Source: Escherichia phage vB_EcoM_SHAK7704. Taken from it: 44,446 bases of DNA. This document shows, one piece after another, positions 1 to 44,446 of this stretch (within the stretch, counting starts at the first letter, position 1; each line of letters opens with the position of its first letter). The DNA is taken from the sequence record OR594181; one strand, 5' to 3'. The position numbers were made by a program, and so were the translations under genes. The notes beneath the pieces are model-generated. The model had not been told where the DNA came from. It worked only from the letters and a program-made list of their open reading frames with translations, and made no database searches.

Positions 1-1896
1 ATGGCTAAGGCAAGAGAATCACAAGCGGAGGCCCTTGCCAGATGGGAGATACTACAGGAGTTACAGCAGACCTTTCCTTACACAGCGGAAGGTTTGCTTC
101 TCTTTGCAGACACAGTTATTCATAACTTAATTGCAGGCAACCCTCATCTGATTCGTATGCAGGCTGATATCTTGAAGTTCCTATTCTACGGACACAAGTA
201 TCGCCTCATCGAAGCGCCTCGTGGTATCGCTAAGACAACACTATCAGCAATCTATACAGTATTCCGTATCATTCATGAACCGCATAAGCGTATCATGGTT
301 GTATCCCAAAACGCCAAGCGAGCAGAGGAAATCGCAGGTTGGGTAGTTAAAATCTTCCGTGGCCTAGACTTTCTTGAGTTTATGCTACCGGACATCTACG
401 CAGGGGACCGTGCCTCAGTTAAGGCATTTGAGATTCATTACACCCTACGTGGCAGTGACAAGTCGCCTTCTGTGTCTTGTTACTCAATCGAAGCAGGTAT
501 GCAGGGTGCGCGTGCAGATATCATCCTAGCAGATGACGTTGAGTCAATGCAGAATGCTCGTACAGCGGCAGGACGTGCCTTGCTTGAGGAACTGACCAAG
601 GAGTTTGAATCTATTAACCAGTTTGGTGATATTATCTACCTTGGTACTCCTCAGAACGTAAACTCTATCTACAATAACCTACCTGCTCGTGGTTACTCTG
701 TTCGTATCTGGACTGCACGTTATCCCTCAGTGGAGCAGGAGCAATGCTATGGTGACTTCCTTGCACCTATGATTGTGCAGGATATGAAGGACAACCCAGC
801 ACTTCGCTCAGGGTATGGCTTGGATGGCAATAGTGGTGCCCCTTGTGCACCTGAAATGTATGATGATGATGTACTGATTGAGAAGGAAATCTCGCAGGGT
901 GCGGCTAAGTTCCAGCTTCAGTTCATGCTTAACACTCGCATGATGGATGCTGACCGCTATCCGCTACGCCTGAACAACCTCATCTTCACTTCATTCGGTA
1001 CAGAGGAAGTCCCTGTGATGCCTACGTGGAGCAATGATTCCATCAATATTATTGGCGATGCACCGAAGTATGGCAATAAGCCTACAGACTTCATGTATCG
1101 ACCTGTGGCTCGCCCGTATGAATGGGGCGCTGTCACTCGTAAGATTATGTATATTGACCCTGCTGGTGGCGGTAAGAATGGGGATGAAACGGGTGTGGCT
1201 ATCGTCTTCCTGCACGGCACATTCATTTACGTGTACCAGTGCTTCGGTGTGCCAGGCGGATATCGCGAATCATCCCTGAATCGCATTGTGCAGGCCGCAA
1301 AGCAGGCGGGTGTTAAAGAGGTATTCATTGAAAAGAACTTTGGTCATGGCGCATTTGAGGCCGTTATAAAGCCATACTTTGAACGAGAGTGGCCTGTGAC
1401 TCTGGAGGAAGATTACGCCACCGGACAGAAAGAGTTGCGTATCATTGAAACACTAGAGCCACTAATGGCGGCCCACAGGCTCATCTTCAACGCAGAGATG
1501 GTCAAGTCTGATTTTGAGTCGGTACAGCGCTATCCGCTTGAACTACGCATGTCATACAGCCTTTTCAATCAAATGTCGAACATCACGATTGAGAAGAACA
1601 GCCTACGACACGATGACCGCTTAGACGCTCTGTATGGTGCTATACGGCAATTAACTTCTCAGATAGACTATGACGAGGTTACACGGATTAATCGCCTCAG
1701 AGCGCAGGAGATGCGCGATTACATCCATGCTATGAACACACCTCACCTCCGTAGGGCAATGCTCTATGGAGATTATGGCACTGAGCGAAGAGTAACCAAC
1801 ACTTCCGTGGCTATGCAGCAAAGAGTATACGGTCAGAATTACAGGAGTAAATCGGCAAGCAGAAATACACTTTCTGCAAGGATTTCAAGGATTTAG
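1..1896 (+). CDS. Terminase large subunit (T7 gp19-like)
   Basis: 631 aa; motifs matching T7 gp19 as recalled (RGIAKT, DKSPSV, ADIILADDVE, IIYLGTPQ, LQFMLN, RYPLRL, HDDRLDAL). Confidence 0.9.
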   Translation: MAKARESQAEALARWEILQELQQTFPYTAEGLLLFADTVIHNLIAGNPHLIRMQADILKFLFYGHKYRLIEAPRGIAKTTLSAIYTVFRIIHEPHKRIMVVSQNAKRAEEIAGWVVKIFRGLDFLEFMLPDIYAGDRASVKAFEIHYTLRGSDKSPSVSCYSIEAGMQGARADIILADDVESMQNARTAAGRALLEELTKEFESINQFGDIIYLGTPQNVNSIYNNLPARGYSVRIWTARYPSVEQEQCYGDFLAPMIVQDMKDNPALRSGYGLDGNSGAPCAPEMYDDDVLIEKEISQGAAKFQLQFMLNTRMMDADRYPLRLNNLIFTSFGTEEVPVMPTWSNDSINIIGDAPKYGNKPTDFMYRPVARPYEWGAVTRKIMYIDPAGGGKNGDETGVAIVFLHGTFIYVYQCFGVPGGYRESSLNRIVQAAKQAGVKEVFIEKNFGHGAFEAVIKPYFEREWPVTLEEDYATGQKELRIIETLEPLMAAHRLIFNAEMVKSDFESVQRYPLELRMSYSLFNQMSNITIEKNSLRHDDRLDALYGAIRQLTSQIDYDEVTRINRLRAQEMRDYIHAMNTPHLRRAMLYGDYGTERRVTNTSVAMQQRVYGQNYRSKSASRNTLSARISRI

Positions 1897-1897
1897 T

Positions 1898-1915
1898 ATT
1901 TACTGGACACTATAG
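1898..1915 (+). promoter_or_regulatory. Phage RNAP promoter ATTTACTGGACACTATAG
   Basis: 18-mer matching the consensus repeated across the window; immediately after the terminase stop. Confidence 0.7.
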
Positions 1916-1991
1916 GAGGAAGACCAAGAGAATAAAGGAATATTATAGGATAATATAGGATTACCTATGTTATATAGGTACACCTTATTAT

Positions 1992-2020
1992 GAGGGTACT
2001 CCTGTACCCTCTTCTTATCT
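1992..2020 (+). terminator. Promoter-proximal hairpin GAGGGTAC-tcct-GTACCCTC followed by T-rich run
   Basis: Perfect 8-bp stem, then ttcttatct; about 80 nt downstream of the promoter +1 and upstream of the 2054 ORF. Confidence 0.4.
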
Positions 2021-2053
2021 ACTTCATTATTTACTAGAAACAAGGAGTATAGA

Positions 2054-2335
2054 ATGGCTAATAATTATAGTGATCAACCACTAACAGGTCGATATGATCG
2101 AAAGCAGGAGACACCTGTAAGTGAAGCGTTAATGCTCCCTGTTGTTACAGAGGAGTCTATTAAGAAGAAAGCCAATGTTATCAATGATGCAACCAAATCT
2201 GGTAAACAGAAAGCATCAATGGTGTGTCGTCCTGTAGGTGGCACTCTTGAGATTGCCATTGCTACTGGCAGCAGAGAGGATGCAGATTGGTTGTCTGTTA
2301 AAATGGATGGCGTTGGTCTTATTACACCGGCTTAA
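2054..2335 (+). CDS. Hypothetical protein, paralog A of a three-gene family
   Basis: 93 aa; AAGGAG RBS; shares an INxxxxSGKQ...IAxGS..D.W domain with the next two ORFs. Confidence 0.6.
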   Translation: MANNYSDQPLTGRYDRKQETPVSEALMLPVVTEESIKKKANVINDATKSGKQKASMVCRPVGGTLEIAIATGSREDADWLSVKMDGVGLITPA

Positions 2336-2351
2336 TAAAGGAGAAGATAAT

Positions 2352-2636
2352 ATGTCTAAGTATGGCGATGCAGGTACTACTGGTCAGGCTTTTCGTGTAA
2401 AAGCAGTACAAACTATTGCAACTGCAATCCCTATGCCTATCGTGGCAGAAGCTGACCTTAAAAAGAAAGATCATCCAATTAATATTGAACACCTATCTGG
2501 TAAGCAGAAAGGTGCTATGGTGGTTGTAGATAAAGGAGATAATAGCCTTTATATTGCTATTGCACGTGGTTCTGCACCAACTGACCAGTGGGATGTAACT
2601 ACTATGGAAGCTGTACCTGTAACACCAGGAGCTTAA
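2352..2636 (+). CDS. Hypothetical protein, paralog B
   Basis: 94 aa from ATG 2352 with AAGGAG RBS; same conserved domain as paralogs A and C. Confidence 0.6.
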   Translation: MSKYGDAGTTGQAFRVKAVQTIATAIPMPIVAEADLKKKDHPINIEHLSGKQKGAMVVVDKGDNSLYIAIARGSAPTDQWDVTTMEAVPVTPGA

Positions 2637-2637
2637 T

Positions 2638-3327
2638 ATGCTGGGAGTAACAGGACAACGCAATAAGAATGTAGCCACCAAAGTGGTGGCTGATTTAGCT
2701 ACTGCTGCTACTGTCGAGGAATTACGAAACCAACATAGCTCTATTAACCGTGCTGACCTTTCTGGTAAACAAGAAGGTTCCGCCGTTATTATTAAGAAAG
2801 AAGATGGGAATTATTCTATCTTTGTAGCAACAGGAAGCAAGCCGACTGATGTGTGGAAAGAGTTGTCTCCAACAATACCAGAGCAAGAGATGCCTGCTGA
2901 ATATATTGATATGATTGATGTTCAAATTCATCAAGATTCTGCAAGCAACTTACATATAGACTCTTCTCGCACTAGTTTAATACAAACACCAATGTGGGAT
3001 ACTGAAGGTGAGTTGTTATTCCGTAATACACTAAGTGCAACATGTTCTTGTACTATTCTTGTTGATGGTGCGTCTGGTGTTCGTCAGGATTTTACTTTTA
3101 AGATTAATGGACTTTTAGAGCAGGAAGAGCAGTATTATGATATTGACACACTTATGTGCTCTATTCACTCTGCAACAACAACTAATGGCCTTACCTTGTG
3201 TATGCCAGATGCTAAAAGTGCAAAGACTAATAAAGTGGTAGTTAAGATCGACACTATGCAGTCATTAGCTATGAGCTTTGATCTTAACTTCCTTGTAGAA
3301 TGGACGTCACCAACGAGGTTACTATAA
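2638..3327 (+). CDS. Hypothetical protein, paralog C (family domain plus ~140-aa C-terminal extension)
   Basis: 229 aa; N-terminal domain homologous to A and B; stop overlaps the endolysin start (TAATG). Confidence 0.6.
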   Translation: MLGVTGQRNKNVATKVVADLATAATVEELRNQHSSINRADLSGKQEGSAVIIKKEDGNYSIFVATGSKPTDVWKELSPTIPEQEMPAEYIDMIDVQIHQDSASNLHIDSSRTSLIQTPMWDTEGELLFRNTLSATCSCTILVDGASGVRQDFTFKINGLLEQEEQYYDIDTLMCSIHSATTTNGLTLCMPDAKSAKTNKVVVKIDTMQSLAMSFDLNFLVEWTSPTRLL

Positions 3328-3671
3328 TGCTAAATCAATACTTCAAGCGTAAAGAATTTGCTTGCCGTTGTGGGTGCGGTACATCCACTGTTGATGCTGA
3401 GTTACTACAGGTAGTAACAGATGTGCGTGAGCACTTTGGTACTCCTGTTGTTATCACTTCTGGTCATCGCTGCGCCAAGCACAATGCTAATGTAGGTGGA
3501 GCTAAGAACTCTATGCATCTTACTGGTAAGGCTGCTGACATTAAGGTACGAGGCATCTTACCTTCTGATGTACATAAGTACCTTACTGATAAGTACCAAG
3601 GCAAGTATGGTATTGGTAAATATACCTCCTTTACTCATATTGATGTACGTGACGGGTGTGCACGATGGTAG
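3327..3671 (+). CDS. Endolysin, zinc peptidase M15-like fold
   Basis: 114 aa from ATG 3327 (ORF track starts at 3300 but has no RBS); SGHRC...H...D...H motif; sits beside the spanins. Confidence 0.7.
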   Translation: MLNQYFKRKEFACRCGCGTSTVDAELLQVVTDVREHFGTPVVITSGHRCAKHNANVGGAKNSMHLTGKAADIKVRGILPSDVHKYLTDKYQGKYGIGKYTSFTHIDVRDGCARW

Positions 3672-3779
3672 GTTGTGTTGCATGGTGTGAACGCATGGTT
3701 GCTAAGGCTTCAGAGGAAGGCAACTATGAAGATTGGCAGAACTACTCAACTTTATTAGCTCAATGGAAAGGGAGATGCA

Positions 3780-3929
3780 ATGAAAAAGCTGTTCAAATCT
3801 AAGAAGGTTGTAGGTGCACTAGTTGCATTGGCAATTGCTCTTGTTTCTGTAGGTCTTGGTGTAGACCTTGGCTCTGGCACGGAATCCTCTGTGACAGATG
3901 TGGTCTGCCAAGTGATCACCTGTGAATAA
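3780..3929 (+). CDS. Small hydrophobic peptide (49 aa), possible lysis regulator
   Basis: Not in the ORF track (under 60 aa); AAGGGAG RBS 9 nt upstream; MKKLFKSKKVVGALVALAIALVSVGLGV hydrophobic segment. Confidence 0.4.
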   Translation: MKKLFKSKKVVGALVALAIALVSVGLGVDLGSGTESSVTDVVCQVITCE

Positions 3930-4143
3930 GTTTCTAGAAGTGCTGGCAGGTCTTATTGGCCTGCTTGTCTCTGCTAAGAAGAAACAAGAAGAGAAGGAGG
4001 CACAAAGTGAAGCGAATCATGCTAGCGACAACCCTGCTGATTGGTTCGCTGATCATTTCAGGGTGTCAGACGGCGTTACCAGAGAATCCAAAGGTGAAGC
4101 CTCTGAAGCCGACGCTTACGGCAGTCTACGAGGTGGACGATAA
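3922..4143 (+). CDS. i-spanin (Rz-like), candidate
   Basis: 73 aa, GTG start; N-terminal transmembrane segment FLEVLAGLIGLLVSA then charged domain; overlaps the o-spanin ORF. Confidence 0.45.
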   Translation: MNKFLEVLAGLIGLLVSAKKKQEEKEAQSEANHASDNPADWFADHFRVSDGVTRESKGEASEADAYGSLRGGR

Positions 4144-4216
4144 AGTCTGCTTCAGTAAGCCTGACGCTACAAAATTAGGTCTGTACATTCTCTCGCTAGA
4201 ACGCGGGTATAATTAA
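4007..4216 (+). CDS. o-spanin (Rz1-like outer-membrane lipoprotein)
   Basis: GTG 4007 with GGAGG 6 nt upstream (alternative ATG 4019); signal peptide with lipobox IISGC; proline-rich mature part; +1 frame over the i-spanin. Confidence 0.6.
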   Translation: MKRIMLATTLLIGSLIISGCQTALPENPKVKPLKPTLTAVYEVDDKVCFSKPDATKLGLYILSLERGYN

Positions 4217-4245
4217 TACATAGTTTTATGTATCAGTGTCTTACG

Positions 4246-4263
4246 ATTTACTGGACACTATAG
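4246..4263 (+). promoter_or_regulatory. Phage RNAP promoter ATTTACTGGACACTATAG
   Basis: Exact consensus 18-mer upstream of the tailspike genes. Confidence 0.7.
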
Positions 4264-4347
4264 AAGAGATAAGATAGTGCCGTTCTTTTGAGCGGCCTAT
4301 TACTAGCCAATCTTCATAGGGAGGATTGGGAAGTAATAGGAGAGTAT

Positions 4348-4683
4348 ATGGCTAAGTTAACTAAACCCAAGACAACTGGCTTACTACATAGAGATACTGT
4401 ACTAGCTACATTATTGGATAATTTACTATCTAAAAGGCGTGTTACATTTGAAGGTGTAGTTCCAAGTGAAGATACTAAAATTGAGATAGAAGTACCTGCA
4501 ACAGGAGATTTAGATTCTTCGTGGGCATCACTTGTATCATTAAGTACACCTACACTTTGTACAGCTTGGATTACTAAAGTGTCAGATACTAGATTAGAAG
4601 TACATGTGTTCCATACAGCACAAGTTGAAATAGACATAGATGTAGATGTTTACATTCTAGGTAAACACATTGTCAGTGCGTAA
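4348..4683 (+). CDS. Short tailspike-like protein (111 aa) in the second-tailspike position
   Basis: ATG 4348 with GGGAGG/AGGAG RBS; sits directly upstream of the endosialidase, where K1-5-type phages carry a second tailspike. Confidence 0.5.
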   Translation: MAKLTKPKTTGLLHRDTVLATLLDNLLSKRRVTFEGVVPSEDTKIEIEVPATGDLDSSWASLVSLSTPTLCTAWITKVSDTRLEVHVFHTAQVEIDIDVDVYILGKHIVSA

Positions 4684-4750
4684 GCACTGCTTTTCGCGCA
4701 ACTTTTCTTAAAGGTTATCATGATGGTAGCCTTTCAGAAAAGGAGGTTAC

Positions 4751-7186
4751 ATGATTCAAAGACTAGGTTCTTCATTAGTTAAATTCAAGAGTAAAATAGC
4801 AGGTGCAATCTGGCGTAACTTGGATGACAAGCTCACCGAGGTTGTATCGCTTAAAGATTTTGGAGCCAAAGGTGATGGTAAGACAAACGACCAAGATGCA
4901 GTAAATGCAGCGATGGCTTCAGGTAAGAGAATTGACGGTGCTGGTGCTACTTACAAAGTATCATCTTTACCTGATATGGAGCGATTCTATAACACCCGCT
5001 TCGTATGGGAACGTTTAGCAGGTCAACCTCTTTACTATGTGAGTAAAGGTTTTATCAATGGTGAACTATATAAAATCACGGATAACCCTTATTACAATGC
5101 TTGGCCTCAAGACAAAGCGTTTGTATATGAGAACGTGATATATGCACCTTACATGGGTAGTGACCGTCATGGTGTTAGTCGTCTGCATGTATCATGGGTT
5201 AAGTCTGGTGACGATGGTCAAACATGGTCTACTCCAGAGTGGTTAACTGATCTGCATCCAGATTACCCTACAGTGAACTATCATTGTATGAGTATGGGTG
5301 TATGTCGCAACCGTCTGTTTGCCATGATTGAAACACGTACTTTAGCCAAGAACGAACTAACCAATTGTGCATTGTGGGATCGTCCTATGTCTCGTAGTCT
5401 GCATCTTACTGGTGGTATCACTAAGGCTGCAAATCAGCGTTATGCAACAATCCATGTACCTGATCACGGATTATTCGTGGGCGATTTTGTTAGCTTCTCT
5501 AATTCTGCGGTAACAGGTGTAACTGGTGATATGAAAGTTGCAACAGTTATAGATAAGGACAACTTCACGGTTCTTACAGCCAATCAGCAGACCTCTGATT
5601 TGAACAATGCTGGAAAGAATTGGCACATGGGCACTTCCTTCCATAAGTCTCCATGGCGTAAGACAGATCTTGGCCTGATACCTCGTGTTACTGAAGTTCA
5701 TAGCTTTGCTACTATTGATAACAATGGCTTTGTTATGGGTTATCACCAAGGCGACGTAGCTCCACGCGAAGTTGGTCTTTTCTACTTCCCTGATGCTTTT
5801 AACAATCCATCTAATTATGTTCGTCGTCAGATACCATCTGAGTACGAACCGGATGCGGCAGAGCCATGCATCAAGTACTATGACGGTGTGTTATACCTTA
5901 TCACTCGTGGTACTCGTGGTGACAGGCTTGGAAGCTCTTTGCATCGCAGTAGAGATATAGGTCAAACTTGGGAGTCACTAAGATTTCCACATAATGTGCA
6001 TCATACTACTTTACCGTTTGCTAAGGTAGGAGATGATCTTATTATGTTTGGTTCAGAACGTGCAGAAAATGAATGGGAAGCAGGTGCACCTGATGATCGT
6101 TACAAGGCATCTTATCCCCGCACCTTCTATGCACGATTGAATGTAAACAAGTGGAGTGCAGATGACATTGAATGGGTTAACATCACAGACCAAATCTATC
6201 AGGGTGACATTGTTAACTCCAGTGTAGGTGTAGGTTCGGTGGTAGTTAAAGATAGTTACATTTACTATATCTTTGGTGGTGAAAACCATTTCAACCCAAT
6301 GACTTATGGTGACAACAAAGATAAAGACCCATTTATTGGACATGGACACCCTACTGATATATACTGCTATAAGATGCAGATTGCAAATGACAGTCGTGTA
6401 TCTCGTAAGTTTACATATGGTGCAACTCCTGGTCAGGCTATACCTACTTTCATGGGTACTGATGGTATTCGCACTATTCCTGCTCCACTTCACTTATCAG
6501 GAGAGGTAGTTGCCGCAGATATGACTGTCGAACACCTTACCTTGAAGGCAAGTACAAGTGCTAATATTCGCTCAGAGATGCTGATGGAAGGTGAATATGG
6601 GTTCATTGGTAAGACTATACCAACGGATAACCCAACCGCCCAACGTGTTATCATCTCTGGTGGAGAGGGTACAGCAGCAGATACCGGTGCGCAAATTACC
6701 TTACATGGAGCAGGTTCTAGCACTTCTAGACGCGCAGTATATAATGCCAATGAGCACTTGTTCCAAAGTGGAGCTATCATGCCATACAATGATAACGTGT
6801 ATCCTGCTGGCGGCCCTCGTAATAGATTCACTACTATCCATCTTACAAGTGACCCTATTATTACGTCTGATGCCACTCATAAGTATGGATCACAAGGTAT
6901 TGATGAGAGTGTACTAAAGGCATGGGGTAAGGTTAGCTTCAAGCAGTACAAGTTGATTGGTGAGATGTCTCGTGGTGTGCACCACACTCACTTTGGTGTA
7001 TTGGCACAAGACATTGTAGCTGCTTTTGCATCCGAAGGGTTAGATGCAATCGACTTCGGCATTGTCTCCTTCGAAGAAGGTCAGTTTGGTGTTAGATATA
7101 GTGAAATCTTAATCTTGGAGGCTGCTTATACTCGCTATCGTTTAGACAAGTTAGAGGAGATGTATGCCACTAATAAAAGCAGTTAA
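4751..7186 (+). CDS. Endosialidase tailspike (endo-N-acetylneuraminidase) with C-terminal intramolecular chaperone domain
   Basis: 811 aa; sequence recalled as near-identical to K1E/K1-5 endosialidase; C-terminal chaperone-domain motifs; strong AAAGGAGG RBS. Confidence 0.9.
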   Translation: MIQRLGSSLVKFKSKIAGAIWRNLDDKLTEVVSLKDFGAKGDGKTNDQDAVNAAMASGKRIDGAGATYKVSSLPDMERFYNTRFVWERLAGQPLYYVSKGFINGELYKITDNPYYNAWPQDKAFVYENVIYAPYMGSDRHGVSRLHVSWVKSGDDGQTWSTPEWLTDLHPDYPTVNYHCMSMGVCRNRLFAMIETRTLAKNELTNCALWDRPMSRSLHLTGGITKAANQRYATIHVPDHGLFVGDFVSFSNSAVTGVTGDMKVATVIDKDNFTVLTANQQTSDLNNAGKNWHMGTSFHKSPWRKTDLGLIPRVTEVHSFATIDNNGFVMGYHQGDVAPREVGLFYFPDAFNNPSNYVRRQIPSEYEPDAAEPCIKYYDGVLYLITRGTRGDRLGSSLHRSRDIGQTWESLRFPHNVHHTTLPFAKVGDDLIMFGSERAENEWEAGAPDDRYKASYPRTFYARLNVNKWSADDIEWVNITDQIYQGDIVNSSVGVGSVVVKDSYIYYIFGGENHFNPMTYGDNKDKDPFIGHGHPTDIYCYKMQIANDSRVSRKFTYGATPGQAIPTFMGTDGIRTIPAPLHLSGEVVAADMTVEHLTLKASTSANIRSEMLMEGEYGFIGKTIPTDNPTAQRVIISGGEGTAADTGAQITLHGAGSSTSRRAVYNANEHLFQSGAIMPYNDNVYPAGGPRNRFTTIHLTSDPIITSDATHKYGSQGIDESVLKAWGKVSFKQYKLIGEMSRGVHHTHFGVLAQDIVAAFASEGLDAIDFGIVSFEEGQFGVRYSEILILEAAYTRYRLDKLEEMYATNKSS

Positions 7187-7397
7187 GCAAGCGGCTGTAC
7201 GCCAGAACACAGAAGAACTTATTCAATCAGGACGTGACCATAAGCAGGCTTATGCCATTGCTAAGGATGTACAACGTCGTGCCGGATTTCCCCCATATGG
7301 GGGCCGCGCTGCGGTTGGCTTGGGAATTGGGCTAGGCTGGGCCGTCTTCGACGGGTGGCCTAGAGCTTGCCGAGGTCTGCTCTTAGTGGCTGCACAA

Positions 7398-7531
7398 GGA
7401 GAACGCCTAGGAAGCGCTAGGGCACGCCTTAGTATTGGACAAGGTGATTGCCTTAGTGCAACCGCTTAGGGCTTACACAGGCCGTTTTAGGGCCATTCCT
7501 GAGCGTTTGACAAGGTGGGCGTGGGTGGGCT
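7398..7531 (+). repeat. Direct repeat copy 1 (134 bp), putative right terminal repeat
   Basis: Identical base-for-base to 7532-7665 in direct tandem. Confidence 0.7.
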
Positions 7532-7665
7532 GGAGAACGCCTAGGAAGCGCTAGGGCACGCCTTAGTATTGGACAAGGTGATTGCCTTAGTGCAACCGCT
7601 TAGGGCTTACACAGGCCGTTTTAGGGCCATTCCTGAGCGTTTGACAAGGTGGGCGTGGGTGGGCT
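7532..7665 (+). repeat. Direct repeat copy 2 (134 bp), putative left terminal repeat
   Basis: Identical to 7398-7531; followed at 7666 by ATCTGTT. Confidence 0.7.
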
Positions 7666-7716
7666 ATCTGTTCGTTTCGTTCACTCCGCTTGCGCTCCGT
7701 TCACTCGCTCACGTGT

Positions 7717-7845
7717 ACCTTAGGTTATTCCTTGATGGATGGCTTAGGTTAGCCTTAGTGGGCTGCCTTAGTTAAAGCCTTAGTGCTTAGCTTAGTATCA
7801 ACTTAGTAGTGTACCTTAGTAAGTCTTAGTGTCTTCTCTTAGTGA
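7717..7845 (+). repeat. Array of about 10 short CTTAGT-type repeats next to the terminal repeat
   Basis: ccttagg, gcttagg, ccttagt, gcttagt, acttagt, tcttagt recur every 8-15 bp. Confidence 0.6.
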
Positions 7846-8027
7846 TTGCATAGCTAAAGCTATAAGATGCAATTAGGTCGCGGTCGGTAGACCGCTAAGA
7901 GTAGGTAATAGTAATAAGATGCAGTAGGAGGAACACCAGAAACCTAGCCAACCTAGCCTATCCTAGCTCTGTATCTATTGCTTTCCTTAGTCTCACATGT
8001 TAGACAACCTATGTTTATCTTAGTAGT

Positions 8028-8043
8028 TGTGACATGTATCACA
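8028..8043 (+). promoter_or_regulatory. CRP-like site TGTGA-N6-TCACA
   Basis: tgtgacatgtatcaca matches both CRP half-sites; centred about 72 bp upstream of the predicted early start site. Confidence 0.3.
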
Positions 8044-8072
8044 TAAATAATCTATCTTAGTGAAACTTAGTG

Positions 8073-8101
8073 TTGACATAGGCAATCAACTGGTATACAT
8101 T
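8073..8101 (+). promoter_or_regulatory. Host sigma70-type early promoter
   Basis: TTGACA at 8073-8078, 17-bp spacer, TACATT at 8096-8101; about 400 bp inside the left genome end. Confidence 0.5.
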
Positions 8102-8251
8102 AGCAATCACTGAGACGGACCTAGCAAGCTGTCTCAGGTTATAAGCAGGAGAATTGATGCGTAAGCCATAGCTAGTGGATGTAGTCGCATGAAGGCTTGA
8201 GTAAGGGGCCGCTTAATACCTTCTTCCTCTGGAGACAACGCTTATAACACT

Positions 8252-8264
8252 GCTCTTTAACAAT
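8252..8264 (+). promoter_or_regulatory. Conserved early intergenic 13-mer GCTCTTTAACAAT (copy 1), candidate RNase III site
   Basis: One of five near-identical copies, each 40-70 nt upstream of an early gene start and flanked by imperfect dyads. Confidence 0.4.
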
Positions 8265-8322
8265 CTGCTTAGTGTAACCTATGTATGCCGTGGTTAATTA
8301 CTTATTGAATGAAGGATTAACT

Positions 8323-8550
8323 ATGAAAGTACAAGTAAAAGCGTACAACATGCCAGTTGATGAGATTCAGCACTTCCTCGATAAAGGTTATGACTTATGT
8401 AAGATGCGCACACCAGATAACTATGACTACTCACCTAAATATCTGCATTATATTGATCTTAAGATGGGTAAGAAGTTAGTTATTACAGGTACTGCATATA
8501 ACCGCATTATCAAAGTTCTTAAAGAGGGTGCTAATCATGACATTAAATAA
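8323..8550 (+). CDS. Early hypothetical protein
   Basis: ATG 8323 with GAAGGA RBS (track ORF starts at 8281 without RBS). Confidence 0.5.
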   Translation: MKVQVKAYNMPVDEIQHFLDKGYDLCKMRTPDNYDYSPKYLHYIDLKMGKKLVITGTAYNRIIKVLKEGANHDIK

Positions 8551-8716
8551 CCGTGAACTGTCCGTTCTCTTCACTCTGTTGTGCTACATGATTCGTAACA
8601 ACGAATTACTTACAGATGATGAGTTAGCCTTGTATCACCGCTTTCTTAACGAAGGTTGGACCGATACGGTTAATCAATACCGTAACATGATAGATGAGTT
8701 GAGGGAGGGTAGATAA
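8537..8716 (+). CDS. Early hypothetical protein
   Basis: ATG 8537 after GAGGG RBS; stop overlaps the next start. Confidence 0.45.
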   Translation: MTLNNRELSVLFTLLCYMIRNNELLTDDELALYHRFLNEGWTDTVNQYRNMIDELREGR

Positions 8717-8940
8717 TGTATCAACATGAGGTATTCTTTGAATCATCTAGCGAAGCTATTCGCTTCCACGATGATATGCTACAAGCTGGCGTAGGTGTTG
8801 ATGTACATCACTTCCTACTAGATTACGACACTGAATATCACCGAGTTACCTTAGTATCTGAGTATGACAACCAAGTCATTACTGAGTATCTAGGTAGTGA
8901 AGATTATGATTACGATGAAGTAATCACGACAAATCTCTAA
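8716..8940 (+). CDS. Early hypothetical acidic protein
   Basis: 74 aa; TAATG stop-start overlap; Asp/Glu/Tyr-rich. Confidence 0.5.
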   Translation: MYQHEVFFESSSEAIRFHDDMLQAGVGVDVHHFLLDYDTEYHRVTLVSEYDNQVITEYLGSEDYDYDEVITTNL

Positions 8941-9010
8941 ATTAACTATTGACAACCACGGCATACAAGGTTACATTAAGCATCAAGACGGCGACGTCTT
9001 TAAACATCAC

Positions 9011-9023
9011 GCTCTTTAACAAT
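9011..9023 (+). promoter_or_regulatory. Conserved 13-mer GCTCTTTAACAAT (copy 2)
   Basis: Preceded by hairpin AAGACG-gcga-CGTCTT. Confidence 0.4.
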
Positions 9024-9168
9024 AGAGATTAGGCCGGGAGTATCGGTGTGAGGGACAAGGAGGCTTTCCCACAATTAAACTGGTGGCAAAAGGATTGCCC
9101 AGCTTTATAGCCCAGTTATGGATAGCAATAGCGTAAGGATGGCAGCACACCCGCGAGTCTAATCTCTA

Positions 9169-9181
9169 GCTCTTTAACAAT
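9169..9181 (+). promoter_or_regulatory. Conserved 13-mer GCTCTTTAACAAT (copy 3)
   Basis: Upstream of the 9225 ORF. Confidence 0.4.
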
Positions 9182-9224
9182 CGGGCTAGTGCCTTGGTAG
9201 GCTAACTACTTACTAAGGTGAACT

Positions 9225-9437
9225 ATGAACTACTGCGACATCGCTCACGAATTACGCATGGAACGTGAGAAACAAGAGAAGCGGATTATCAAGAAGATGG
9301 CTGTACTGCTTGCACACTATAAGGCAGACAAACAGCCAACACATGATGAGTTCGTGGACTTCTGTAACATGTATCTTAATGTGAGTAAGGCCACTGGTTA
9401 CAGATGGCTTAAAGCACTGAATGATGGAGAATTGTAG
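9225..9437 (+). CDS. Early small protein with possible HTH-like segment
   Basis: 70 aa; AAGGTG RBS; C-terminal SKATGYRWLKAL resembles excisionase/AlpA-type DNA-binding helices. Confidence 0.5.
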   Translation: MNYCDIAHELRMEREKQEKRIIKKMAVLLAHYKADKQPTHDEFVDFCNMYLNVSKATGYRWLKALNDGEL

Positions 9438-9480
9438 CAATAAGCCAGCTTAATAGCTGGCCTATCAAGGCACTAACCTA

Positions 9481-9493
9481 GCCCTTTAACAAT
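9481..9493 (+). promoter_or_regulatory. Conserved 13-mer GCCCTTTAACAAT (copy 4) inside a bulged dyad
   Basis: Flanked by cctatcaaggcac / gtgtcttgatagg imperfect inverted repeat; preceded by hairpin GCCAGCT-taat-AGCTGGC. Confidence 0.45.
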
Positions 9494-9539
9494 CTGGTTT
9501 TGTGTCTTGATAGGCTTACTAACAGAAAGGTAAATTATC

Positions 9540-9707
9540 ATGGAAACTTTAATCGTTACCACTACAATCAACGGCGTAAGTATCAGCATAACTAAGTATT
9601 CTTCCGAAGAGTATGAAGTGAATCACGGAATAGCTGCTATGGTGTATGACAACTTGGCAGATGCCGTGGAGCATTGGATACAGTCATGTAAGGCTGCAAT
9701 TAAGTAG
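9540..9707 (+). CDS. Early hypothetical protein (55 aa)
   Basis: Not in the ORF track; AAAGG RBS; METLIVTTTINGVSISITKY... Confidence 0.4.
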   Translation: METLIVTTTINGVSISITKYSSEEYEVNHGIAAMVYDNLADAVEHWIQSCKAAIK

Positions 9708-9752
9708 GAAAGAGAAGGCTGGCACTAGCCAGCCTATCAAGGCACAAGCCAC

Positions 9753-9765
9753 GCTCTTTAACAAT
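9753..9765 (+). promoter_or_regulatory. Conserved 13-mer GCTCTTTAACAAT (copy 5)
   Basis: Preceded by hairpin GGCTGGC-acta-GCCAGCC; upstream of ocr. Confidence 0.4.
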
Positions 9766-9861
9766 ATGGGTAGTCGCTTCTTAGTCTGGATAGGTTAAAC
9801 CTAGGAGATTCTCTTGAGTCTCCTATAATGTAACCTAACTAACTAAATGAGGATTAATAAC

Positions 9862-10218
9862 ATGGCTATGTCTAATATGACTTACTCTCAGGTTTACAAC
9901 ACCGCTCATGCTGCATTAGTTGAACGTATCTGGGATGATGCTATTGATTGTATCGATAACGCACATGATGCAATCCATGAGGTGGCGGGTAGTGCTGTAC
10001 CAATCTATTATGCTGACATCTTCTCGGTGATGGCCAGTGAAGGCATCGACCACTTCTTCGAGGATTCTGGCTTAATGCCAGACACTAAGGATGTGACGGT
10101 CGTACTACAAGCCCGTATTTATGAACAACTCACCATTGATTTATGGGAACGTGTTCAAGATATGATTGATGCGTACATCGATTCCGCTGAGGATTCAGAA
10201 GAAGAGGAGGAAGAATAA
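9862..10218 (+). CDS. ocr: Ocr-like DNA-mimic anti-restriction protein (T7 gene 0.3 homolog)
   Basis: MAMSNMTY...[15 protein letters not shown]...[13 protein letters not shown]...[15 protein letters not shown] with acidic C-terminus, closely matching T7 Ocr as recalled; start at ATG 9862. Confidence 0.85.
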
Positions 10219-10324
10219 AGATGGAAAGGCAATATAACTTTATCTTCTCAGACGGTGTAACCCTGAAATGTTCCTTACGATTTGCGCAGATTCGTGAGGA
10301 AGTACTAGGAACTACATACAAGCT

Positions 10325-10342
10325 ATTTAGCTGACACTATAA
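10325..10342 (+). promoter_or_regulatory. Variant phage promoter ATTTAGCTGACACTATAA (SP6-like upstream half)
   Basis: Matches the SP6 consensus ATTTAGGTGACACTATAG except G to C at one position and A in place of the +1 G. Confidence 0.4.
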
Positions 10343-10410
10343 GAGAAGACTTAACAAGGCGTTGCTACGGTAGCGCCTGATTAAACTTTCACTTACTAGG
10401 AGTTAAGATT

Positions 10411-10638
10411 ATGGATTTAGATAGCATCATTATGGCATTTGCTCTTATTGGCTTAAGCTGGTGCTCCTATCACCTTTACCGTGAGTTCTTATTTGATAAA
10501 GCTAAACGCAAACTAAGAAAGGAAGGCGGTAATTACCTTTGTATAAGAGGTGGCTTAGTCGAATACATTGCACCTAACGGCATGGAGTGCGCCATTAACA
10601 AAGATGCATTTATAGAGACGTGGCATTACATCAAGTAG
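10411..10638 (+). CDS. Early small membrane protein
   Basis: 75 aa; N-terminal transmembrane segment IIMAFALIGLSWCSY; GGAG RBS. Confidence 0.55.
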   Translation: MDLDSIIMAFALIGLSWCSYHLYREFLFDKAKRKLRKEGGNYLCIRGGLVEYIAPNGMECAINKDAFIETWHYIK

Positions 10639-10702
10639 CTAGCCTATAGCCTACCTGTGTGGGCTATGTGATATTTACTTACCACTATATAAGGTGACTA
10701 TT

Positions 10703-11587
10703 ATGACTACTGAAAACACCCTCCTGTCTGTCCGCGAAGCTGCAACCGCTGAGATTAAGCAGCATTTGGATAATATCGGCACTTCTTACATCAAAGTAGG
10801 TGCTTGTCTGAATGAGTTACGCGGAGACTTCGAAGGTCAAAAAGAGTTCTTAGCCTATGTTGAAGCAGAGTTCGGCATCAAGAAAGCACAATGCTACAAG
10901 CTGATGAGTGTAGCCCGTGTCTTTGAAGGTGACGAACGATTCAAAGGCGTGGCTATGCGTGTAATGCTGGCGCTTGTTCCTTTCGCTGATGAGAGTATCA
11001 TCATGGAGAAGGCCGCAGAACTTGCCGCAGAGGGCAAGCTGGACACTAACGCCGTAAACGCCCTAATTGAGTCTAAGAAAGAGCCAAAGGCCGAGACGGT
11101 ACAATCTAAGGCTGAGCCAGTAAAACCGCAGGAGAACGCGGCTGAGGCCGCAGAATCACAGGAAACGCAAGCGCCGCAGGTAGTGCCGCCAATGAGTGAG
11201 CCGGACACCGACGAATCCGCACCGTGGGAGGGCGAAAGCAAGCCGGAAGCACCTAAGGCTGCGCCTCTGGACAACACTGCTAACACAGAGAACGCCGCCA
11301 TGGCTGGCCTGTTGGCACAAATTAAGGCACTGACTGAGCAATTACAGGCGGCTAACGACCGCATCGCAGCTCTAACCAGTGCACGTGAAAGCAAGAAGGC
11401 AGCCGCGCCTATGCTCCCACAATTCAAATCCAAATGTTTCTATGCTCGCTTGGGTTTGAGTGCTGAGGAGGCAGAGAAGAAAACAGCAGTGAACAAGGCA
11501 CGCCGCGAACTGGTTAAACTGGGATACGGTGAAGGCCATGAGGCATGGCCCTTAATCTCTGAGGCAGTAGAAGAATTAACTAAGTAA
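10703..11587 (+). CDS. Early hypothetical protein with Pro/Glu/Ala/Lys-rich linker
   Basis: ATG 10703 after AAGG; globular N-terminal ~120 aa, low-complexity middle, conserved-looking C-terminal ~60 aa; directly upstream of the RNAP gene. Confidence 0.6.
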   Translation: MTTENTLLSVREAATAEIKQHLDNIGTSYIKVGACLNELRGDFEGQKEFLAYVEAEFGIKKAQCYKLMSVARVFEGDERFKGVAMRVMLALVPFADESIIMEKAAELAAEGKLDTNAVNALIESKKEPKAETVQSKAEPVKPQENAAEAAESQETQAPQVVPPMSEPDTDESAPWEGESKPEAPKAAPLDNTANTENAAMAGLLAQIKALTEQLQAANDRIAALTSARESKKAAAPMLPQFKSKCFYARLGLSAEEAEKKTAVNKARRELVKLGYGEGHEAWPLISEAVEELTK

Positions 11588-11650
11588 CCTTATCGGTGGC
11601 ATCTTCTTAGGTGTCACCTATTAAGGTTTCTTTCACTAGGAGTAAACAAG

Positions 11651-14278
11651 ATGCAAGACCTACACGCTATTCAACTTCAACTTGAAGAAGAAATGTTTAA
11701 CGGCGGTATCCGTCGCTTTGAAGCGGACCAACAACGCCAGATTGCATCCGGTAATGAATCAGACACGGCATGGAATCGCCGTTTATTGTCCGAGTTAATC
11801 GCGCCAATGGCTGAAGGTATTCAGGCATACAAGGAAGAGTATGAAGGTAAAAGAGGCCGTGCACCGCGTGCATTAGCTTTCATTAACTGCGTAGAAAACG
11901 AAGTGGCAGCATATATCACGATGAAAATCGTTATGGATATGCTGAATACAGACGTTACCTTACAAGCAATCGCTATGAATGTAGCGGACCGCATCGAAGA
12001 CCAAGTACGTTTTAGCAAGCTGGAAGGTCACGCAGCTAAGTACTTTGAGAAAGTGAAGAAGTCGCTTAAGGCTAGCAAGACTAAATCTTATCGTCATGCG
12101 CACAACGTAGCGGTAGTAGCTGAGAAATCTGTTGCTGACCGTGACGCGGATTTCTCCCGTTGGGAGGCATGGCCTAAAGATACCTTGCTACAAATCGGTA
12201 TAACCTTGCTAGAAATACTGGAAAATAGTGTATTCTTCAATGGTCAGCCTGTCTTTCTTCGCACCTTGCGCACTAATGGTGGCAAGCATGGCGTTTACTA
12301 CTTACAGACCAGTGAACACGTAGGGGAATGGATTACAGCATTTAAAGAACATGTAGCGCAACTTAGCCCGGCTTATGCACCTTGCGTTATACCTCCGCGT
12401 CCGTGGGTTTCTCCTTTTAATGGCGGTTTTCACACTGAGAAGGTAGCAAGTCGTGTGCGTCTTGTTAAAGGCAGCCGTGAACACGTCCGCAAGCTGACCA
12501 AAAAGCAAATGCCAGCGGTTTACAAGGCTGTTAACGCTTTGCAGGCGACTAAATGGCAGGTTAACAAGGAAGTTTTACAGGTTGTTGAGGACGTAATACG
12601 GCTTGATTTAGGCTATGGCGTACCTTCCTTCAAACCACTCATCGACCGCGAGAACAAGCCAGCTAATCCGGTGCCGTTAGAGTTCCAGCACCTGCGAGGC
12701 CGTGAACTGAAAGAAATGTTAACACCGGAACAATGGCAAGCCTTCATCAACTGGAAAGGTGAATGCACCAAGCTGTATACCGCTGAGACTAAGCGCGGCA
12801 GCAAATCGGCGGCGACCGTCCGCATGGTAGGGCAGGCCCGTAAATACAGCCGATTTGACGCAATATACTTCGTGTATGCTCTGGACAGCCGCAGCCGCGT
12901 CTACGCGCAATCTAGCACGCTCTCTCCACAATCAAACGACTTAGGCAAGGCATTGCTCCGTTTTACCGAAGGGCAGCGTCTTGATAGCGCTGAGGCGCTT
13001 AAGTGGTTTTTGGTGAACGGGGCTAATAACTGGGGTTGGGATAAGAAAACTTTTGACGTGCGCACCGCTAACGTGCTGGATAGTGAATTTCAAGACATGT
13101 GCCGCGACATTGCAGCGGATCCGCTGACCTTCACTCAATGGGTAAATGCCGACTCCCCTTACGGCTTCCTTGCATGGTGCTTTGAATATGCGCGTTATCT
13201 GGATGCACTGGATGAAGGCACGCAAGACCAATTCATGACGCACCTCCCAGTCCATCAAGATGGTAGTTGTTCTGGTATCCAGCACTACAGTGCTATGCTA
13301 CGCGATGCAGTAGGTGCGAAAGCGGTAAACCTTAAGCCCTCTGACTCACCTCAAGATATTTATGGTGCCGTTGCGCAGGTAGTAATTCAGAAGAATTATG
13401 CATACATGAATGCAGAGGATGCGGAAACCTTCACTTCTGGCAGCGTGACTTTAACAGGTGCAGAACTTCGTAGCATGGCTAGTGCGTGGGATATGATAGG
13501 AATCACTCGCGGCCTGACCAAAAAGCCTGTAATGACACTACCTTATGGCAGCACACGTCTAACCTGCCGTGAATCAGTGATTGATTATATCGTTGATTTG
13601 GAAGAAAAAGAGGCCCAACGGGCTATTGCGGAAGGGCGTACCGCCAATCCTGTACATCCTTTTGATAATGACCGCAAAGACAGCCTGACACCTAGCGCAG
13701 CTTATAACTATATGACAGCTTTAATCTGGCCTTCTATTTCGGAAGTGGTTAAAGCTCCTATAGTGGCAATGAAAATGATTCGTCAGCTTGCACGTTTCGC
13801 AGCTAAAAGAAACGAAGGCTTAGAATATCCCTTACCAACTGGCTTCATCTTGCAACAAAAGATAATGGCTACCGATATGCTCCGCGTATCCACTTGCTTG
13901 ATGGGTGAAATCAAGATGAGTCTCCAGATTGAAACAGATGTAGTTGATGAAACGGCAATGATGGGTGCGGCTGCCCCTAACTTCGTCCATGGTCACGATG
14001 CTAGCCACCTGATTCTGACTGTATGTGACCTAGTGGATAAAGGTATTACATCCATTGCAGTCATCCATGATTCTTTCGGTACTCATGCAGGACGTACCGC
14101 AGACCTGCGGGATAGCTTAAGGGAAGAAATGGTTAAGATGTATCAAAACCATAATGCCCTGCAAAACCTGCTAGATGTGCACGAAGAGCGTTGGTTAGTA
14201 GACACCGGAATCCAAGTACCAGAGCAAGGAGAGTTTGACCTTAACGAAATCTTAGTTTCAGACTATTGTTTCGCATAA
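11651..14278 (+). CDS. Single-subunit DNA-dependent RNA polymerase (T7 gene 1-like)
   Basis: 875 aa; C-terminus ...DYCFA like T7 RNAP ...FAFA; preceded by early genes. Confidence 0.95.
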
Positions 14279-14286
14279 TATTAATA

Positions 14287-14318
14287 GGCCATTCCTTAGG
14301 GAGTGGCCTTTTTCTTTA
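14287..14318 (+). terminator. Intrinsic terminator after the RNAP gene
   Basis: GGCCATTCC-ttag-GGAGTGGCC stem followed by TTTTTCTTT. Confidence 0.65.
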
Positions 14319-14351
14319 CCTACTACCTGTAACATTTCATTAACATAAAGT

Positions 14352-14367
14352 GTCTCACATGTGAGAC
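14352..14367 (+). repeat. 16-bp perfect palindrome GTCTCACATGTGAGAC (copy a)
   Basis: Directly upstream of the promoter at 14370. Confidence 0.8.
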
Positions 14368-14369
14368 TT

Positions 14370-14387
14370 ATTTACCGGACACTATAG
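14370..14387 (+). promoter_or_regulatory. Phage RNAP promoter ATTTACCGGACACTATAG
   Basis: Consensus with one substitution (C at position 7). Confidence 0.65.
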
Positions 14388-14543
14388 GATAGCCGTCGGA
14401 GACGGGAAAGAAAGGGAAGATAAAGGATATAAAGGAAGTAATAGGTATTAAAGGTTATATAGGTTATCTAGGAATACCTAGGAATACCTATTACCTTCTT
14501 CCTTCCTCTTATTACCACTTAGAGGAAGGGCAGACCTAGGTTG
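14388..14543 (+). other. Origin-like repeat region between two phage promoters
   Basis: AT-rich; AAAGGA iterons; tandem ctaggaataccta/ggaataccta; inverted repeat GGAAGTAATAGGTATT...AATACCTATTACCTTCC. Confidence 0.45.
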
Positions 14544-14559
14544 TCTCACATGTGAGACT
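14544..14559 (+). repeat. 16-bp palindrome GTCTCACATGTGAGAC (copy b)
   Basis: Directly upstream of the promoter at 14564. Confidence 0.8.
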
Positions 14560-14563
14560 TCGT

Positions 14564-14581
14564 ATTTACCGGACAGTATAG
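14564..14581 (+). promoter_or_regulatory. Phage RNAP promoter variant ATTTACCGGACAGTATAG
   Basis: Two substitutions from consensus; precedes the 14612 ORF. Confidence 0.5.
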
Positions 14582-14611
14582 ATAAGATTAACTCACTTTG
14601 GAGATTTAACC

Positions 14612-14740
14612 ATGCGTAACTTTGAGAAGATGGCCCGTAAAGCTAACCGTTTTGACATAGAAGAAGGGCAGAAGAAAGGCAAGAAGCTGAATAAACCTGT
14701 CCGTGATCGTGCATCTAAACGCGCTGCGTGGGAGTTCTAA
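14612..14740 (+). CDS. Small basic protein (42 aa), T7 gp1.1-like by position
   Basis: MRNFEKMARKANRF..., Lys/Arg-rich; first gene after RNAP; GGAG RBS; the gp1.1 likeness is from memory. Confidence 0.5.
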   Translation: MRNFEKMARKANRFDIEEGQKKGKKLNKPVRDRASKRAAWEF

Positions 14741-14743
14741 GTT

Positions 14744-14962
14744 ATGGCTAAATACAGAATCAAGACCTGTTTAAATAGTCACGGGCAAGAGTGCTACATA
14801 GTGCAACGTAAAGTATTAGGCTTAATATGGGTCACGTGTATGATGCCTATTGGCTATACTGATACAGAGGCTATCTTCTGCACCGAAAGGGATGCAAAGA
14901 AGTTTATCTCTGAGCGTAGAAAAGCTGACTCTTACCAACCCAGAACTATTAAGGTGAACTAA
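14744..14962 (+). CDS. Hypothetical protein
   Basis: 72 aa; stop overlaps the primase/helicase start. Confidence 0.5.
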   Translation: MAKYRIKTCLNSHGQECYIVQRKVLGLIWVTCMMPIGYTDTEAIFCTERDAKKFISERRKADSYQPRTIKVN

Positions 14963-16950
14963 TGGCTATTATTAATAACATCCCGTGCCCTGCCTGCCAG
15001 AAGAATGGACACGATAAATCCGGCAATCATCTCATGATATTTGATGATGGTGCTGGCTATTGTAACCGTGGTCATTTCCACGATAACGGCAAGCCTTACT
15101 ATCATAAGCCAGAAGGTGGCATCGAGATCACCGAGTTGCCTATTACTGGCAATATCAAATATACACCTTCTCAATTCAAAGAGATGGAGAAGGAAGGGAA
15201 GATAAGCGACCCTAAGTTACGCGCCATCGCACTTGGTGGTATGCGTATGAAAGACCGATGGGAGGTCATGAATGAGCAAGAAAGGGCAGACCAAGAAGCA
15301 GAGTGGAAACTTGATGTTGAATGGTTCCTCACGCTTAAGCGTAAGAATCTTGTTTCCCGACACATTCGCGGCGACATTTGCGCATTGTATGATGTACGTG
15401 TCGGACACGATGAAGATGGTAGAGTCTCACGGCATTACTATCCACGCTTCGAGAAAGGTGAGCTAGTAGGCGCTAAGTGTCGCACATTACCTAAAGACTT
15501 TAAGTTTGGTCATTTAGGTAAACTCTTTGGTATGCAAGATCTTTTCGGTATGAATACTTTGTCTCACGTGTTAGACAAGGGAAGACGAAAGGATTGCTTG
15601 CTTATTGTAGGTGGTGAACTTGATGCACTAGCAGCACAGCAAATGCTCCTTGATTCTGCCAAGGGTACTAAGTGGGAAGGCCAGCCTTACCATGTATGGT
15701 CTGTCAATAAAGGTGAGTCTTGCCTTGAAGAGATAGTACAGAACCGTGAACACATCGCCCAATTTAAGAAGATTATATGGGGTTTTGATGGCGACGAGGT
15801 GGGGCAGAAGCAGAATCAGCAAGCGGCTCGCCTGTTTCCTGGCAAATCCTATATCCTTGAATACCCTTCTGGTTGCAAAGATGCTAACAAGGCATTGATG
15901 GCTGGCAAGGCTAAAGAGTTTGTTGATGCTTGGTTTAATGCCAAGTCATCTGATGAAGTCTTTGGTAGCCAGATTAAATCTATCGCATCTCAAAGGGATA
16001 AGCTCAAGGCTGCACGTCCAGAGCAAGGACTATCATGGCCTTGGCCTAAGCTGAACAAGGTAACGCTAGGTATTCGTAAGAACCAGCTTATCATTGTAGG
16101 TGCAGGTTCTGGTGTAGGTAAGACTGAGTTCCTCCGCGAAGTGGTTAAACATCTCATTGAAGAACACGGTGAATCTGTAGGCATCATTTCTACAGAAGAC
16201 CCAATGGTCAAGGTGTCCCGTGCTTTTATCGGCAAGTGGATTGATAAGCGTATTGAGTTACCGCCAACCAACGACCCGAAAGAAGACGGATACCGTGAGG
16301 TGTTCGACTACACCGAGGAAGAAGCTAACGCTGCCATTGATTATGTAGCTGATACAGGAAAGCTATTTGTGGCTGACCTAGAAGGCGATTATTCTATGGA
16401 GAAGGTAGAGCAAACTTGCCTAGAGTTTGAGGCTATGGGCATTTCTAATATCATCATTGATAACTTAACGGGGATTAAATTAGATGAGCGTGCTTTTGGT
16501 GGGAAGGTTGGTGCACTTGATGAATGCGTCAAACGAATTGGTACTATCAAAGACCGACATGCGGTTACGATTTTCCTTGTCTCTCACCTTACACGTCCTC
16601 CGGCAAACCGTACCCAACACGAAGAAGGTGGCGAAGTTATCCTTTCTGACTTCCGAGGCTCAGGCGCTATCGGATTCTGGGCATCTTACGCCTTGGGGAT
16701 TGAGCGTAATACAAGAGCTGAAACGCTTGATGAAAGGACTACCACGTACATCTCGTGTGTCAAAGACCGCGATCAAGGTATCTACACTGGAACCAAGGTC
16801 ATGCTTAAAGGTGACATTCAGACCGGACGTTTGATGGAACCACAAGCCCGTACTAAGTCATTTGATACAGGTGAAGCAAGGCAGCAAGAGGTGCCTGATT
16901 TACCGGACACTATAGAAGAGACAAACTTTGAAGATGAACAGGAGTTTTAA
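14962..16950 (+). CDS. DNA primase/helicase (T7 gp4-like)
   Basis: 662 aa; N-terminal Cys4 zinc motif CPAC...C..GH; Walker A GAGSGVGKT; acidic C-terminus ending in Phe (EDEQEF). Confidence 0.9.
   Translation: MAIINNIPCPACQKNGHDKSGNHLMIFDDGAGYCNRGHFHDNGKPYYHKPEGGIEITELPITGNIKYTPSQFKEMEKEGKISDPKLRAIALGGMRMKDRWEVMNEQERADQEAEWKLDVEWFLTLKRKNLVSRHIRGDICALYDVRVGHDEDGRVSRHYYPRFEKGELVGAKCRTLPKDFKFGHLGKLFGMQDLFGMNTLSHVLDKGRRKDCLLIVGGELDALAAQQMLLDSAKGTKWEGQPYHVWSVNKGESCLEEIVQNREHIAQFKKIIWGFDGDEVGQKQNQQAARLFPGKSYILEYPSGCKDANKALMAGKAKEFVDAWFNAKSSDEVFGSQIKSIASQRDKLKAARPEQGLSWPWPKLNKVTLGIRKNQLIIVGAGSGVGKTEFLREVVKHLIEEHGESVGIISTEDPMVKVSRAFIGKWIDKRIELPPTNDPKEDGYREVFDYTEEEANAAIDYVADTGKLFVADLEGDYSMEKVEQTCLEFEAMGISNIIIDNLTGIKLDERAFGGKVGALDECVKRIGTIKDRHAVTIFLVSHLTRPPANRTQHEEGGEVILSDFRGSGAIGFWASYALGIERNTRAETLDERTTTYISCVKDRDQGIYTGTKVMLKGDIQTGRLMEPQARTKSFDTGEARQQEVPDLPDTIEETNFEDEQEF
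16898..16915 (+). promoter_or_regulatory. Phage RNAP promoter ATTTACCGGACACTATAG inside the primase/helicase 3' end
   Basis: 18-mer lies in coding sequence and encodes ...PDTIEE... Confidence 0.6.
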
Positions 16951-17111
16951 TGGAAATTATTAAACCAGTATTGAATATCGGTATTGAGATCCTATTCATG
17001 CTTGTGATCGCAGATTATGCTGCACGATATGGATTCAAGAAAGCGGTGAAACTTATCGTTGCATCTGGTTTTCTTATGTCAATGTTCTTTATTGTAACAC
17101 GCCTTATCTAG
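16950..17111 (+). CDS. Small membrane protein (53 aa)
   Basis: Not in the ORF track; TAATG overlap with the helicase stop; two hydrophobic segments. Confidence 0.4.
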   Translation: MEIIKPVLNIGIEILFMLVIADYAARYGFKKAVKLIVASGFLMSMFFIVTRLI

Positions 17112-17124
17112 TGTATTTATCAGG

Positions 17125-17148
17125 GCTTGTCTCACATGTGAGACAGGC
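17125..17148 (+). terminator. Palindrome-family hairpin with T-rich tail (copy c)
   Basis: GCTTGTCTCACATGTGAGACAGGC followed by tcttatt. Confidence 0.45.
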
Positions 17149-17183
17149 TCTTATTAAGTACATTAAATAACTGGAGATTGATT

Positions 17184-17867
17184 ATGTATAAATTAGTATT
17201 GAATGCAGGTGATTATGTTCGTAACATCAATGCAACCTCACGTAGATATCGTTGCCGTGGTACTGTGACTAATGTAAGTGAAAACAGCTACTATGTAGAG
17301 TACAGTAATGGTATTAGACAGGCTTATCAAAAGGAATCAGCACATAACTACCTTGAGAAGATTGGAGAGGTAAGCAATCAATGTAAGTGCGTACACGATG
17401 AGATTTGCGATAAGTGTGCCCGCCAGATGCATAAAATGCTATTATACCCTCTTCGCTATGGTGCTGGCATTCAAACCTTAGCAGAGGCATATGGCAAAGG
17501 TAAGACTACACTTAATAAAGATCGCCGCAATGTAATCACTGGTAAGACTCAAAGTGAAATGATTAAGCAATGTGGCACTGCACTAGGTGTTACGCAGTTT
17601 AACACTCGTGCTCTTGGTAAATCCACAGGACAAGCTATGGTGAAGATTGGTGAAGCCATGATGCACCCAAATGTACCTGTGCGAATCATGGATGTTGACC
17701 ATGCAATCACAGAACACGGTACACCACGACGTGTAGCTAATAAGCATTTTGCCGACACTATAGAAGTTATTATCCGTAAGCAAGGGTTGAAAGGTCTTCA
17801 CCTCTTGAATGGTGAAGAATTACTGTATCTCCCTATTGTTACTGAAGAAACCTACGTGAATATTTAA
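17184..17867 (+). CDS. Hypothetical protein with Cys cluster
   Basis: 227 aa; GGAG RBS before ATG 17184; CKCVHDEICDKC cluster; contains promoter-like 18-mer at 17746-17763. Confidence 0.6.
   Translation: MYKLVLNAGDYVRNINATSRRYRCRGTVTNVSENSYYVEYSNGIRQAYQKESAHNYLEKIGEVSNQCKCVHDEICDKCARQMHKMLLYPLRYGAGIQTLAEAYGKGKTTLNKDRRNVITGKTQSEMIKQCGTALGVTQFNTRALGKSTGQAMVKIGEAMMHPNVPVRIMDVDHAITEHGTPRRVANKHFADTIEVIIRKQGLKGLHLLNGEELLYLPIVTEETYVNI
17746..17763 (+). promoter_or_regulatory. Variant phage promoter ATTTTGCCGACACTATAG, intragenic
   Basis: Conserved GACACTATAG core with a divergent upstream half; encodes ...ADTIEV... Confidence 0.35.
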
Positions 17868-17877
17868 GGAGTTAATC

Positions 17878-18093
17878 ATGACTAAAGTTCTAATTTATAA
17901 ACAACGAGGTCTTAAGGCTTATGCTATTGTAGCACCAAATGGTGTTAAAAAAGTAAGTTGTAAGCCTCTTGCAATAAAAGGTGCAGGTATGTCTGCTAAC
18001 TTCCAATTGCAACTTTTTGGCAATTTCACAGAAGCGCAATTCCGCAATAAACATGAAGTTATTGGTTCTTTTATGGTGAAACATGCAGAATAA
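17878..18093 (+). CDS. Hypothetical protein
   Basis: 71 aa; AAGGAG RBS. Confidence 0.55.
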   Translation: MTKVLIYKQRGLKAYAIVAPNGVKKVSCKPLAIKGAGMSANFQLQLFGNFTEAQFRNKHEVIGSFMVKHAE

Positions 18094-18292
18094 ACACAGC
18101 CTTAAGATGTTTGATGGTCACGAAGACCTGCAAGCACACATCACTAACCAAGCCTTCCTGTTTGCACAGTTAACTATGGCTGAAGCAAAGAAGAATAGTC
18201 TGACACGTGAGCAGGTTATCAAGGAGGCAACTTGGGAGCCACACCAAGGCAAATACATGGGCCAGAGATTAACTGTAACACGCAGTCGATAA
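18083..18292 (+). CDS. Hypothetical protein
   Basis: 69 aa; overlaps the previous stop; followed by hairpin d. Confidence 0.5.
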   Translation: MQNKHSLKMFDGHEDLQAHITNQAFLFAQLTMAEAKKNSLTREQVIKEATWEPHQGKYMGQRLTVTRSR

Positions 18293-18298
18293 GTAAAG

Positions 18299-18322
18299 GG
18301 TTGTCTCACACGTGAGACAGCC
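18299..18322 (+). terminator. Palindrome-family hairpin (CACGTG core variant) with T-rich tail (copy d)
   Basis: GGTTGTCTCACACGTGAGACAGCC followed by tttcatc. Confidence 0.45.
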
Positions 18323-18350
18323 TTTCATCATATTGATTGGGAGGTATTAA

Positions 18351-18503
18351 ATGACTAAGTTTACTATGCAAGACCTCATTAAATTACGTGATGAAATAGA
18401 ATCACCGGAAGTTAATACAGAGTTTCACTACATTGATCCACGAGATAAACGAGAGATTCCTGATTATCAGATTGAGACGGAGTTAATGTATGAAGATTAT
18501 TGA
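18351..18503 (+). CDS. Small acidic protein (50 aa)
   Basis: Not in the ORF track; GGGAGG RBS; overlaps the DNA polymerase start. Confidence 0.4.
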   Translation: MTKFTMQDLIKLRDEIESPEVNTEFHYIDPRDKREIPDYQIETELMYEDY

Positions 18504-21036
18504 TTGGAAGAAGGAAGCAGAAGGCCGTATCCTAGTGATGGATGCAGAGGCTAAAGGCCTGCTGAATGCTATCCGCTATGGTCATCGTGAAGATGTGCAT
18601 ATCATTTGCTGCATGGACTTGCTTACTACCGAGGAGTTTCTCTTCTTTGACCCGTATGAGATGCGTGACCCTGAAGCAAGAGAACACCTGAAGGAATGGG
18701 AAGGTCATCAAGATGGTGACTTGGTTGATGGTGTTAACTTCCTGAAGCACTGTGAAGCTATTGTGTCGCAGAACTTCCTAGGGTACGACGGCCTTCTATT
18801 TGAGAAAGCATTCCCTGATATCTGGAAAGGATTTAACTATACCGAGAGACGCGGCAAGGGCAGACTCCGCGCTGACCTGTGTCCGGTACGCGTCATGGAT
18901 ACGCTGGTCATGAGTCGCCTGTTAAACCCCGATAGACGCCTCCCTCCGCAAGCATACGCCAAAGGCATGGGTAACGTCGCCCCTCACTCAATTGAGGCGC
19001 ACGGCATCCGTATAGGCCGTTATAAGCCGGAGAACGAGGATTGGTCTAAGCTAACTGACCACATGGTTCACCGTGTACGGGAGGACGTGGCGATAGGCCG
19101 TGACTTGTTCCTCTGGCTCTTTAACGGGGAATGGATGGAGCACAAACGCCGTGGCGTGAATAAACGCACTGGCCTAGGTATTGAGACAGCCTTCCACATG
19201 GAGTCCATTGTGGCGCTGGAGATGAGCCGTCAGGCCGAGCGTGGATTCCGTCTGGATATAGATAAAGCATTAGCACGATGCGAGGAATTGGACGCTAAGA
19301 TTGATGAGACAGTCGCAGCGTTCCGTCCGCACATGCCTATGCGTATCAAGTCTAAACCTTTTAAACCGGAAGAAAAGAATGAAGTATGCCAACGCGCAAA
19401 TGAGTATGGAGCTAGCAACAATATACCTACTGTCCTTGACCCCTCTCACTTTCTTCACGCAGAGAGACGAGGAGATCGCAAGACAGTATGGAGTGTCACT
19501 ACTAAGTCTGGTGATTGGTCGGCTAGCGTCAAGAAAGACTTTCCTCACCTTAGAGGAAACCGTAATGACACGCCAAGCATCAAGTGGATTGGCGCTTACT
19601 CGCCTGTTACTTTCGAAGAGATTCCCTTGGGTAACAGGGATACAGTTAAGCAAGTGCTTTATGATTATGGATGGAAAGGTGTTGAATTTAACGATACCGA
19701 GCAAGCGCATCTCGATGAGCATGGCGTATTACCCAAGCCTTGGAGTGGGAAGATAAATGAAAAGTCCCTTACTTTATGGCAAGAGAGAGCCGCACGTGAA
19801 GGTAAAACAGTCCCTGATTGGTGCTTGGGTATCGCTGCATGGTACATACTCGTATCCCGTCGTGGTCAGATCCTCAACCGTGGTGACGTTGAAGCCTTCG
19901 ACCAGAAGGGGGTGTGGCCTTCGCAAGCTGGTATACGAAAGTGTCGCGGCCTTGTACCTGTAGCATTTAACAAGGAGTTAGGAATCAATGCGCAGCAATA
20001 CTACGAAAGGTACGGATGCTGGCCTACGTCAGACAAGGATGACGGAGAATGGCGTGTGCCAGCTATTGCTATTAGTATTGGAACTTCTACGTTCCGTATG
20101 CGTCATCGTAACGTGGTTAATATTCCTGCCCGTGGTTTGTATCCTTTACGTGATTTATTCATAGCCGGTAAAGGTAAGCTAATCCTTGGTTGTGATGGTG
20201 CTGGTCTTGAACTACGTGTACTGTCTCACTTCATGAATGACCCTGAATATCAAGATATTGTACTGCATGGTGACATTCACACCCATAATCAAATGAAGGC
20301 TGGTCTTCCTAAGCGTGACATGGCGAAGACATTTATATATGCCTTCCTATATGGGTCTGGTATAGCTAACCTTGCAGCAGTATGTGGTGTTACTGAGGAA
20401 GAAATGGAGGAAGTTGTGGCAAGATTTGAGGTTGAACTACCATCTCTTGCACGCCTTCGTGAGAATGTTATCGCACAAGGTAACAAGTTTGGCTACCTAC
20501 AAGCACCTGATGGTCATTGGGGTCGCATCCGTATGTCTGGTGGTGAACTTAAAGAGCACACTATGCTTAACGTACTACTCCAGATGACGGGTTCTCTGTG
20601 TATGAAATACGCATTGGTCAGAGCGTTTGCAGTGATGCGCAAGGAAGGTGTGGCCTTAGATAGTATGGGAAACCCTTGCGGTATAGCTAACGTGCACGAT
20701 GAAATCCAGATGGAAGTCCCTGAAGATGAGGTCTTGTATCTCAACTACGACTTGCCTTTCACCTTAGAAGGGTTCGAAACAGAGAAGGCTGCTGTGAAAG
20801 CAGTGTTCGATGCAGAGGAGAAACGTGTTCATGTGGATTCTGAAGGACGTATGTGGTCTGCTGCAAATCTCGTTAGCGTTGATGCTGATGCTGGTGTACT
20901 TCATTGCCAGCGTCGTTATCACCGTGCAGGGCATATCATTGCCGATGCAATGACTTGGGCTGGTCATTATTTGAAGATGCGTTGTCCGATGGCAGGTGAG
21001 TATAAGATTGGTGCAAGCTGGAAGGAAACACACTGA
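18490..21036 (+). CDS. DNA polymerase, family A
   Basis: 848 aa; motif A DGAGLELRVLSH, motif B K...FIYAFLYGSG, motif C VHDE. Confidence 0.95.
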   Translation: MKIIDWKKEAEGRILVMDAEAKGLLNAIRYGHREDVHIICCMDLLTTEEFLFFDPYEMRDPEAREHLKEWEGHQDGDLVDGVNFLKHCEAIVSQNFLGYDGLLFEKAFPDIWKGFNYTERRGKGRLRADLCPVRVMDTLVMSRLLNPDRRLPPQAYAKGMGNVAPHSIEAHGIRIGRYKPENEDWSKLTDHMVHRVREDVAIGRDLFLWLFNGEWMEHKRRGVNKRTGLGIETAFHMESIVALEMSRQAERGFRLDIDKALARCEELDAKIDETVAAFRPHMPMRIKSKPFKPEEKNEVCQRANEYGASNNIPTVLDPSHFLHAERRGDRKTVWSVTTKSGDWSASVKKDFPHLRGNRNDTPSIKWIGAYSPVTFEEIPLGNRDTVKQVLYDYGWKGVEFNDTEQAHLDEHGVLPKPWSGKINEKSLTLWQERAAREGKTVPDWCLGIAAWYILVSRRGQILNRGDVEAFDQKGVWPSQAGIRKCRGLVPVAFNKELGINAQQYYERYGCWPTSDKDDGEWRVPAIAISIGTSTFRMRHRNVVNIPARGLYPLRDLFIAGKGKLILGCDGAGLELRVLSHFMNDPEYQDIVLHGDIHTHNQMKAGLPKRDMAKTFIYAFLYGSGIANLAAVCGVTEEEMEEVVARFEVELPSLARLRENVIAQGNKFGYLQAPDGHWGRIRMSGGELKEHTMLNVLLQMTGSLCMKYALVRAFAVMRKEGVALDSMGNPCGIANVHDEIQMEVPEDEVLYLNYDLPFTLEGFETEKAAVKAVFDAEEKRVHVDSEGRMWSAANLVSVDADAGVLHCQRRYHRAGHIIADAMTWAGHYLKMRCPMAGEYKIGASWKETH

Positions 21037-21318
21037 TGGACAGGTTTGATGTTGTTTGCCTATTCTCTATCTTCTTTCTTATATTCCTTATGCTTGCTTG
21101 CTATGGAAGTATGCGATTAGATATACCTGATGAAGAGGAGGGTTACGATTGATGCAAACTGCTTTTATCATTCTTGGGATCATATTATTTATGGTAGTAT
21201 TCTGGGCTTTCTCTGGCATTGACCCAGATTGTGATGGTAACTACGACTGAGTTATACTCAAGGTCACTTACGAGTGGCCTTTATGAATAACTTATTCCTA
21301 CTTATTTTGTCTAACATG

Positions 21319-21336
21319 ATTTACTGGACACTATAG
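21319..21336 (+). promoter_or_regulatory. Phage RNAP promoter ATTTACTGGACACTATAG
   Basis: Exact consensus. Confidence 0.7.
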
Positions 21337-21406
21337 AAGGAAAGCCTAGGTAATCTAGGTTTATAAGGTAGTATAGGTAATTAAGTAAATATAGGAGATA
21401 TAAAAT

Positions 21407-21784
21407 ATGTCTATGGTAACTACTCTGGTATTCGTGGCTCAATACTTTCGTGGTCTTGCTAATAAGTTCAAGTCCAAGGCTATCAAAGCTATTGAGGCTC
21501 GCATCGAAGCAGTACAGGCAGAGCAAGTTAAAGTTGAAGAACATCGTAGTTCTCAAATGATTGACTGCCATAACCGCTACTATGCATCTCGTGATGAACT
21601 AAATGCACGTCAAGTCAAAGAGGTAGAAGATATGCTGGCACGTCACCAGCAAGAGCGTGACAGCCTGAAAGCTGAATTTGAAGAGAACAAGGCATCAATT
21701 GCTCTTGTAAATCAAGCTGCATCTGACAGCCTGAAGAAAGAGATTGTTATGCTGGAAATAGAACTGGACAACTTGACTAAATAA
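21407..21784 (+). CDS. Hypothetical coiled-coil protein
   Basis: 125 aa; AGGAG RBS; heptad-like charged sequence. Confidence 0.6.
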   Translation: MSMVTTLVFVAQYFRGLANKFKSKAIKAIEARIEAVQAEQVKVEEHRSSQMIDCHNRYYASRDELNARQVKEVEDMLARHQQERDSLKAEFEENKASIALVNQAASDSLKKEIVMLEIELDNLTK

Positions 21785-21789
21785 GGGTT

Positions 21790-22089
21790 ATGATGGAAGA
21801 AGTGATTCAAGCTAAACATGTAGGTATCATCTTTCGTGATCTAGAGCAGCGTAAAGTTGCAGGTCACACTCGTCTGGCTAAAGAAGACGATACAGCAATC
21901 ACTACTGTGGAACAAGCAGATGCCTATCGTGGTCCAGAGTTTACTCAAGGTGAAACTTGTCATCAATTGAGCCTTTCACTTTGTGACACTATGGCTAGTG
22001 TAAATGTACAAGAGGTTGAAGATGGTGAATGTGTTAGTTATGTCTACCCTCTCGATACTATTGCACGTATTAAGGTAGTTCATAAGTAA
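21790..22089 (+). CDS. Hypothetical protein
   Basis: 99 aa. Confidence 0.55.
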   Translation: MMEEVIQAKHVGIIFRDLEQRKVAGHTRLAKEDDTAITTVEQADAYRGPEFTQGETCHQLSLSLCDTMASVNVQEVEDGECVSYVYPLDTIARIKVVHK

Positions 22090-22104
22090 TTACTGGACAC
22101 TATA
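22087..22104 (+). promoter_or_regulatory. Phage RNAP promoter AATTACTGGACACTATAG
   Basis: Consensus with one upstream substitution. Confidence 0.65.
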
Positions 22105-22166
22105 GAACAATAGGTCGGCTTAGTTCGGCCTATGATTGTGTAGTGTAACAATAGGAGACTAAATAA

Positions 22167-22973
22167 ATGGCACGTGGTGATTTTGATTTTGGTGCTCAGG
22201 TTACTAAAGCTGAAGGTAAAGTATTTAAGAACCCTGAAGTTGGTGATCATGAAGCAGTAATCTCTGGCATCATTCATGTTGGTTCCTTCCAAGATATCTT
22301 TAAGAAAGGTAATACCACTGAAGTTAAGAAGCCAGCAAACTTTGTTCTTGTTAAGATTATCCTGATGGGTGACGACGATAAGAATGAAGATGATTCTCGC
22401 ATGGAACAATGGATGGCTGTGCCTCTGAAGTCTGGTGATAAGGCAACGCTGACTAAGTTCCTGAATGCAGTTGACCCTAAAGAGTTGCTGGGTGGCTTCG
22501 ATGATTTTATCGGTGAATGTCTGACTGCAACTATGGTTGGCTCTGGTGACAAGAATGATGATGGTACTTTCAAGTATGTTAACTGGAAAGGCTTTGGCGG
22601 TATGCCTGATAAGTTGAAGAAGCTTGTACTGGCTCAGGTAGAAGAGGAAGGTCTGTCTATGACAGGTCATATCACCTTCGACAAGCTGACCAAAGAAATC
22701 CTTGATGACATCCCAGCTAACTTGGTACGTCAATACTTCCTGAATGAGACACCTCGTGGTAAGAACCTGTCTGTTGCTGGCTCTCACGTAGAAGCTATTA
22801 TCAAAGCTGCTCGTGAAGAAGACCCTGAATGGAAGAAGGCTAAGAAGAAAGATGAGGAAGATGCTACCCCAGCTAATCGTAAATCTCTGGATACTGGTGA
22901 GTCTGTTCCACAGGAAGTACCTGAAGCAGAAGATACTCCTGCACCGGAGATGGATGAGGACGCGGAATATTAA
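22167..22973 (+). CDS. Putative single-stranded DNA-binding protein (T7 gp2.5-like architecture)
   Basis: 268 aa; AGGAG RBS; acidic C-terminal tail ending in an aromatic residue (...EMDEDAEY); in the replication cluster. Assigned by architecture, not by alignment. Confidence 0.5.
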   Translation: MARGDFDFGAQVTKAEGKVFKNPEVGDHEAVISGIIHVGSFQDIFKKGNTTEVKKPANFVLVKIILMGDDDKNEDDSRMEQWMAVPLKSGDKATLTKFLNAVDPKELLGGFDDFIGECLTATMVGSGDKNDDGTFKYVNWKGFGGMPDKLKKLVLAQVEEEGLSMTGHITFDKLTKEILDDIPANLVRQYFLNETPRGKNLSVAGSHVEAIIKAAREEDPEWKKAKKKDEEDATPANRKSLDTGESVPQEVPEAEDTPAPEMDEDAEY

Positions 22974-22982
22974 GGAGAAAGG

Positions 22983-23201
22983 ATGAAAGTACAAATCGTA
23001 ACCCTGCACTGCAAGAAAGGAATTACAACTCTTGGCGGCAACACTTTTCACTCCTTCTCTGAAGGGGACACATATGCCGACCTGCACTACATCTGGCGCG
23101 ACGGACAGCACGTGGTGAACTACAGCGATCCAGCTACGGGGAAACGCCACGGCGTATCGCTTCCGGCGCATGACATTGCTCAGGTGAACACAGTTTTATA
23201 A
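22983..23201 (+). CDS. Hypothetical protein, locally GC-rich
   Basis: 72 aa; strong AAGGAGAAAGG RBS; GC-rich codons unlike neighbours. Confidence 0.55.
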   Translation: MKVQIVTLHCKKGITTLGGNTFHSFSEGDTYADLHYIWRDGQHVVNYSDPATGKRHGVSLPAHDIAQVNTVL

Positions 23202-23202
23202 A

Positions 23203-23218
23203 GTCTCACGTGTGAGAC
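23203..23218 (+). repeat. 16-bp palindrome GTCTCACGTGTGAGAC (copy e)
   Basis: Perfect palindrome; directly upstream of the promoter at 23234. Confidence 0.8.
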
Positions 23219-23233
23219 AAATCGGTGTCCGGT

Positions 23234-23251
23234 ATTTACTGGACACTATAG
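23234..23251 (+). promoter_or_regulatory. Phage RNAP promoter ATTTACTGGACACTATAG
   Basis: Exact consensus. Confidence 0.7.
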
Positions 23252-23306
23252 AAGAGAAGAATTTTAATCGGCGATAATGCCATAACCAACAAAAGGAGAA
23301 TTTAAT

Positions 23307-23678
23307 ATGTTCAAGATTGAAACTATCGTAAACCGTGTTGTTAAAGGTGCTGCTCTGGTATCCGTTGAGTCTTTCATTATCGTCGATGAAGCTGATCAAC
23401 TGGTAGCTGGTACTAAGGCTTACGATACCCGTGAAGAAGCTCAGGCTAAGATTGACAGCATGGGTAACTTCGCTGCTGGTCTGGAGTTCGCTCGTGCTTG
23501 CTTCCCTGAGCAGGCTGACAAAGCCCAGATCGGGAAGGCTAACATCGTAGCTGAATATCTGGATTGGATTGCTGCTGGTAAACCAGTGAAAGAAGTTAAA
23601 GCTGCTGAAGAAGCTGAAGCTCCTGCAGTAGAAGTGTCTGCACCGGAAGCTCCGGTTAGCGAAGAGGAAGAGTTTTGA
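23307..23678 (+). CDS. Small acidic protein, apparently highly expressed
   Basis: 123 aa; own promoter and terminator; AAAAGGAG RBS; C-terminus ...VSEEEEF. Confidence 0.65.
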   Translation: MFKIETIVNRVVKGAALVSVESFIIVDEADQLVAGTKAYDTREEAQAKIDSMGNFAAGLEFARACFPEQADKAQIGKANIVAEYLDWIAAGKPVKEVKAAEEAEAPAVEVSAPEAPVSEEEEF

Positions 23679-23746
23679 TAATAGCAGGTGTAGCCTCTGT
23701 TAGTCCTAGTTGACTATCACGCTCACCTCATCTAATGCCCTGTCTG

Positions 23747-23773
23747 CCTTAGTGTAGGCAGGGTCTTTTGCGT
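23747..23773 (+). terminator. Intrinsic terminator, same family as the one after the capsid gene
   Basis: GCCCTGTCTGCC-ttagtg-TAGGCAGGG then TCTTTTG. Confidence 0.6.
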
Positions 23774-23795
23774 AATAGTTATTGGAGAATGAATT

Positions 23796-24068
23796 ATGCC
23801 GACTATTGAATCTCGAATTGAACTGGACATTAGCTACAATGCAATCACCAGACAGTATATTGGGGTTGCCTATGATTACAAAACTGGTGAGAAGCTAGTG
23901 GAGGTGAGACAATGGGATGACTATTGGTTAAGACAGAACCTCCATGATGCGGTGTCCTCCTTCTTGAAGGAGTGGCCTACATGCGACCAAACTTCGACTT
24001 CGGAGCTACAGTATCGGAAGACAATAATCTCATCCTGTGGCCGACTGAAGGTAATCGAATCGCTTTAA
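23796..24068 (+). CDS. Hypothetical protein (3' end overlaps exonuclease)
   Basis: 90 aa; GGAG RBS; last ~29 codons overlap the exonuclease in another frame. Confidence 0.45.
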   Translation: MPTIESRIELDISYNAITRQYIGVAYDYKTGEKLVEVRQWDDYWLRQNLHDAVSSFLKEWPTCDQTSTSELQYRKTIISSCGRLKVIESL

Positions 24069-25009
24069 TAGATGCTGATATGTTACCCTACATCGTAGGT
24101 TATACAATCAGTGACATGACTTATTTACGAGCCACAACTCGTGTTAAGTCAGGACAAGTCCCATCAATCAAAGATACACCTGAGTGTAAGCAAGCATGTG
24201 ACCGTGTGAACTCCTTGCTTAACTCTTGGGTGTATGCAGCAGAGTGTGATGCAGCTAAGCTATTCATGACGAAATCAGAAGCTAACTTCCGTGTCCGCCT
24301 AGCATTCACAAAGCCTTATAAGGGTCAACGTAAGACCGAGAAGCCTCCGTTCTTCTATGAATTGCGAGAGCATCTCTTAGAGGTTCACGGTGCAATCTTG
24401 GCAGATGGAGAAGAAGCTGATGACCTCATGAGCATCGCACAATGGGATAGCCACCGCCGCTTCCTGCAAGATACAGGTAACGAGTTCCCTATCGGTAGTC
24501 CAGAGCATAAAGCATTCTCTGATACTTGCATCGTTTCCTTAGATAAGGATTTGATGATTGTTCCCGGTTGGCATCTTCAGCCGGGTCAAGAGAAGAAGTG
24601 GGTAGAGCCTATGGGCTGGCTTGAGCTATGCCGTAAGGCTAATGGGCAAGTCAAAGATCTAAAAGGTGCTGGCCTCATGTTCCACTATGCACAGATGATT
24701 ATCGGTGATGATATTGATAACTATGCTGGCATACCAGGTCGTGGTGCTAAATATGCCTATGATCTTCTCAAAGATTGTAAGACAGAGAAAGAGTTGTACA
24801 TGGCAGTGCTGGGTGCTTACAAGGCTAAGTTCGGGCATGGACAAGTTAAAATTAAGAATTACCGAGGTGGTTATCGTATCGGCAAAGCCTTTGACCTTAT
24901 GCTTGAATGCGGTCGCTTAGCTCACATGGCTAGGTTCAAAGGTGATATATGGCGAGCCGATAAGAACCCAATCTTGTGGGGAGATGATGCGGAATGGTTA
25001 GCAAATTAA
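23981..25009 (+). CDS. 5'-3' exonuclease (T7 gp6-like, FEN family)
   Basis: ATG 23981 with AAGGAG 9 nt upstream (track starts at GTG 23972); IALIDADMLPY... N-terminal motif. Confidence 0.8.
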   Translation: MRPNFDFGATVSEDNNLILWPTEGNRIALIDADMLPYIVGYTISDMTYLRATTRVKSGQVPSIKDTPECKQACDRVNSLLNSWVYAAECDAAKLFMTKSEANFRVRLAFTKPYKGQRKTEKPPFFYELREHLLEVHGAILADGEEADDLMSIAQWDSHRRFLQDTGNEFPIGSPEHKAFSDTCIVSLDKDLMIVPGWHLQPGQEKKWVEPMGWLELCRKANGQVKDLKGAGLMFHYAQMIIGDDIDNYAGIPGRGAKYAYDLLKDCKTEKELYMAVLGAYKAKFGHGQVKIKNYRGGYRIGKAFDLMLECGRLAHMARFKGDIWRADKNPILWGDDAEWLAN

Positions 25010-25407
25010 AAGCATCGGAGGTGGCAGCTTATAAGAAGGAATTGCTAGATAAGCAAGGATGGAAATGCCCTCTGTGTGGTGGCAGTCTCAAAGCTGTCAC
25101 ACCTGTAAACCGTGTACTTGACCATGACCATGAGACAGGATTCTGCCGTGCTGTTGTATGCCGAGGTTGCAATGGTGCGGAAGGGAAGATTAAGGGTGTT
25201 ATCTCTGGTTATGGCAAGGCGGGTAATAACCGTTACTTCCAGCTTCAATGGTTAGAGAGATTGTACGAATACTGGAAGTTACATAGTACGCCTCAGACAG
25301 ATAAGTTATATCACAAACATCAAACGGAGGCAGAGAAGCGCGAGGCTAAGAACCGTAAGGCACGCCTTGCTTATGCAAGAAAGAAGAAGGAGGTTAAAGT
25401 TGGGTAA
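24994..25407 (+). CDS. Endonuclease VII-like junction-resolving nuclease
   Basis: 137 aa; CPLCGG...DHDHETG...CRGCNG pattern. Confidence 0.7.
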   Translation: MVSKLKASEVAAYKKELLDKQGWKCPLCGGSLKAVTPVNRVLDHDHETGFCRAVVCRGCNGAEGKIKGVISGYGKAGNNRYFQLQWLERLYEYWKLHSTPQTDKLYHKHQTEAEKREAKNRKARLAYARKKKEVKVG

Positions 25408-26407
25408 GCTTCGCAGCTTGTACAAAGACTCCGAGGTACTTGATGCAATCGAGCAAGCTACCGACGAGAAAGGTAATGTTAACTACAACGAGATGGCACG
25501 GGTATTATCGTGTCACCCTGTGGGTAAGAAGATTACCCGCCAGTTGGCTCGATACTGGCATGGTCAATTCAAGAAGACCAAGAAGAATGGTGATTACTAC
25601 CAGACTCTTCTGCAAGAGGATAAGCGTATCAAAGAAGAGCGTAAGCTCAGGACTCCTGACCGCTACGAGGATTTGGCTATTGTACCACTGCCTGACTCGC
25701 CTCATCGAAGTGTACTGGTAATCCCTGACACTCATGCACCTTACGAGCACCCAGATACCTTAGAGTTCCTTGCAGCAGTGGCAGCACGTTACCGTCCTGA
25801 TACGGTGGTTCATCTTGGAGATGAGGCAGACAAACATGCCTTATCGTTCCACGATTCGGACCCAAATCTGGACAGTGCTGGCATGGAATTAGAGAAGGCT
25901 CGTGTCTTCATGCACAAGTTGCACAAGATGTTTCCTGTGATGCGCCTGTGTCATTCTAATCACGGCTCTATGCACTTCCGTAAGGCAAGCGCCAAGGGTA
26001 TTCCAGTGCAATATCTTCGTACATACCGTGAAGTCTTCTTCCCAAATGGAGGTGGCGACCAGTGGGATTGGCAACATACACACGTACTTGAGTTGCCGAA
26101 TGGTGAACAGGTAGCATTCAAGCATCAACCTGCTGGCTCTGTCTTAGCAGATGCAGCGCATGAGCGTATGAACCTTGTGTGTGGTCACTTGCATGGTAAG
26201 ATGTCTGTGGAGTACGCACGTAATACACATGAACAGTATTGGGCTGTGCAGGGCGGCTGTTTGATTGATGAGTCATCTCGTGCATTTGCCTATGGTCGTG
26301 AGTCCAAATACAAGCCAGCATTAGGTTGTGTGGTTATTCTGGAGGGTGTGCCGCACATTGTCCCGATGCAGACCAATAGTGACAATCGCTGGATTGGTAA
26401 GATTTAG
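25373..26407 (+). CDS. Calcineurin-like metallophosphoesterase
   Basis: Motifs PDTH, GDEADKH, SNHG, GHLHG; start uncertain (ATG 25373, or TTG 25400 with AGGAGG 6 nt upstream; track 25367). Confidence 0.65.
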   Translation: MQERRRRLKLGKLRSLYKDSEVLDAIEQATDEKGNVNYNEMARVLSCHPVGKKITRQLARYWHGQFKKTKKNGDYYQTLLQEDKRIKEERKLRTPDRYEDLAIVPLPDSPHRSVLVIPDTHAPYEHPDTLEFLAAVAARYRPDTVVHLGDEADKHALSFHDSDPNLDSAGMELEKARVFMHKLHKMFPVMRLCHSNHGSMHFRKASAKGIPVQYLRTYREVFFPNGGGDQWDWQHTHVLELPNGEQVAFKHQPAGSVLADAAHERMNLVCGHLHGKMSVEYARNTHEQYWAVQGGCLIDESSRAFAYGRESKYKPALGCVVILEGVPHIVPMQTNSDNRWIGKI

Positions 26408-26419
26408 TTGACACTATAG
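26402..26419 (+). promoter_or_regulatory. Variant phage promoter ATTTAGTTGACACTATAG (SP6-like)
   Basis: One mismatch from the SP6 consensus; overlaps the phosphoesterase TAG stop. Confidence 0.55.
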
Positions 26420-26475
26420 AACAAAGGGTAGGTATTAGCTTACCCTTGATTGTATAGTGAATGGAGGAATTAATT

Positions 26476-26946
26476 ATGTCAAAGATTTATATTGGCGAAT
26501 ACGTCGTACGCCGTGCAGCTTACCGAGATGCCTTCTGGAATAAACTGTGTGAAAGCCTAGGCAAGAAACCAGATGGGGTATTCAAAGTATCCCGTGCAGA
26601 ACCTAATTATAACTCTATTATGTTAGAAGGTGTTGAGAAGCGCGAATGGTATGCACCTTACTTCAAGGTTGTTGACTCATTGCAAGATGAAGATCCTAGC
26701 ACGTTGGACAACAATATGGTTACTAAGCCTAAGCACTATGAGTTCTTCGATGGGGTAGAGGCAATCACTATCATTGCTCGTAGTATGACCGAGAAGCAAT
26801 TTGCTGGATATTGCATGGGTAATGCTTTGAAGTATCGTCTGCGTGCAGGGAAGAAATTCAACACGGAAGAAGATCTGAAGAAAGCAGACTACTACAAAGA
26901 GCTATTCCAGAAGCATCGTCACGAATGTATTGATGAGGATATTTAA
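26476..26946 (+). CDS. T7 gp1.7-like protein (nucleotide kinase family)
   Basis: C-terminal KPKHYEFFDGVEAITIIARSMTEKQFAGYCMGNALKYRLRAGKK...YYKELF matches the T7 gp1.7 C-terminus as recalled; ATG 26476 after GGAGGA. Confidence 0.6.
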   Translation: MSKIYIGEYVVRRAAYRDAFWNKLCESLGKKPDGVFKVSRAEPNYNSIMLEGVEKREWYAPYFKVVDSLQDEDPSTLDNNMVTKPKHYEFFDGVEAITIIARSMTEKQFAGYCMGNALKYRLRAGKKFNTEEDLKKADYYKELFQKHRHECIDEDI

Positions 26947-26947
26947 T

Positions 26948-27064
26948 ATGACTTGTCCTAATTGTGGAAGTGAAGAAACAGAACATGTAGTTATGTCAGA
27001 TACTTATCATTTCTACTTCTGTCATAGCTGCGACACCACCATTGAAGAGGAAGAAGCTGTATGA
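26948..27064 (+). CDS. Small zinc-ribbon protein (38 aa)
   Basis: Not in the ORF track; CPNC...CHSC; ATGA overlap with the ligase start. Confidence 0.4.
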   Translation: MTCPNCGSEETEHVVMSDTYHFYFCHSCDTTIEEEEAV

Positions 27065-28008
27065 ATATATTCCAATTCCTAGGTCTTCCAGAAGACCACC
27101 GCAATCACCCATTCATGCTGGTGAAACATCGCGGTGAAGTACCTGAGAAGAAATTAACTTTTCCATGTTATGCACAGGTAAAACGAGATGGTATATTTAG
27201 TGCTGTGGTTGTTCGCAACGATGGTGACGTTGGTATCTTTGGACGCACTGGAAAGAAACTGGCTAACACGGAAACCTTGGAAGAATCTTATTCAGCTTTC
27301 CCTACTGGCATTTATCTCGGTGAGTTGCAATCTATGGCTATTGATGTCTACCTTGAAGCACTTTCTGGAGTAGTTAACCCTAACCGCACTGAGCCACTAG
27401 ATTTCATAGGCCAGCAGATTAAAGACAACCTGTATATTGACTTCTTCGATATGTTAACTATTAAGGCATTCCATGATGGATTCACTGATGTTTCTTATCT
27501 CAAACGTTACGATGCTTTACATCGTCGCATCGGCGCTCATCTTAGCGGGTACAACGCTATCCTTCCTATTACTCCTTGCCATAATGAGCGAGAAGTTGAA
27601 GCGTTTGCGCAAGAGCAAATAGACGCAGGCCGAGAGGGTGCTGTGTTTAAACTGGACTGTGATTATGAAGCAGGCCACAAAGGTTATCGTCAGACTAAAG
27701 AAGTCCGTAAGGTAACTTATGACCTTACTTGTATTGGCTTTGAAGAAGGCAAAGGTAAGTACAAAGGTAAGGTAGCTAACCTCATTTTCAAATGGAAAGG
27801 GGGCAAGACAATCAAAGCTATGTTAGGTAAAGGGTGGACTCATGCAGATGCAGAACAGATGTTCCACGATATTAAACATGGTGGACGATTGAATGTCATT
27901 GGTAAAATCTTTGAAGTAAAAGGTCTTCAGGATTCAAGCAAGGGCAACATTCGTCTGCCCAAAGCGGGAGAATTAAGACATGACAAAGATGAACCAGATT
28001 TCTTTTGA
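27061..28008 (+). CDS. ATP-dependent DNA ligase
   Basis: 315 aa; KRDG adenylation motif (KxDG). Confidence 0.75.
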   Translation: MNIFQFLGLPEDHRNHPFMLVKHRGEVPEKKLTFPCYAQVKRDGIFSAVVVRNDGDVGIFGRTGKKLANTETLEESYSAFPTGIYLGELQSMAIDVYLEALSGVVNPNRTEPLDFIGQQIKDNLYIDFFDMLTIKAFHDGFTDVSYLKRYDALHRRIGAHLSGYNAILPITPCHNEREVEAFAQEQIDAGREGAVFKLDCDYEAGHKGYRQTKEVRKVTYDLTCIGFEEGKGKYKGKVANLIFKWKGGKTIKAMLGKGWTHADAEQMFHDIKHGGRLNVIGKIFEVKGLQDSSKGNIRLPKAGELRHDKDEPDFF

Positions 28009-28195
28009 TAGCATGAAGGCAACTCGTGCAGTTGAGGTAGCAGAAGCTATCTTTGAAACTTTATCCTGTGGCATGGAATTGCCGTATACTTTACTGGCTG
28101 ATGCAGAAGAGCTTGGTCTTTCTGTAGAAGCTATCCAAGAGAAGGTTGAAGAACTCTATGGTACAGACGAAGAAGAAACCGACGATTTCATTTGA
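27980..28195 (+). CDS. Hypothetical acidic protein
   Basis: 71 aa; overlaps the ligase 3' end. Confidence 0.45.
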   Translation: MTKMNQISFDSMKATRAVEVAEAIFETLSCGMELPYTLLADAEELGLSVEAIQEKVEELYGTDEEETDDFI

Positions 28196-28200
28196 GGGTA

Positions 28201-28328
28201 TGGAGATGCTTGAGATGATTCTCAAGCCTTCTTCTCCGAAGGTGACTAAGACTCACGAAGAATTAATCGTAGATGAAGTTAAGCGTTACATAATGGATTG
28301 TGTCAGAGCACAACTGGTGGTCCAATGA
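28201..28328 (+). CDS. Hypothetical small protein
   Basis: 42 aa from ATG 28201 after GAGGG (track ORF 28146-28328); ATGA coupling to the next gene. Confidence 0.35.
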
Positions 28329-28786
28329 TACGTCCAGCTTCATTCCTAGATATTCCTGAGATTATAAACCTTGGGAATAAGTATGTGGAAGAGGAAGTCA
28401 AGGTTGTAGCCCATCACTCAGCCTCATGGAGTGCAGAACAAAGTGCACATAACCTTTGTGCATCTCTTAGTAGAGAAGATTTATTCCTATGGGTTGCTGT
28501 AGATGAAGGGCGGATTGTAGGGTTCCTGTGGGCTGGCTATCACGAGTTGGCCCCTTGGACACCTGTAATGGTTGCCTCTGACATTCTCTTTTATATTATA
28601 CCAGAGAAGCGAGGAACCCTACTTGGTATGCGTCTCATCAAAGCCCTAAAGCAATGGGCTAGTGATAATGAATGCTCTGAGGTTCGCCTGTCTATCGCCT
28701 CTGGTATTAATGAAGAACGTGTCGGACGTATGTATAAGCGACTTGGCTTTGAACCGTTTGGCACTGTGTACAACCTGAAGTTCTAA
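28325..28786 (+). CDS. GNAT-family N-acetyltransferase
   Basis: 153 aa; acetyl-CoA motif PEKRGTLLGMRLIKAL. Confidence 0.65.
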   Translation: MIRPASFLDIPEIINLGNKYVEEEVKVVAHHSASWSAEQSAHNLCASLSREDLFLWVAVDEGRIVGFLWAGYHELAPWTPVMVASDILFYIIPEKRGTLLGMRLIKALKQWASDNECSEVRLSIASGINEERVGRMYKRLGFEPFGTVYNLKF

Positions 28787-28795
28787 GGAGATAAC

Positions 28796-29005
28796 ATGGG
28801 TGTTGTAAAGAAAGCATTTAAGGCTATCGGTCTTGCTCAAGATGCACCACGTATTGAAGCCAAAGTCCCAGCACAGCAGCTTGAGCGTAAGCCTGAGACT
28901 GAAGCTGAAGATATTCAAATTGGTGCAGGTGGTGATGATGCGACTGCATCTGCAAAAGGTAAGCGCGGCCTTGTCCGTCCGGTAGCTTCTAGCTTGAAGG
29001 TGTAA
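28796..29005 (+). CDS. Small virion-associated protein (gp6.7-like by position)
   Basis: 69 aa; AAGGAG RBS; charged with basic C-terminus; directly upstream of portal. Confidence 0.5.
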   Translation: MGVVKKAFKAIGLAQDAPRIEAKVPAQQLERKPETEAEDIQIGAGGDDATASAKGKRGLVRPVASSLKV

Positions 29006-29006
29006 T

Positions 29007-30557
29007 ATGAAACAGAGCACAGATTTGGAGTATGGAGGTAAGCGGTCTAAGATACCTAAGCTATGGGAGAAGTTCTCCACTAAACGTAGCTCTTTCCTTG
29101 ATAGGGCGAAGCATTACTCCAAATTAACCTTGCCCTATCTGATGAATGACAAAGGTGATAACGAGACTTCGCAGAATGGATGGCAAGGTGTAGGTGCTCA
29201 GGCAACTAATCATCTAGCCAACAAGCTAGCGCAAGTACTATTCCCTGCACAGCGTTCCTTCTTCCGTGTAGACTTAACTGCACAAGGTGAGAAGGTTCTT
29301 AATCAGCGTGGCCTGAAGAAGACAGAGCTAGCTACCATCTTCGCTCAAGTGGAAACACGGGCAATGAAAGAGTTAGAGCAACGTCAATTCCGGCCTGCTG
29401 TAGTGGAAGCATTCAAGCATCTTATTGTTGCTGGTAGCTGTATGCTATACAAGCCGAGCAAAGGTGCAATCAGTGCTATCCCAATGCATCACTATGTAGT
29501 TAACCGTGATACCAATGGCGACCTGTTAGACATTATCTTACTGCAAGAGAAAGCCTTACGCACCTTTGACCCAGCTACACGTGCTGTAGTAGAGGTTGGC
29601 CTGAAAGGTAAGAAGTGCAAGGAGGATGACAGCGTTAAGCTGTACACACATGCTAAGTATCTTGGTGATGGCTTTTGGGAACTCAAGCAATCTGCTGATG
29701 ATATCCCTGTGGGTAAGGTGAGTAAAATCAAATCAGAAAAGCTACCTTTCATCCCATTAACTTGGAAGCGAAGCTATGGTGAGGATTGGGGTCGCCCTCT
29801 TGCAGAGGATTACTCCGGTGATTTATTCGTTATCCAATTCTTATCTGAAGCGGTTGCCCGTGGTGCTGCGCTGATGGCAGATATCAAGTACCTGATTCGT
29901 CCGGGTGCTCAGACTGATGTTGACCACTTTGTTAACTCTGGCACTGGTGAGGTTGTCACTGGTGTAGAAGAAGACATCCATATTGTACAGTTAGGTAAGT
30001 ACGCAGACCTCACACCTATTAGCGCGGTTCTAGAGGTGTACACTCGCCGTATCGGTGTCGTATTCATGATGGAGACAATGACACGCCGTGACGCCGAACG
30101 TGTTACTGCTGTAGAAATCCAGCGAGATGCGTTAGAGATTGAGCAGAACATGGGTGGTGTATATTCCCTCTTTGCTACTACTATGCAATCGCCAGTAGCG
30201 ATGTGGGGTCTGCTGGAGGCAGGGGAGTCCTTCACTAGTGACTTAGTGGACCCTGTGATTATCACAGGTATTGAAGCTTTAGGACGCATGGCTGAGTTGG
30301 ATAAACTGGCTAACTTTGCTCAGTATATGTCACTGCCATTACAATGGCCTGAGCCTGTCCTAGCTGCTGTGAAATGGCCTGACTATATGGATTGGGTGCG
30401 TGGTCAAATCTCTGCTGAACTGCCGTTCCTTAAATCGGCTGAAGAGATGGCACAAGAACAGGAAGCACAGATGCAAGCACAGCAAGCACAGATGCTTGAA
30501 GAAGGTGTGGCTAAGGCCGTGCCGGGTGTAATTCAACAAGAACTTAAGGAGGCGTAA
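29007..30557 (+). CDS. Portal (head-tail connector) protein
   Basis: 516 aa; WQGVGAQATNHLANKLAQVLFP and RVTAVEIQRDALEIEQNMGGVYS resemble T7 gp8 segments as recalled. Confidence 0.9.
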   Translation: MKQSTDLEYGGKRSKIPKLWEKFSTKRSSFLDRAKHYSKLTLPYLMNDKGDNETSQNGWQGVGAQATNHLANKLAQVLFPAQRSFFRVDLTAQGEKVLNQRGLKKTELATIFAQVETRAMKELEQRQFRPAVVEAFKHLIVAGSCMLYKPSKGAISAIPMHHYVVNRDTNGDLLDIILLQEKALRTFDPATRAVVEVGLKGKKCKEDDSVKLYTHAKYLGDGFWELKQSADDIPVGKVSKIKSEKLPFIPLTWKRSYGEDWGRPLAEDYSGDLFVIQFLSEAVARGAALMADIKYLIRPGAQTDVDHFVNSGTGEVVTGVEEDIHIVQLGKYADLTPISAVLEVYTRRIGVVFMMETMTRRDAERVTAVEIQRDALEIEQNMGGVYSLFATTMQSPVAMWGLLEAGESFTSDLVDPVIITGIEALGRMAELDKLANFAQYMSLPLQWPEPVLAAVKWPDYMDWVRGQISAELPFLKSAEEMAQEQEAQMQAQQAQMLEEGVAKAVPGVIQQELKEA

Positions 30558-31477
30558 TGTCTTTCTCATTTACTGAACCGTCAACCACTCACCCTACTAC
30601 TGAAGAGGGTCCGGTAGAAACCAAGGAGGTAACAACTGATGCTGCTACTACTGATGCTCCTGTTGACGCTGGCACTGCTGTACAAGATGACAATGCTGGT
30701 GCACAACCTACTGAAGACACCGGAGGAGAAGCTTCTGGACAGCCTTCAGAAAAAGGAGACAATGGCGGAGAGAATGGTGAACCTAAGCCAGATGATACCG
30801 CGACCGACACTGAGGAAGTGCAATACTTCTTCGGAGCACATGAAGTAACAATAGACATCCCACAGGATGTAACTGACAGCCTTAAAGAGAAAGGCATTGA
30901 TGCCAAGCAGGTTGCCAAGGAACTCTATTCCAAAGGTGGCAAGTTTGAACTGTCAGATGCAACCAAGCAGAAATTGTATGATGCTTTTGGCAAGTTTGCG
31001 GTAGATGCTTACCTGTCAGGTCTTAAGGCTCAAAATGAAGCCTTCTTCCTGAAAGAAGCCAACGCAGCTAAAGAGTTGGAAGCAGCTAACACCCAACGCT
31101 TCTCTGATGTTTCTAAGGAAATTGGTGGCGAAGAAGGTTGGTCCCGTCTTGAGGAGTGGGCGCTTGAAACGCTATCAGATGACGAACTCACGGCATTCAA
31201 TGCGGTGATGGAGTCTGGCAACCAATACCTTCAGCAATATGCTGTGCGTGAACTAGAAAGCCGCCGGAAAGCTGCACAGGGTGATGACAAGCCAAACTTG
31301 ATTGAACCCTCTGCACCTGCTGCTGCGTCTGAAGACAACGGCCCACTATCTCGTGAGCAGTACCTGCGTGAGCTGATGACCCTTAGCTCTCGTTTCGGTA
31401 CAGACAAGAAAGCGGCTGCTGAGTATCAGGCTAAACTGGATGCTCGCCGTCGTGCTGGGATGGCTCGCGGTCTGTAA
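30557..31477 (+). CDS. Scaffolding protein
   Basis: 306 aa; acidic; between portal and capsid; TAATG coupling. Confidence 0.75.
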   Translation: MSFSFTEPSTTHPTTEEGPVETKEVTTDAATTDAPVDAGTAVQDDNAGAQPTEDTGGEASGQPSEKGDNGGENGEPKPDDTATDTEEVQYFFGAHEVTIDIPQDVTDSLKEKGIDAKQVAKELYSKGGKFELSDATKQKLYDAFGKFAVDAYLSGLKAQNEAFFLKEANAAKELEAANTQRFSDVSKEIGGEEGWSRLEEWALETLSDDELTAFNAVMESGNQYLQQYAVRELESRRKAAQGDDKPNLIEPSAPAAASEDNGPLSREQYLRELMTLSSRFGTDKKAAAEYQAKLDARRRAGMARGL

Positions 31478-31482
31478 TCAGT

Positions 31483-31500
31483 ATTTACTGGACACTATAG
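31483..31500 (+). promoter_or_regulatory. Phage RNAP promoter ATTTACTGGACACTATAG (capsid gene)
   Basis: Exact consensus; transcript begins with hairpin GGGAGA-aatg-TCTCCC. Confidence 0.75.
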
Positions 31501-31553
31501 AAGGGAGAAATGTCTCCCTAAATTATCAATTTGATTTATAAGGAGGTTTATTA

Positions 31554-32762
31554 ATGAGCACCCCGAATAACCTGACCAACGTTGCAGTCTCCGCTTCCGG
31601 CGAGGTAGACAGCCTTCTCATTGAGAAATTCAATGGCAAGGTAAATGAGCAGTACCTGAAAGGTGAGAACATCATGTCCTACTTTGATGTTCAGACTGTT
31701 ACTGGTACTAACACTGTAAGCAACAAATATTTGGGTGAAACCGAGTTGCAGGTTCTGGCACCGGGGCAGTCTCCGGCTGCAACTTCTACTCAGGCCGATA
31801 AAAACCAACTGGTAATCGATGCCACTGTTATTGCTCGTAACACAGTTGCTCACCTGCATGATGTACAGGGTGACATTGATAGCCTGAAGCCGAAGCTGGC
31901 TACTAACCAAGCTAAGCAGCTTAAGAAGATGGAAGATGAAATGCTGATTCAGCAGATGCTGCTGGGCGGTATTGCTAACACTCAGGCTAAGCGTACTAAT
32001 CCGCGTGTTAAAGGCCATGGCTTCTCTGTCAACGTAGAAGTTGCAGAAAGTGAAGCACTGGTCAACCCGCAGTATGTAATGGCGGCTGTAGAGTTTGCTC
32101 TTGAGCAGCAGCTTGAGCAGGAAGTAGACATCTCTGATGTGGCTATCCTGATGCCGTGGCGCTACTTCAACGTACTGCGTGATGCAGACCGTATCGTTGA
32201 CAAGAGCTACACCATTAGCCAGTCTGGTGCAACCATTCAGGGTTTTGTTCTGTCTTCTTACAACTGCCCTGTTATCCCGTCTAACCGCTTCCCTAAATTC
32301 TCTGCGGGTCAGAAACATCACCTGCTGTCAAATGAAGACAACGGTTATCGTTATGACCCGACTGCAGAAATGAATGGCGCTATCGCTGTACTGTTCACAG
32401 CTGACGCTCTTCTTGTTGGCCGTTCAATTGATGTAACAGGTGATATCTTCTATGAGAAGAAAGAGAAGACCTATTACATTGACACCTTTATGTCTGAAGG
32501 TGCAATCCCTGACCGTTGGGAGGCAGTGTCTGTAGTTACCACCAAGCGAGAGACAAATGGCACGCCTACCTCTACTGCAACTCAGGCTGCACAGCATACT
32601 CAGGTTCTGAACCGTGCACAGCGTAAGGCGGTGTATGTCAAGAGCGCTAACCCGGCAGGTGCTTTCGCTGCTGCTAGCTTGTCTGCTGAAGACTTGGTTG
32701 CTGCTGTACGTGCAGTGATGGCTAATGACATTAAGCCGACTGCAATGAAACCTGCTGAGTAA
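31554..32762 (+). CDS. Major capsid protein
   Basis: 402 aa; strong AAGGAGG RBS; own promoter and downstream terminator; highly-expressed-type codon usage. Confidence 0.85.
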   Translation: MSTPNNLTNVAVSASGEVDSLLIEKFNGKVNEQYLKGENIMSYFDVQTVTGTNTVSNKYLGETELQVLAPGQSPAATSTQADKNQLVIDATVIARNTVAHLHDVQGDIDSLKPKLATNQAKQLKKMEDEMLIQQMLLGGIANTQAKRTNPRVKGHGFSVNVEVAESEALVNPQYVMAAVEFALEQQLEQEVDISDVAILMPWRYFNVLRDADRIVDKSYTISQSGATIQGFVLSSYNCPVIPSNRFPKFSAGQKHHLLSNEDNGYRYDPTAEMNGAIAVLFTADALLVGRSIDVTGDIFYEKKEKTYYIDTFMSEGAIPDRWEAVSVVTTKRETNGTPTSTATQAAQHTQVLNRAQRKAVYVKSANPAGAFAAASLSAEDLVAAVRAVMANDIKPTAMKPAE

Positions 32763-32769
32763 TACCTAT

Positions 32770-32805
32770 GCCCTATCTACCTTGCGTAGGTAGGGTTCTT
32801 TTGTT
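32770..32805 (+). terminator. Intrinsic terminator after the capsid gene
   Basis: CCCTATCTACC-ttgcg-TAGGTAGGG stem then TTCTTTTGTT; homologous to the terminator at 23747. Confidence 0.7.
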
Positions 32806-32815
32806 AGGAGGATTC

Positions 32816-33553
32816 ATGCCTGTAATTAGACAAACCAGTAAAGTAGGACATATGATGGAAGATGTGGCCTTCCAGATTATTGATAGTAAGCTGGAAGCGG
32901 TAAACTTGTGTATGCGAGCTATTGGTCGTGAGGGTGTGGATTCTCTCGACTCAGGTGACTTGGACGCAGAAGATGCAAGCAAGATGATCGACATCGTATC
33001 CCAGCGATTCCAGTACAACAAAGGAGGTGGCTGGTGGTTCAATCGTGAACCAAACTGGCAGATTGCACCTGATACCAATGGTGAAGTCAATCTACCTAAC
33101 AACTGCCTAGCAGTATTGCAGTGTTATGCTTTGGGTGAGAAGAAAGTACCCATGACTATGCGAGCAGGTAAGCTCTACTCTACTTGGAGTCACACCTTTG
33201 ATATGCGTAAGCATGTTAATGCTAATGGTATGATTCGTCTTACCTTACTCACCTTACTGCCCTACGAGCATTTACCTACAAGTGTAATGCAGGCTATTGC
33301 CTATCAAGCTGCTGTAGAGTTTATTGTGTCTAAGGATGCAGATCAGACTAAGCTAGCCACTGCGCAGCAGATAGCCACTCAGCTTCTTATGGATGTACAA
33401 TCTGAGCAAATGTCACAGAAGCGATTAAACATGCTGGTACATAACCCCACTCAGCGTCAGTTTGGTATCATGGCTGGTGGCTCTCAGAATGTACCTGCTT
33501 ACTCTCATTCACCTTATGAGAGTTGGGCGCTCCGTCCGTGGGAGGATCGTTAA
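32816..33553 (+). CDS. Tail tubular protein A (T7 gp11-like)
   Basis: ATG 32816 after AGGAGG; pattern shared with T7 gp11 as recalled. Confidence 0.8.
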   Translation: MPVIRQTSKVGHMMEDVAFQIIDSKLEAVNLCMRAIGREGVDSLDSGDLDAEDASKMIDIVSQRFQYNKGGGWWFNREPNWQIAPDTNGEVNLPNNCLAVLQCYALGEKKVPMTMRAGKLYSTWSHTFDMRKHVNANGMIRLTLLTLLPYEHLPTSVMQAIAYQAAVEFIVSKDADQTKLATAQQIATQLLMDVQSEQMSQKRLNMLVHNPTQRQFGIMAGGSQNVPAYSHSPYESWALRPWEDR

Positions 33554-35955
33554 TGGAAGTACAAGGTTCATTAGGTAGACAAATCCAAGGGATTAGCCAG
33601 CAGCCGCCAGCGGTACGCTTGGATGGTCAGTGCACAGCTATGGTTAATATGATACCTGATGTAGTGAATGGTACTCAATCACGCATGGGTACAACTCATA
33701 TTGCAAAGATACTTGATGCGGGGACTGATGACATGGCTACTCATCATTATCGCAGAGGTGATGGTGATGAAGAGTATTTCTTCACGTTGAAGAAAGGACA
33801 AGTTCCTGAGATATTTGATAAGTATGGGCGCAAATGTAATGTGACTTCACAAGATGCACCTATGACCTACCTCTCTGAGGTTGTTAATCCAAGGGAAGAT
33901 GTACAATTCATGACGATAGCTGATGTTACTTTCATGCTTAATCGTAGGAAAGTAGTTAAAGCTAATAACAGGAAGTCACCTAAAGTTGGAAACAAAGCCA
34001 TTGTGTTTTGTGCGTATGGTCAATATGGTACATCTTATTCCATTGTAATTAATGGGACCAACGCTGCTAGTTTTAAAACACCGGATGGTGGAAGTGCAGA
34101 CCATGTTGAACAAATTCGAACTGAACGTATCACTTCTGAATTGTACTCTAAGTTGCAGCAATGGAGCGGTGTGAGTGACTATGAAATACAAAGAGACGGT
34201 ACTAGTATATTTATCGAGAGACGGGATGGTGCTAGCTTTACAATAACAACCACCGATGGTGCAAAAGGTAAGGACTTAGTGGCTATCAAGAATAAAGTTA
34301 GCTCTACTGACCTACTCCCTTCTCGTGCGCCTGCTGGTTATAAAGTACAAGTGTGGCCTACTGGCAGCAAACCTGAGTCTCGTTACTGGCTGCAAGCTGA
34401 GCCTAAAGAGGGGAACCTTGTGTCTTGGAAAGAAACAATAGCTGCTGATGTATTACTTGGGTTTGATAAAGGCACAATGCCTTACATCATTGAACGTACA
34501 GGTATCATTGACGGCGTAGCTCAATTCAAGATAAGACAAGGTGATTGGGAAGATCGTAAAGTAGGGGACGACTTGACTAACCCTATGCCCTCTTTTATTG
34601 ATGAGGAAGTACCCCAGACAATAGGTGGGATGTTCATGGTGCAGAACCGCCTATGCTTTACAGCAGGTGAAGCGGTTATTGCTTCTCGTACATCATACTT
34701 CTTCGATTTCTTTCGTTATACGGTTATCTCTGCATTGGCAACTGACCCATTTGATATTTTCTCAGATGCTAGTGAAGTCTACCAGCTAAAACATGCAGTG
34801 ACCTTAGATGGCGCTACCGTGTTGTTCTCTGATAAGTCACAATTCATACTGCCAGGCGATAAGCCTTTAGAGAAGTCAAATGCACTGCTTAAGCCTGTTA
34901 CAACATTTGAAGTGAACAATAAAGTGAAGCCAGTAGTAACTGGTGAATCGGTAATGTTTGCCACTAACGATGGTGCTTACTCTGGTGTCCGAGAGTTCTA
35001 TACAGACTCTTATAGTGACACTAAGAAGGCACAAGCAATCACAAGTCATGTGAATAAGCTTATCGAAGGTAACATTATCAACATGGCAGCAAGTACCAAT
35101 GTCAACCGATTGCTTGTCACTGCTGATAAGTATCGTAACATAATTTATTGCTATGATTGGTTATGGCAAGGTACAGACCGTGTACAATCAGCATGGCATG
35201 TATGGGAGTGGCCTATGGGTACAAAGGTGCGAGGTATGTTTTATTCTGGTGAATTACTTTATCTACTCCTTGAGCGAGGCGATGGCGTCTATCTGGAGAA
35301 GATGGACATGGGTGATGCACTAACCTATGGTTTGAATGACCGCATCAGAATGGATAGGCAAGCAGAGTTAATCTTCAAGCATTTTAAAGCAGAAGATGAA
35401 TGGATATCTGAACCACTTCCTTGGACTCCTACTAACCCAGAACTTTTGGATTGCATCTTAATAGAAGGGTGGGATTCATATATTGGAGGTTCTTTCCTGT
35501 TCAAATATAACCCTAGTGATAACACCTTGTCTACAACCTTTGACATGCATGATGATAACCACGTAAAAGCGAAGGTTATTGTTGGTCAGATTTACCCTCA
35601 AGAGTTTGAACCAACACCTGTAGTTATCAGAGATAGGCAAGACCGTGTATCCTATATTGATGTACCTGTTGTGGGGTTGGTTCACCTTAATCTTGATATG
35701 TATCCTGATTTCTCCGTGGAAGTTAAGAATGTGAAGAGTGGTAAAGTACGCAGGGTGCTAGCGTCAAACCGTATAGGTGGCGCTCTCAACAACACAGTAG
35801 GTTATGTTGAACCAAGGGAGGGTGTCTTCAGATTCCCACTGAGGGCTAAGAGCACGGATGCTGTTTATCGTATTATTGTAGAATCACCTCATACATTCCA
35901 GCTTCGCGATATTGAGTGGGAAGGGAGCTACAATCCAACCAAAAGGAGGGTCTAA
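33553..35955 (+). CDS. Tail tubular protein B (T7 gp12-like)
   Basis: 800 aa from ATG 33553 (GGAGG RBS); position and size. Confidence 0.8.
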   Translation: MEVQGSLGRQIQGISQQPPAVRLDGQCTAMVNMIPDVVNGTQSRMGTTHIAKILDAGTDDMATHHYRRGDGDEEYFFTLKKGQVPEIFDKYGRKCNVTSQDAPMTYLSEVVNPREDVQFMTIADVTFMLNRRKVVKANNRKSPKVGNKAIVFCAYGQYGTSYSIVINGTNAASFKTPDGGSADHVEQIRTERITSELYSKLQQWSGVSDYEIQRDGTSIFIERRDGASFTITTTDGAKGKDLVAIKNKVSSTDLLPSRAPAGYKVQVWPTGSKPESRYWLQAEPKEGNLVSWKETIAADVLLGFDKGTMPYIIERTGIIDGVAQFKIRQGDWEDRKVGDDLTNPMPSFIDEEVPQTIGGMFMVQNRLCFTAGEAVIASRTSYFFDFFRYTVISALATDPFDIFSDASEVYQLKHAVTLDGATVLFSDKSQFILPGDKPLEKSNALLKPVTTFEVNNKVKPVVTGESVMFATNDGAYSGVREFYTDSYSDTKKAQAITSHVNKLIEGNIINMAASTNVNRLLVTADKYRNIIYCYDWLWQGTDRVQSAWHVWEWPMGTKVRGMFYSGELLYLLLERGDGVYLEKMDMGDALTYGLNDRIRMDRQAELIFKHFKAEDEWISEPLPWTPTNPELLDCILIEGWDSYIGGSFLFKYNPSDNTLSTTFDMHDDNHVKAKVIVGQIYPQEFEPTPVVIRDRQDRVSYIDVPVVGLVHLNLDMYPDFSVEVKNVKSGKVRRVLASNRIGGALNNTVGYVEPREGVFRFPLRAKSTDAVYRIIVESPHTFQLRDIEWEGSYNPTKRRV

Positions 35956-36677
35956 TGGCTATAGGTTCAGCCGTTATGGCTGGTATGTCTTCTATTGGTA
36001 GCATGTTTGCAGGCAGTGGTGCAGCAGCCGCTGCTGGAGGTGCTGCCGCAGGTGGCGGAGGTTTGCTAGGTTCACTAGGTGGATTCCTAAGTGGCTCTAC
36101 TGCTGGTTTCTCTAATGCCGGCCTTCTTGGTGCTGGCCTTCAAGGGTTAGGCTTGATTGGTGATCTATTTGGTGGAAGTGATGAAGCCAAGGCGATGAAG
36201 AAAGCACAAGAAGAGCAATGGCGGCAGCAGCTTATTGCTACACAAGAGGCGTACAAGACAGTGGCAGACGCAGAACGTTCTGCTGCTAAACAATATCATG
36301 CAGATGCAATCAGTAATCAGGCTTCACTGCTACAGCAGCGAGCACAGGTTGCATTACTTGCTGGGGCTACTGGTACTGGTGGTAATTCTGTGTCCTCTAT
36401 GCTTAACGACTTAGCAGCAGATGGCGGCAGGAACCAGAGTACTATCATTGATAACTATGAGAATCAGAAGATTAATTTCACCAACCAGCTTAAGTCTATC
36501 CAACGTGGTGGTCAGATGCAGATGCGTGAGTTTAAGAAGCCTTCTGCTATGAATACCTTGGTTAAAGGTATTCCAAGTCTGGCATCTGCCTATGTAACTG
36601 GTAGTAAGTCTGGCAAGGCATTGGGTAAAGCCTTAACTGATTCTCGCACATATTCATCTGGAACAAGAGGTATTTAA
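35955..36677 (+). CDS. Internal virion protein (Gly/Ala-rich)
   Basis: ATG 35955 after AAAGGAGG; Gly/Ala-rich N-terminus. Confidence 0.65.
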   Translation: MAIGSAVMAGMSSIGSMFAGSGAAAAAGGAAAGGGGLLGSLGGFLSGSTAGFSNAGLLGAGLQGLGLIGDLFGGSDEAKAMKKAQEEQWRQQLIATQEAYKTVADAERSAAKQYHADAISNQASLLQQRAQVALLAGATGTGGNSVSSMLNDLAADGGRNQSTIIDNYENQKINFTNQLKSIQRGGQMQMREFKKPSAMNTLVKGIPSLASAYVTGSKSGKALGKALTDSRTYSSGTRGI

Positions 36678-39625
36678 TGGCAATTGAGCGACAAGCAGTA
36701 CAAGGTCTGCCACAAGTGCAGGCCACTTCTCCTAATGTCATGACCTTTGCACCTCAACAAGTGGGAGGTGTGGAGGCTGGCGTGGCTTCTACCTCCGGTA
36801 GTAGATTTATCGAAGACCTTATTCGTGCAGCAAGCAGCGTGGCTGATGTTACCACTGGTATCCTTAATCAGAAGATTGAGGAAGATAAGGTTGTTCAGAT
36901 GGAACGGGCATATAACGGATTAATGCCTTCTGAGGATGCAACTCGTGGTGGCGCTCGTGCTAACATGCTTGTCAAAGCTCAACTGCTAGCTAATGATGAA
37001 GCAGCACGAATGAAAGACATGGCTACTCGTTTCCAAGGGACGGATGACGAGTGGACACAACTTATGGTTGACTCTCGTAATGAGATGCAGAATAAGCTGT
37101 TCCAGCAATACCCTGAGTTGCAAGGTGACAAAGATACTATGCGTATGGTCACTAATGTCTTCCAAGAACAGCAGCCTCAGATTTGGGCTACACGGACCCA
37201 GCATAAACTTGACCGTGAACAAGCAGACCGTGAGGATACCTTTGACGGGCGAGTGGCTTCTACTTGGGATTCTAATATTGACCCTGAAGCTTCTGGCTAT
37301 GCTTTACAGGAACGAATCCGCGAAGGTCTTACTCAAGGATTACTACCTGAACAGATGCACAAGAAGTTAGTCCAGCGAGCAATTTCACTTGCACAAGGCG
37401 GTGATGTTAGCATGGCTGAAGCCCTGAAGTATGTGAAGGACGATAATGGTGTTTCTGTTTATGCTAAGAATCCACAGCTTATCACAGCCATCACTAGTGG
37501 TAATGCAGTTTGGGCTAGGAATAATGTAGCTGATGTAACTCGTATGTCTTTCGAAGTTAAAGAATCATACCTTGCAGGTGATTTAACTGATGAAGAATTG
37601 TTGGAACGAGCACAGCACATTAATAATCTGACAGGTAACTATGTCTTCTCTAATCCAGAACTAGAGGCACTGATGCGCCAAAGGGCTAAGCAGAATGCAG
37701 AGCTAGGTGCAATGCAGGATATGCGACGTGAGCTTTACTCCGACCGCCTGACTGGCTTCCAAGGTAAGACTGATAAAGAGAAGAAGGCTTACATTGATGT
37801 TATCAAACAGGATAGCCAACTTTATGCAGACCAGCAAATCAAACAACGTGGCTTGGATCCTTACAGTCAAGAGGCTGAAGCTATTCGTGGTGCAGTGGAA
37901 GTGCAGCGTCTGCAATTCATGAACTCCAAAGGCTTAGTGGATGACACCTTTGAGTCTCGTATCAAAGCCATGGAATCTATGCTATCGCCTGAGCACTTTG
38001 CCAAGGGCGAACCACAGGAGTTGATGACTATTCGCCAGTTGTGGGAACAGTTGCCAGAAGAGAGCCGAGGTGTCTTTGGTGACACGGTTAATGGCTACAT
38101 GGATAACTACAACACTGCACTACAAATGGGAGAGACACCTTTGCAGGCTGCAAGGTTTGCGCGTGAAGCACAGCAGAAATTCTCTCGTACTGAGAAGGAA
38201 ACCAAGAAGTTCAACTCAGCTATTGGAGATGCGCTGGATGAGGTATCTGGTGCTGGCTGGTTTGATGGTAAAACCGAAGTGTCAGACTTAGGTAAAGCTA
38301 TTGCGGAAGAAGAGTTACGAGCTAAGGCCAATATGTTGTGGTCTAGCGGTATGCGTAACATGGATTCTATCAAGAAGGCTTTAATTACTTGGGGCAATAA
38401 ACGCTACACTCAATCAGAGGATGCAAAGACTTCCGGTGGCTATTTCATTAAAGGTGATTACACTTCTGCATCTGATATGCTTATGTCAGTTGGGAAAGGC
38501 GTAAACCCTACCGATGTACCTCTGGCGCTTGGTAGGTATGTAGAAACACAGATGCCAGAATTGAAGAAGGAGCTTCAAGAGTGGGAAACTAAAGATGATA
38601 TATACATTGATTACAATGAACAGAAAGGAACTTTTGTGATTCGTGCTGGTGCAGCAGGTCGCCCTCTTTCTGGAGTAATCCCTGTAACCTCTTTAGATAC
38701 TACTTCACTACTAGATTCTGCCTATCAGAAGAAAGTAGAGGAACGAGATAAAGGCGAGTATGTTCACCCGTATCGTACAGATATTGGTGCACAAGAGCCT
38801 ATGCCAGCTAAACCAACTGCCAAAGATATTGGTAAATTTGGACTAGCTAACTTCCTCATGTCTTCTGCTTTTGCTTCTGGTGAGAATCTACCTTCTAACT
38901 TCGAGATTAACTATCGAGGTAATATGCAACAATTCTATGACAAGCTAGCTATGGATGAGAATAAAGATAAAGTTGGCTTTAATAAGGCAACTGGAACCTT
39001 TACTCCATATAAAGACGCTCACGGTGAGTCTATCGGTTACGGTCATTTCTTAACGGAAGAAGAGAAGCGAAACGGGTATATTAAGATTGGCGATGAACTA
39101 GTTCCCTATCGAGGGTCTATGTCTCAGCTTACAGAGAGTAAGGCTCGCGCTCTTATGGAGCAAGATGCTAAGAAGCATGTGCCTCCTACTCGTGACTGGA
39201 AGATTCCGTTTGACCAGATGCATCCTGCACAGCAACGTGGCTTGATGGATTTAACCTACAATTTAGGTAAAGGTGGAATCCAGAACTCACCGCGTGCTCT
39301 TGCTGCATTCAAAGCTGGTAAGCTTACGGAAGGCTTTATCGAAATGCTGGGCACTGCATCAAGTGAAGGTAAGCGTATTCCTGGCCTACTGAAGCGACGC
39401 GCTGAGGCATACAATATGGCATCTGCTGGTGGTGTGCCTAAGATTACCGAAGTGGAGACTCGTGAAGATAGCTCCATGTGGGTTAGGTTTGGTGGACCTA
39501 TGCCAGCAGGTTCTGTCTCGGCATGGACTCATAAACGTATTGGCGCGGATGGTTGGTATCAGGTTTATGAGGCTGCACCTACCAAGTTAGCTAAAGGTTC
39601 TAAGGTAGGTAAAGTTAAGTTGTAG
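36677..39625 (+). CDS. Internal virion protein with C-terminal lysozyme-like domain
   Basis: 982 aa; C-terminal region has GESIGYGH in a T4-lysozyme-like context. Confidence 0.7.
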   Translation: MAIERQAVQGLPQVQATSPNVMTFAPQQVGGVEAGVASTSGSRFIEDLIRAASSVADVTTGILNQKIEEDKVVQMERAYNGLMPSEDATRGGARANMLVKAQLLANDEAARMKDMATRFQGTDDEWTQLMVDSRNEMQNKLFQQYPELQGDKDTMRMVTNVFQEQQPQIWATRTQHKLDREQADREDTFDGRVASTWDSNIDPEASGYALQERIREGLTQGLLPEQMHKKLVQRAISLAQGGDVSMAEALKYVKDDNGVSVYAKNPQLITAITSGNAVWARNNVADVTRMSFEVKESYLAGDLTDEELLERAQHINNLTGNYVFSNPELEALMRQRAKQNAELGAMQDMRRELYSDRLTGFQGKTDKEKKAYIDVIKQDSQLYADQQIKQRGLDPYSQEAEAIRGAVEVQRLQFMNSKGLVDDTFESRIKAMESMLSPEHFAKGEPQELMTIRQLWEQLPEESRGVFGDTVNGYMDNYNTALQMGETPLQAARFAREAQQKFSRTEKETKKFNSAIGDALDEVSGAGWFDGKTEVSDLGKAIAEEELRAKANMLWSSGMRNMDSIKKALITWGNKRYTQSEDAKTSGGYFIKGDYTSASDMLMSVGKGVNPTDVPLALGRYVETQMPELKKELQEWETKDDIYIDYNEQKGTFVIRAGAAGRPLSGVIPVTSLDTTSLLDSAYQKKVEERDKGEYVHPYRTDIGAQEPMPAKPTAKDIGKFGLANFLMSSAFASGENLPSNFEINYRGNMQQFYDKLAMDENKDKVGFNKATGTFTPYKDAHGESIGYGHFLTEEEKRNGYIKIGDELVPYRGSMSQLTESKARALMEQDAKKHVPPTRDWKIPFDQMHPAQQRGLMDLTYNLGKGGIQNSPRALAAFKAGKLTEGFIEMLGTASSEGKRIPGLLKRRAEAYNMASAGGVPKITEVETREDSSMWVRFGGPMPAGSVSAWTHKRIGADGWYQVYEAAPTKLAKGSKVGKVKL

Positions 39626-39638
39626 TACCTAACTCAAG

Positions 39639-39662
39639 GCTTGTCTCACATGTGAGACAGGT
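39639..39662 (+). terminator. Palindrome-family hairpin with T-rich tail (copy f)
   Basis: GGCTTGTCTCACATGTGAGACAGG followed by tctttat. Confidence 0.45.
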
Positions 39663-39689
39663 CTTTATGATAGGCACTATGGAGGAATT

Positions 39690-42600
39690 ATGGAACAAGA
39701 CATTAAGACTAATTGGGCTGGATATGTCCAGTCTACTCCTGAGCCGTTTTCTATTGAGGCGGCTCCGGTATCGGCTCCTACGATACGCCAGCGTAATGAG
39801 TTACAAGAGCAAGTTCTTGAAGCTAAAGCTGACGCTGATATTTTAGGTGCTGTAGGTGCTGCCTTCCAGAATGAGTGGTTGGCATTCGGAGGCAAGCGGT
39901 GGTATGACCGTGCCACTGCTGATTTCACACCTCAACCAGACTTTGAGATACAACCTGAGCAACGTGAAGCACTACGTTTCAAATATGGTACGGATATGAT
40001 GCAGACAATCACTGAGGGTGTTCGTTCTGAGGATGAATTGAACTTCCGTATTCAGAATGCTGATGAAGACCTTGAGCGCAATAAGCGCATTGCTCAGGCT
40101 GGCTGGGTTGGCTCTGTGGCGACGATTGGCGCTGCTGTGCTTGACCCTGTGGGATGGGTTGCCTCTATTCCAACCGGTGGTGCCGCTAAAGTTGGACTCG
40201 TAGGACGTGCTGTGCGTGGCGCTATCGCCGCTGGCGTGAGTAATGCCGCTATTGAATCCGTATTGGTCCAAGGTGACATGACTCGTGATTTAGATGACAT
40301 TATGGTAGCACTAGGTTCCGGTATGGCGATGGGTGGCGTTATTGGCGCTGTAGCGCGTGGTAGGGCCACTAAGCTCAGTGAGCAAGGGGATGACAGGGCT
40401 GCGAGCATTGTGCGCAGTGCAGACGCAGGGGACCGCTATGTGCGTGCTGTTGCTGATGATAGTATCGGTGCGATGCGTGTTAAGGGTGAAGAGGTACTCA
40501 CGGAGGGTGCATTTGATGTCTCTAGCAAAGGTGAAGATTTGCTGAAAACCCTACAGCGGGAAGGTAATGCAATTGATATGACCCCTCGCCGCTGGGCCGG
40601 AACTCTGTCTGCCCTTGGTACTGTCGTACATTCCTCTCAGGATGCAAGTGTACGCGGCCTTGGTGCTCGCCTGTTTGAGTCCCCCCAAGGCTTAGGTATG
40701 CAGAAGGCATCTGCTAGTCTCATGCAGAATACTAACTTGAACCGTCTGAAATCTGCTGATATGAATCGTTTCAACGATGGGTTCGATTTATGGCTCAAAG
40801 AGAATAATATCAACCCGGTTGCAGGTCATACTAACTCTCACTATGTGCAGCAATATAATGAGAAGGTATGGGAAGCTGTACGCATCGGTATGGACGAGTC
40901 TACGCCTAAGTCTATCCGTATGGCAGCAGAGGGGCAGCAAGCTATGTATCGTGAAGCATTAGCATTACGTCAACGCTCTGGTGAAGCTGGGTTTGAAAAG
41001 GTTAAAGCAGATGATAAGTACATGCCTGATATTTTTGACAGTATGAAGGCTCGTCGTCAATTCAGTATGCACGATAAAGAGGACATCATTGAGTTATTCT
41101 CTCGTGCATACCAGAATGGTTCTCGTAAGGTTCCAAAGGAAGTGGCTGATGATATTGCACGAGCACAAGTAAACCGCGTTGCTGATGCCACCTTGACCGG
41201 ACAGCTTAGCTTTGAAAAGGCTATGTCTGGTCAAACCAAAGCAGAATATGAAGCACTCATGCGCAAAGCAGGCTTTAGTGATGAAGAGATTGAAAAGATG
41301 GTAGAAGCTCTGGATAATAAAGAAACCAGAGATAATATCTCTAACCGAGCTAAGATGAGTTTAGGCTTAGATGTTACTCAAGAGTACAATGGTATTCGTA
41401 TGCGTGACTTTATGAACACTAACGTGGAAGAGTTAACAGATAACTACATGAAGGAAGCGGCAGGTGGTGCTGCCTTGGCTCGTCAAGGTTTCTCTACCTA
41501 TCAGGCTGCACTTAATGCAATTGATCTTGTAGAGCGAAATGCACGAAATGCAGCTAAAGATACAAAAGCACACGCACAATTTGAAGCGGAGTCGGCTAAG
41601 ATCCGTCAATCAGAGCCTGATTACAAGAAGGCACAAGAGAAGATTGAAGAGTTAAAGAAGCGACTTAAATTGAAAGAGAAAGATGAAGCAGCAGGTCTGG
41701 CTATTGATGAAGAAATCCGTCAGATGCGAGAGGGGCTTCGCTTGATTATGGGTAAATCTATCGATTCAAACCCACAAGATTTGTCTACTAAAATGCTGCG
41801 TCGTGGGCGTGACATTACAGGCGTACTTCGCTTAGGTCAGATGGGCTTCGCACAGCTAGGTGAACTTGCTAACTTCATGGGTGAGTTTGGTATTGCTGCC
41901 ACCACTATGGCTTTAGGTAAGCAATTCCGCTTCACCTCTAAGGCGTTGCGTAATGGCGATGGCTTCTTTCGAGATAAGAATTTAGCTGAGGTTGAGCGAA
42001 TGGTAGGTTACATTGGTGAAGACAACTGGCTAACAACTAAGGGTGCGCGTCCAGATGAGTTTGGTGATGTAACCACAGTGCGAGGTATGATGGCCCATTT
42101 TGACCAGTCCATGAACTCTATACGACGTGCTCAGACAAACCTATCCCTCTTCCGCATGGCACAGGGTTCTCTGGAGCGAATGACCAATAGGCAAATAGCT
42201 TTGTCTTTCATTGACCACCTTGAAGGCAAGAAGATTATCCCTCAGAAGAAACTGGAGGAACTTGGTCTTACTCAGGAGTTCATGACTAACCTACAGAAGC
42301 ACTATGATGCTAACTCTAAAGGTTCTGGCTTGCTTGGCTTTGATACAATGCCTTATGCCATGGGTGAAACTTTAGCTAATGCTATTCGTCGTAAGTCAGG
42401 TCTAATTATCCAACGTAACTTCATTGGTGATGAAGGTATCTGGATGAACAAAGCACTAGGTAAGACATTTGCACAGCTTAAGTCATTCTCTCTTGTATCT
42501 GGTGAGAAGCAATTTGGTCGAGGGATTCGACACGATAAAATTGGTCTTGCTAAGAAGACAGCTTACGGGTTTGCTTTGGGTTCAATAGTGTATGCGGCAA

Positions 42601-42998
42601 AAGCCTATGTGAACTCTATTGGGAGAGAAGACCAAGATGAATATTTGGAAGAGAAGTTATCGCCTAAAGGGTTGGCCTTTGGTGCAATGGGTATGATGAG
42701 TACAACTGCTGTATTTAGTCTAGGTGGAGATTTCTTAGGTGGCCTAGGTGTTCTACCTTCTGAGTTAGTACAATCCCGTTATGAGGCTGGCTTTCAGACT
42801 AAGGGTTTGATAGACCAAATACCACTAGTAGGTGTTGGTCAAGATGCATATCGTTTAGCAGATTCTATAACTAAATATGCAGAGGGTGATACAGAAGGTG
42901 TAGATGTGGCACGTAGGGCTTTACGCTTAGTGCCTCTAACTAATGTAATAGGAATCCAGAACGCATTGCGTTATGGCTTAGATGAACTGGAGGATTGA
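39690..42998 (+). CDS. Large internal virion (ejection) protein (gp16-like)
   Basis: 1102 aa; largest structural gene before the tail adaptor. Confidence 0.75.
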   Translation: MEQDIKTNWAGYVQSTPEPFSIEAAPVSAPTIRQRNELQEQVLEAKADADILGAVGAAFQNEWLAFGGKRWYDRATADFTPQPDFEIQPEQREALRFKYGTDMMQTITEGVRSEDELNFRIQNADEDLERNKRIAQAGWVGSVATIGAAVLDPVGWVASIPTGGAAKVGLVGRAVRGAIAAGVSNAAIESVLVQGDMTRDLDDIMVALGSGMAMGGVIGAVARGRATKLSEQGDDRAASIVRSADAGDRYVRAVADDSIGAMRVKGEEVLTEGAFDVSSKGEDLLKTLQREGNAIDMTPRRWAGTLSALGTVVHSSQDASVRGLGARLFESPQGLGMQKASASLMQNTNLNRLKSADMNRFNDGFDLWLKENNINPVAGHTNSHYVQQYNEKVWEAVRIGMDESTPKSIRMAAEGQQAMYREALALRQRSGEAGFEKVKADDKYMPDIFDSMKARRQFSMHDKEDIIELFSRAYQNGSRKVPKEVADDIARAQVNRVADATLTGQLSFEKAMSGQTKAEYEALMRKAGFSDEEIEKMVEALDNKETRDNISNRAKMSLGLDVTQEYNGIRMRDFMNTNVEELTDNYMKEAAGGAALARQGFSTYQAALNAIDLVERNARNAAKDTKAHAQFEAESAKIRQSEPDYKKAQEKIEELKKRLKLKEKDEAAGLAIDEEIRQMREGLRLIMGKSIDSNPQDLSTKMLRRGRDITGVLRLGQMGFAQLGELANFMGEFGIAATTMALGKQFRFTSKALRNGDGFFRDKNLAEVERMVGYIGEDNWLTTKGARPDEFGDVTTVRGMMAHFDQSMNSIRRAQTNLSLFRMAQGSLERMTNRQIALSFIDHLEGKKIIPQKKLEELGLTQEFMTNLQKHYDANSKGSGLLGFDTMPYAMGETLANAIRRKSGLIIQRNFIGDEGIWMNKALGKTFAQLKSFSLVSGEKQFGRGIRHDKIGLAKKTAYGFALGSIVYAAKAYVNSIGREDQDEYLEEKLSPKGLAFGAMGMMSTTAVFSLGGDFLGGLGVLPSELVQSRYEAGFQTKGLIDQIPLVGVGQDAYRLADSITKYAEGDTEGVDVARRALRLVPLTNVIGIQNALRYGLDELED

Positions 42999-43960
42999 TG
43001 AGTTATACTTTCACAGAACATATAGCCAACGGTACGCAAGTAACCTATCCCTTTAGATTTGCTGGCAGGGATAAAGGCTATCTTCGTGCCTCAGATGTGA
43101 TAGTGGAATCTCTTCAAGGTAACACTTGGATTGAGGTTACATCTGGCTGGCAATTAACTGGTACGCATCAAATCACTTTTGATGTAGCACCTGTTGCAGG
43201 TTTGAAGTTCCGTATTCGAAGGGAAGTACAAAAGGAGTATCCATACGCTGAGTTTGACCGTGGTGTTACCTTGGATATGAAGTCTTTAAATGGTTCTTTC
43301 ATTCATATACTGGAGATTACACAGGAGTTACTTGATGGGTTTTATCCAGAAGGATACTTCATTAAGCAGAATGTAAGCTGGGGCGGCAATAAGATTACTG
43401 ACCTAGCTGATGGTGAGAATCCAAAAGATGCAGTAAATAAATCACAGCTAGATGCTATCGACAAGAAGCATACTGATTGGAACTCTGCACAAGATATAGA
43501 GATTGCTGGTATTAAGAGAGGAATGGTGTCTGGTGTATCTCATCGCACTATTCCTTGGTATATGGTCGCCTCCGGTGGAGAGCAAATCATTCGACCACCT
43601 TACTCATTTGATGATGCTATGGTGTTTATAAACGGTGTATTCCAGCATGAACTAGCAGGTGCAGTATCAGTGGGGTATAATGTTATAACCCTGTCCGAGC
43701 CATTACAGGCTGGGGATGAAGTTTATGTGCTTATAGGTAGTCGCTTAACCCCACCTACAAGTGCGGATACTATCCTCTTTACACAAGCAGTGAGTGAAGG
43801 TACACAATCTATCGACATTGTAACGGCTTTCCAACGTCTTGATGTATACTTGGATGGCCTGTATCAACCTAATAATGCTTATGAAATCGTAGGGTCTACT
43901 ATCACTTTCAGTGAGCCATTACCTGAGTGTGTCGTAAGTATGAAGCTACAACTAGTGTAA
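42998..43960 (+). CDS. Tailspike adaptor protein (T7 gp17 N-terminal-domain-like)
   Basis: 320 aa; ATG 42998 overlapping the upstream TGA; position before holin as in SP6-like phages. Confidence 0.7.
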   Translation: MSYTFTEHIANGTQVTYPFRFAGRDKGYLRASDVIVESLQGNTWIEVTSGWQLTGTHQITFDVAPVAGLKFRIRREVQKEYPYAEFDRGVTLDMKSLNGSFIHILEITQELLDGFYPEGYFIKQNVSWGGNKITDLADGENPKDAVNKSQLDAIDKKHTDWNSAQDIEIAGIKRGMVSGVSHRTIPWYMVASGGEQIIRPPYSFDDAMVFINGVFQHELAGAVSVGYNVITLSEPLQAGDEVYVLIGSRLTPPTSADTILFTQAVSEGTQSIDIVTAFQRLDVYLDGLYQPNNAYEIVGSTITFSEPLPECVVSMKLQLV

Positions 43961-43969
43961 GGAGGTGAG

Positions 43970-44164
43970 ATGATTAACTCCGAACTGGTAGATAGTGGTG
44001 TGAAGCTTGCGCCACCTGCATTAGTCTCAGGTGGGTACTTCCTCGGTATCAGTTGGGATAATTGGGTGTTAATAGCAACATTCATTTATACCGTGTTGCA
44101 AATTGGAGACTGGTTTTATACCAAGATTAAACTATGGAGGAAGAATCGTGAGCGTCCACAATAA
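43970..44164 (+). CDS. Holin (T7 gp17.5-like, class II)
   Basis: 64 aa; WDNWVLIATFIYTVLQIG resembles T7 gp17.5 LNEWFYVAAIAYTVVQIG as recalled; AAGGAGG RBS. Confidence 0.75.
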   Translation: MINSELVDSGVKLAPPALVSGGYFLGISWDNWVLIATFIYTVLQIGDWFYTKIKLWRKNRERPQ

Positions 44165-44446
44165 ACATGCAGCTACAGAAGATGAGGTTGGCATCCTGCA
44201 TGGTGCTATTACCAAAATCTTTAATAAGAAAGCACAGGCAATACTGGACACTATAGAAGAAGACCCAGATGCAGCACTGCATTTAGTCTCTGGTAAAGAT
44301 ATTGGAGCTATGTGTAAGTGGGTTCTTGATAATGGTATTACCGCTACACCTGCTGCACAGCAGGAGGAGTCCAAGCTATCTAAGCGCCTCAAGGCTATCC
44401 GAGAGGCATCAAGTGGCAAGATTATTCAATTCACTAAGGAGGATTG
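44148..44446 (+). CDS. Terminase small subunit (3' end wraps to position 1)
   Basis: GTG 44148 with GGAGG 7 nt upstream; ORF runs to the window end; last two bases tg plus first base a make a TGA stop overlapping the terminase ATG. Confidence 0.65.
   Translation, partial: MSVHNKHAATEDEVGILHGAITKIFNKKAQAILDTIEEDPDAALHLVSGKDIGAMCKWVLDNGITATPAAQQEESKLSKRLKAIREASSGKIIQFTKED
44259..44276 (+). promoter_or_regulatory. Phage RNAP promoter variant CAATACTGGACACTATAG, intragenic
   Basis: Conserved -12 to +1 region; encodes ...LDTIEE... of the small terminase. Confidence 0.5.

Follow-up and report, generated by a model that had tools for sequence, protein, structure and literature searches.

Phages of the T7/SP6 type carry linear virion DNA with a short exact direct terminal repeat (DTR) and replicate through head-to-tail concatemers that hold one repeat copy per junction. 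The terS/terL terminase cuts these concatemers at both repeat boundaries, and the repeat is duplicated in packaging; because of this single copy per junction and its duplication at packaging, short-read assemblies close into a circle. For comparison of the repeat boundaries we used five reference genomes whose records hold an exact repeat at both ends, namely K1E (288 bp), mutPK1A2 (286 bp), KAW1A4500 (267 bp; given as 266 bp in the literature, PMC6563267), K1-5 (234 bp) and SP6 (174 bp). All five have the left boundary …AAAATTTTGATATAGGCGTGTGT…|TCTC… and the right boundary …GGGCTA|TCTGTTCG…, and the left context recurs in 139 phage records, whose hosts include Escherichia, Klebsiella, Salmonella and Proteus. 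The two contexts are alike (…GGCGTGTGT.AG.T.|TCTC on the left versus …GGGCGTGGGCTA|TCTG on the right). In phage UAB_Phi78, the physical ends were mapped experimentally (PMC4837284).

The closest described systems are the Vectrevirus genomes KAW1A4500 (MK373773) and K1E (NC_007637), which are collinear throughout with the window, that is, the whole 44,446-nt stretch analysed here (Escherichia phage vB_EcoM_SHAK7704, record OR594181). Like the window, both have a single endosialidase tailspike together with a 111-aa gp46, a 1-nt terS/terL overlap, the conserved right-boundary context and an intergenic palindrome (GTCTCACRTGTGAGAC) at syntenic sites; a search of SP6 for this palindrome found none. 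K1E differs from the window in that its terL is interrupted by the HNH gene 40.5, in lacking a third gp41/42 paralogue (229 aa) that the window shares with KAW1A4500 and mutPK1A2, and in several divergent early genes, the window's ocr-like gene having 59.7% identity to K1E gp3. K1-5 (NC_008152) shares the genus and gene order of the window, and its 234-bp repeat lies between the same two contexts, but it has a second tailspike, the K5 lyase gp46 (632 aa), beside its endosialidase, where the window has an endosialidase and the 111-aa gp46. SP6 (NC_004831), a Zindervirus, resembles the window in placing the terminase after the virion genes and the lysis and tailspike genes at the right end, and the boundary contexts of its 174-bp repeat are conserved with those of the Vectrevirus references; its tailspikes differ, as does its promoter core (ATTTAGGTGACACTATAG, compared with ATTTACTGGACACTATAG in the window). 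Finally, KAW1A4500 and K1E keep the left repeat boundary and an unduplicated repeat, whereas the window record is without that boundary and has half of the repeat doubled. This combination resembles the T7-like assemblies of Elek et al. 2023 (PMC10438801), in which a repeat in the DTR region was likewise unsupported by an independent look and terminal-repeat sequence was lost. Those cases were ~79-bp repeats in Shovill przondovirus assemblies checked by Sanger sequencing, whereas here a 134-bp unit and a 342-bp loss were checked by an independent assembly.

Judged by its sequence, the window is the genome of a lytic podophage of E. coli with the K1 capsule, K1E-like and belonging to the genus Vectrevirus (Molineuxvirinae, SP6 group). 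Whole-genome blastn gave a single collinear + strand path against each of K1E, mutPK1A2, KAW1A4500, K1-5 and SP6. By the ICTV criterion, members of a genus share at least 70% nucleotide identity across the length of the genome; identity multiplied by aligned fraction was 0.86–0.93 for the four Vectrevirus genomes (KAW1A4500, 0.93; K1E, 0.90; mutPK1A2, 0.87; K1-5, 0.86) compared to 0.54 for the Zindervirus SP6. Collinear matches were found for 53 of the 59 annotated K1E CDS tested, mostly at 90–100% amino acid identity, and K1E proteins mapped on the + strand in the gene order of Molineuxvirinae (early, RNAP, replication, virion, terS/terL, lysis/tailspike). The window also encodes its own single-subunit (T7-type) RNA polymerase, a trait of Autographiviridae and Molineuxvirinae, and contains 12 ATTTACTGGACACTATAGAAG-like 21-mers, most of them between genes and all on the + strand, which are putative phage-RNAP promoters of SP6 type. 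No tRNA genes were found in the window. An earlier note on this DNA had called it a complete, circularly permuted, K1E/K1-5-type SP6-like genome. The SP6-like gene content and order stand, the alignments that it proposed against K1E, K1-5 and SP6 being fully collinear on the + strand, and the type is more exactly that of K1E, with one endosialidase tailspike, a 111-aa gp46 remnant and no K5 lyase. The permutation is also borne out but the completeness is not: compared with an independent contig of the same phage (Logan contig SRR23502025_193, described below), 342 nt are absent at 7280|7281 and 134 nt are surplus. As for the phage, vB_EcoM_SHAK7704 is an ordinary one. Its genes are arranged as follows.

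1..1896, + strand: large terminase subunit, 631 aa, uninterrupted, the window beginning at its ATG; phrog_17672/38 (E=3e-241); 99.6–99.7% amino acid identity to K1E gp40A + gp40B, without the HNH insert; Pfam Terminase-T7_RNaseH-like match on the identical Logan protein
2054..3327, + strand: three tandem gp41/gp42-family paralogues of 93, 94 and 229 aa, all phrog_2725 and the third also phrog_32357; K1E holds the first two only
3327..4216, + strand: lysis genes, matching K1E gp43, gp44 and gp45 at 83–96%
3327-3671, + strand: M15 peptidase endolysin; phrog_894 endolysin; PF08291 on the identical Logan protein
3780-3929, + strand: gp44-like 49-aa protein, matching K1E gp44
4007-4216, + strand: Rz-like gp45, matching K1E gp45
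4348..4683, + strand: gp46, 111 aa, 97% identity to K1E gp46 along the whole protein; phrog_15083; site occupied in K1-5 by the K5 lyase tailspike
4751..7186, + strand: endosialidase tailspike, 811 aa, predicted to be K1 capsule-specific; phrog_1171 tail spike (E=3e-267); 89.6% to K1E gp47; Pfam End_N_terminal, End_beta_propel, End_beta_barrel, End_tail_spike and Peptidase_S74 on the identical protein
7667..8280, + strand: non-coding left-end region rich in the heptamer CTTAGTG, of whose 22 genome-wide matches (7.35 expected) 10 lie at 7382-8274, all on the + strand
8281..11587, + strand: early genes, matching K1E gp1 to gp6; PF08684
9847-10218, + strand: ocr-like anti-restriction gene; phrog_2568 ocr-like
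10703-11587, + strand: gp6 homologue, matching K1E gp6
11651..14278, + strand: single-subunit RNA polymerase, 875 aa, 99.3% to K1E gp7; PF14700 and PF00940 on the identical protein
14962..21036, + strand: replication block of primase/helicase, small ORFs and DNA polymerase; PF03796, PF00476
14962-16950, + strand: primase/helicase, 98.5% identity to K1E gp9
18490-21036, + strand: DNA polymerase, 99.2% identity to K1E gp13
23796..28008, + strand: DNA metabolism genes (exonuclease, endonuclease VII, phosphoesterase, DUF3310 kinase-like, DNA ligase), K1E gp19 to gp24; PF02945, PF11753, PF14743
29007..43960, + strand: structural block (portal, scaffold, major capsid, tail tube A, nozzle/tube B, internal virion proteins gp34-gp36, tail adaptor gp37), K1E gp29 to gp37 at 94–99.6% identity; PF12236, PF17212, PF25675, PF24072, PF00959
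43970..44164, + strand: holin, 64 aa, 100% identity to K1E gp38; PF10746
44148..44446, + strand: small terminase subunit, 99 aa, 100% identity to K1E gp39 over 99 aa; PF11123 DNA_Packaging_2

The record is a circular permutation that opens at the terL ATG and splits the terS/terL overlap over the window ends. The small-terminase ORF starts with GTG at 44148 and has no stop codon inside the window; bases 44445-44446 (TG) and base 1 (A) together form TGA, base 1 doubling as the A of the terL ATG, and the overlap reads TGATG (1 nt). A 1-nt overlap is also annotated in K1E (37091-37390 / 37390-), SP6, K1-5 and KAW1A4500. In the independent contig, terS (5389-5688) and terL (5688-7583) are contiguous with the same overlap, and by blastn window position 44446 falls on K1E 37389 and position 1 on K1E 37390. 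On these grounds positions 44446 and 1 are adjacent, as had been claimed; the check proposed for the joined ends yields the expected TGA overlapping the terL ATG, although the motif reads TGATG and not ATGA. A record that starts at the terL ATG suggests deliberate re-orientation, as by tools such as Dnaapler.

The anomalies of the record are confined to the region of the terminal repeat, which contains the following features.

7164..7469, + strand: spurious 101-aa ORF, its first 40 codons from the 49-aa gene-48 homologue, then continuing past the deletion junction into terminal-repeat sequence
7278..7283, unstranded: deletion junction …CGTCGT GCC GGATTT…, with 342 nt missing compared to the same phage's independent contig
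7281..7531, + strand: homologue of the terminal repeat, covering nt 17-267 of the canonical 268 bp; 100% identity to Logan contig 13310-13560 and 83–98% to the repeats of K1E, mutPK1A2 and further relatives
7398..7665, + strand: exact tandem duplication, 2 x 134 nt, copies at 7398-7531 and 7532-7665
7627..7696, + strand: conserved right-boundary context …TTGACAAGGTGGGCGTGGGTGGGCTA|TCTGTTCGTTTCG…, lying at the DTR/unique boundary in K1E, mutPK1A2, KAW1A4500, K1-5 and SP6

We infer the virion ends of vB_EcoM_SHAK7704 by homology with the exact-repeat records and with the mapped ends of UAB_Phi78. The right-boundary context (…GGGCTA|TCTGTTCG…) occurs in the window at 7627-7696, and base 7666 is the predicted right end. 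The left-boundary context (…AAAATTTTGATATAGGCGTGTGT…|TCTC…) does not occur in the window, only because it falls within the missing 342 nt, and TCTCGCCCTCGCC was not found in the window with two mismatches allowed. Within the missing segment lie the last part of gene 48, a 29-aa ORF, the left-boundary context and the first 16 nt of the repeat; the junction shows 3 nt of microhomology (GCC), and the deletion ends 16 nt inside the left boundary. Gene 48 is an intact 49-aa ORF in the independent contig and in relatives, and the phrog_2423 match of the 101-aa ORF is confined to residues 1-40. The fused 101-aa protein had no match on record anywhere searched.

The second anomaly is the tandem repeat near 7531/7532, which the earlier note had correctly reported and taken for the true ends. 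Its two copies match at 100% (TRF score 536), and each is the distal half of the canonical repeat (nt 134-267), stopping at 7531 and at 7665, 1 nt before the conserved right boundary (GGGCTA|TCTGTTCG). The duplication junction (GGGCT|GGAGAACG) has no microhomology, and none of the standard assembler overlap lengths fits 134. The unit is single-copy in the independent contig and in six relatives.

The independent evidence comes from Logan contig SRR23502025_193 (44,670 nt), derived from public reads. In a 15-billion-protein collection, the window's exact primase/helicase and scaffold proteins lay on one long contig only, this one, which we rebuilt from four loci without conflicts. It agrees with the window at 100.000% identity across the full 44,446 bases, bar two differences: an additional 342 nt at 7280|7281 and the 134-nt unit once rather than twice. 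From this identity, the contig, itself an assembly, probably comes from the same DNA source as the window. Its left context is intact and lies 268 nt ahead of the right boundary, so that its repeat is the canonical one of 268 bp, and it passes the repeat region unbranched on the canonical path. By this comparison, the missing left boundary is a failing of the record and not of the phage.

With the contig identical elsewhere, 342 nt longer at one point and holding one 134-nt copy, the 134-bp duplication and the 342-bp gap are most likely artefacts of assembly or finishing at the terminal repeat. We consider it highly probable that the genome is K1E-like with a canonical ~268-bp repeat and that both anomalies are such errors rather than features of the phage DNA. 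The real repeat would then be about 268 bp long, beginning with TCTCGCCCTCGCCC…, which the window lacks, and ending with …GGGTGGGCTA at window 7666, with a predicted unit circle of 44,654 bp and a predicted virion DNA of about 44,922 bp. At each junction the right breakpoint meets a conserved terminus, 1 nt before the right boundary for the duplication and 16 nt inside the left for the deletion. Against the artefact reading speak the 3 nt of microhomology at the deletion, which are few, and the misfit of 134 with standard assembler overlap lengths. Rotation of a linear contig could account for at most one of the two junctions, and 7531|7532 may be the place where the linear record was joined on rotation. 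There is precedent in T7-like phages, for which spurious ~79-bp repeats in or near the DTR were reported in 7/10 short-read assemblies, most of them, including that of phage Tokugawa, shown by Sanger sequencing to be artefactual (PMC10438801).

A variant of the artefact explanation, differing only in which junction rotation made, is possible but clearly the less likely account. Here the deletion would be an unassembled gap: the contig would have run from repeat nt 17 (7281) round to gene 48 (7280), its ends being joined on rotation to terL, and the 134-bp repeat would be a separate internal assembler artefact near the DTR. A contig beginning 16 nt in from the physical left end agrees with the use of transposase libraries, in which physical DNA ends escape capture, and spurious internal repeats at or close to DTRs are on record (both PMC10438801). 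The length of 7281-7531, 251 nt, is one often seen in MiSeq reads, although this may be coincidence. Two unrelated errors are needed, however, and there is no cause for an assembler to halt 326 nt before the repeat, a stretch that the independent contig crosses unbroken.

The placement of the true ends at 7531/7532 would correspond to a 134-bp DTR, with a left end at GGAGAACGCC… (7532), a right end at …GGGTGGGCT (7531) and the copies brought into tandem by rotation of the linear genome; we regard this as very improbable. An exact tandem repeat is what a rotated linear record should show, and copy 1 stops 1 nt before the conserved right terminus, like a contig ending at the physical right end, the terminal A being ambiguous in run-off sequencing. 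In addition, the 14 nt that precede 7398 agree at 8/14 positions with the sequence upstream of the right boundary, a score reached at only ~0.9% of genome positions. A collapsed assembly gives one repeat copy for a DTR of either 134 or 268 bp, so that the independent contig is compatible with this reading and its single copy alone is no refutation. The case against it is made instead by the intact canonical left site and by homology. The repeats of the five references extend 174–288 bp from the left context (267 bp in KAW1A4500, the closest), and the independent contig keeps that context 268 nt upstream of the right boundary. Position 7532 corresponds to repeat nt 134, and its flanks match neither boundary context beyond the 8/14, which is weak after allowing for other positions. 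As left cuts, both 7397|7398 and 7531|7532 are without the TCT… downstream half-site, and on the right the unit falls 1 nt short. The 342-bp loss would also be left unexplained. A physical end of virion DNA at 7531|7532 is, on this comparison, not supported.

Very improbable, finally, is a pair of real, linked changes, in which a derivative of the SRR23502025 phage would have lost its left cleavage site, conserved throughout the subfamily, by the 342-bp deletion and been rescued by the 134-bp duplication, the duplicated right half-site (GGGCGTGGGTGGGCT|) 134 nt upstream providing a new left cut and a new 134-bp terminal repeat. If true, such compensatory rearrangements would be a natural experiment in which one recognition element defines both ends of a T7/SP6-type genome; the left and right contexts are similar enough that one nuclease might plausibly recognise both, both junctions sit at the two cleavage positions, and the upstream half of the right site is retained at the duplication junction. 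Against this, that junction is without the downstream half-site TCTG, the junction sequences of the record (GTACAACGTCGTGCCGGATTTCC and GTGGGTGGGCTGGAGAACGCC) were both absent from IMG/VR and the deletion junction from JGI metagenomes and GTDB genomes, no ORFs spanning the two junctions are on record, the left context is kept in so many phage records (the 139 above) that its loss would probably be strongly deleterious, the independent contig is unbranched on the canonical path, and zero substitutions over 44.3 kb relative to that contig fit one DNA preparation better.

The long ORFs of the window (44,446 bases) all lie on the + strand, and a megablast search of 50,697 phage records returned 185 and 134 matching records for its two halves. 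The top matches were Escherichia K1 phages of the genus Vectrevirus at 94-98% identity (PhiNW-E1, Phi100-A, vB_EcoP_D, K1E KY435490 and UTI89UKE2). Using blastn against complete reference genomes, we obtained a single collinear + strand path, with a product of identity and aligned fraction of 0.933 for KAW1A4500, 0.904 for K1E NC_007637, 0.873 for mutPK1A2, 0.856 for K1-5 and 0.538 for SP6. When the 59 annotated CDS of K1E were tested, 53 were matched in the window in the same order, mostly at 90-100% amino acid identity, including RNAP, primase/helicase, DNAP, portal, scaffold, capsid, tail tube proteins, internal virion proteins, adaptor, holin, small and large terminase (terS and terL), endolysin and endosialidase; PHROG and Pfam assignments were consistent with these matches. 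Twelve SP6-type promoter-like 21-mers (ATTTACTGGACACTATAGAAG) were present, and a search of the window for tRNA genes found none. The tailspike region is of the K1E type, with a 111-aa gp46 and one endosialidase, as opposed to the K5 lyase plus endosialidase of the K1-5 type. Based on the collinear path and the ordered K1E CDS, the earlier note was correct in identifying a permuted K1E-type genome, and the phage is a new, ordinary member of the well-sampled genus Vectrevirus. Its biological weight is small: it is another K1-capsule-specific Vectrevirus, and dozens of members of the genus have already been sequenced.

The two ends of the window are adjacent in the molecule. The terS gene starts at GTG 44148, is 100% identical to K1E gp39 and runs for 99 codons to base 44444; its TGA stop is formed by bases 44445-44446 (TG) and base 1 (A), with which the terL ATG begins. 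The adjacency of 44446 and 1 claimed in the earlier note thus stands, while the overlap motif reads TGATG, with a 1-nt overlap, and not ATGA. An identical overlap is annotated in K1E, SP6, K1-5 and KAW1A4500, and window positions 44446 and 1 align to K1E 37389 and 37390. In an independent assembly of the same phage from public reads (Logan contig SRR23502025_193), terS (5389-5688) and terL (5688-7583) are contiguous. Because joining the ends restores TGATG, and given the K1E alignment and the contiguous contig, the window is a circular permutation cut within the terS/terL overlap; a record that begins precisely with the terL ATG suggests that it was re-oriented deliberately. In the window terL is uninterrupted (1-1896), whereas in K1E NC_007637 the HNH homing-endonuclease gene 40.5 divides it into 40A and 40B, and in mutPK1A2 and Logan contig ERR14656793 an HNH gene lies between terS and terL. 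A promoter-like match (CAATACTGGACACTATAGAAG, 44237-44267), 68% identical to the reference copy, falls within the terS CDS just upstream of terL.

To locate the physical termini, we relied on five reference genomes carrying an exact repeat at both record ends, with direct terminal repeats (DTRs) of 288 bp in K1E, 286 bp in mutPK1A2, 267 bp in KAW1A4500 (given as 266 bp in PMC6563267), 234 bp in K1-5 and 174 bp in SP6. In all five, a left context opens the DTR (…CCAAAGTCAAAATTTTGATATAGGCGTGTGT(C/G)AG… followed by TCTC…, varying by 1-2 nt between records) and a right context closes it (…GGG(C/T)GTGGGCTA followed by TCTGTTC…). The left context was found in 139 phage records, with Escherichia, Klebsiella, Salmonella, Proteus and others as hosts. 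The window has an intact right context (7627-7696) but neither the left context nor repeat nt 1-16, and the left end TCTCGCCCTCGCC was not found there even at two mismatches. The exact 134-nt tandem repeat (7398-7531 and 7532-7665) thus has as its unit nt 134-267, the distal half of a ~268-bp canonical repeat, and not a whole terminal repeat. On this sequence comparison, the virion right end (…GGGTGGGCTA) would fall at window 7666, and 7531 would be an artefactual second image of it; the left-end sequence is missing from the window at 7280/7281.

The left and right boundary contexts resemble each other (…GGCGTGTGT.AG.T. before TCTC… and …GGGCGTGGGCTA before TCTG…, respectively), and both are kept from SP6 to K1E though the repeat interior ranges from 174 to 288 bp. 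A single nuclease recognizing both boundaries would fit their likeness. We rejected 7397/7398 as a cryptic terminase site: its upstream sequence agrees with the right boundary at 8/14 positions, a match equalled at ~0.9% of positions and too weak to count. UAB_Phi78, whose ends were mapped with a Bal31 time course (PMC4837284), has an experimentally derived DTR annotation of positions 1-180 that, relative to the SP6-type left end, begins 17 nt upstream. The precise cut positions may thus vary among phages or laboratories, from a few nt up to ~17 nt; variation on this scale is not enough to save a cut at repeat nt 134.

The Logan contig (44,670 nt) encodes the window's exact tailspike protein, and the exact primase/helicase and scaffold proteins led to no other long contig in the collection and to no NCBI accession. 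The whole contig was rebuilt from four overlapping loci without conflict and compared with the window, giving an alignment with 0 mismatches and 0 gaps.

Correspondence between the window and Logan contig SRR23502025_193
Window 1-7283: contig 5688-12970, 100.000% identity
Window 7281-7531: contig 13310-13560, 100.000% identity
Window 7532-38775: contig 13427-44670, 100.000% identity
Window 38761-44446: contig 2-5687, 100.000% identity

The two sequences differ only by 342 nt found in the contig alone, at window 7280/7281, and by the 134-nt unit, which is single in the contig. Such a pattern of two differences and nothing else does not fit a separately evolved phage. The earlier description of the window as complete is off by these 342 nt, which comprise the last nine codons and stop of gene 48 (49 aa; a small gene after the endosialidase tailspike), a 29-aa hydrophobic ORF, the left context and TCTCGCCCTCGCCCTC. 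In the contig the canonical repeat occupies 268 nt (13294-13561). The unit circle comes to 44,654 bp, and virion DNA of ~44,922 bp is predicted; the window record falls 208 bp short of the collapsed genome. The contig measures 44,670 nt instead of 44,654 because its ends overlap by just 15 nt, with the first base mismatched (G vs A), an end effect of that assembly. As judged from this assembly, the phage has the ordinary Vectrevirus end structure. The 29-aa ORF (MLYIMAGSLWVIMAFFFIAWLLGWRPSCS, contig 13137-13226), with the RBS AAAGGAGGT (Shine-Dalgarno), follows gene 48 and precedes the terminal repeat; this stretch is variable among relatives, with other small ORFs there. Among related phages from SRR8427704, SRR8427707 and SRR8427712, the 49-aa gene 48 was intact in all three, and the unit was single-copy in the two contigs that reach through the repeat (SRR8427704 and SRR8427707).

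Six close relatives, together with the right ends of K1E and mutPK1A2, were aligned to the repeat region. The 134-nt unit is single-copy in the aligned relatives as against two copies in the window, and between gene 48 codon 40 and terminal-repeat nt 17 they carry an additional 225-435 nt or more that the window lacks. At the deletion, which has a 3-nt microhomology (GCC), the window passes from …CAACGTCGT to GCCGGATTT… (junction sequence GTACAACGTCGT joined to GCCGGATTTCC). The duplication junction (GTGGGTGGGCT joined to GGAGAACGCC; GGGCT followed by GGAGAACG) is without microhomology, copy 1 stopping 1 nt before the right boundary. Searches for both junction sequences in IMG/VR, and for the deletion junction in JGI metagenomes and GTDB genomes, gave 0 matches, so no independent occurrence of either was found. 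Two junction-spanning ORFs, a 101-aa fusion and a 39-aa ORF at 7435-7554, were looked up and neither was on record.

Both anomalies are likely to be errors of assembling, circularizing, defining the termini of or rotating a terminally redundant linear genome. One edge of each lies close to one of the two conserved terminus positions, at a distance of 1 nt for the duplication junction and 16 nt for the deletion. Of 10 short-read assemblies of T7-like phages, 7 were reported to contain spurious repeats of ~79 bp in or near the DTR; Sanger sequencing showed most of these repeats, including that of phage Tokugawa, to be artefacts, and such assemblies often lose DTR sequence (PMC10438801). By reconstruction, we sought a single operation yielding both junctions and found none; rotation can account for one junction at most. 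The apparent deletion may reflect an incomplete contig whose two ends, with a gap between them, were joined on rotation, with the duplication a separate internal error, or the rotation join may be 7531/7532, with the deletion a separate error. Among numerical clues, 134 is exactly half of 268, 254 is 2 x 127, and 7281-7531 spans 251 nt, a MiSeq read length; 134 is absent from the usual k-mer overlaps (55, 77, 99, 127 and 141). Elsewhere the window and the contig agree base for base, and the contig is canonical through the region; on these grounds a real origin by template switching, or by end joining of mature genome ends, was set aside.

A true 134-bp DTR with ends at 7531/7532, where the earlier note had placed them, is very improbable and that placement is unsupported: the canonical left site is intact 268 nt upstream of the right site in the Logan contig, and by homology the unit is half a repeat. 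Since the contig is itself an assembly, and a collapsed assembly gives one repeat copy regardless of true repeat length, the case against this DTR rests on the left site and homology and not on copy number. Also very improbable is a real compensatory deletion and duplication, the copied right-boundary half-site becoming a new left cut, which would suit the likeness of the two contexts but is opposed by zero substitutions over 44.3 kb relative to the Logan contig, by the unbranched, canonical path of that contig and by the absence of the junctions and junction-spanning ORFs from the collections searched.

As it stands, the record is unfit for defining termini, repeat length, gene 48 or genome length, because it is 208 bp short, contains a false 101-aa ORF, lacks the left packaging context and suggests a false 134-bp DTR. 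In rotated phage records, apparent joined terminal repeats need to be checked against the boundary contexts of relatives before being read as physical ends.

Several other features were observed. A 16-nt perfect or near-perfect palindrome, GTCTCAC(A/G)TGTGAGAC, occurs at eight sites compared with 0 expected by chance (7990-8005, 14352-14367, 14543-14558, 15561-15576, 17129-17144, 18303-18318, 23203-23218 and 39643-39658). It is mostly intergenic, with three of the eight sites directly upstream of promoter-like sites, and it recurs at syntenic positions in K1E, mutPK1A2, KAW1A4500 and K1-5; no exact match was found in the SP6 and UAB_Phi78 loci. The palindrome may serve as a binding site for a protein or as a hairpin for RNA processing. 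The heptamer CTTAGTG has 22 matches genome-wide (7.35 expected), of which 10, all on the + strand, cluster within ~900 nt at 7382-8274, covering the terminal repeat and left-end non-coding region, an arrangement reminiscent of the short repeats near T7 genome ends. At 2054-3327, three adjacent paralogues of 93, 94 and 229 aa all match phrog_2725, whose annotation as 'acetyl-CoA acetyltransferase' looks doubtful given the small protein size; the 229-aa paralogue, which also matches phrog_32357, is present in mutPK1A2 and KAW1A4500 but not in K1E. Finally, an ocr-like anti-restriction gene (9847-10218) is among the genes most diverged from K1E, with 59.7% amino acid identity over part of its length compared with 93-100% for its neighbors.

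Follow-up and report, generated by a model that had tools for sequence, protein, structure and literature searches.

Phage genome and its promoter-like sites

The DNA stretch analysed here, hereafter the window (44,446 nucleotides; Escherichia phage vB_EcoM_SHAK7704, sequence record OR594181), corresponds as a whole to the genome of a K1E/K1-5-like coliphage from the genus Vectrevirus; the genome is complete and circularly permuted, with 94-95% identity to Vectrevirus genomes. It encodes a single-subunit RNA polymerase and contains 13 promoter-like 18-mers, comprising seven exact consensus copies, three near matches and three variants, all of them on the + strand, co-directional with the genes, located at gene boundaries and present in far more copies than expected by chance. 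The sites and the associated genes are listed below; ortholog counts for K1E-type sites are drawn from 20 K1E-type genomes or contigs.

1898..1915, + strand: consensus promoter, directly 3' of the large terminase gene
4246..4263, + strand: consensus promoter, precedes the gp46/endosialidase tailspike module
10221..10334, + strand: gp4, a conserved 37-aa ORF; its TGA stop forms positions -10..-8 of promoter 10325
10325..10342, + strand: variant promoter ATTTAGCTGACACTATAA with A at +1, upstream of gp5-gp6-RNA polymerase; no other phage promoter lies closer to the physical left end
11651..14278, + strand: single-subunit RNA polymerase gene (E = 6e-112 to T7 RNA polymerase structures)
13835..13939, + strand: specificity loop of the polymerase, 35 residues; Ser747 (codon 13889-13891) is aligned with T7 Asn748, where SP6-type enzymes have Arg
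14286..14319, + strand: hairpin that resembles a strong intrinsic terminator and has a T run, 8 nt past the RNA polymerase stop; R4596 has an annotated terminator at this position
14370..14387, + strand: consensus promoter ATTTACCGGACACTATAG, first of a tandem pair, just 3' of the RNA polymerase gene and terminator; 10 of 11 orthologs identical
14564..14581, + strand: promoter ATTTACCGGACAGTATAG, second of the tandem pair, precedes gp8; G at -5 in 12 of 12 K1E-type orthologs
16898..16915, + strand: consensus promoter within the 3' end of the primase/helicase gene gp9; 11 of 14 orthologs identical
17746..17763, + strand: variant promoter-like site ATTTTGCCGACACTATAG within gp10; least certain of the 13
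21319..21336, + strand: consensus promoter, precedes gp15; 13 of 13 orthologs identical
22088..22105, + strand: promoter AATTACTGGACACTATAG, precedes gp16
23234..23251, + strand: consensus promoter, precedes gp18; 15 of 15 orthologs identical
25400..26407, + strand: gp22 phosphoesterase; its TAG stop forms positions -14..-12 of promoter 26402
26402..26419, + strand: variant promoter ATTTAGTTGACACTATAG at the end of gp22, before gp23
31483..31500, + strand: consensus promoter, precedes the major capsid gene gp31; a 5' hairpin then follows
44239..44256, + strand: promoter-like site CAATACTGGACACTATAG within the small terminase gene gp39; kept in K1-5, K1E and R4596

The exact consensus ATTTACYGGACACTATAG is present seven times (at 1898, 4246, 14370, 16898, 21319, 23234 and 31483), with zero copies expected in shuffles. 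Two further sites are one base off the consensus, namely 14564 (G at -5) and 22088 (A at -16), and 44239 (CAATAC...) is three bases off; the mismatch-tolerant search returned 11 matches versus 0.05 expected. The sequence-only reading had counted eight to nine consensus sites; nine indeed lie within one mismatch, but only seven are exact. The genus consensus ATTTAC(C/T)GGACACTATAG is followed by ten sites. The core from GACACTATAG to +1 is exact in 11 of the 13, the exceptions being 14564, with its G at -5, and 10325, with A at +1, and the AT-rich element at -17..-13 (ATTTA) is exact in ten, with one mismatch in 22088 and 17746 and three in 44239. All 13 sites carry the pyrimidine (C or T) at -11 that characterizes K1E-type promoters. 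Ten combine C at -12 with G at -10, a combination that fails at 10325 (G, T), 17746 (G, C) and 26402 (G, T).

Scanning both strands of the window with a weight matrix trained only on non-variant sites of other genomes returned exactly these 13 sites as the best 13 matches, all on the + strand, with scores from 33.7 down to 11.9 bits and the next match at 7.5. The two lowest scores, 14.0 bits for 10325 and 11.9 bits for 17746, are values that the best matches in shuffled sequences also reach (shuffle maxima: mean 4.5, sd 3.7, max 17.2), and the argument for these two sites therefore rests on orthologous conservation. Each of the 13 sites has an ortholog at the corresponding position of the K1-5, K1E and R4596 genomes, as well as in IMG/VR relatives. 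The proposal of thirteen phage promoters made from the sequence alone is thus upheld, as the 13 sites stand out, share the + strand and recur in relatives. Neither of two candidates for a 14th site was retained: 10673 (ATTTACTTACCACTATAT) scores 6.0 bits, not above shuffles, and drifts among close relatives, and 21977 (CACTTTGTGACACTATGG) is absent from the 22 best matrix matches listed. The GenBank records of K1-5, K1E and SP6 contain no annotated promoter features, and a literature search for Vectrevirus transcription data returned nothing useful.

Several non-variant sites also deviate from the consensus or overlap genes. The A at -16 of 22088 is part of the TAA stop of the upstream ORF 21790..22089, with the same layout in SP6 and R4596, and the sites equivalent to 1898 in K1-5 and K1E have A at -16 that likewise derives from an overlapping TAA stop. 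The second tandem promoter is a fixed deviant in SP6-type (TATTG), PM85-type and other lineages as well. The gp9 reading across the 16898 site is ...P-D-L-P-D-T-I-E-E..., and the gp39 reading across the 44239 site is A-I-L-D-T-I-E-E.

Variant sites and their overlap with coding sequences

The three variants are hybrids: SP6-like at -12 (G) and at -10 (T or C), they retain the K1E-type pyrimidine at -11. The departure that the sequence-only reading assigned to -12 to -10 is therefore real at -12 and -10, but -11 is kept. Compared with the SP6 and K1E consensuses, 26402 has one versus two mismatches, 10325 two versus three, and 17746 three versus three. The description of all three as SP6-like agrees with their sequences and is fair for 26402 and 10325, but 17746 is equidistant from both consensuses. 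Since all three variants score higher with an SP6-type than with a K1E-type matrix (26.5 versus 20.4, 20.4 versus 12.0 and 17.2 versus 10.3 bits), the likeness is more than superficial.

The variant 18-mers form invariant islands amid variable flanks, and their genus-wide invariance equals that of the consensus promoters. All 16 K1E-type orthologs of 26402 share its sequence, with variable columns numbering 0 of 18 in the 18-mer, 13 of 30 in the upstream flank and 16 of 30 in the downstream flank, and 10325 is identical in 13 of 15 K1E-type genomes. The variation of 17746 across K1E-type genomes is confined to -17, -13, -11 and -10. At the gp22 end, a promoter with a lineage-specific core is found in every lineage sampled.

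All three variants overlap upstream or enclosing genes. The sequence-only reading remarked neither on this coincidence of the deviations with stop codons and codons nor on the A at +1 of 10325. The gp4 protein, whose stop codon lies in 10325, is conserved in K1-5, K1E, R4596, SP6, IME184 and L020. In gp10, which reads H-F-A-D-T-I-E across 17746, the Phe and Ala codons correspond to -15..-10 of the site, and the variation among relatives is synonymous (TTT/TTC, GCC/GCA); the following codons, GAC ACT ATA GAA, are free of synonymous change across 13 distinct K1E-type sequences, whereas neighbouring codons do change. To judge from these reading frames, coding overlap would account for part of the variants' deviation. 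The T at -10 of 26402 is left unexplained by it, because this base falls outside the gp22 ORF. SP6-type phages mostly end gp22 with TAA (A at -12), though TAG would yield a perfect consensus, and therefore the stop-codon constraint is only part of the story.

This overlap raises the alternative that some or all of the variants are look-alikes without promoter function, kept only for protein coding in a gene or at its end. Coding-driven look-alikes do exist, since TAGGTGACACTATAG in gp35 is retained in SP6, IME184 and R4596, and nearly so in PM85, whatever the promoter type. The alternative fits best for 17746, which lies wholly within gp10, scores inside the range of shuffle maxima and is missing from L016; the L020 gp10 retains the SP6-type look-alike TATTACGTGACACTATAG even though the promoters of that lineage have another core and read TTGCACTATAG. 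Site 17746 may thus be conserved for coding reasons alone, although the lack of synonymous change in GAC ACT ATA GAA speaks against this. For 10325 and 26402, in contrast, the bases outside the upstream ORF (8 of 18 and 12 of 18, respectively) are invariant or nearly so, and the cores change in step with the promoter type of the lineage, which coding constraint cannot explain. As an account of the variants, we therefore consider this alternative unlikely.

RNA polymerase specificity and the base at -11

The genome that carries the 13 sites also encodes their presumed cognate polymerase (11651-14278), which is 98.5-99.2% identical to the K1-5 and K1E enzymes and 85% identical to that of SP6. 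HMMER and MAFFT alignments are concordant at the specificity loop and contain no gap there. The residue aligned with T7 Asn748 is Ser in 13 of 13 K1E-type sequences with the loop recovered (the window and 12 loci), Arg in SP6-, PM85-, ZK1- and L020-type enzymes, and Lys in L022. This residue covaries with the promoter base at -11, which is C or T in 155 of 157 K1E-type sites (Ser enzyme) and G in 53 of 53 SP6-type sites (Arg enzyme), and -11 is the sole position that fully separates the two groups of promoters. The SP6-type combination, G at -11 with Arg in the loop, is absent from the variant sites, which have C, C and T at -11 and are accompanied by Ser747.

The ability of such an enzyme to use SP6-type promoters was addressed in vitro for a K1E-type polymerase that is 96% identical to the window's enzyme over the C-terminal 432 residues, with one loop difference, Gly for Ser at the T7-Gln758 position (PMC13029058). 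Expressed as a percentage of the T7 signal, it gave 3.5 with an SP6-type promoter, ~2 with its own consensus and 0.18 with a PM85-type promoter, where the promoters compared also differ at one transcribed base (PMC13029058). Because the activity of the 96%-identical enzyme on the SP6-type promoter equals or exceeds that on its own consensus, positions -12 to -10 appear to pose no specificity barrier for the polymerase of the window. K1E and SP6 also depart from the rules derived for other T7-like enzymes (PMC11880802).

Proposed origin and role of the variant promoters

With a probability of about 0.8, we interpret all 13 sites as cognate promoters of one T7-family polymerase, three of them being conserved off-consensus promoters and not members of a second class. 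The three variants would be old, position-specific elements recognized by the Ser747 polymerase. Part of their deviation would be imposed by the 3' gene ends that they overlap (the gp4 TGA, the gp22 TAG and the gp10 codons), and the remainder would be tolerated because the polymerase discriminates little at -12..-10, as suggested by analogy with the published in-vitro data for the near-identical enzyme. Their off-consensus sequences, their location in the left/DNA-metabolism region and the conservation of the deviations make it plausible that they are tuned or weaker promoters, and the sequence-only suggestion of weak or differently timed promoters is reasonable in this respect. They may fire at reduced or adjusted strength, as T7 class II promoters do, and 10325, with A at +1 and a position upstream of the polymerase gene, could provide damped positive feedback on polymerase synthesis. 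The hairpin at 14286..14319 likely marks the end of the early transcription unit fed by 10325.

The sequence-only reading had instead raised a second promoter specificity and, for the variants, relics of a change in RNAP specificity, i.e., leftovers of an SP6-like (or second, SP6-type) specificity from an ancestral polymerase that read GGT at -12..-10. Consistent with such leftovers, the SP6 consensus itself has G at -12 and T at -10, and the SP6-type matrix favours the variants. K1E specificity itself looks derived, because Ser at the T7-N748 position is limited to the K1E-type clade and all other sampled lineages have Arg or Lys, and coding overlap of the three sites could have frozen them. 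However, -11, the fully group-separating position, is K1E-type in all three variants. Moreover, the SP6-type orthologs carry T (upstream of the polymerase), C (gp10) or A (gp22 end) at -12 and not G; G at -12 therefore arose within the K1E lineage, and its status as a relic was rejected on comparison with the SP6-, PM85- and L020-type orthologs. The sites are also invariant genus-wide, with no decay, and since a K1E-type polymerase is about as active in vitro on SP6-type as on K1E-type promoters, a distinct specificity from which they could derive as relics is lacking. We thus regard leftovers of a lost specificity as improbable, and the second class finds no support in variants that retain the K1E-type -11 and an enzyme type that accepts the SP6-type promoter.

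Import of the variants with their flanking genes by recent recombination with SP6-type phages, for which there is some precedent (L013 combines a K1E-type polymerase with a perfect SP6 promoter and Klebsiella-phage, SP6-type flanks before the tailspike gene, at the equivalent of 4246, and in the phage that encodes polymerase No. 2049 the gp22 end carries ATTTAGGTGACACTATAG), is very improbable for the window and was rejected on the K1E-type flanks, common to the whole genus, and on the -11 base, as SP6-type G at -11 occurs in none of the three sites, which also differ from their SP6-type orthologs at 2-4 positions.

If the variants are conserved promoters of the Ser747 enzyme, departures from the consensus in phage promoters can be understood as a compromise with the stop codons they overlap and as tuning that has been conserved, with neither decay nor a second specificity required.

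A site with a TATAA-GA start and the lineage's own core lies upstream of the polymerase gene in the K1E, SP6, L020, L022 and ZK1 lineages, and the TATAA-start site overlaps the gp4 stop in three of these five (K1E, SP6 and L020). Within Vectrevirus, the -11 base is C in the first five promoters from the left end and T in the last eight. Taken together, these patterns tentatively suggest that Molineuxvirinae possess an 'autogene', whose own promoter, which always ends in TATAA in place of TATAG, has tracked the polymerase through at least five core changes and exerts damped feedback, along with two position classes at -11 that could match T7 classes II and III; we see this joint reading as possible, at somewhat less than even odds. 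Placed ahead of the polymerase gene, a conserved promoter with an A start may provide built-in feedback, and it may help studies of transcription timing in the T7 family as well as the engineering of orthogonal SP6/K1E polymerase-promoter pairs.

Comparison with known phage systems

In T7, one polymerase reads identical strong promoters as well as off-consensus promoters in the early/DNA-metabolism region, and phi2.5 is a natural A-initiating promoter. The window phage resembles this arrangement in having an identical, presumably strong set, an off-consensus left-region set and one A-start site. It differs in having a promoter upstream of the polymerase gene, whereas we know of no phage promoter at that location in T7, and in being without a homolog of T7 lysozyme, which is known to shift promoter use.

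Promoter preference at -10/-11 is altered by the Asn748 to Asp change in the switch between T7 and T3 specificity, which is cited in PMC11880802. As in that pair, sister groups differ in a single residue at this loop position and, in concert, in the -11 base; the residues here are Arg and Ser, and the published in-vitro data point to permissiveness of the Ser enzyme rather than to a switch. The Ser/Arg residue and the -11 base form a compact natural example of polymerase-promoter co-evolution, which may help in engineering orthogonal SP6/K1E pairs and in studying how T7-family phages schedule their transcription.

SP6 promoters (ATTTAGGTGACACTATAG) share with those of the window the -9..+1 core, the AT-rich -17..-13 element and the genome positions, and the three equivalent sites of SP6 likewise deviate from the SP6 consensus. 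The two systems are distinguished by invariant G at -11 with an Arg polymerase in SP6 versus C or T in 13 of 13 sites with Ser in the window.

K1-5/K1E-type promoters are already established and used in expression systems; the K1E capsid promoter together with K1E RNA polymerase has been used for expression in human cells (PMC6412113). The variants described here are in a published list: Godel et al. 2026 (PMC13029058) include TATTTAGCTGACACTATAAGAGAA and CATTTTGCCGACACTATAGAAGAC among the candidate promoters of a related phage. The promoter sets of K1-5/K1E and of the No. 2049 phage (PMC13029058) have the same consensus, site number and order as the window, with the three variant sequences, too, shared at the same gene boundaries. 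Differences are at the strain level only, e.g., ATTTAC in the window versus AATTAC after the terminase gene, and at the gp22 end the No. 2049 phage has ATTTAGGT where the window has ATTTAGTT.

Genome and RNA polymerase

The first 20 kb of the genome are 94-95% identical to Vectrevirus phages, the K1E/K1-5 relatives, with >90% of the length aligned, and all large ORFs of the window lie on the plus strand. Comparison with K1E and K1-5 placed their genome ends at ~7270-7560, where one copy of the terminal repeat is found; the window thus holds the complete genome in circularly permuted form and a single repeat copy, its assembly beginning within the large terminase gene. The T7-family enzyme is encoded as follows:

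11651-14278, plus strand, single-subunit RNA polymerase (E = 6e-112 to T7 structures)

This polymerase shares 98.5-99.2% identity with its K1-5 and K1E counterparts and 85% with the SP6 enzyme. HMMER and MAFFT aligned the specificity loop with that of T7 identically and without gaps; T7 R746/N748/R756/Q758 correspond to R/S/K/S in the window polymerase and R/R/K/S in SP6. Serine at the T7-N748 position was present in 13 of 13 K1E-type sequences with a recovered loop (the window and 12 loci), and Arg or Lys in every non-K1E-type lineage sampled.

Thirteen promoter-like sites

Promoter elements are already known for the K1E/K1-5-type phage group. The exact consensus ATTTACYGGACACTATAG occurs in seven copies in the window (0 expected), and allowing up to three mismatches gave 11 sites (0.05 expected); the last two variants were recovered by a core-only search. 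A weight matrix trained on non-variant sites from other genomes ranked first exactly the 13 sites proposed in the sequence-only reading, all on the plus strand and scoring 33.7 to 11.9 bits, the next match having 7.5 bits. The weakest scores, those of 10325 and 17746, lie in the range spanned by shuffle maxima, and the support for these two sites is therefore comparative. Site 10325 also terminates in TATAA rather than TATAG, which had gone unremarked.

In K1-5, K1E and R4596, counterparts of all 13 sites occupy the same gene boundaries, and the three variants are unchanged in sequence. Probing with the polymerase and gp22 extended the comparison to 20 genomes or IMG/VR contigs of K1E type and 11 of SP6 type.

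Conservation of the variants among K1E-type genomes (site; identical orthologs; other forms)
26402; 16/16; none
10325; 13/15; ATTTAGTT..., ATTTATCT...
17746; 8/14; differ at -17, -13, -11 or -10

Bases at positions -12 to -10

The variants had been described as SP6-like in their upstream half and as possible relics of a change in polymerase specificity. The description is fair, as with simple matrices they score higher as SP6-type than as K1E-type sites, but the interpretation built on it fails. According to position frequency tables, only -11 cleanly separates K1E-type from SP6-type sites.

Base usage by polymerase type (position; K1E-type; SP6-type)
-12; C in 111/112 non-variant sites; G 39, A 10, T 4
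-11; C or T in 155/157 sites; G in 53/53
-10; G in 106/112 non-variant sites; T 37, G 14, A 1, C 1

The variants 10325, 17746 and 26402 carry C, C and T at -11, a K1E-like feature that makes them hybrids, since -12 and -10 are SP6-like. The SP6-type ortholog of the site upstream of the polymerase gene has T at -12, that in gp10 has C and that at the gp22 end has A, as does the PM85 gp22-end site. This makes the G found there in the K1E-type variants a derived state, and its inheritance from an SP6-like consensus was rejected. Within 26402, 0/18 columns vary, against 13/30 upstream and 16/30 downstream, and the variant 18-mers appear as invariant islands, unlike a decaying relic.

Counted from the physical left end, -11 is C in the first five sites (10325, 14370, 14564, 16898, 17746) and T in the last eight (21319, 22088, 23234, 26402, 31483, 44239, 1898, 4246). 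A split this clean would arise by chance with a probability of 1 in 1287 in a linear order and ~1 in 100 in a circular one. The split recurs in K1-5 and R4596, with one exception in K1E and one in the published No. 2049 phage (G at the gp22-end site), and may mark two strength or timing classes.

Lineage-specific cores and coding overlap

The site upstream of the polymerase gene combines each lineage's own core with a shared TATAA-GA ending; no TATAA-type site was found there in PM85-type phages.

Site upstream of the polymerase gene (L-numbers are relative genomes or contigs)
K1E-type; ATTTAGCTGACACTATAA
SP6-type; A(A/G/T)TTATGTGACACTATAA
L020; AATTATGTAGCACTATAA
L022; AATAAAGGCGGACTATAA
ZK1-type; TAAT(A/T)GTGGCGAGTATAA

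A gp22-end promoter with a lineage-specific core was likewise present in all lineages sampled. Coding constraint cannot yield such co-variation, and 10325 and 26402 are, from these comparisons, apparently real promoters. The case for 17746 is weaker: its counterpart is absent from L016, and the gp10 of L020 retains an SP6-type look-alike despite different promoters of its own.

Coding overlap accounts for the deviations only in part. In 10325, gp4 terminates at the TGA formed by -10 to -8, and the consensus G at -10 would abolish this stop; gp4 is 37 aa long and conserved across K1E-, SP6- and L020-type phages. In 26402, -14 to -12 form the TAG stop of gp22, which the consensus C would convert to TAC (Tyr); the T at -10 falls outside gp22. 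SP6-type phages mostly end gp22 with TAA, though TAG would yield a perfect SP6 consensus. Across 17746 gp10 reads H-F-A-D-T-I-E, and differences among relatives (TTT/TTC, GCC/GCA) are synonymous. The in-gene promoters 16898, 17746 and 44239 all read GAC ACT ATA GAA (D-T-I-E). The A at -16 of 22088 belongs to an overlapping TAA stop, as it does in the K1-5 and K1E equivalents of 1898.

Proposed use by a single polymerase

Godel et al. 2026 (PMC13029058) characterised the metagenomic polymerase No. 2049, which is 96% identical to the window polymerase over the C-terminal 432 residues; the promoter list of its phage includes TATTTAGCTGACACTATAAGAGAA, CATTTTGCCGACACTATAGAAGAC and GCAATACTGGACACTATAG. 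In vitro, No. 2049 gave 3.5% of the T7 signal on an SP6-type promoter, ~2% on its own consensus and 0.18% on a PM85-type promoter (PMC13029058), so that a K1E-type enzyme does not discriminate against SP6-type -12 to -10, with the caveat that its loop has Gly where the window has Ser757 and that the two compared promoters differ at one transcribed base. Together with the K1E-type -11 of all three variants, this tolerance argues against the two promoter specificities proposed earlier. K1E polymerase is functional with the K1E capsid promoter in human cells (PMC6412113), and K1E and SP6 are treated as separate specificity clusters outside the rules for other T7-like enzymes (PMC11880802).

We propose that one polymerase would read all 13 sites, ten of them being consensus promoters of presumably full strength. 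The three variants would be conserved off-consensus promoters, jointly shaped by overlapping gene ends and a polymerase permissive at -12 to -10, with output probably reduced or tuned; that they are weak or tuned promoters, as to strength and timing, is plausible. Some 3 kb separate site 10325 from the left end; gp5, gp6 and the polymerase gene follow it, and then a strong terminator at about 14286-14309. So placed, 10325 would exert positive feedback on polymerase synthesis, possibly damped by its A at +1. K1E has been said to have no phage promoter upstream of its polymerase gene (PMC4099482), which the conserved 10325-type site, judged by its sequence, appears to contradict.

Other promoter-like sequences

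A (T)TAGGTGACACTATAG-like sequence in gp35, an internal virion protein gene (L007:29625, L003:29393, L004:24242, L005:30240), is retained in SP6, IME184 and R4596 and nearly so in PM85; since PM85 has a different promoter core, it is conserved for coding reasons and cautions against treating all core matches as promoters. At 10673-10690, in the interval from a conserved hairpin (10645-10668) to the start of gp6, ATTTACTTACCACTATAT matches 14/18 consensus positions and scores only 6.0 bits; its sequence drifts from one close relative to another (ATTTACTTAACACTATAT, ATTTACTTATCATTATAC and others), and it resembles a decayed or chance site, unlike the three conserved variants. ORF 21790-22089 contains CACTTTGTGACACTATGG (21977-21994), ~110 nt upstream of promoter 22088. 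This sequence is retained in K1E and almost so in K1-5; its -1 base is G, the AT-rich upstream part is missing, and it is outside the best 22 matrix matches listed.

Flanking elements

The 14-bp palindrome TCTCAC(A/G)(T/C)GTGAGA, whose flanks usually extend it to GTCTCAC..GTGAGAC, occurs in six exact copies and in eight at up to one mismatch (0.02 expected).

Palindrome copies
Exact; 14353-14366, 14544-14557, 17130-17143, 18304-18317, 23204-23217, 39644-39657
Near-copies; 7991, 15562

The copies are intergenic, three lying directly 5' of promoters 14370, 14564 and 23234, and occupy the same locations in K1-5, K1E and R4596; the palindrome is missing from SP6, IME184, PM85 and ZK1. They could be hairpin terminators, pause sites or a binding site for a dimeric protein.

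The second tandem promoter after the polymerase gene (14564-14581; L003:6287, L021:6801, L006:6542, L020:12895) is a fixed deviant in every lineage.

Second tandem promoter
K1E-type; GACAGTATAG
SP6-type; CACTATTG
PM85-type; GACCAGTATAG
ZK1-type; GGCTAGTATAG
L020; TTGCCCTATAG

The stretch 3' of 14370 is purine- and AT-rich, and the tandem promoters with this interval recall the T7 primary replication origin at phi1.1A/1.1B. Stable 5' hairpins are predicted within the first 60 nt of transcripts from 10325, 21319, 22088, 26402, 31483 and 4246, with stems of 9 bp (10325) and 10 bp (26402) and 60-nt folds of -19.1 and -15.1 kcal/mol; the R4596 counterpart of the hairpin after 26402 is an annotated terminator. 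By analogy with T7, they may be processing or stabilising elements.

In L013 (IMGVR_UViG_3300029310_000051), whose polymerase is K1E-type with a Ser loop, a perfect SP6 promoter, ATTTAGGTGACACTATAG (2709-2726), precedes the tailspike gene, followed by a flank identical to the one in Klebsiella SP6-type phages; the tailspike module was swapped in along with a foreign promoter. Behind a K1E-type promoter, L029 carries this flank too (compared loci L029:2197 and L004:34365), pointing to the promoter itself as the likely recombination joint.

Follow-up and report, generated by a model that had tools for sequence, protein, structure and literature searches.

A Conserved Hairpin Behind the Post-Terminase Promoter of an SP6/K1E-like Escherichia Phage as a Candidate Leaky Terminator

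Introduction

The class I terminators T7 Tphi and SP6 t5 are alike in having a stable GC-rich stem, a short loop, and an immediate U-rich tail. Seven RNA-polymerase terminators have been listed for phage SP6, including t5, which lies after the capsid gene and terminates SP6 polymerase with an efficiency of 86% in vitro (PMC11347151). For the SP6-like phages, a search of the literature found no published transcript-end data. Terminators have also been predicted at the very place considered here. In the Vibrio phages AS51 and phiA318, the positional equivalent of the hairpin described below was called a terminator by ARNold (PMC4099482), and in Escherichia phage R4596 (MK373771) the orthologous hairpin is annotated as a 'putative transcriptional terminator' (ARNold). 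The label of a putative terminator is already found for the hairpin in two related GenBank records.

In phage T7, the promoters phi1.1A and phi1.1B lie directly after gene 1, and phiOR lies directly after gene 19. The RNase III site R1.1 is located between phi1.1A and phi1.1B. The phi1.1A/phi1.1B region is the primary origin of T7 replication and phiOR a secondary origin, and every T7 origin requires a T7 promoter (PMC8373140). Plasmid replication from the phiOR origin was found only without RNase H (PMC8373140), which points to R-loop priming. These systems provide the background for the analysis of a promoter, a repeat array, and a hairpin that follow the terminase gene of Escherichia phage vB_EcoM_SHAK7704.

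Results

The window, i.e., the whole stretch of 44,446 nt that was analysed (record OR594181), was 98.9% identical to Escherichia phage SHAK7163 over the queried stretch, whereas K1E, ACG-C91, CrRp3, and many Vectrevirus records gave 85-90% identity. On the basis of these identities, the window is assigned as a circularly permuted Vectrevirus genome, that of an SP6/K1E-like autographivirus (K1E/K1-5/SP6-like). In the list of open reading frames, the terminase large subunit gene occupies 1-1896 on the + strand (stop codon TAG at 1894-1896), an annotation also carried by the 98.9%-identical record OR594179 and by other Vectrevirus records. The next gene had been placed at 2054 in the preliminary description, which was confirmed: the Shine-Dalgarno sequence AGGAG (2043-2047) precedes the ATG at 2054 of a gene 41 homologue (2043-2335 with the Shine-Dalgarno sequence, + strand), as seen from the list of open reading frames and from annotated neighbours. 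This gene is the first of three paralogs (phrog_2725, without a Pfam match), which are followed on their 3' side by the M15 endolysin, small lysis genes/spanins, gp46, and the tailspike. The next phage promoter 3' of the hairpin was found at 4255, and no other lies ahead of the endolysin and spanin genes (3327-4216).

The region between the terminase gene and gene 41 opens with an SP6/K1E-type phage-RNA-polymerase promoter (1898-1917, + strand, -17 to +3), which was recognized by its match to 11 other + strand sites. The segment 1898-1915 (ATTTACTGGACACTATAG), already pointed out as a promoter from the sequence alone, corresponds exactly to positions -17 to +1, with a predicted start at G1915, and is one of 12 near-identical + strand sites across the genome that share the core ACACTATAG(A/G)AG. 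The consensus of the promoter sites is ATTTACTGGACACTATAGAAG, and the post-terminase site, which reads ATTTACTGGACACTATAGGA, fits the consensus of the 11 others. A 14-mer search of both strands with at most three mismatches returned 15 matches, compared with 4.1 expected by chance (100 shuffles, maximum 9 matches). A scan for sigma-70 promoters found 11 against 13.5 expected, i.e., without enrichment. The phage promoter begins 2 nt past the terminase stop codon, is intergenic and co-oriented with the genes, and keeps the same position in all aligned SP6/K1E-like relatives. Judged by its consensus match the promoter is real, and initiation at +1 is predicted.

A perfect 8-bp hairpin about 80 nt past the promoter had also been noted, and it indeed begins 77 nt after +1. 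This GC-rich stem-loop (1992-2011, + strand, +78 to +97), a candidate leaky class-I terminator, has the form GAGGGTAC-TCCT-GTACCCTC, with eight perfect pairs, five of them G-C, and a 4-nt UCCU loop. It folds with -14.5 kcal/mol (z = -5.57), a stability that no shuffle out of 200 reached. To place it among its relatives, terminase-to-gene-41 spacers were taken from sequences with 70-99% identity at the terminase C-terminus, comprising 26 IMG/VR contigs and several GenBank phages, and 25 distinct leaders were aligned. All of them share one architecture, consisting of the promoter, a purine-rich start, the repeat array, a CCTTAGT box, the hairpin, a pyrimidine tract, and the Shine-Dalgarno sequence. 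MAFFT and RNAalifold recovered only the inner five pairs of the hairpin, each with compensatory changes, because the sequence alignment misplaces the arms; it was therefore replaced by a structure-based table. In this table, which covers 12 distinct stem variants, every one of the 82 scored positions is paired, and changes on both sides were seen for six of the eight stem pairs (pairs 1, 2, 3, 4, 5, and 7). For example, the 5' and 3' arms are GAGGGUAC and GUACCCUC in this window, GGGUGUAC and GUACACCC in the K1E type, GGGAGGUA and UACCUCCC in SP6, and GGGUACUC and GAGUACCC in a group of contigs represented by L025, while shorter versions of the stem in relatives contain a tandem G·A internal loop. 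Such compensatory changes in many lineages identify the hairpin, as judged from these comparisons, as a structure under selection. A hairpin followed by a pyrimidine tract was also found at this place in other genera, namely in Proteus phage Premi, Pantoea phage Nifs112, an Era103-like contig, and two further contigs (L057 and L074).

The T-rich tract reported after the hairpin is present but interrupted: the tail TTCTTATCT has five T in its first eight bases, and the next 29 nt are pyrimidine-rich. This pyrimidine/U-rich tract, TTCTTATCTACTTCATTATTTACTAGAAA (2012-2040, + strand), reaches 84% pyrimidine in its best 25-nt stretch, and its first 8-10 nt would be the candidate for a terminator U-tract. 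A pyrimidine tract follows the hairpin in all SP6/K1E-like relatives (76-92% pyrimidine); with ~30 nt reaching the Shine-Dalgarno sequence, it is far longer than a terminator needs. Its extension to the Shine-Dalgarno sequence in all relatives could be accounted for by a translation element for gene 41, in which the tract would be a landing site for ribosomal protein S1, the AGG repeats a standby site, and the hairpin an insulator. The repeat cores AGGA and AGGU are indeed Shine-Dalgarno-like, and in the window ACUCCU, made up of the loop and two bases of the stem, is the complement of the Shine-Dalgarno region AGGAGU. However, several lineages have UACA in place of the UCCU loop, other highly expressed genes of the window have no such tracts, and the array behind the polymerase gene, as well as arrays in at least six distant lineages, precede a second promoter and not a ribosome site. 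A role in translation is therefore considered improbable.

In a d'Aubenton-Carafa-type scoring, the hairpin received 0.7, compared with 3.7 for SP6 t5 and 3.0 for the T7 Tphi core. Its tail UUCUUAUCU (5 U in 8 positions) scored 2.94 versus 3.68 for SP6 t5, and the T7 Tphi tail scored 4.39 in full and 3.31 when counted from the core stem. Most relatives have the weaker tail UAUUCCUU, with tail scores of 2.2-2.4 and terminator scores of -10 to -16. The homologue of SP6 t5 is located at 32770-32796 of the window. A scan of SP6 revealed seven intergenic sites with a hairpin and a pyrimidine tail, among which the capsid site is the fifth and the post-terminase site (37863-37881) the sixth; this fits, but does not prove, the view that the SP6 post-terminase hairpin is already among the seven listed terminators.

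The consensus promoter, the selected hairpin, and the anatomy and score of a class-I terminator make an RNA of ~102-106 nt plus read-through the most likely output of the region. A leaky terminator is favored over a strong one by the weak U-tract, the location of the hairpin after a promoter, and the essential genes downstream, and termination would have to be partial since the endolysin and spanin genes have no other promoter. The order with the hairpin 3' of the promoter is conserved, unlike the usual layout in which a promoter follows a terminator. Termination at the hairpin and its efficiency are what we infer from these features, and a constitutive leaky class-I terminator is given about an even chance of being the correct description.

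The short transcript or attenuator that had been suggested for this leader thus stands in its first part, i.e., the short RNA is likely, while regulated attenuation has left no sign. The order of promoter, long structured leader, terminator-like hairpin, and gene is the classic layout of a regulated attenuator or riboswitch-like leader, in which the hairpin would respond to translation of a leader peptide, to a ligand, or to a protein. On the other hand, neither the upstream nor the downstream sequence contains a segment complementary to either arm, and the alignment shows no conserved antiterminator pairing. The ATGs of the leader are not conserved either, since that at 1966 stems from a mutation private to the window and the SP6 group lacks that at 1988, and indels of 10 and 30 nt, not all multiples of three, exclude a conserved open reading frame on either strand. 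Regulation of this kind is accordingly regarded as highly improbable. The structure earlier predicted for the leader proved weaker; folding of the whole leader was no better than that of shuffles (z = -0.94). A search of Rfam gave no match at the gathering score in the whole window and only chance-level hits in 1850-2100 (best E-value 0.16). As for coding capacity, a leader peptide was rejected, the second ATG being in frame with gene 41 in some K1E-type contigs and not in others, and so was a minus-strand open reading frame at 1900-2043 (47 aa), which is interrupted by 10- and 30-nt indels among relatives.

Between the promoter and the hairpin lies a repeat array. According to the alignment, the initially transcribed segment GGAGGAAGACCAAGAGAAT (1915-1933, + strand) is purine-rich (72% purine in the best 60-nt stretch), and it is followed by six units of ~10 nt, AAAGGAATAT, TATAGGATAA, TATAGGATTA, CCTATGTTA, TATAGGTACA, and CCTTATTAT (1934-1991, + strand). 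The TATAGG repeats mentioned for this leader were borne out and belong to this phased array; of the 13 copies found on the + strand of the 44.4-kb window, 4 fall within 1911-1978. In nearly all relatives, HAGG motifs occur at +20, +30, +40, +50, and +59, and the relatives differ in length by steps of ~10 nt; the lag-10 autocorrelation of the post-terminase leader is 0.45 (p = 0.014). A secondary hairpin, AUAAUAUAGG-AUUA-CCUAUGUUAU (1950-1973, + strand), appears in the centroid structure of the array.

Phased runs of at least four motifs occurred 0.04 times per shuffled genome, and the real ones are located only behind phage promoters, at 14412-14479 and 21337-21374 in the window and at 6162-6210 and 37809-37848 in SP6. 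The post-terminase array falls short of such a run only because of one private G-to-T change (CCTAGG to CCTATG), which is peculiar to the window in comparison with its closest relative (contig L003) and lengthens the secondary hairpin. A sister module was identified after the RNA polymerase gene (14352-14581, + strand; folding z = -2.38; lag 9-10 autocorrelation 0.55, p < 0.001). It consists, in order, of a palindrome, a promoter (+1 at 14387), eight phased HAGG units (14412-14479), a pyrimidine tract (14490-14515), a palindrome, and a second promoter (+1 at 14581). A third promoter (+1 at 21336) with five phased HAGG units (21337-21374) lies after the DNA polymerase gene (21320-21406, + strand; p = 0.001). 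Periodic leaders were found behind these 3 of the 12 promoters only (p = 0.014, < 0.001, and 0.001, respectively), the other nine giving p > 0.15.

The post-terminase module of promoter, ~10-nt purine-rich repeats, hairpin, and pyrimidine tract is found across genera and subfamilies, including Proteus phage Premi, Pantoea phage Nifs112, Pectobacterium phage PP99, Vibrio phage AS51, and many metagenomic contigs; an Era103-like contig also carries it, with a 28-nt unit repeated ~7 times. The repeat motif differs by lineage, being AGGTA, TAGAGC, AAGAKAGTAC, or AGTAAGTA. In a comparison that covered the window, SP6, and Vibrio phage AS51, the post-polymerase and post-terminase loci of one genome shared the same motif (AGGTA type in the window and SP6, TAGAGC in AS51). 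Several simple explanations of the repeats were discarded. A CsrA-type GGA sponge does not agree with the GGU carried by most relatives, copies of the promoter specificity region would be expected to resemble the TACTGG of K1E-type promoters and not TAGGT, and a GTA primase site in every unit is contradicted by the window's own units, which read GGATA.

A purine-rich stretch of 60 nt followed by 25 nt with at least 80% pyrimidine was present in 27 of 44 distinct post-terminase spacers, compared with ~1% of random genome windows, which speaks for an element of RNA stability or processing instead of a terminator. In one version, the stem-loop would block 3' exonucleases after an endonucleolytic cut in the single-stranded pyrimidine tract; in another, the purine-rich 5' part and the pyrimidine tract would form an RNase III substrate like T7 R1.1. 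The late mRNA would thereby be split into terminase-side and lysis-side messages. Such a role might also explain why the hairpin is kept by compensation although the U-tract is poor, and the sister module folds as a hairpin of ~17 bp between two promoters, at the place of T7 phi1.1A/phi1.1B. However, when 29 distinct leaders were compared with composition-keeping shuffles, pairing between the 5' purine and 3' pyrimidine parts was not above the shuffles (most z between -1 and +1), so that a specific pairing was rejected. The shuffle-like folding of the whole leader argues in the same direction, and a stem of 8 bp does not suffice for RNase III; an irregular duplex of ~20 bp, as in a T7-type RNase III site, was found in the sister module (14432-14500) and not in the leader. 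Processing is thus a possible but rather unlikely explanation.

By analogy with T7, the promoter, array, and hairpin might instead act at the level of DNA or an R-loop, as an element for replication or packaging that resembles phiOR. Transcription from the promoter would then give a stable hybrid of purine RNA and pyrimidine DNA, the 3' end of which, perhaps set by the hairpin, would prime DNA synthesis; alternatively, the repeats may be bound by a phage-encoded protein. The arrays lie after the RNA polymerase gene, with two tandem promoters, and after the terminase gene, which correspond to T7 phi1.1A/B and phiOR, and the T7 phiOR leader itself has an 11-nt periodicity (0.40, p < 0.001). An A+T-rich segment, as looked for in an origin, is present, since the first 77 nt of the leader contain 70% A+T versus 55% in the genome, and it is purine-rich as well. 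Moreover, the restriction of the arrays to 3 of the 12 promoters agrees with a special function, and a motif that is lineage-specific but common to both loci of a genome suggests a phage-encoded partner. In at least six distant lineages, the array and hairpin are located between two copies of the promoter, an order that favors a short autonomous transcription unit. Promoters of the Vibrio phage have also been proposed to be equivalent to phiOR (PMC4099482).

Against these points, no mapped origin is known for the SP6-like phages, and positional analogy is no test. Slippage within a tandem array could have produced the 10-nt periodicity, no periodicity of 9-11 nt was seen in the leader of T7 phi1.1B, and an RNA role explains the compensatory changes in the hairpin at least as well. 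Nevertheless, as the post-terminase promoter is the positional counterpart of phiOR, a function in replication or packaging may be regarded as a serious rival or an added function, with a probability that is small but not negligible; it would be compatible with leaky termination.

Discussion

For the preferred reading of the region as a leaky terminator, the following course of events is proposed. The phage RNA polymerase would start from this late promoter, at G1915, and copy the purine-rich array with its 10-nt phasing, and would then meet the GC-rich stem-loop at +78 to +97 and the U/C-rich tract. A fraction of the polymerases, coming either from G1915 or through the terminase gene, would be released at the hairpin. 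Those that had started at G1915 would yield the repeat-containing RNA of ~102-106 nt, and for the long late mRNAs the hairpin would provide a protected 3' end. The remaining polymerases would read into genes 41-47 (the three paralogs, endolysin, spanins, gp46, and tailspike). The hairpin would thus set a fixed ratio and sense no signal.

Taken by itself, this would be one more leaky terminator in a phage of the T7 supergroup, already predicted in relatives. Such an element would help to explain why there are fewer lysis and tailspike transcripts than head-gene transcripts. It may also be of practical interest for phage engineering: Vectreviruses serve as agents against K1 E. coli, and the expression of the lysis cassette would be expected to change with an indel in the promoter-hairpin region.

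Of wider interest is the conserved array, phased and lineage-specific in motif, behind promoters in origin position. The mitochondrial RNA polymerase, a related enzyme, terminates prematurely at CSB II and thereby makes primers for replication. A broader and more speculative view, which appears quite unlikely at present, is that the promoter, the array phased at 10-11 nt, and the hairpin form an autonomous non-coding unit, whose ~100-nt transcript would prime replication through an R-loop or mark concatemers for processing. The hairpin would set the 3' end of the primer, and a protein encoded by the phage would recognize the lineage-specific motif. Such a unit would extend from T7 phiOR through SP6/K1E-like, Era103-like, Proteus, Pectobacterium, and Vibrio autographiviruses, and would have been duplicated after the RNA polymerase gene. 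The arrays are found exactly behind promoters positioned like the T7 replication origins. If they mark origins or a packaging signal, they would be the first sequence signature by which these could be located in the many autographiviruses without mapped ones.

Comparison with Known Systems

Among the T7 origins, phiOR resembles the post-terminase promoter in its location, the intergenic region that directly follows the terminase large-subunit gene. Both leaders are ~140-160 nt long and A+T-rich, have a 10-11-nt periodicity, and carry a hairpin near the Shine-Dalgarno sequence of a small gene, which in T7 is located shortly ahead of the gene 19.5 ribosome site. On the other hand, the two leaders have no detectable sequence similarity, and the phiOR hairpin is AT-rich, with a 14-nt loop and without a pyrimidine tract. 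The genome end is reached within 0.7 kb of phiOR, whereas 5.7 kb of lysis and tailspike genes follow here, and origin activity has been shown for T7 only (PMC8373140). The phi1.1A/R1.1/phi1.1B region of T7 finds its likeness in the sister module at 14352-14581, as each carries a pair of tandem promoters just behind the RNA polymerase gene, separated by a structured stretch in which purines are followed by pyrimidines. The post-terminase leader differs from that region in having a single promoter and no long duplex.

Alike in position and layout are the Vibrio phages phiA318/AS51 and Escherichia phage R4596, in which a promoter, ~10-nt repeats, a GC hairpin, and a CT-rich tract follow each other as in the window. 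The 'Phage terminator-2' of phiA318/AS51 shares the place after the terminase gene and its promoter and is a prediction only; its stem and its repeat motif (TAGAGC) have no sequence relationship to those described here. R4596 carries the orthologous hairpin itself, likewise as an ARNold prediction only.

With regard to the class I terminators T7 Tphi and SP6 t5, the stem described here is shorter (8 bp versus 10-15 bp), the U-tract is broken by C and A, unlike theirs, and the hairpin lies 77 nt past a promoter, while T7 Tphi and SP6 t5 are found at the end of a gene block. Like them, it has a stable GC-rich stem with a short loop; the energy per length is similar and the tail score roughly comparable, and the candidate terminator would share with both of them the property of being leaky by design, because essential genes lie downstream.

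Sequence changes in the leader and ribosome site of gene 41

In the repeat array between the phage promoter and the hairpin upstream of gene 41, a change of CCTAGG to CCTATG at 1964-1969 is private to the window, with CCTAGG being retained in a 98.9%-identical relative. This substitution disrupts one repeat unit and gives rise to a new ATG; it also makes a local hairpin, at 1950-1973, longer. A CCTTAGT box lies 5' of the hairpin in most relatives' leaders, and the window has CCTTATT at this place. The post-terminase array is enlarged in the Era103-like sequence L054 (IMG/VR 641201069; bases ~1545-1735), where TATAGGTAGGCCCAGGTTATCCAGGTC, 28 nt in length, is repeated in tandem approximately seven times upstream of the hairpin CCCCTCT-TCAG-AGAGGGG.

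The final two bases of the 5' arm and the hairpin loop together form ACUCCU (1998-2003), which is complementary to AGGAGU (2044-2049) in the Shine-Dalgarno region of gene 41. K1E/SP6 types retain the UCCU loop, and other types have UACA instead. Five relatives (L002, L004, L006, L015, and L020) contain a (GA)n microsatellite between the gene 41 ATG and its Shine-Dalgarno sequence, the length of this microsatellite varying among K1E-like isolates from AGGAGAGAGAATG to AGGAGAGAGAGAGAGAGAGAATG; this shifts the spacing between the ATG and the Shine-Dalgarno sequence by up to ~10 nt. The window has no (GA)n microsatellite at this ribosome site.

Neighbouring genes

The three successive paralogous genes at 2054-3327, of which gene 41 is the first, match phrog_2725/phrog_32357 and carry the database label 'acetyl-CoA acetyltransferase'. 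This name looks like an inherited misannotation, because the three paralogs match no Pfam family. On the terminase side, a putative homing endonuclease gene, 40.5, splits the terminase large-subunit gene of K1E (L002, AM084415; 1443-1976) into 40A and 40B, whereas this gene is intact in the window.

Other promoter leaders and a repeated palindrome

Two further promoter leaders, at 22105-22150 and 26419-26465, share a common design and have the look of 5' UTRs that are paralogous: in each, a 5' hairpin immediately after +1 is followed by GATTGTRTAGTG and then by the ribosome site. In addition, a perfect 16-bp palindrome, GTCTCACATGTGAGAC, occurs four times in the window (at 14352, 14543, 17129, and 39643), with a near-copy at 7990. 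Two of the four copies bracket the post-RNA-polymerase repeat array, each immediately 5' of a promoter, and the other two are parts of longer hairpins, of 10-11 bp, that have U-rich tails. At the equivalent positions, Vibrio AS51 and SP6 carry related palindromes (GTCTCACAGTGTGAGAC and GTCCAACGTGTTGGAC, respectively).

Tandem repeat and adjoining arrays

An exact direct repeat of 134 bp is present as two tandem copies (7398-7531 and 7532-7665), which probably represent the terminal repeat, joined on circularisation of the linear genome. Directly after the second copy lies ATCTGTT (7666-7672), which we take to match the class II pause/termination signal of the T7 concatemer junction. Dense arrays of the short repeats CCTTAGT, GCTTAGT, and CTTAGG (7715-7850) adjoin the 134-bp repeat, with CCTAGC repeats slightly beyond them (7940-7975), and both resemble the CCTAAAG arrays that flank the terminal repeats of T7.

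Follow-up and report, generated by a model that had tools for sequence, protein, structure and literature searches.

The three tandem genes that lie between the large terminase and endolysin genes of Escherichia phage vB_EcoM_SHAK7704 most likely encode proteins of an already known kind, the phage head decoration and fiber proteins, and share a unit, here named D, whose family is widespread, misannotated and structurally uncharacterized. We favor, with moderate confidence, a reading in which D trimerizes and anchors the proteins to the virion, probably at the capsid, with the first two proteins acting as bare decoration subunits and the third as an optional head fiber. A function can be proposed because orthologs of all three proteins are reported in virions of Klebsiella phage Kp7, because the genes lie in the late region, and because relatives of D carry added domains of the fiber and decoration types. 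The earlier note on this DNA, which was made from the sequence by itself, had held that no function could be assigned; on these three lines of evidence, a virion role can now be put forward.

The locus and its three paralogous genes

The window, that is, the whole 44,446-nucleotide stretch analyzed here (OR594181), is a circularly permuted genome of an SP6-like (K1E-like) coliphage and opens at the large terminase gene (1-1896). Most of its proteins are 96-100% identical in amino-acid sequence to those of K1E, and the nucleotide identity of the paralog region to Escherichia phages EEc2, SHAK7163 and others is 96-97%. Downstream of the terminase gene follow ORF1, ORF2 and ORF3, all on the + strand and together spanning 2054-3327, and then an endolysin gene (Table 1). 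Each of the three ORFs is preceded by a Shine-Dalgarno sequence, and a single base separates ORF2 from ORF3 (TAA-T-ATG). A mechanical ORF list had placed the start of ORF2 at a GTG at 2238, which would overlap ORF1, and the ATG at 2352 is preferred. None of the three proteins contains a transmembrane or signal segment, with a maximum 19-residue Kyte-Doolittle hydropathy of 1.13 or less.

Table 1. Features of the post-terminase region, in window coordinates
Feature	Position	Strand	Remarks
Phage-RNA-polymerase promoter TTACTGGACACTATAGGA	1900..1917	+	directly 3′ of the terminase stop codon
G+C-rich hairpin with T-rich tail	1992..2011	+	in the leader between promoter and ORF1; terminator-like scan match
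ORF1 (position-1 paralog, 93 aa)	2054..2335	+	AAGGAG ribosome-binding site; D domain only
ORF2 (position-2 paralog, 94 aa)	2352..2636	+	ATG at 2352 after AAGGAG; D domain only
ORF3 (position-3 paralog, 229 aa)	2638..3327	+	D domain and C-terminal beta-sandwich domain
ORF3, D part (about aa 1-80)	2638-2877	+	part of ORF3
ORF3, C-terminal beta-sandwich part (about aa 94-224)	2917-3309	+	predicted structure
Endolysin, outside the paralog family	3327..3671	+	Peptidase_M15_3, PF08291, E=1.2e-32; ATG overlaps the ORF3 stop

A scan for promoters of the type found behind the terminase gene matches the window at 10 sites, each of them on the + strand, where 0.03 would be expected by chance. Judging from its position, the copy at 1900-1917 probably drives ORF1-ORF3 together with the lysis genes. 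The hairpin in the leader has a predicted RNA fold of -15.4 kcal/mol (z = -3.4), and could serve as a terminator for upstream transcripts or as a processing or stabilizing element.

That the three ORFs are true tandem paralogs, as the earlier note had proposed, is borne out by formal alignment. BLASTP pairs ORF1 with ORF2 at E=6e-13 (38% identity over 87 aa), ORF2 with ORF3 at E=2e-12 (38% over 73 aa) and ORF1 with ORF3 at E=2e-6 (31% over 71 aa). The motif quoted in that note (IN...SGKQ.G..V...A.GS....W) is present in all three ORFs and marks a real homologous domain, but the size of about 50 aa given there is too short. The residues invariant in ORF1-3 (N44, S49, G50, K51, Q52, V57, A70, G72, S73 and W79) belong to a set of invariant positions spread across about 80 residues, which includes an N-terminal TG(Q/R) motif, and the shared unit D measures about 80-90 aa. 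D takes up essentially all of ORF1 and ORF2, while ORF3 has about 150 further C-terminal residues; both this extension and the junction with the endolysin gene, where the ORF3 stop overlaps the endolysin start (TAATG, 3325-3329), had been noticed correctly.

Relatives of D, their labels and their added domains

The experimental evidence that we found on the D family is a short preprint statement on Klebsiella phage Kp7 (ON148527); publications on Morganella phage MP2, Pectobacterium phage PP99 and Aeromonas phage Tola contain no proteomic data on D genes. In Kp7, the terminase gene is followed by gp45 (88 aa), gp46 (88 aa), gp47 (178 aa) and an M15 endolysin gene, an arrangement of three D paralogs with the third one extended that matches ORF1-3 position by position (ORF1 with gp45, E=1e-17; ORF2 with gp46, E=6e-20; the N-domains of ORF3 and gp47, E=3e-7). 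The two phages differ in that positions 1 and 2 of Kp7 are only 41-48% identical to ORF1 and ORF2, and in that the distal domain of gp47 is an Ig domain, whereas that of ORF3 is an unrelated beta-sandwich knob of about 135 aa. In GenBank, the Kp7 depositors labeled gp45 and gp46 "minor capsid protein" and gp47 "minor capsid protein with Ig-domain". Mass spectrometry and BLAST are reported to have identified gp45, gp46 and gp47 in purified Kp7 virions, and the minor capsid proteins listed for this phage are gp32, gp45, gp46 and gp47 (preprint 10.1101/2024.05.19.594906). The label may be a loose term for any small virion protein, and the copy of the PDB that we searched holds no Kp7 capsid structure containing gp45-47.

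By tblastn, D is present in 179 phage records, with hosts in Escherichia, Klebsiella, Salmonella, Proteus, Vibrio, Pseudomonas, Pectobacterium, Edwardsiella and Aeromonas. An HMM scan of the fetched loci counted three copies in the window, SP6 (gp42, gp43 and gp44), POP72 and Kp7, two in K1E, EC120 and Tola, and four in Klebsiella phage H01. At least one D gene lies directly downstream of the large terminase gene in every locus fetched, as seen in the window, Kp7, SP6, K1E, POP72, H01, Koku, EC120, Tola and the metagenomic contigs L005 and L020. Ralstonia phage Reminis has a further D gene behind its tailspike gene, and in this second copy D is joined to a knob. In a neighbor-joining tree of D, positions 1 and 2 form orthogroups that are conserved across the Molineuxvirinae, and position 3 is heterogeneous.

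An exhaustive search of 1.84 billion cluster representatives with a D profile returned 260 proteins at E<=1e-3, from which a 1335-aa SprB-repeat protein (P0264) was set aside as a spurious match. ORF2 is the most conserved of the three paralogs, with 106 homolog clusters at 60-96% identity. Scans of ORF1-3 against Pfam and NCBIfam gave no match to any family, enzymes included, at E<=1, and PDB sequence searches with the single ORFs and with the D profile (E<=10) gave chance matches only. In these searches, D had no relative in Pfam, NCBIfam or the PDB. In PHROGs, ORF1 and ORF2 match phrog_2725 (E=9e-37 and E=6e-43, respectively), which is labeled "acetyl-CoA acetyltransferase", and ORF3 matches phrog_32357 (E=5e-121), the function of which is given as unknown. 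SP6 gp42 and gp43 and K1E gp42 are among the many entries in GenBank and RefSeq that bear the same thiolase label. Thiolases are proteins of about 390 aa, and the label is wrong because ORF1 and ORF2 are 93-94 aa long and, in Pfam and NCBIfam, match no thiolase domain at E<=1.

D occurs alone in proteins of about 85-100 aa, and also three times over in single chains of 260-320 aa (P0127-P0139, P0275 and others), some of which end in an extra C-terminal domain (P0186, P0200). Fused repeats 1, 2 and 3 are each orthologous among the closely related P0127, P0129 and P0275, and on a 44.8-kb Autographiviridae-like contig the P0275 gene comes immediately behind that of a T7-type terminase. Other relatives join D to a distal domain: a collagen triple helix followed by a beta domain (P0205, PF01391, E=1e-13), encoded at position 3 behind two genes for proteins of about 95 aa that follow the terminase gene; a tail-needle knob of the Sf6 type (P0237, E=5e-43; P0181, E=1.7e-30); the phi29 head-fiber motif (Aeromonas phage Tola gp63, PF11133, 27.9 bits, with 51% identity to gp8.5 residues 225-271); and an Ig domain (Kp7 gp47 and P0214). 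The Ig domain of gp47 matches two PDB chains named "Decoration protein", namely 5lxk (E=2.8e-16), which we take to be the C-terminal domain of T5 pb10, and 8zvi (E=6e-17). Further relatives carry several other distal domains without an assignment.

Collagen, the Sf6 knob and the phi29 fiber motif are trimeric in their characterized proteins. Together with the three-D single chains, these additions argue, indirectly, for a trimer as the functional unit of D. An AlphaFold2 model of the three-D chain P0275 reached a pTM of 0.74, which implies that its three D units are packed against one another. Homotrimers of position-3 proteins are implied to be possible by the D-collagen relative, and the three-D chains show that D units differing from one another can also work in sets of three.

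For the D unit itself, the prediction is a mostly beta structure of three strands and two helices of 4-5 residues. In a model of ORF3 built on a 30-sequence alignment (mean pLDDT 70.6), residues 1-20 form a disordered N-terminal arm that nevertheless bears invariant residues, residues 21-76 form a small alpha/beta D core (pLDDT 80-88), and residues 94-224 form the beta-sandwich C-domain. Capsid binding cannot be read from this fold, since D has no relative of solved structure.

Selection and exchange in the block

Against four relatives, dN/dS was 0.14-0.26 for ORF2, 0.23-0.30 for ORF3 and 0.04-0.25 for the endolysin gene; for ORF1 it was 0.13-0.33, save in the closest pair (SHAK7163), where it was 0.90 at a dS of 0.016. 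The purifying selection on ORF1-3 indicates that these are real coding genes. In comparison with K1E, the terminase is 99.6-99.7% identical, the portal, DNA polymerase and adaptor 99% each, the Rz-like protein 97%, the major capsid protein 96% and the tailspike 90%. ORF2 and the endolysin follow at 83% each, and ORF1, at 59%, is the lowest among the proteins compared (the others being 83-100%). ORF3 is missing from K1E and from EC120; relative to either phage, it is a precise insertion of 676 nt that parts the ORF2 stop from the start of the endolysin gene. The nearest relatives of ORF1 and ORF2 are in Klebsiella phage Koku (93% and 91%, respectively), whose other proteins are only 43-90% identical, and the block is therefore read as a mosaic hot spot exchanged by recombination. 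This mosaicism goes without an elevated dN/dS.

The suggestion of the earlier note that the array is a fast-evolving host-interaction module is thus right in part. The divergence of ORF1 from K1E, the presence or absence of ORF3 as a cassette and the varied distal domains at position 3 agree with it, but the purifying selection (dN/dS 0.13-0.33) and the conserved orthogroups of positions 1 and 2 across the Molineuxvirinae do not. We also asked whether the divergence of ORF1 and ORF2 follows that of the major capsid protein, encoded at 31554-32762 in the window, in 7 genomes (21 pairs), where the Spearman coefficients were 0.19 and 0.60, respectively, and no better than for other proteins. The best correlate of ORF1 and ORF2 was the adjacent endolysin, which is explained by linkage, and the result neither supports nor excludes capsid binding.

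Proposed role and comparison with known systems

ORF1-3 would be structural proteins that are expressed late and exposed on the virion surface, with the T=7 capsid as their most probable site. In this mechanism, D, as a small alpha/beta module whose N-terminal arm is conserved and probably flexible, would trimerize and hold the protein in place on the particle. ORF1 and ORF2 would then be anchor-only cement or decoration subunits, while ORF3 would place on the same anchor a distal beta-sandwich knob of the kind seen at the tips of trimeric viral fibers. As an optional head fiber, ORF3 could bind a surface glycan and help adsorption, similar to what has been proposed for T4 Hoc, T5 pb10, N4 gp17 and phi29 gp8.5. 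We infer trimer formation, a site on the capsid rather than on the tail, and glycan binding from the evidence assembled above.

A more specific form of this mechanism is tentative and rather unlikely to hold. Here, the paralogs would be site-specialized trimers, or would form a 1:1:1 heterotrimer like the three-D chains, and would split among themselves the classes of local 3-fold positions of the T=7 lattice, which would comprise 60 penton-adjacent, 60 general hexon-only and 20 strict positions. ORF3 would equip the head with an exchangeable lectin knob for a host surface polysaccharide and would measurably alter adsorption or host range. If true, this would describe a modular "head-fiber cassette" system with an anchor fold not described before. 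With respect to trimer composition, K1E and EC120 manage with two D copies, and H01 has four.

An alternative location on the particle is the tail, where D would bind the tail or the tailspike adaptor instead of the capsid and ORF3 would be a small side fiber. The distal domains of the tail-fiber, needle-knob and receptor-binding types fit such accessory fibers, as do the position of the D-knob gene of Reminis behind a tailspike gene and the presence of the tailspike gene of the window within about 1.4 kb of the array. Hard to reconcile with a fiber, however, is the lack of any distal domain in two of the three paralogs and in the fused three-D proteins. Moreover, the Kp7 depositors named these proteins capsid proteins and listed the tail proteins separately, Ig and phi29-head-fiber additions are typical of head decoration, and D is unlike the N-terminus of the window tailspike, as judged by reading the sequence. 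We therefore regard a tail site as unlikely. The earlier note had also raised a role in anti-defense; an anti-defense or host-takeover array would consist of small, diversifying, non-structural proteins that counter host immunity. ORF1 being the protein most divergent from K1E among those compared and the mosaic block with its Koku-like ORF1 and ORF2 are in keeping with this, and two observations among relatives point the same way, namely a metagenomic protein (P0244) that fuses D to an Acb2/Tad1 hairpin domain (PF24729, E=7.8e-11) and a Tad2-like gene a few genes downstream of one three-D gene. But the fusion is found on a single 2.6-kb contig and could be a deletion that joined neighboring genes, and the array lies in the late rather than the early region, behind a phage promoter. 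Given also that the orthologs are reported in virions, that the appended domains are fiber or decoration modules, and that the genes are under purifying selection with positions 1 and 2 in conserved orthogroups, an anti-defense role is improbable.

Two further explanations are rejected. The overlap of the ORF3 stop with the endolysin start, and the position of the array directly upstream of the lysis genes in SP6-like phages, could suggest accessory or regulatory lysis proteins that are co-translated with the endolysin. ORF1-3 lack transmembrane and signal segments, though, the contig neighbors of the fused three-D gene have no recorded lysis-family match, the D-knob gene of Reminis lies away from the endolysin gene, and additions of collagen, Ig or knob type would make no sense on a cytoplasmic lysis regulator, which leaves a lysis role very little probability. 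For the acetyl-CoA acetyltransferase named by PHROGs and RefSeq, the propagated label of phrog_2725 and of many GenBank records stands against the small size of the proteins and the lack of any thiolase match, and this identity has practically no chance of being correct.

The virion-anchor reading has consequences beyond this phage. It corrects the widely spread "acetyl-CoA acetyltransferase" label on a family encoded behind the terminase gene of Autographiviridae phages, SP6-like ones and others, with hosts in Escherichia, Klebsiella, Salmonella, Proteus, Pectobacterium, Aeromonas, Vibrio, Pseudomonas and Ralstonia, and the three-D single-chain relatives supply a clear oligomeric-state hypothesis for K1E-type capsids. 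A swappable, non-essential position-3 protein, whether bare or with an Ig domain, collagen or a knob, would offer a site for capsid display and engineering in K1-capsule-specific therapeutic phages, and may also aid adsorption.

Among podophages, the closest functional analogy is provided by the alpha-claw/alpha-paw pairs, PhiM1 gp44/gp43, HRP29 (Buco) gp47/gp48 and Ar-KM gp55/gp54. In these pairs, a short paralog that consists of the capsid-binding motif only and a long paralog with this motif and a protruding arm or spike are found on the T=7 head of an Autographiviridae-type podophage, and a similar logic, with bare short paralogs beside a longer one, is seen in ORF1 and ORF2 versus ORF3. 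[quoted passage not shown] A second parallel is phi29 gp8.5, a trimeric fiber whose N-terminal base sits at quasi-3-fold positions of the capsid, and the link to it is the family member Tola gp63, which joins D to a gp8.5-like fiber motif. Homology of D itself to gp8.5 was rejected, as hhalign with the D profile gave a probability of 0.2%, and the Pfam scan gave no PF11133 match in ORF1-3. The third parallel is with the Ig-type decoration proteins T5 pb10 and T4 Hoc, which are monomers at hexamer centers. By Pfam profile, ORF3 has no Ig domain, unlike Kp7 gp47; what it would have in common with pb10 and Hoc is the plan of an anchor domain followed by an exposed, non-essential distal domain.

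Copy number and partners of domain D

Domain D, the ~80-90 aa domain common to the three tandem paralogs of the window, is found in four consecutive genes in Klebsiella phage vB_Kp_H01, which encode proteins of 88, 88, 178 and 238 aa, and two of the four carry C-terminal extensions that differ from each other. From this four-gene row, the array is therefore able to expand past three. On contig L005, a short ORF 3′ of the gene for P0275, which holds three D copies in one chain, encodes part of a fourth D, aligned to positions 49-85 of the profile (E=1e-6). This 44.8-kb contig also carries a Tad2-like gene (PF11195) four genes 3′ of the three-D gene.

In P0244, a metagenomic protein of 122 aa, D is joined to an Acb2/Tad1 hairpin domain, with a match to PF24729 (E=7.8e-11) that exceeds the Pfam cut-off. 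The source is one 2.6-kb contig, the sole occurrence known. P0244 could be a genuine fusion protein in which D is linked to a sponge module of the anti-CBASS/anti-Thoeris type, or it could be a deletion product joining adjacent genes.

Tailspike, promoters and genome ends

The window tailspike shares 90% identity with the K1E endosialidase gp47; the small ORF 5′ of it shares 97% identity with K1E gp46. Because of these resemblances, the predicted specificity of the phage is probably the K1 capsule. The phage promoter consensus TTAC(T/C)GGACACTATAG(G/A)A has 10 copies in the window, all on the + strand, against a chance expectation of 0.03, with the site at 4248 lying upstream of the gp46-like ORF and the tailspike gene. 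A single window segment aligns at 83% identity with each terminus of linear K1E (17-287 and 44980-45250). From this double match, the segment is the counterpart of the terminal repeat, and the window represents a linear K1E-like genome in circularly permuted form, with terminase as its first gene.

In the Klebsiella phage Koku record, a minus-strand 'hypothetical protein' is annotated where tblastn places the major capsid protein, 88% identical to that of the window, on the + strand. The annotation looks like a gene-calling error.

Positions of features in the window and in comparison loci
Sequence	Feature	Position	Strand
Window	Promoter sites (consensus match)	1900, 4248, 14372, 16900, 21321, 22090, 23236, 26404, 31485, 44241	+
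Window	gp46-like ORF	4288-4683	
Window	Tailspike	4751-7186	
Window	Terminal-repeat counterpart	7281-7531	
vB_Kp_H01 (L010)	Four D genes	2206-4028	
L005	Partial D ORF	11007-11453	
L005	Tad2-like gene	12141-12410	
L013	P0244	114-482	
Koku (L014)	'Hypothetical protein'	1605-2681	-
Koku (L014)	Major capsid protein	from 1635	+
K1E (L008)	gp40.5	788-1321	

The terminase gene compared with K1E

The K1E large terminase gene is interrupted by the HNH homing-endonuclease gene gp40.5, the insertion point of which corresponds exactly to window nt 1167/1168, inside the terminase gene; at this point the window gene is continuous. Nucleotide identity between the window and K1E is 99.7% 5′ of the junction, in contrast to 86% 3′ of it. 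Despite this drop, the terminase proteins of the two phages remain >99% identical.

Follow-up and report, generated by a model that had tools for sequence, protein, structure and literature searches.

The lysis cassette of Escherichia phage vB_EcoM_SHAK7704 (OR594181) raises the question of what a 49-aa open reading frame (ORF) between the endolysin gene and two overlapping ORFs encodes, and whether it is a gene at all. Phages of the SP6, K1E and K1-5 type are in wide use as models and for therapy, and their lysis cassettes are annotated inconsistently, i.e. the same 49-aa gene is labelled holin, i-spanin or hypothetical protein, and the 73-aa gene that follows it is missing in K1-5 and K1E. 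The window analysed here, i.e. the whole stretch of 44,446 nucleotides, is an SP6/K1-5-like podophage genome (Vectrevirus), in which positions 3665-4216 are 100% identical to Escherichia phage vB_EcoA_fTuEco01 and the lysis region is ~91% identical to that of K1-5. The features of the cassette are the following:

3327..3671, + strand: endolysin, Peptidase_M15_3 (PF08291, E 1e-32), without a signal or SAR segment
3665..3802, + strand: gene for a 45-aa cysteine-containing soluble protein (phrog_1312, E 1e-17), SP6 gene 55
3770..3774, + strand: Shine-Dalgarno-like GGGAG, 5 bases 5' of the ATG of the 49-aa gene
3780..3929, + strand: 49-aa gene (gp44 of K1-5 and K1E, gp47/gene 56 of SP6), PHROG 4712, type II single-pass membrane protein
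3807..3863, + strand: transmembrane helix, residues 10-28 (VVGALVALAIALVSVGLGV), from hydropathy; A13 is family-invariant
3906..3923, + strand: codons of C43-x4-C48 in the periplasmic C-terminus of the 49-aa protein, invariant in an 18-sequence alignment
3922..4143, + strand: 73-aa gene (phrog_9219), from pN/pS; unannotated in K1-5 and K1E
4007..4216, + strand: o-spanin-type outer-membrane lipoprotein with a lipobox (phrog_8971, 'Rz-like spanin', E 9e-39)

The 49-aa ORF lies, as the first-pass annotation of this DNA had described, between the endolysin gene (3327..3671) and the overlapping ORFs 3922..4143 and 4007..4216. Neither its size nor its hydrophobicity is sufficient to mark it as a gene: the window contains 210 ORFs of at least 45 aa, i.e. 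an ORF of such size alone is not beyond chance, and more than 20 spurious ORFs in the window contain 19-residue stretches that are equally hydrophobic. These counts are what speaks for a chance ORF that is no gene. Conservation in K1E, K1-5 and SP6 had been set beforehand as a refutation test, and the gene is conserved in all three; by tblastn, homologues of the 49-aa protein at 80% identity or more are present in 89 phage records, K1E, K1-5 and SP6 included. We calculated Nei-Gojobori pN/pS in all three frames over a 437-nt block aligned from 25 distinct relatives, with the following values:

3803-3921 (49-aa gene only): 49-aa frame 0.17; 73-aa frame 1.63; lipoprotein frame 3.66
3930-4006 ('intergenic' gap): 49-aa frame 5.3; 73-aa frame 0.26; lipoprotein frame 2.8
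4007-4066 (lipoprotein signal peptide): 49-aa frame 1.59; 73-aa frame 0.10; lipoprotein frame 0.80
4067-4143: 49-aa frame 1.54; 73-aa frame 0.97; lipoprotein frame 0.50
4144-4213 (lipoprotein only): 49-aa frame 1.09; 73-aa frame 14.18; lipoprotein frame 0.11

In the part covered by the 49-aa gene only, its own frame has a pN/pS of 0.17 compared to 1.6 and 3.7 in the two other frames, which we count as refuting a chance ORF. Moreover, homologues down to ~30% identity keep the length and the invariant residues, and the ribosome-binding site is conserved; GGGAG is marked also for gp44 of K1-5 and K1E (supplement, PMC6139136). In total, the conservation and the pN/pS values argue that the 49-aa ORF is a real, conserved gene under purifying selection in its own frame, and the probability of a chance ORF is negligible.

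By the same measure, the 73-aa ORF (3922..4143) is to be regarded as a real gene under purifying selection, with pN/pS of 0.26 in the gap and 0.10 opposite the lipoprotein signal peptide. Its GTG start, which is not preceded by a Shine-Dalgarno sequence of its own, lies within the final codons of the 49-aa gene, and its product comprises a hydrophobic N-terminal helix, a second, charged helix and the motif DNPADWFADHFRV. Past approximately residue 48, the tail is unconstrained, which fits with a length that varies between 61 and 73 aa and with the disordered tail in an AF2 model that is of low confidence (pLDDT 61). The lipoprotein gene starts 77 nt 3' of the 49-aa gene on the same strand, and the 73-aa gene fills this gap. 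It has a GTG start after AAGGAGG and encodes a protein with the lipobox IISG/C, a conserved C-terminus (LGLYILSLERGY) and a mature form of 50 residues; its pN/pS is 0.11 in the non-overlapped part. Finally, the 45-aa gene (3665..3802), the start of which overlaps the endolysin stop and the end of which overlaps the start of the 49-aa gene, has a pN/pS of 0.20 in its own frame. These values argue that all four small genes 3' of the endolysin gene are real.

The 49-aa ORF starts with the ATG at 3780, ends with the TAA at 3927-3929 and encodes MKKLFKSKKVVGALVALAIALVSVGLGVDLGSGTESSVTDVVCQVITCE. Residues 10-28 form an uncharged stretch of 19 residues with a mean Kyte-Doolittle hydropathy of 2.72, the N-terminal flank is lysine-rich (+5/-0) and the 21-residue C-terminal tail is acidic (0/-4). 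Because of the positive-inside rule, the topology is unambiguously N-in/C-out. Both the good RBS (GGGAG, 3770-3774) and the strongly hydrophobic segment noted in the first-pass annotation are borne out, and the transmembrane topology prediction that it had called for gives one helix, N-in/C-out, from hydropathy and flank charges. This helix is rich in small residues (G12, A13, A16, A20, S23, G25, G27). An AF2 model of the 49-aa protein places a helix at residues 8-26 with low confidence (pLDDT 65; ~55 in the tail); for both the 49-aa and the 73-aa protein, the AF2 model served only as weak support for helix boundaries.

An n-region and an h-region followed by small residues (VGLG) resemble a signal peptide, and the gene could encode a cleaved, secreted peptide or a regulator of endolysin export; a signal-peptide-like regulator of the endolysin had been suggested for this ORF. 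However, the endolysin offers no N-terminal signal or SAR segment to regulate, its most hydrophobic 17-residue window having a hydropathy of 0.75 and containing D and E, and the mature product would comprise only ~20 residues. Moreover, the 'signal' part (K6, A13) is conserved as strongly as the tail, which would not usually be seen in a cleaved leader; that K6 and A13 are conserved throughout the family argues for a retained anchor, and we consider a cleaved peptide highly improbable. An endolysin without such a segment depends on a canonical holin, which disfavours not only the regulator but also the pinholin-type function that had been proposed, and a T7-type holin is present. This holin and the promoters that bracket the lysis genes are located as follows:

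1905..1918, + strand: phage-RNA-polymerase promoter core with one mismatch, which opens the unit with the lysis genes
4253..4266, + strand: next phage promoter, just past the o-spanin stop, which closes the lysis unit
43970..44164, + strand: T7-family holin of the gp17.5 type (PF10746, E 3e-27; phrog_920)

The holin gene lies directly upstream of, and overlaps, the start of the small-terminase gene at 44148. The first-pass annotation had recognised a clear holin upstream of the small terminase; what does not stand is its description of the holin as 40 kb away in a split lysis module. The stop codon of the small-terminase ORF (44148..) is a TGA made up of a TG and the A of the terL ATG, which is the first base of the window. 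Thus, the window represents a circularly permuted genome that was opened at the terL start codon, and the separation of 40 kb is an artefact of the coordinates. In the order of the genome, ~3.6 kb separate the holin stop from the endolysin start downstream of it, and the 49-aa gene is 4.06 kb past the holin stop; the terminase genes and three small genes lie between holin and endolysin, and the arrangement is the same in SP6 and LL11. A separated holin/endolysin layout was previously described for SP6-like phages (PMC4640515). A scan for the core of the phage promoter gave 11 matches compared to 0.32 expected by chance, while a scan of positions 1800-4800 for sigma-70 promoters and terminators found no more sites than in shuffled sequence. 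Bracketed by the promoters at 1905 and 4253, the block 2054..4216 forms one late transcription unit.

The first-pass annotation had called the 49-aa ORF unlisted, which is true only of the list of ORFs that it had at hand: K1-5 and K1E have it annotated as gene 44, and it is a member of PHROG 4712 and is included in the 2018 spanin census, i.e. it was already known from 2004-era genome annotations, PHROGs and the census. RefSeq and PHROGs label it 'holin'. By contrast, the census by Kongari et al. lists gp44 of K1-5, K1E and SP6 as a 'separated' i-spanin ('mini i-spanin'), which its authors themselves flagged as 'Too small?' and 'Too short' and as having no coiled coil (PMC6139136). In the same census, the 69-aa homologue of ORF 3922..4143 in UAB_Phi78 is the i-spanin, in an 'overlapped' architecture (PMC6139136). 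Every relative that we examined with a homologous SP6-type cassette encodes both the 49-aa and the 73-aa protein, the exception being the contig L063, which is without the 73-aa protein. We conclude that, among homologous cassettes, the census was not consistent in the protein to which it gave the i-spanin role.

Two further annotations name the 49-aa gene an i-spanin gene, i.e. the CPT annotation of LL11 (MH729818; 'putative I-spanin') and the updated SP6 record AY288927.2 (i-spanin, gene 56). In the latter record, the 'o-spanin' at 39607..39804 is in the frame of a 72-aa ORF and the lipoprotein is at 39670..39880; the idea that SP6 is without the 77-nt gap and the 73-aa ORF was rejected on this ground. 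A search of the literature for experiments on gp44, gp47 or any other member of PHROG 4712 found none.

A profile comparison places the 49-aa protein in PHROG 4712 (phrog_4712, E 3e-27, residues 1-49 of the 50-position profile). While a word-indexed protein search with the 49-aa protein returned only close relatives (at least 76% identity), the family gained only 18 members from a profile search that was exhaustive over 1.84 billion representatives, and we therefore consider it small. Its members are mostly 47-60 aa long, and one match is a stretch inside a 5348-aa protein. In the alignment of 18 family sequences, which extends down to 30% identity, K6, A13, C43 and C48 are invariant and K9 is nearly so; the C-x4-C motif is missing only in the divergent L063 member and in P0087. 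Searches of Pfam and NCBIfam with the 49-, 45- and 73-aa proteins gave no meaningful match.

The family occurs in three contexts. In Autographiviridae of the SP6, ECBP5, VL73, Proteus and Klebsiella types, the order is 49-aa gene, 73-aa gene and the gene for a LERGY-type lipoprotein. The T7-like Vibrio phages ICP3, N4 and VP4 have a 47-aa member, the gene for which is flanked by those for the small and the large terminase. The ICP3 protein matches phrog_4712 with E 7e-23, and its Smith-Waterman score with the 49-aa protein is ~6.4 SD above that of segment-preserving shuffles; a BLASTP comparison of the two proteins gave no alignment. The ICP3 gene is TAATG-coupled to a gene for a 65-aa lipoprotein of an unrelated family (phrog_10167), and together the two occupy the slot of T7 18.5/18.7 (Rz/Rz1). 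In a 6.7-kb stretch of ICP3, there is no 73-aa-type ORF and no other membrane-anchored candidate, and orf49 is without a hydrophobic segment. Finally, the SP6-like contig L063 has a 38-aa ICP3-type lipoprotein 5' of the endolysin and a cysteine-free 45-aa family member 3' of it, and its cassette contains neither a 73-aa gene nor a LERGY lipoprotein.

The P2-like Vibrio myoviruses X29 and PVP-XSN encode a 58-aa member of the 73-aa family together with a LERGY-type lipoprotein in an amidase-holin cassette; a profile of the 73-aa family built without these two phages recovers them with E 2e-4 and 6e-7 in a search space of one million. A search of the whole X29 genome detected no member of the 49-aa family (best E 0.4). 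The 73-aa protein and the same lipoprotein family, therefore, travel together in unrelated myoviruses, and with the 73-aa ORF under selection (pN/pS 0.26, 0.10), the 'overlapping spanin pair' of the first-pass annotation is better founded than the annotations of K1-5 and K1E. When the pattern in X29 is set against that in ICP3 and L063, two modules can be distinguished, one of the 49-aa family, with an ICP3-type lipoprotein where present, and one of the 73-aa family with the LERGY lipoprotein. The phage studied here has the 49-aa gene and the 73-aa/LERGY lipoprotein module. In 11/11 junctions with assigned starts, the stop codon of the 49-aa gene shares bases with, or directly adjoins, the start codon of the module gene that follows (GTGAATAA, TAATG, ATGA). 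Because overlapping stop and start codons are common in compact phage genomes, we regard this coupling as weak evidence.

If the 73-aa protein and the lipoprotein formed a complete spanin, the 49-aa protein could be a component of the holin system, i.e. either a second holin or a protein that acts on the T7-type holin as an antiholin or timing regulator; it would oligomerise in the inner membrane or bind the holin and in this way tune triggering. In line with this, the protein is small, its single helix is rich in small residues with A13 invariant, its gene follows that of the endolysin within the lysis cassette at a distance of 109 nt, and PHROG 4712 and RefSeq carry the label 'holin'. Moreover, the 73-aa/lipoprotein module occurs without the 49-aa protein in X29-type phages, and a T7-type holin co-occurs wherever the holin region was read (the window, SP6, LL11 and ICP3). 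However, no experiment was found behind the label, neither Pfam nor NCBIfam gives a match to a characterised holin family, and in none of these four genomes are the 49-aa family gene and the holin gene neighbours. The protein also departs from a holin with a charged cytoplasmic C-terminus, in that its C-terminus is periplasmic and acidic and its basic segment is N-terminal, and from an antiholin made from an alternative start or an adjacent gene, in that there is no dual-start arrangement. A holin-system role would explain neither the pair of invariant periplasmic cysteines nor why the gene is always coupled to a lipoprotein module, and the ICP3 lipoprotein in the Rz/Rz1 slot would have no inner-membrane partner. 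We consider such a role unlikely; the antiholin and the second holin that had been suggested are disfavoured by the position of the gene away from the holin gene, its coupling to the lipoprotein module and the two invariant periplasmic cysteines.

The gene could also encode a membrane protein whose main role is not in lysis, e.g. in superinfection exclusion or envelope modification, and be part of the late operon by compaction. The cytoplasmic N-terminal motif is highly conserved and a canonical spanin would need a longer tail, both of which would be compatible with such a protein. Yet the gene is found within lysis cassettes in three separate lineages, is coupled to lysis-type genes each time and has its late promoter in common with the endolysin gene; we consider a main role outside lysis very unlikely.

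Altogether, we tentatively favour, with somewhat less than even confidence, that the 49-aa protein is an inner-membrane-anchored partner in the outer-membrane-disruption (spanin) step of lysis. Like an i-spanin, it has an N-terminal helix and N-in/C-out topology, and its gene shares a transcription unit with a nearby gene for an o-spanin lipoprotein, with the 73-aa gene intervening. The gene is under selection in its own frame only, and the 49-aa, endolysin and lipoprotein genes have a late transcription unit in common. A family member holds the Rz/Rz1 slot in ICP3, where it is coupled to a lipoprotein of an unrelated family; in L063, the endolysin is flanked by a family member and an ICP3-type lipoprotein; and the genome studied here already has a T7-type holin elsewhere. 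In addition, the 49-aa protein has two invariant periplasmic cysteines; in lambda Rz and Rz1, periplasmic cysteines form intermolecular disulfides. A heteromeric disulfide between the 49-aa tail and a cysteine of the lipoprotein was rejected as a general rule because ICP3-type lipoproteins are without an extra cysteine and the X29 lipoprotein lacks one too. Finally, independent curators agree on an i-spanin (PMC6139136 supplement, LL11 MH729818, SP6 AY288927.2).

The main objection to a partner in the spanin step is length: i-spanins have a periplasmic domain that is long enough to span the periplasm together with the o-spanin and is typically helical or coiled-coil, whereas the periplasmic tail of the 49-aa protein comprises 21 residues and has no coiled coil. 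This tail and the 50-residue lipoprotein would together reach ~24 nm only if fully extended, and the L063 pair, with a tail of ~19 aa and a mature lipoprotein of 22 aa (~41 residues), would not be able to bridge a periplasm of ~20 nm. Moreover, the conserved cytoplasmic motif, with K6 invariant and K9 nearly so, is unexpected for an i-spanin, the census named the 73-aa homologue the i-spanin in UAB_Phi78, and the AF2 model of the 49-aa protein is of low confidence. Because the 73-aa/LERGY pair in X29 is without a 49-aa family member, the lipoprotein here is expected to have another, probably cognate, partner. For the same reason, i.e. because the 73-aa/lipoprotein module exists elsewhere without the 49-aa family, a role as co-subunit or second anchor is more probable for the 49-aa protein of this phage than one as the only i-spanin. 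In some lineages, members of the 73-aa family have a weak or amphipathic anchor at the N-terminus (MIKALLEVLAILLRAIERKQ in ECBP5; LLRILAGLIDLLKSY in Proteus phages), and one may speculate that such anchors leave room for a solid anchor from the 49-aa protein.

As a partner in the spanin step, the 49-aa protein would accumulate in the inner membrane, where DsbA would oxidise its cysteine pair to give a homodimer or a small loop. The tail may then contact the mature lipoprotein, probably together with the co-translated 73-aa protein. Once the T7-type holin (43970..44164) had released the M15 endolysin and the murein had been destroyed, the complex would destabilise or fuse the outer membrane.

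A further possibility, which we regard as quite unlikely, is that PHROG 4712 represents a distinct lysis class, in which an inner-membrane peptide of 45-49 residues pairs with unrelated small outer-membrane lipoproteins, rather than a set of shortened Rz-type i-spanins. If so, SP6-like phages would have a three-gene unit that includes the 73-aa protein and, because the combined periplasmic parts are too short (~41 residues in L063), the mechanism would be other than a canonical spanin bridge, e.g. action only after murein collapse or regulation of the 73-aa/lipoprotein spanin.

To the existing annotations, this analysis adds frame-resolved selection evidence that the 49-aa and 73-aa genes are both real, the inconsistency in the census, the two-module picture and the explanation of the '40 kb split'. 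Knowing which of these tiny proteins form the outer-membrane-disruption machine would correct many annotations, and would also test whether spanins can function when their periplasmic parts are much shorter than in Rz/Rz1.

Compared with known systems, the 49-aa gene is the same gene as gene 44 of K1-5 (98% identical gp44) and K1E (92% identical gp44) and as that for SP6 gp47 (gene 56; 88% identical): the products have the same length and the genes the same place after an M15 endolysin gene, and the records of the three phages differ only in the label, i.e. an unnamed numbered gene or 'gp44 protein', 'holin' and 'i-spanin'. The 47-aa protein of the Vibrio phages ICP3, N4, VP3 and VP4 (orf51 region; the 'mini i-spanin' family of VP4, PMC6139136) is in the same PHROG 4712. 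The 47-aa and 49-aa proteins have in common a basic N-terminus, the helix, a GVDL motif, the C-x4-C motif and the stop/start coupling to a lipoprotein module; the Vibrio protein differs in that it is only ~30% identical, is encoded between the terminase genes, is paired with a phrog_10167 lipoprotein and is not accompanied by a 73-aa-type gene. The 69-aa 'overlapped i-spanin' of UAB_Phi78 (PMC6139136) is from the same cassette, has the same proposed role and goes with the same o-spanin family; however, it belongs to a different family (phrog_9219) and is a homologue of the 73-aa neighbour and not of the 49-aa protein.

Lambda Rz and T7 gp18.5 are, like the 49-aa protein, N-in/C-out single-pass proteins with periplasmic cysteines and an adjacent lipoprotein gene, but no sequence similarity between them and the 49-aa protein was detected. 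Rz-type periplasmic domains comprise ~100-130 residues and are largely helical or coiled-coil (tables in PMC6139136), whereas that of the 49-aa protein comprises 21 and has no coiled coil. The class III holin T of T4, the T4 antiholin RI and the pinholin S21 are also small membrane proteins in lysis, with no detectable sequence similarity to the 49-aa protein. T4 holin T has N-in/C-out topology, and the periplasmic domains of both T4 proteins are large; S21 spans the membrane with two helices and is found together with a SAR endolysin. Unlike in the S21 system, the endolysin of the phage studied here is soluble and its holin is of the T7 type.

The 73-aa ORF that lies between the 49-aa gene and the o-spanin-type lipoprotein gene, and extends into the latter, is a real gene. 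Its pN/pS, determined from 25 distinct relatives, was 0.26 across the interval separating the two flanking genes (3930-4006) and 0.10 across the codons of the lipoprotein signal peptide; past approximately residue 48, its tail was neutral (pN/pS 0.97). Moreover, homologs occur alongside the same lipoprotein family in the Vibrio myoviruses X29 and PVP-XSN. The ORF is unannotated in the K1-5 and K1E records.

3665..3802, 45-aa soluble protein, phrog_1312 (label without a function)
3922..4143, 73-aa ORF overlapping the lipoprotein gene

The 45-aa protein has a CxxWC motif and four cysteines, and its gene had a pN/pS of 0.20. The gene start overlaps the endolysin stop in ATGGTAG, the gene end overlaps the start of the 49-aa gene, and in one metagenomic relative (L007/L036) a stop codon shortens it. 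The 45-aa and 49-aa genes are found together in SP6-, ECBP5- and Proteus-type phages; in the Vibrio T7-like phage ICP3 and the SP6-like contig L063, the 49-aa family is present without a co-occurring 45-aa gene.

Because the small-terminase ORF wraps the junction, with the TG of its TGA stop at the window end and the A at position 1, the window represents a whole genome, opened anew at the start codon of terL. Positions close to its two ends are neighbours in the genome. A perfect phage-promoter core, GGACACTATAGAAG (44246..44259), lies within the small-terminase coding sequence, approximately 100 nt past its start. Three consecutive paralogous genes, whose copy number varies between relatives, occupy the interval between terL and the endolysin gene. 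All three match phrog_2725, the label of which, 'acetyl-CoA acetyltransferase', looks doubtful for proteins of approximately 93 aa; the third is longer (229 aa, phrog_32357). Finally, two tandem, overlapping hydrophobic ORFs lie immediately 3' of an 848-aa ORF (18490..21036). Each has an acidic C-terminal tail, G-Y-D or N-Y-D, and the first contains a lipobox-like LMLAC.

44148..44446 joined to 1, small-terminase ORF
2054..2335, 2352..2636 and 2638..3327, phrog_2725 paralogs
21036..21152, 38-aa hydrophobic ORF, phrog_15860 (label without a function)
21149..21250, 33-aa hydrophobic ORF, phrog_4539 (label without a function)

In L063 (2038..2641; IMGVR_UViG_2706795819_000001), a 38-aa lipoprotein (mature part, 22 aa) that resembles the N terminus of the ICP3 lipoprotein is encoded upstream of an M15 endolysin, and a PHROG-4712-like protein of 45 aa without cysteines downstream. 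Together, these two proteins are probably too short to span a periplasm; no further spanin candidates were detected near the pair.

Published spanin labels conflict. In SP6 record AY288927.2, the 'o-spanin' feature (5164..5361 of the stretch L003) follows the reading frame of the 72-aa ORF, not that of the lipoprotein.

About 5228..5437 of L003, SP6 lipoprotein

The 2018 spanin census (PMC6139136 supplement) lists the 49-aa protein as the i-spanin of K1-5, K1E and SP6, and the 69-aa homolog of ORF 3922..4143 as that of UAB_Phi78; all four phages encode both proteins.

What the first reader, a model, noticed from the sequence alone, without database searches (positions are those of the whole stretch)
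4751..7186. Endosialidase tailspike identifies the host as K1-capsulated E. coli
The 811-aa protein matches the K1E/K1-5 endosialidase as I recall it and ends with the intramolecular chaperone domain that is cleaved off after trimer folding. It lacks the T7 gp17-like N-terminal domain, so it must dock via the separate adaptor (42998-43960).
Basis: partly seen in the sequence, partly recalled or inferred. Interest (0 to 1): 0.55.

Follow-up and report, generated by a model that had tools for sequence, protein, structure and literature searches.

The report
K1 capsule-degrading phage tailspike (endosialidase)
The gene is an ordinary, already well-described phage tailspike enzyme that chews through the polysialic-acid (K1) capsule of E. 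coli and is hung on the phage tail by a separate adaptor protein, as in phage K1E.

Summary
Window 4751..7186 (+) is an intact 811-aa ORF with the full endosialidase domain set above Pfam thresholds. It is 99.1% identical to the phage fTuEco01 tailspike, 97.8% to PK1A, 89.6% to K1E gp47 and 88.8% to K1-5 gp47. It matches the solved endoNF structures at E=0.

All catalytic residues reported for K1F are conserved, as are the five self-cleavage residues (D681, R692, T705, S706, K711). The two substitutions that distinguish the PK1A2 mutant from PK1A are absent.

The protein has no T7 gp17-like anchor, whereas the K1F control does. The 320-aa product of 42998..43960 carries that anchor and is 98.8% identical to K1E gp37, annotated as the endosialidase adaptor.

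The first 11 residues (MIQRLGSSLVK) recur on unrelated tailspikes next to adaptor homologues in 14 of 15 related loci.

A 111-aa K1E-gp46-like stub sits where K1-5 has its K5 lyase, so this is a single-tailspike, K1E-type phage.

Refinements: the gene is mosaic. Its head is K1E-like, but its stalk and chaperone are PK1A-type (71-73% to K1E). The K1 capsule is necessary for infection but may not be sufficient.

Verdict: already known, low interest.

The parts
4751..7186 (+). Endosialidase tailspike gene (gp47 orthologue), 811 aa plus stop
   Evidence: ORF. 99.1% aa identity to fTuEco01, 97.8% to PK1A, 89.6% to K1E gp47. PDB endoNF E=0. Pfam domain set.
4751..4864 (+). N-terminal docking region (aa 1-38). 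The first 11 residues, MIQRLGSSLVK (4751-4783), are the conserved undecapeptide.
   Evidence: 100% identical to K1E and K1-5. Similar to aa 3-48 of the Klebsiella phage Kp7 tail fibre 7y5s (identified). The peptide is present on non-endosialidase tailspikes beside adaptor homologues in related loci, and in SP6-type proteins the identity stops after residue 11. The role of the undecapeptide is stated in PMC6872550.
4865..5056 (+). End_N_terminal domain (aa 39-102)
   Evidence: Pfam PF12218, 120.6 bits.
5057..6385 (+). Catalytic six-bladed beta-propeller (aa 103-545), with the beta-barrel domain inserted at aa 214-296 (5390-5638)
   Evidence: Pfam PF12217 736.7 bits and PF12195 151.3 bits. H140, R339, E371, R386 and R437 correspond to K1F H350, R549, E581, R596 and R647 (residue list from PMC12632334).
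6386..6865 (+). Stalk (End_tail_spike, aa 546-705), PK1A-type variant
   Evidence: Pfam PF12219, 283.3 bits. 98% identical to PK1A but 71% to K1E and 63% to K1F. The nucleotide identity to K1E falls to 58-80% from gene position 1651.
6866..7183 (+). C-terminal intramolecular chaperone domain (Peptidase_S74, aa 706-811); predicted self-cleavage at Thr705/Ser706
   Evidence: Pfam PF13884, 35.6 bits (cut-off 22). PDB 3gw6 2e-58 and 3gud 1e-10. D681, R692, T705, S706 and K711 are conserved. Mechanism from PMC4690869.
42998..43960 (+). Tail adaptor (gp37 orthologue), 320 aa: T7 gp17-like anchor (aa 4-154) followed by two internally duplicated small domains
   Evidence: 98.8% identical to K1E gp37 'endosialidase adaptor protein'. 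Pfam Phage_T7_tail 27.6 bits. PDB 7y22_e 'tail adaptor protein' 2e-84 over the full length. Internal repeat aa 183-236 versus 257-308, reached by 0 of 500 shuffles.
4348..4683 (+). 111-aa gp46-type stub occupying the position of the K1-5 K5 lyase; keeps the MAKLTKP heptapeptide
   Evidence: 97.3% identical to K1E gp46. The first 45 aa are 39% identical to the N-terminus of the K1-5 K5 lyase, and the first 7 are identical. Synteny with K1E and K1-5.
4246..4267 (+). Phage RNA polymerase promoter (SP6/K1E type) in front of the gp46-gp47 cassette
   Evidence: One of two zero-mismatch copies of the searched 22-mer (itself taken from this site); ten sites in the window, all on the + strand, with 0 expected in shuffles.
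4740..4746 (+). Shine-Dalgarno sequence AAGGAGG of the tailspike gene
   Evidence: Read directly from the sequence.

Best explanation
The window is a complete, circularly rotated genome of a K1E-like podovirus (genus Vectrevirus, SP6 group). ORF 4751..7186 is its only full-length tailspike. It is a homotrimeric endo-alpha-2,8-sialidase (endo-N-acetylneuraminidase) that binds and cleaves the polysialic-acid K1 capsule, so the phage can reach the outer membrane.

The C-terminal 106 residues act as an intramolecular chaperone. They drive folding of the trimeric stalk and are then released by self-cleavage at Ser706.

The mature spike has no tail-binding domain of its own. Its short N-terminal peptide (MIQRLGSSLVK...) docks on the 320-aa adaptor encoded at 42998..43960, and that adaptor binds the tail through a T7 gp17-like anchor domain. 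The adaptor's second site is presumably taken by the 111-aa gp46 stub (4348..4683) rather than by a second enzyme. The phage is therefore K1-specific, like K1E, and not dual-specific like K1-5.

Shown here: sequence identity, domain content, conserved catalytic and cleavage residues, absence of the anchor from the spike and its presence in the adaptor, and recurrence of the docking peptide. Inferred from homology: enzymatic activity, cleavage, docking and host.
For: Identity and domains.

Catalytic residues: H140, R339, E371, R386 and R437 are conserved, as are Q120, K200, K375 and N489. The list of functionally critical K1F residues comes from PMC12632334.

The only two substitutions where the PK1A2 mutant phage (mutPK1A2 record) departs from PK1A and from every other endosialidase compared here are H417Y and N489D. 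This protein has the wild-type H417 and N489. PMC5715158 contrasts PK1A, which has an active endosialidase and strips polysialic acid, with PK1A2, which binds it.

Self-cleavage set: D681, R692, T705, S706 and K711 (mechanism).

No anchor in gp47, versus the K1F control.

Adaptor: 98.8% identical to K1E gp37; Phage_T7_tail domain; 7y22 'tail adaptor protein' 2e-84.

The literature states that K1-5 gp37 binds gp46 and gp47 through a conserved hepta- and undecapeptide (PMC6872550; PMC13352976).

In 15 IMG/VR loci with an adaptor homologue, 14 have a downstream ORF that begins with the same peptide (13 start M[IL]QRL; in L021 the ORF start was not established). Only 4 of these are endosialidases. 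The others are pectate-lyase-like, beta-helix, Exo_endo_phos or unassigned.

Synteny with K1E, K1-5 and fTuEco01.

Recorded hosts of the closest phages are K1 strains.
Against: Nothing contradicts this explanation. It has three limits.

First, no wet-lab activity, cleavage or docking data exist for this exact protein.

Second, the reported T4 gp10-like nature of the adaptor could not be reproduced here. hhalign against T4 gp10 gave probability 0.5%, and the single-sequence AlphaFold model was unusable at pLDDT 34.

Third, the stalk and chaperone are only 71-73% identical to K1E, so fine properties such as processivity and strain range cannot be transferred from K1E. One position that I recall (from memory, not confirmed in a paper here) as part of the K1F stalk binding site, S848, is Ala643 here and in PK1A.
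Confidence: 0.95

Rival explanations
1. The tailspike binds polysialic acid but is catalytically dead, as in the host-range mutant PK1A2. It would then act as a lectin rather than a depolymerase.
For: The protein belongs to the PK1A sequence type (97.8% to PK1A, 97.7% to mutPK1A2). Such a phenotype exists in this lineage (PMC5715158).
Against: The two positions where mutPK1A2 departs from PK1A and from all other endosialidases compared (H417Y, N489D) are wild-type here. N489 corresponds to K1F N699, a loss-of-function hotspot. All listed catalytic residues are conserved.
Confidence: 0.02
2. The enzyme targets a different host or capsule. Examples are another polysialic-acid-bearing bacterium or the alternating alpha-2,8/2,9 K92 polymer. 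The host would then not be K1 E. coli.
For: Polysialic acid capsules are not unique to E. coli K1 (own knowledge). The stalk, which a K1F mutational scan calls a tuning knob for specificity, is the diverged part of this protein.
Against: The genome backbone is 94-98% identical to coliphages isolated on K1 E. coli. Phages with a 96-98.5% identical tailspike have recorded K1 E. coli hosts. The propeller is 97-98% identical to K1E and PK1A.
Confidence: 0.02
3. The spike attaches to the tail directly, or through a protein other than the 42998..43960 product. That ORF would then be a vestigial tail fibre without an adaptor role.
For: Docking was not observed here. Many records annotate the adaptor merely as 'tail fiber protein'. 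Its T4 gp10-like domain was not detected by my tests.
Against: It is 98.8% identical to K1E gp37, annotated as the endosialidase adaptor. Papers attribute this role to cryo-EM of K1E and K1-5. A full-length homologue is deposited as 'tail adaptor protein' (7y22). The adaptor gene and the N-terminal peptide co-occur in 14 of 15 related loci whatever the catalytic domain. gp47 has no anchor domain.
Confidence: 0.01

Closest known systems
Endosialidase of coliphages PK1A (ABP02011) and vB_EcoA_fTuEco01 (QVW53780)
   Same: Same length (811 aa) and same domain order. 97.8% and 99.1% aa identity over the full length, including the stalk and chaperone. Same genomic position.
   Different: 7 substitutions relative to fTuEco01 and 18 relative to PK1A, none at catalytic or cleavage residues. 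The genome backbone is a different mosaic: the structural region is closest to 'K1E' KY435490 at 98.1%, versus 94.9% to fTuEco01.
K1E gp47 (endoNE) and K1-5 gp47
   Same: Same architecture, same 811 aa, and the same adaptor-dependent attachment. The N-terminal 102 aa are 100% identical and the propeller 97-98%. The cleavage serine is at the same position, 706.
   Different: The stalk is 71% and the chaperone 73% identical. Nucleotide identity falls to 58-80% over gene positions 1651-2400, so this is a recombinant C-terminal module. K1-5 also has a full K5 lyase at the gp46 position, whereas this phage, like K1E, has only the 111-aa stub.
K1F gp17 (endoNF; PDB 1v0e, 3gvl, 3gw6)
   Same: Same catalytic core (propeller 93% identical). 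All catalytic and self-cleavage residues are conserved.
   Different: K1F carries its own T7 gp17-like anchor plus a Tail_spike_N domain (about 245 extra N-terminal residues) and binds the tail directly. The K1F chaperone is only 32% identical and has a ~45-aa insertion that is absent here.
Klebsiella phage Kp7 tail adaptor and tail fibre (PDB 7y22, 7y5s)
   Same: The adaptor is homologous over its full length (2e-84). The fibre N-terminus (aa 3-48) is homologous to gp47 aa 2-47. This suggests the same adaptor-plus-docking-peptide design.
   Different: The receptor-binding and enzymatic part of the Kp7 fibre is unrelated to the endosialidase. I could not confirm that 7y22 is from Kp7; this is inferred from the adjacent PDB codes.

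Membership tests
Phage endosialidase (endo-N-acetylneuraminidase; GH58 by my recollection of the CAZy class; Pfam End_* domain set) | Six-bladed beta-propeller catalytic domain with an inserted beta-barrel and the N-terminal extension | tested here: met
   PF12217 736.7 bits, PF12195 151.3 bits and PF12218 120.6 bits, all far above their cut-offs. endoNF structures match at E=0 over aa 38-705.
Phage endosialidase (endo-N-acetylneuraminidase; GH58 by my recollection of the CAZy class; Pfam End_* domain set) | Active-site residues (K1F H350, R549, E581, R596, R647) | tested here: met
   H140, R339, E371, R386 and R437 are all conserved. The residue list is from PMC12632334.
Phage endosialidase (endo-N-acetylneuraminidase; GH58 by my recollection of the CAZy class; Pfam End_* domain set) | Trimeric stalk (End_tail_spike) that follows the propeller | tested here: met
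   PF12219 283.3 bits, aa 546-705. R607, Y616, R632, Q648 and R661 are conserved. K1F S848 is Ala643 here.
Phage endosialidase (endo-N-acetylneuraminidase; GH58 by my recollection of the CAZy class; Pfam End_* domain set) | [quoted passage not shown] | not testable with these tools
   Needs an enzyme assay. It is inferred from 97.8% identity to the PK1A enzyme, which PMC5715158 uses as the catalytically active control, and from 89.6% identity to K1E gp47, annotated as the polysialic-acid depolymerase.
Peptidase S74 C-terminal intramolecular chaperone domain | Domain match at the C-terminus, directly after the stalk | tested here: met
   PF13884 35.6 bits (cut-off 22), aa 706-763. PDB 3gw6 2e-58 and 3gud 1.1e-10.
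Peptidase S74 C-terminal intramolecular chaperone domain | Scissile Ser, Lys five residues downstream, preceding Thr, and the upstream Arg and Asp that sense folding | tested here: met
   S706, K711, T705, R692 and D681 align with K1F S911, K916, T910, R897 and D886. The mechanism is described in PMC4690869.
Peptidase S74 C-terminal intramolecular chaperone domain | Actual release of the ~12 kDa C-terminal fragment after trimerisation | not testable with these tools
   Needs SDS-PAGE or mass spectrometry of wild-type versus S706A protein.
SP6/K1E/K1-5-type adaptor-mounted tailspike system | Separate short adaptor protein with a T7 gp17-like tail anchor and no receptor-binding domain | tested here: met
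   320 aa; Phage_T7_tail aa 4-154, 27.6 bits (cut-off 25.2). 98.8% identical to K1E gp37. It matches only positions 8-321 of the 781-position tail-fibre family phrog_2710. 7y22 'tail adaptor protein' 2e-84.
SP6/K1E/K1-5-type adaptor-mounted tailspike system | T4 gp10-like branching domain(s) in the adaptor that provide two attachment sites | tested here: inconclusive
   hhalign of an 11-sequence adaptor profile against T4 gp10 gave probability 0.5%. The single-sequence AlphaFold2 model had pLDDT 34 and was unusable. Both tests were weak. An internal duplication (aa 183-236 versus 257-308; 0 of 500 shuffles reach the score) fits two repeated modules. The T4gp10-like assignment is taken from PMC6872550.
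SP6/K1E/K1-5-type adaptor-mounted tailspike system | Tailspike without its own anchor that begins with the conserved undecapeptide | tested here: met
   No Phage_T7_tail or Tail_spike_N domain in gp47, whereas both are present in K1F gp17. MIQRLGSSLVK is identical to K1E, K1-5 and SP6-type proteins, and the identity ends at residue 11 in the SP6 type.
SP6/K1E/K1-5-type adaptor-mounted tailspike system | Second-site partner that begins with the conserved heptapeptide | tested here: met
   The 111-aa ORF 4348..4683 begins MAKLTKP, as does the K1-5 K5 lyase. It is a stub, as in K1E, and not an enzyme.
SP6/K1E/K1-5-type adaptor-mounted tailspike system | Physical docking of the spike on the adaptor in the virion | not testable with these tools
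   Needs cryo-EM, pull-down or a multimer structure prediction. It is inferred from orthology with K1E.
T7/K1F-type self-anchored tail fibre or spike | N-terminal T7 gp17-like anchor domain within the receptor-binding protein itself | tested here: not met
   Absent from gp47. The K1F gp17 positive control scores 59.7 bits.

The most novel reading that the evidence does not exclude
The PK1A-type stalk-plus-chaperone module (aa 546-811) is only 71-73% identical to K1E, while the N-terminal 102 aa are identical to K1E and the propeller is 98% identical. This module may be an exchangeable cassette that changes processivity or determines which K1 strains are infected (for example O-antigen or capsule-modification variants), rather than a neutral variant. 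This would fit the K1F mutational-scan finding that the stalk is a 'tuning knob' for host discrimination. The cassette itself is already in public databases, so only its functional meaning would be new.
Probability: 0.2. Interest if true: 0.3.

Novelty: already known. Interest (0 to 1): 0.1.

Why it matters
The result gives a reliable annotation and a host-receptor prediction (K1 capsule) for this genome. That is useful for phage-therapy or typing work on neonatal-meningitis and urosepsis E. coli. It adds no new biology. The enzyme family, its self-cleaving chaperone and the adaptor-mounted architecture have been described for K1E and K1-5, and this exact 811-aa sequence is already present in public assemblies.

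Tried and rejected
(1) Profile comparison of an 11-sequence adaptor alignment with T4 gp10 (hhalign) gave probability 0.5% and E=0.12, so there was no signal. The profile was shallow (Neff 1.6), so this says nothing either way.

(2) AlphaFold2 on the adaptor without an alignment gave mean pLDDT 34 and pTM 0.24. The model was unusable, so I ran no fold search. I chose not to spend a 13-CPU-hour homologue search on a deeper alignment, because 98.8% identity to K1E gp37 already settles orthology.

(3) I could not retrieve Leiman et al. 2007 (PMID 17585937) or Schwarzer et al. 2009 (PMC2666599). Their content is cited only through papers I could read.

(4) The generic terminator scan of 3600-8300 found two terminator-like sites (one inside the tailspike gene, one on the minus strand), no more than in shuffled sequence, and none in the right place to end tailspike transcription.

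(5) I considered and rejected a catalytically dead PK1A2-like spike. I also rejected a second full-length tailspike elsewhere in the window: the gp46 position holds only the 111-aa stub. Not every large ORF in the window was profile-scanned, however.

(6) I considered co-variation between the adaptor's C-terminal half and the type of gp46 partner. I rejected it because locus L010 combines a K1-5-like adaptor (75% identical) with a K1E-type stub N-terminus.
Full report
**Observation**

Window 4751..7186 (+) is an uninterrupted ATG-initiated ORF of 811 aa. A Shine-Dalgarno sequence, AAGGAGG, lies at 4740-4746. A phage-polymerase promoter 22-mer lies at 4246-4267; ten such sites occur in the window, all on the + strand, and none is expected by chance.

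megablast against 50,697 phage records finds 73 records with a match, 34 of which cover at least 80% of the gene. The best are vB_EcoA_fTuEco01 'tail spike endosialidase' (98.5% nt), KAW1A4500 and the UTI89UKE2/3 phages (98%), PK1A endosialidase (96.1%), and K1E gp47 and K1-5 'K1 endosialidase' (88.4-88.5%).

**What the protein is**

Pfam places five endosialidase-specific domains in canonical order, all above the curated cut-offs:
- End_N_terminal, aa 39-102
- End_beta_propel, aa 103-545 (737 bits)
- End_beta_barrel, inserted at aa 214-296
- End_tail_spike, aa 546-705
- Peptidase_S74, aa 706-763

Against solved structures, aa 38-705 match the K1F endosialidase catalytic fragment (1v0e, 3gvl) at E=0. 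Residues 589-764 match 3gw6, the K1F entry that contains the chaperone domain, at 2e-58.

In a MAFFT alignment with K1E, K1-5, PK1A, mutPK1A2, fTuEco01 and K1F, amino-acid identity is:
- 99.1% to fTuEco01
- 97.8% to PK1A
- 89.6% to K1E
- 88.8% to K1-5
- 74.9% to the shared part of K1F gp17

A recent deep mutational scan of K1F lists H350, R549, E581, R596 and R647 as catalytic and intolerant to substitution, and also flags Q330, K585 and N699 (PMC12632334). All of these are conserved here, as H140, R339, E371, R386, R437, Q120, K375 and N489.

Only two substitutions separate the PK1A2 mutant phage from PK1A and from every other sequence compared: H417Y and N489D. Neither is present here. PMC5715158 describes PK1A as carrying an active endosialidase and PK1A2 as binding polysialic acid. 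I therefore predict an active enzyme.

**C-terminal chaperone**

The mechanism described for K1F, transposed to T5 pb1 in PMC4690869, has three parts. A serine is activated by a lysine five residues downstream. The peptide bond after the preceding threonine is cut. An arginine from a neighbouring chain together with an aspartate forms the oxyanion hole, so cleavage depends on correct trimer folding.

The corresponding residues here are D681, R692, T705, S706 and K711. They align with K1F D886, R897, T910, S911 and K916. Cleavage itself is inferred.

**Attachment**

gp47 has no Phage_T7_tail domain. K1F gp17, used as a positive control, has both Phage_T7_tail (59.7 bits) and Tail_spike_N. The alignment shows that about 205 N-terminal residues of K1F have no counterpart here.

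It is 98.8% identical to K1E gp37, which its record annotates as 'tail protein/adaptor protein; endosialidase adaptor protein'. It also matches the deposited 'tail adaptor protein' 7y22_e over its full length (2e-84).

gp47 residues 2-47 resemble residues 3-48 of 7y5s, the Klebsiella phage Kp7 tail fibre. Papers I could read state that K1-5 gp37 binds the K5 lyase (gp46) and the endosialidase (gp47) through a conserved hepta- and undecapeptide, citing cryo-EM by Leiman et al. 2007 (PMC6872550; PMC13352976).

I tested the modularity of the docking peptide directly:
- Of 15 IMG/VR loci that encode an adaptor homologue (60-99% identical), 14 have a downstream ORF with the same N-terminal peptide. 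Thirteen begin M[IL]QRL; in L021 the match starts at IQRL and the ORF start was not established.
- Only 4 of the 14 are endosialidases.
- The others are a 727-aa pectate-lyase-like protein with its own S74 chaperone, beta-helix proteins, SP6-type 504-aa proteins with no Pfam match, and a 289-aa Exo_endo_phos protein.
- In the SP6-type proteins, identity to gp47 stops exactly after residue 11 (MIQRLGSSLVK).

This is what a portable docking peptide would look like. Physical docking remains an inference.

**One spike or two**

Where K1-5 has its 632-aa K5 lyase, this genome has a 111-aa ORF (4348..4683), as K1E does. It is 97.3% identical to K1E gp46. It shares with the lyase only the N-terminal MAKLTKP heptapeptide and weak similarity over about 45 residues. 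The phage therefore has the K1E single-enzyme configuration.

The adaptor's C-terminal half contains an internal duplication: aa 183-236 versus 257-308 score 54, against 23 +/- 4.7 for shuffles, and 0 of 500 shuffles reach the observed score. This is compatible with two attachment modules.

My attempts to confirm the reported T4 gp10-like fold failed for lack of sensitivity. hhalign gave probability 0.5%, and the single-sequence AlphaFold model had pLDDT 34.

**Genome context and host**

The window is a rotated complete genome that starts at the large terminase ATG. Gene order is the same as in K1E, K1-5 and fTuEco01: adaptor, holin, small terminase, large terminase, small genes, gp46 stub, gp47, gp48, genome end.

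The structural half is 98.1% identical to a 'K1E' isolate grown on IHE3034. The early half is about 94-95% identical to phages isolated on K1 strains. Records with a tailspike at least 94% identical list hosts O18ac:K1:H7, K1 strain EH954 and APEC 45, and some phages are named after UTI89.

The prediction of a K1-capsulated E. coli host is therefore strong. [quoted passage not shown]

**Refinement: mosaic structure**

By domain, the protein compares as follows:
- N-terminus (aa 1-102): 100% identical to K1E and K1-5
- Propeller: 97-98% identical to K1E and PK1A, and 93% even to the T7-like phage K1F
- Stalk: 71% identical to K1E, 98% to PK1A
- Chaperone: 73% identical to K1E, 99% to PK1A

In 150-nt windows, identity to K1E drops from 94-100% to 58-80% between gene positions 1651 and 2400, while identity to PK1A stays at 96-100%. 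The gene is thus a known PK1A-type recombinant of the K1E gene.

**Novelty**

The exact 811-aa sequence is already present in public assemblies (Logan/ENA, 6 contigs), in a 90% cluster with PK1A, fTuEco01, vB_EcoP_B/C/K and ULINTec7. The adaptor and stub sequences are also already deposited.

**Verdict**

This is an already known system: a correct, useful annotation with low discovery value.

Noticed in passing
window 7398-7665: There is a perfect 134-nt tandem duplication (7398-7531 and 7532-7665). Both copies match the last ~133 nt of the K1E genome. This looks like the two direct terminal repeats joined head to tail, so the window is a rotated full genome that starts at the large terminase ATG, and the physical ends lie about 345 nt after the tailspike stop.
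   Followed up: partly
window 7164-7469: The gp48 homologue overlaps the tailspike 3' end and reads 101 aa instead of the 49-51 aa seen in fTuEco01, K1-5 and mutPK1A2. Identity to relatives stops after 7283, and about 225 bp present in K1E are missing, so the ORF runs on into the terminal-repeat region. It may be a real deletion or an assembly artefact.
   Followed up: partly
window 1898, 4246, 14370, 16898, 21319, 22088, 23234, 26402, 31483, 44239 (22-nt sites, + strand): Ten SP6/K1E-type phage RNA polymerase promoter sites (ATTTACTGGACACTATAGAAGA with at most 3 mismatches) occur, all on the + strand, with none expected by chance. One lies 80 nt upstream of the gp46-stub/tailspike cassette.
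   Followed up: no
window 2054-3327: Three adjacent ORFs (2054-2335, 2238-2636, 2638-3327) all match the same PHROG families (phrog_2725, annotated 'acetyl-CoA acetyltransferase', and phrog_32357). They form a tandem paralogue cluster between terminase and endolysin. A 229-aa member is also present in fTuEco01, but no counterpart is annotated at this position in K1E or K1-5. None has a Pfam match.
   Followed up: no
L018:17614-18483 (IMGVR_UViG_2974597675_000001): In a related SP6-like contig, the protein that carries the tailspike docking peptide (MIQRLGSKLVK...) is only 289 aa long and has an Endonuclease/Exonuclease/phosphatase (Exo_endo_phos) domain (44 bits) instead of a beta-helix or propeller. 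This is an unusual enzyme class for a tailspike position.
   Followed up: no
window 43544-43921 (adaptor aa 183-308): The adaptor contains an internal duplication (aa 183-236 versus 257-308) that shares a V-x-x-[ND]-G-[VL]-[FY]-Q motif. The alignment score is 54, against 23 +/- 4.7 for shuffles. It may correspond to the two attachment sites.
   Followed up: partly
window 6677-6679 (gp47 Ala643): The position equivalent to K1F Ser848 is Ala in this protein and in PK1A, but Ser in K1E and K1F. I recall Ser848 as part of the stalk polysialic-acid binding site, but I did not confirm that in a paper here.
   Followed up: no
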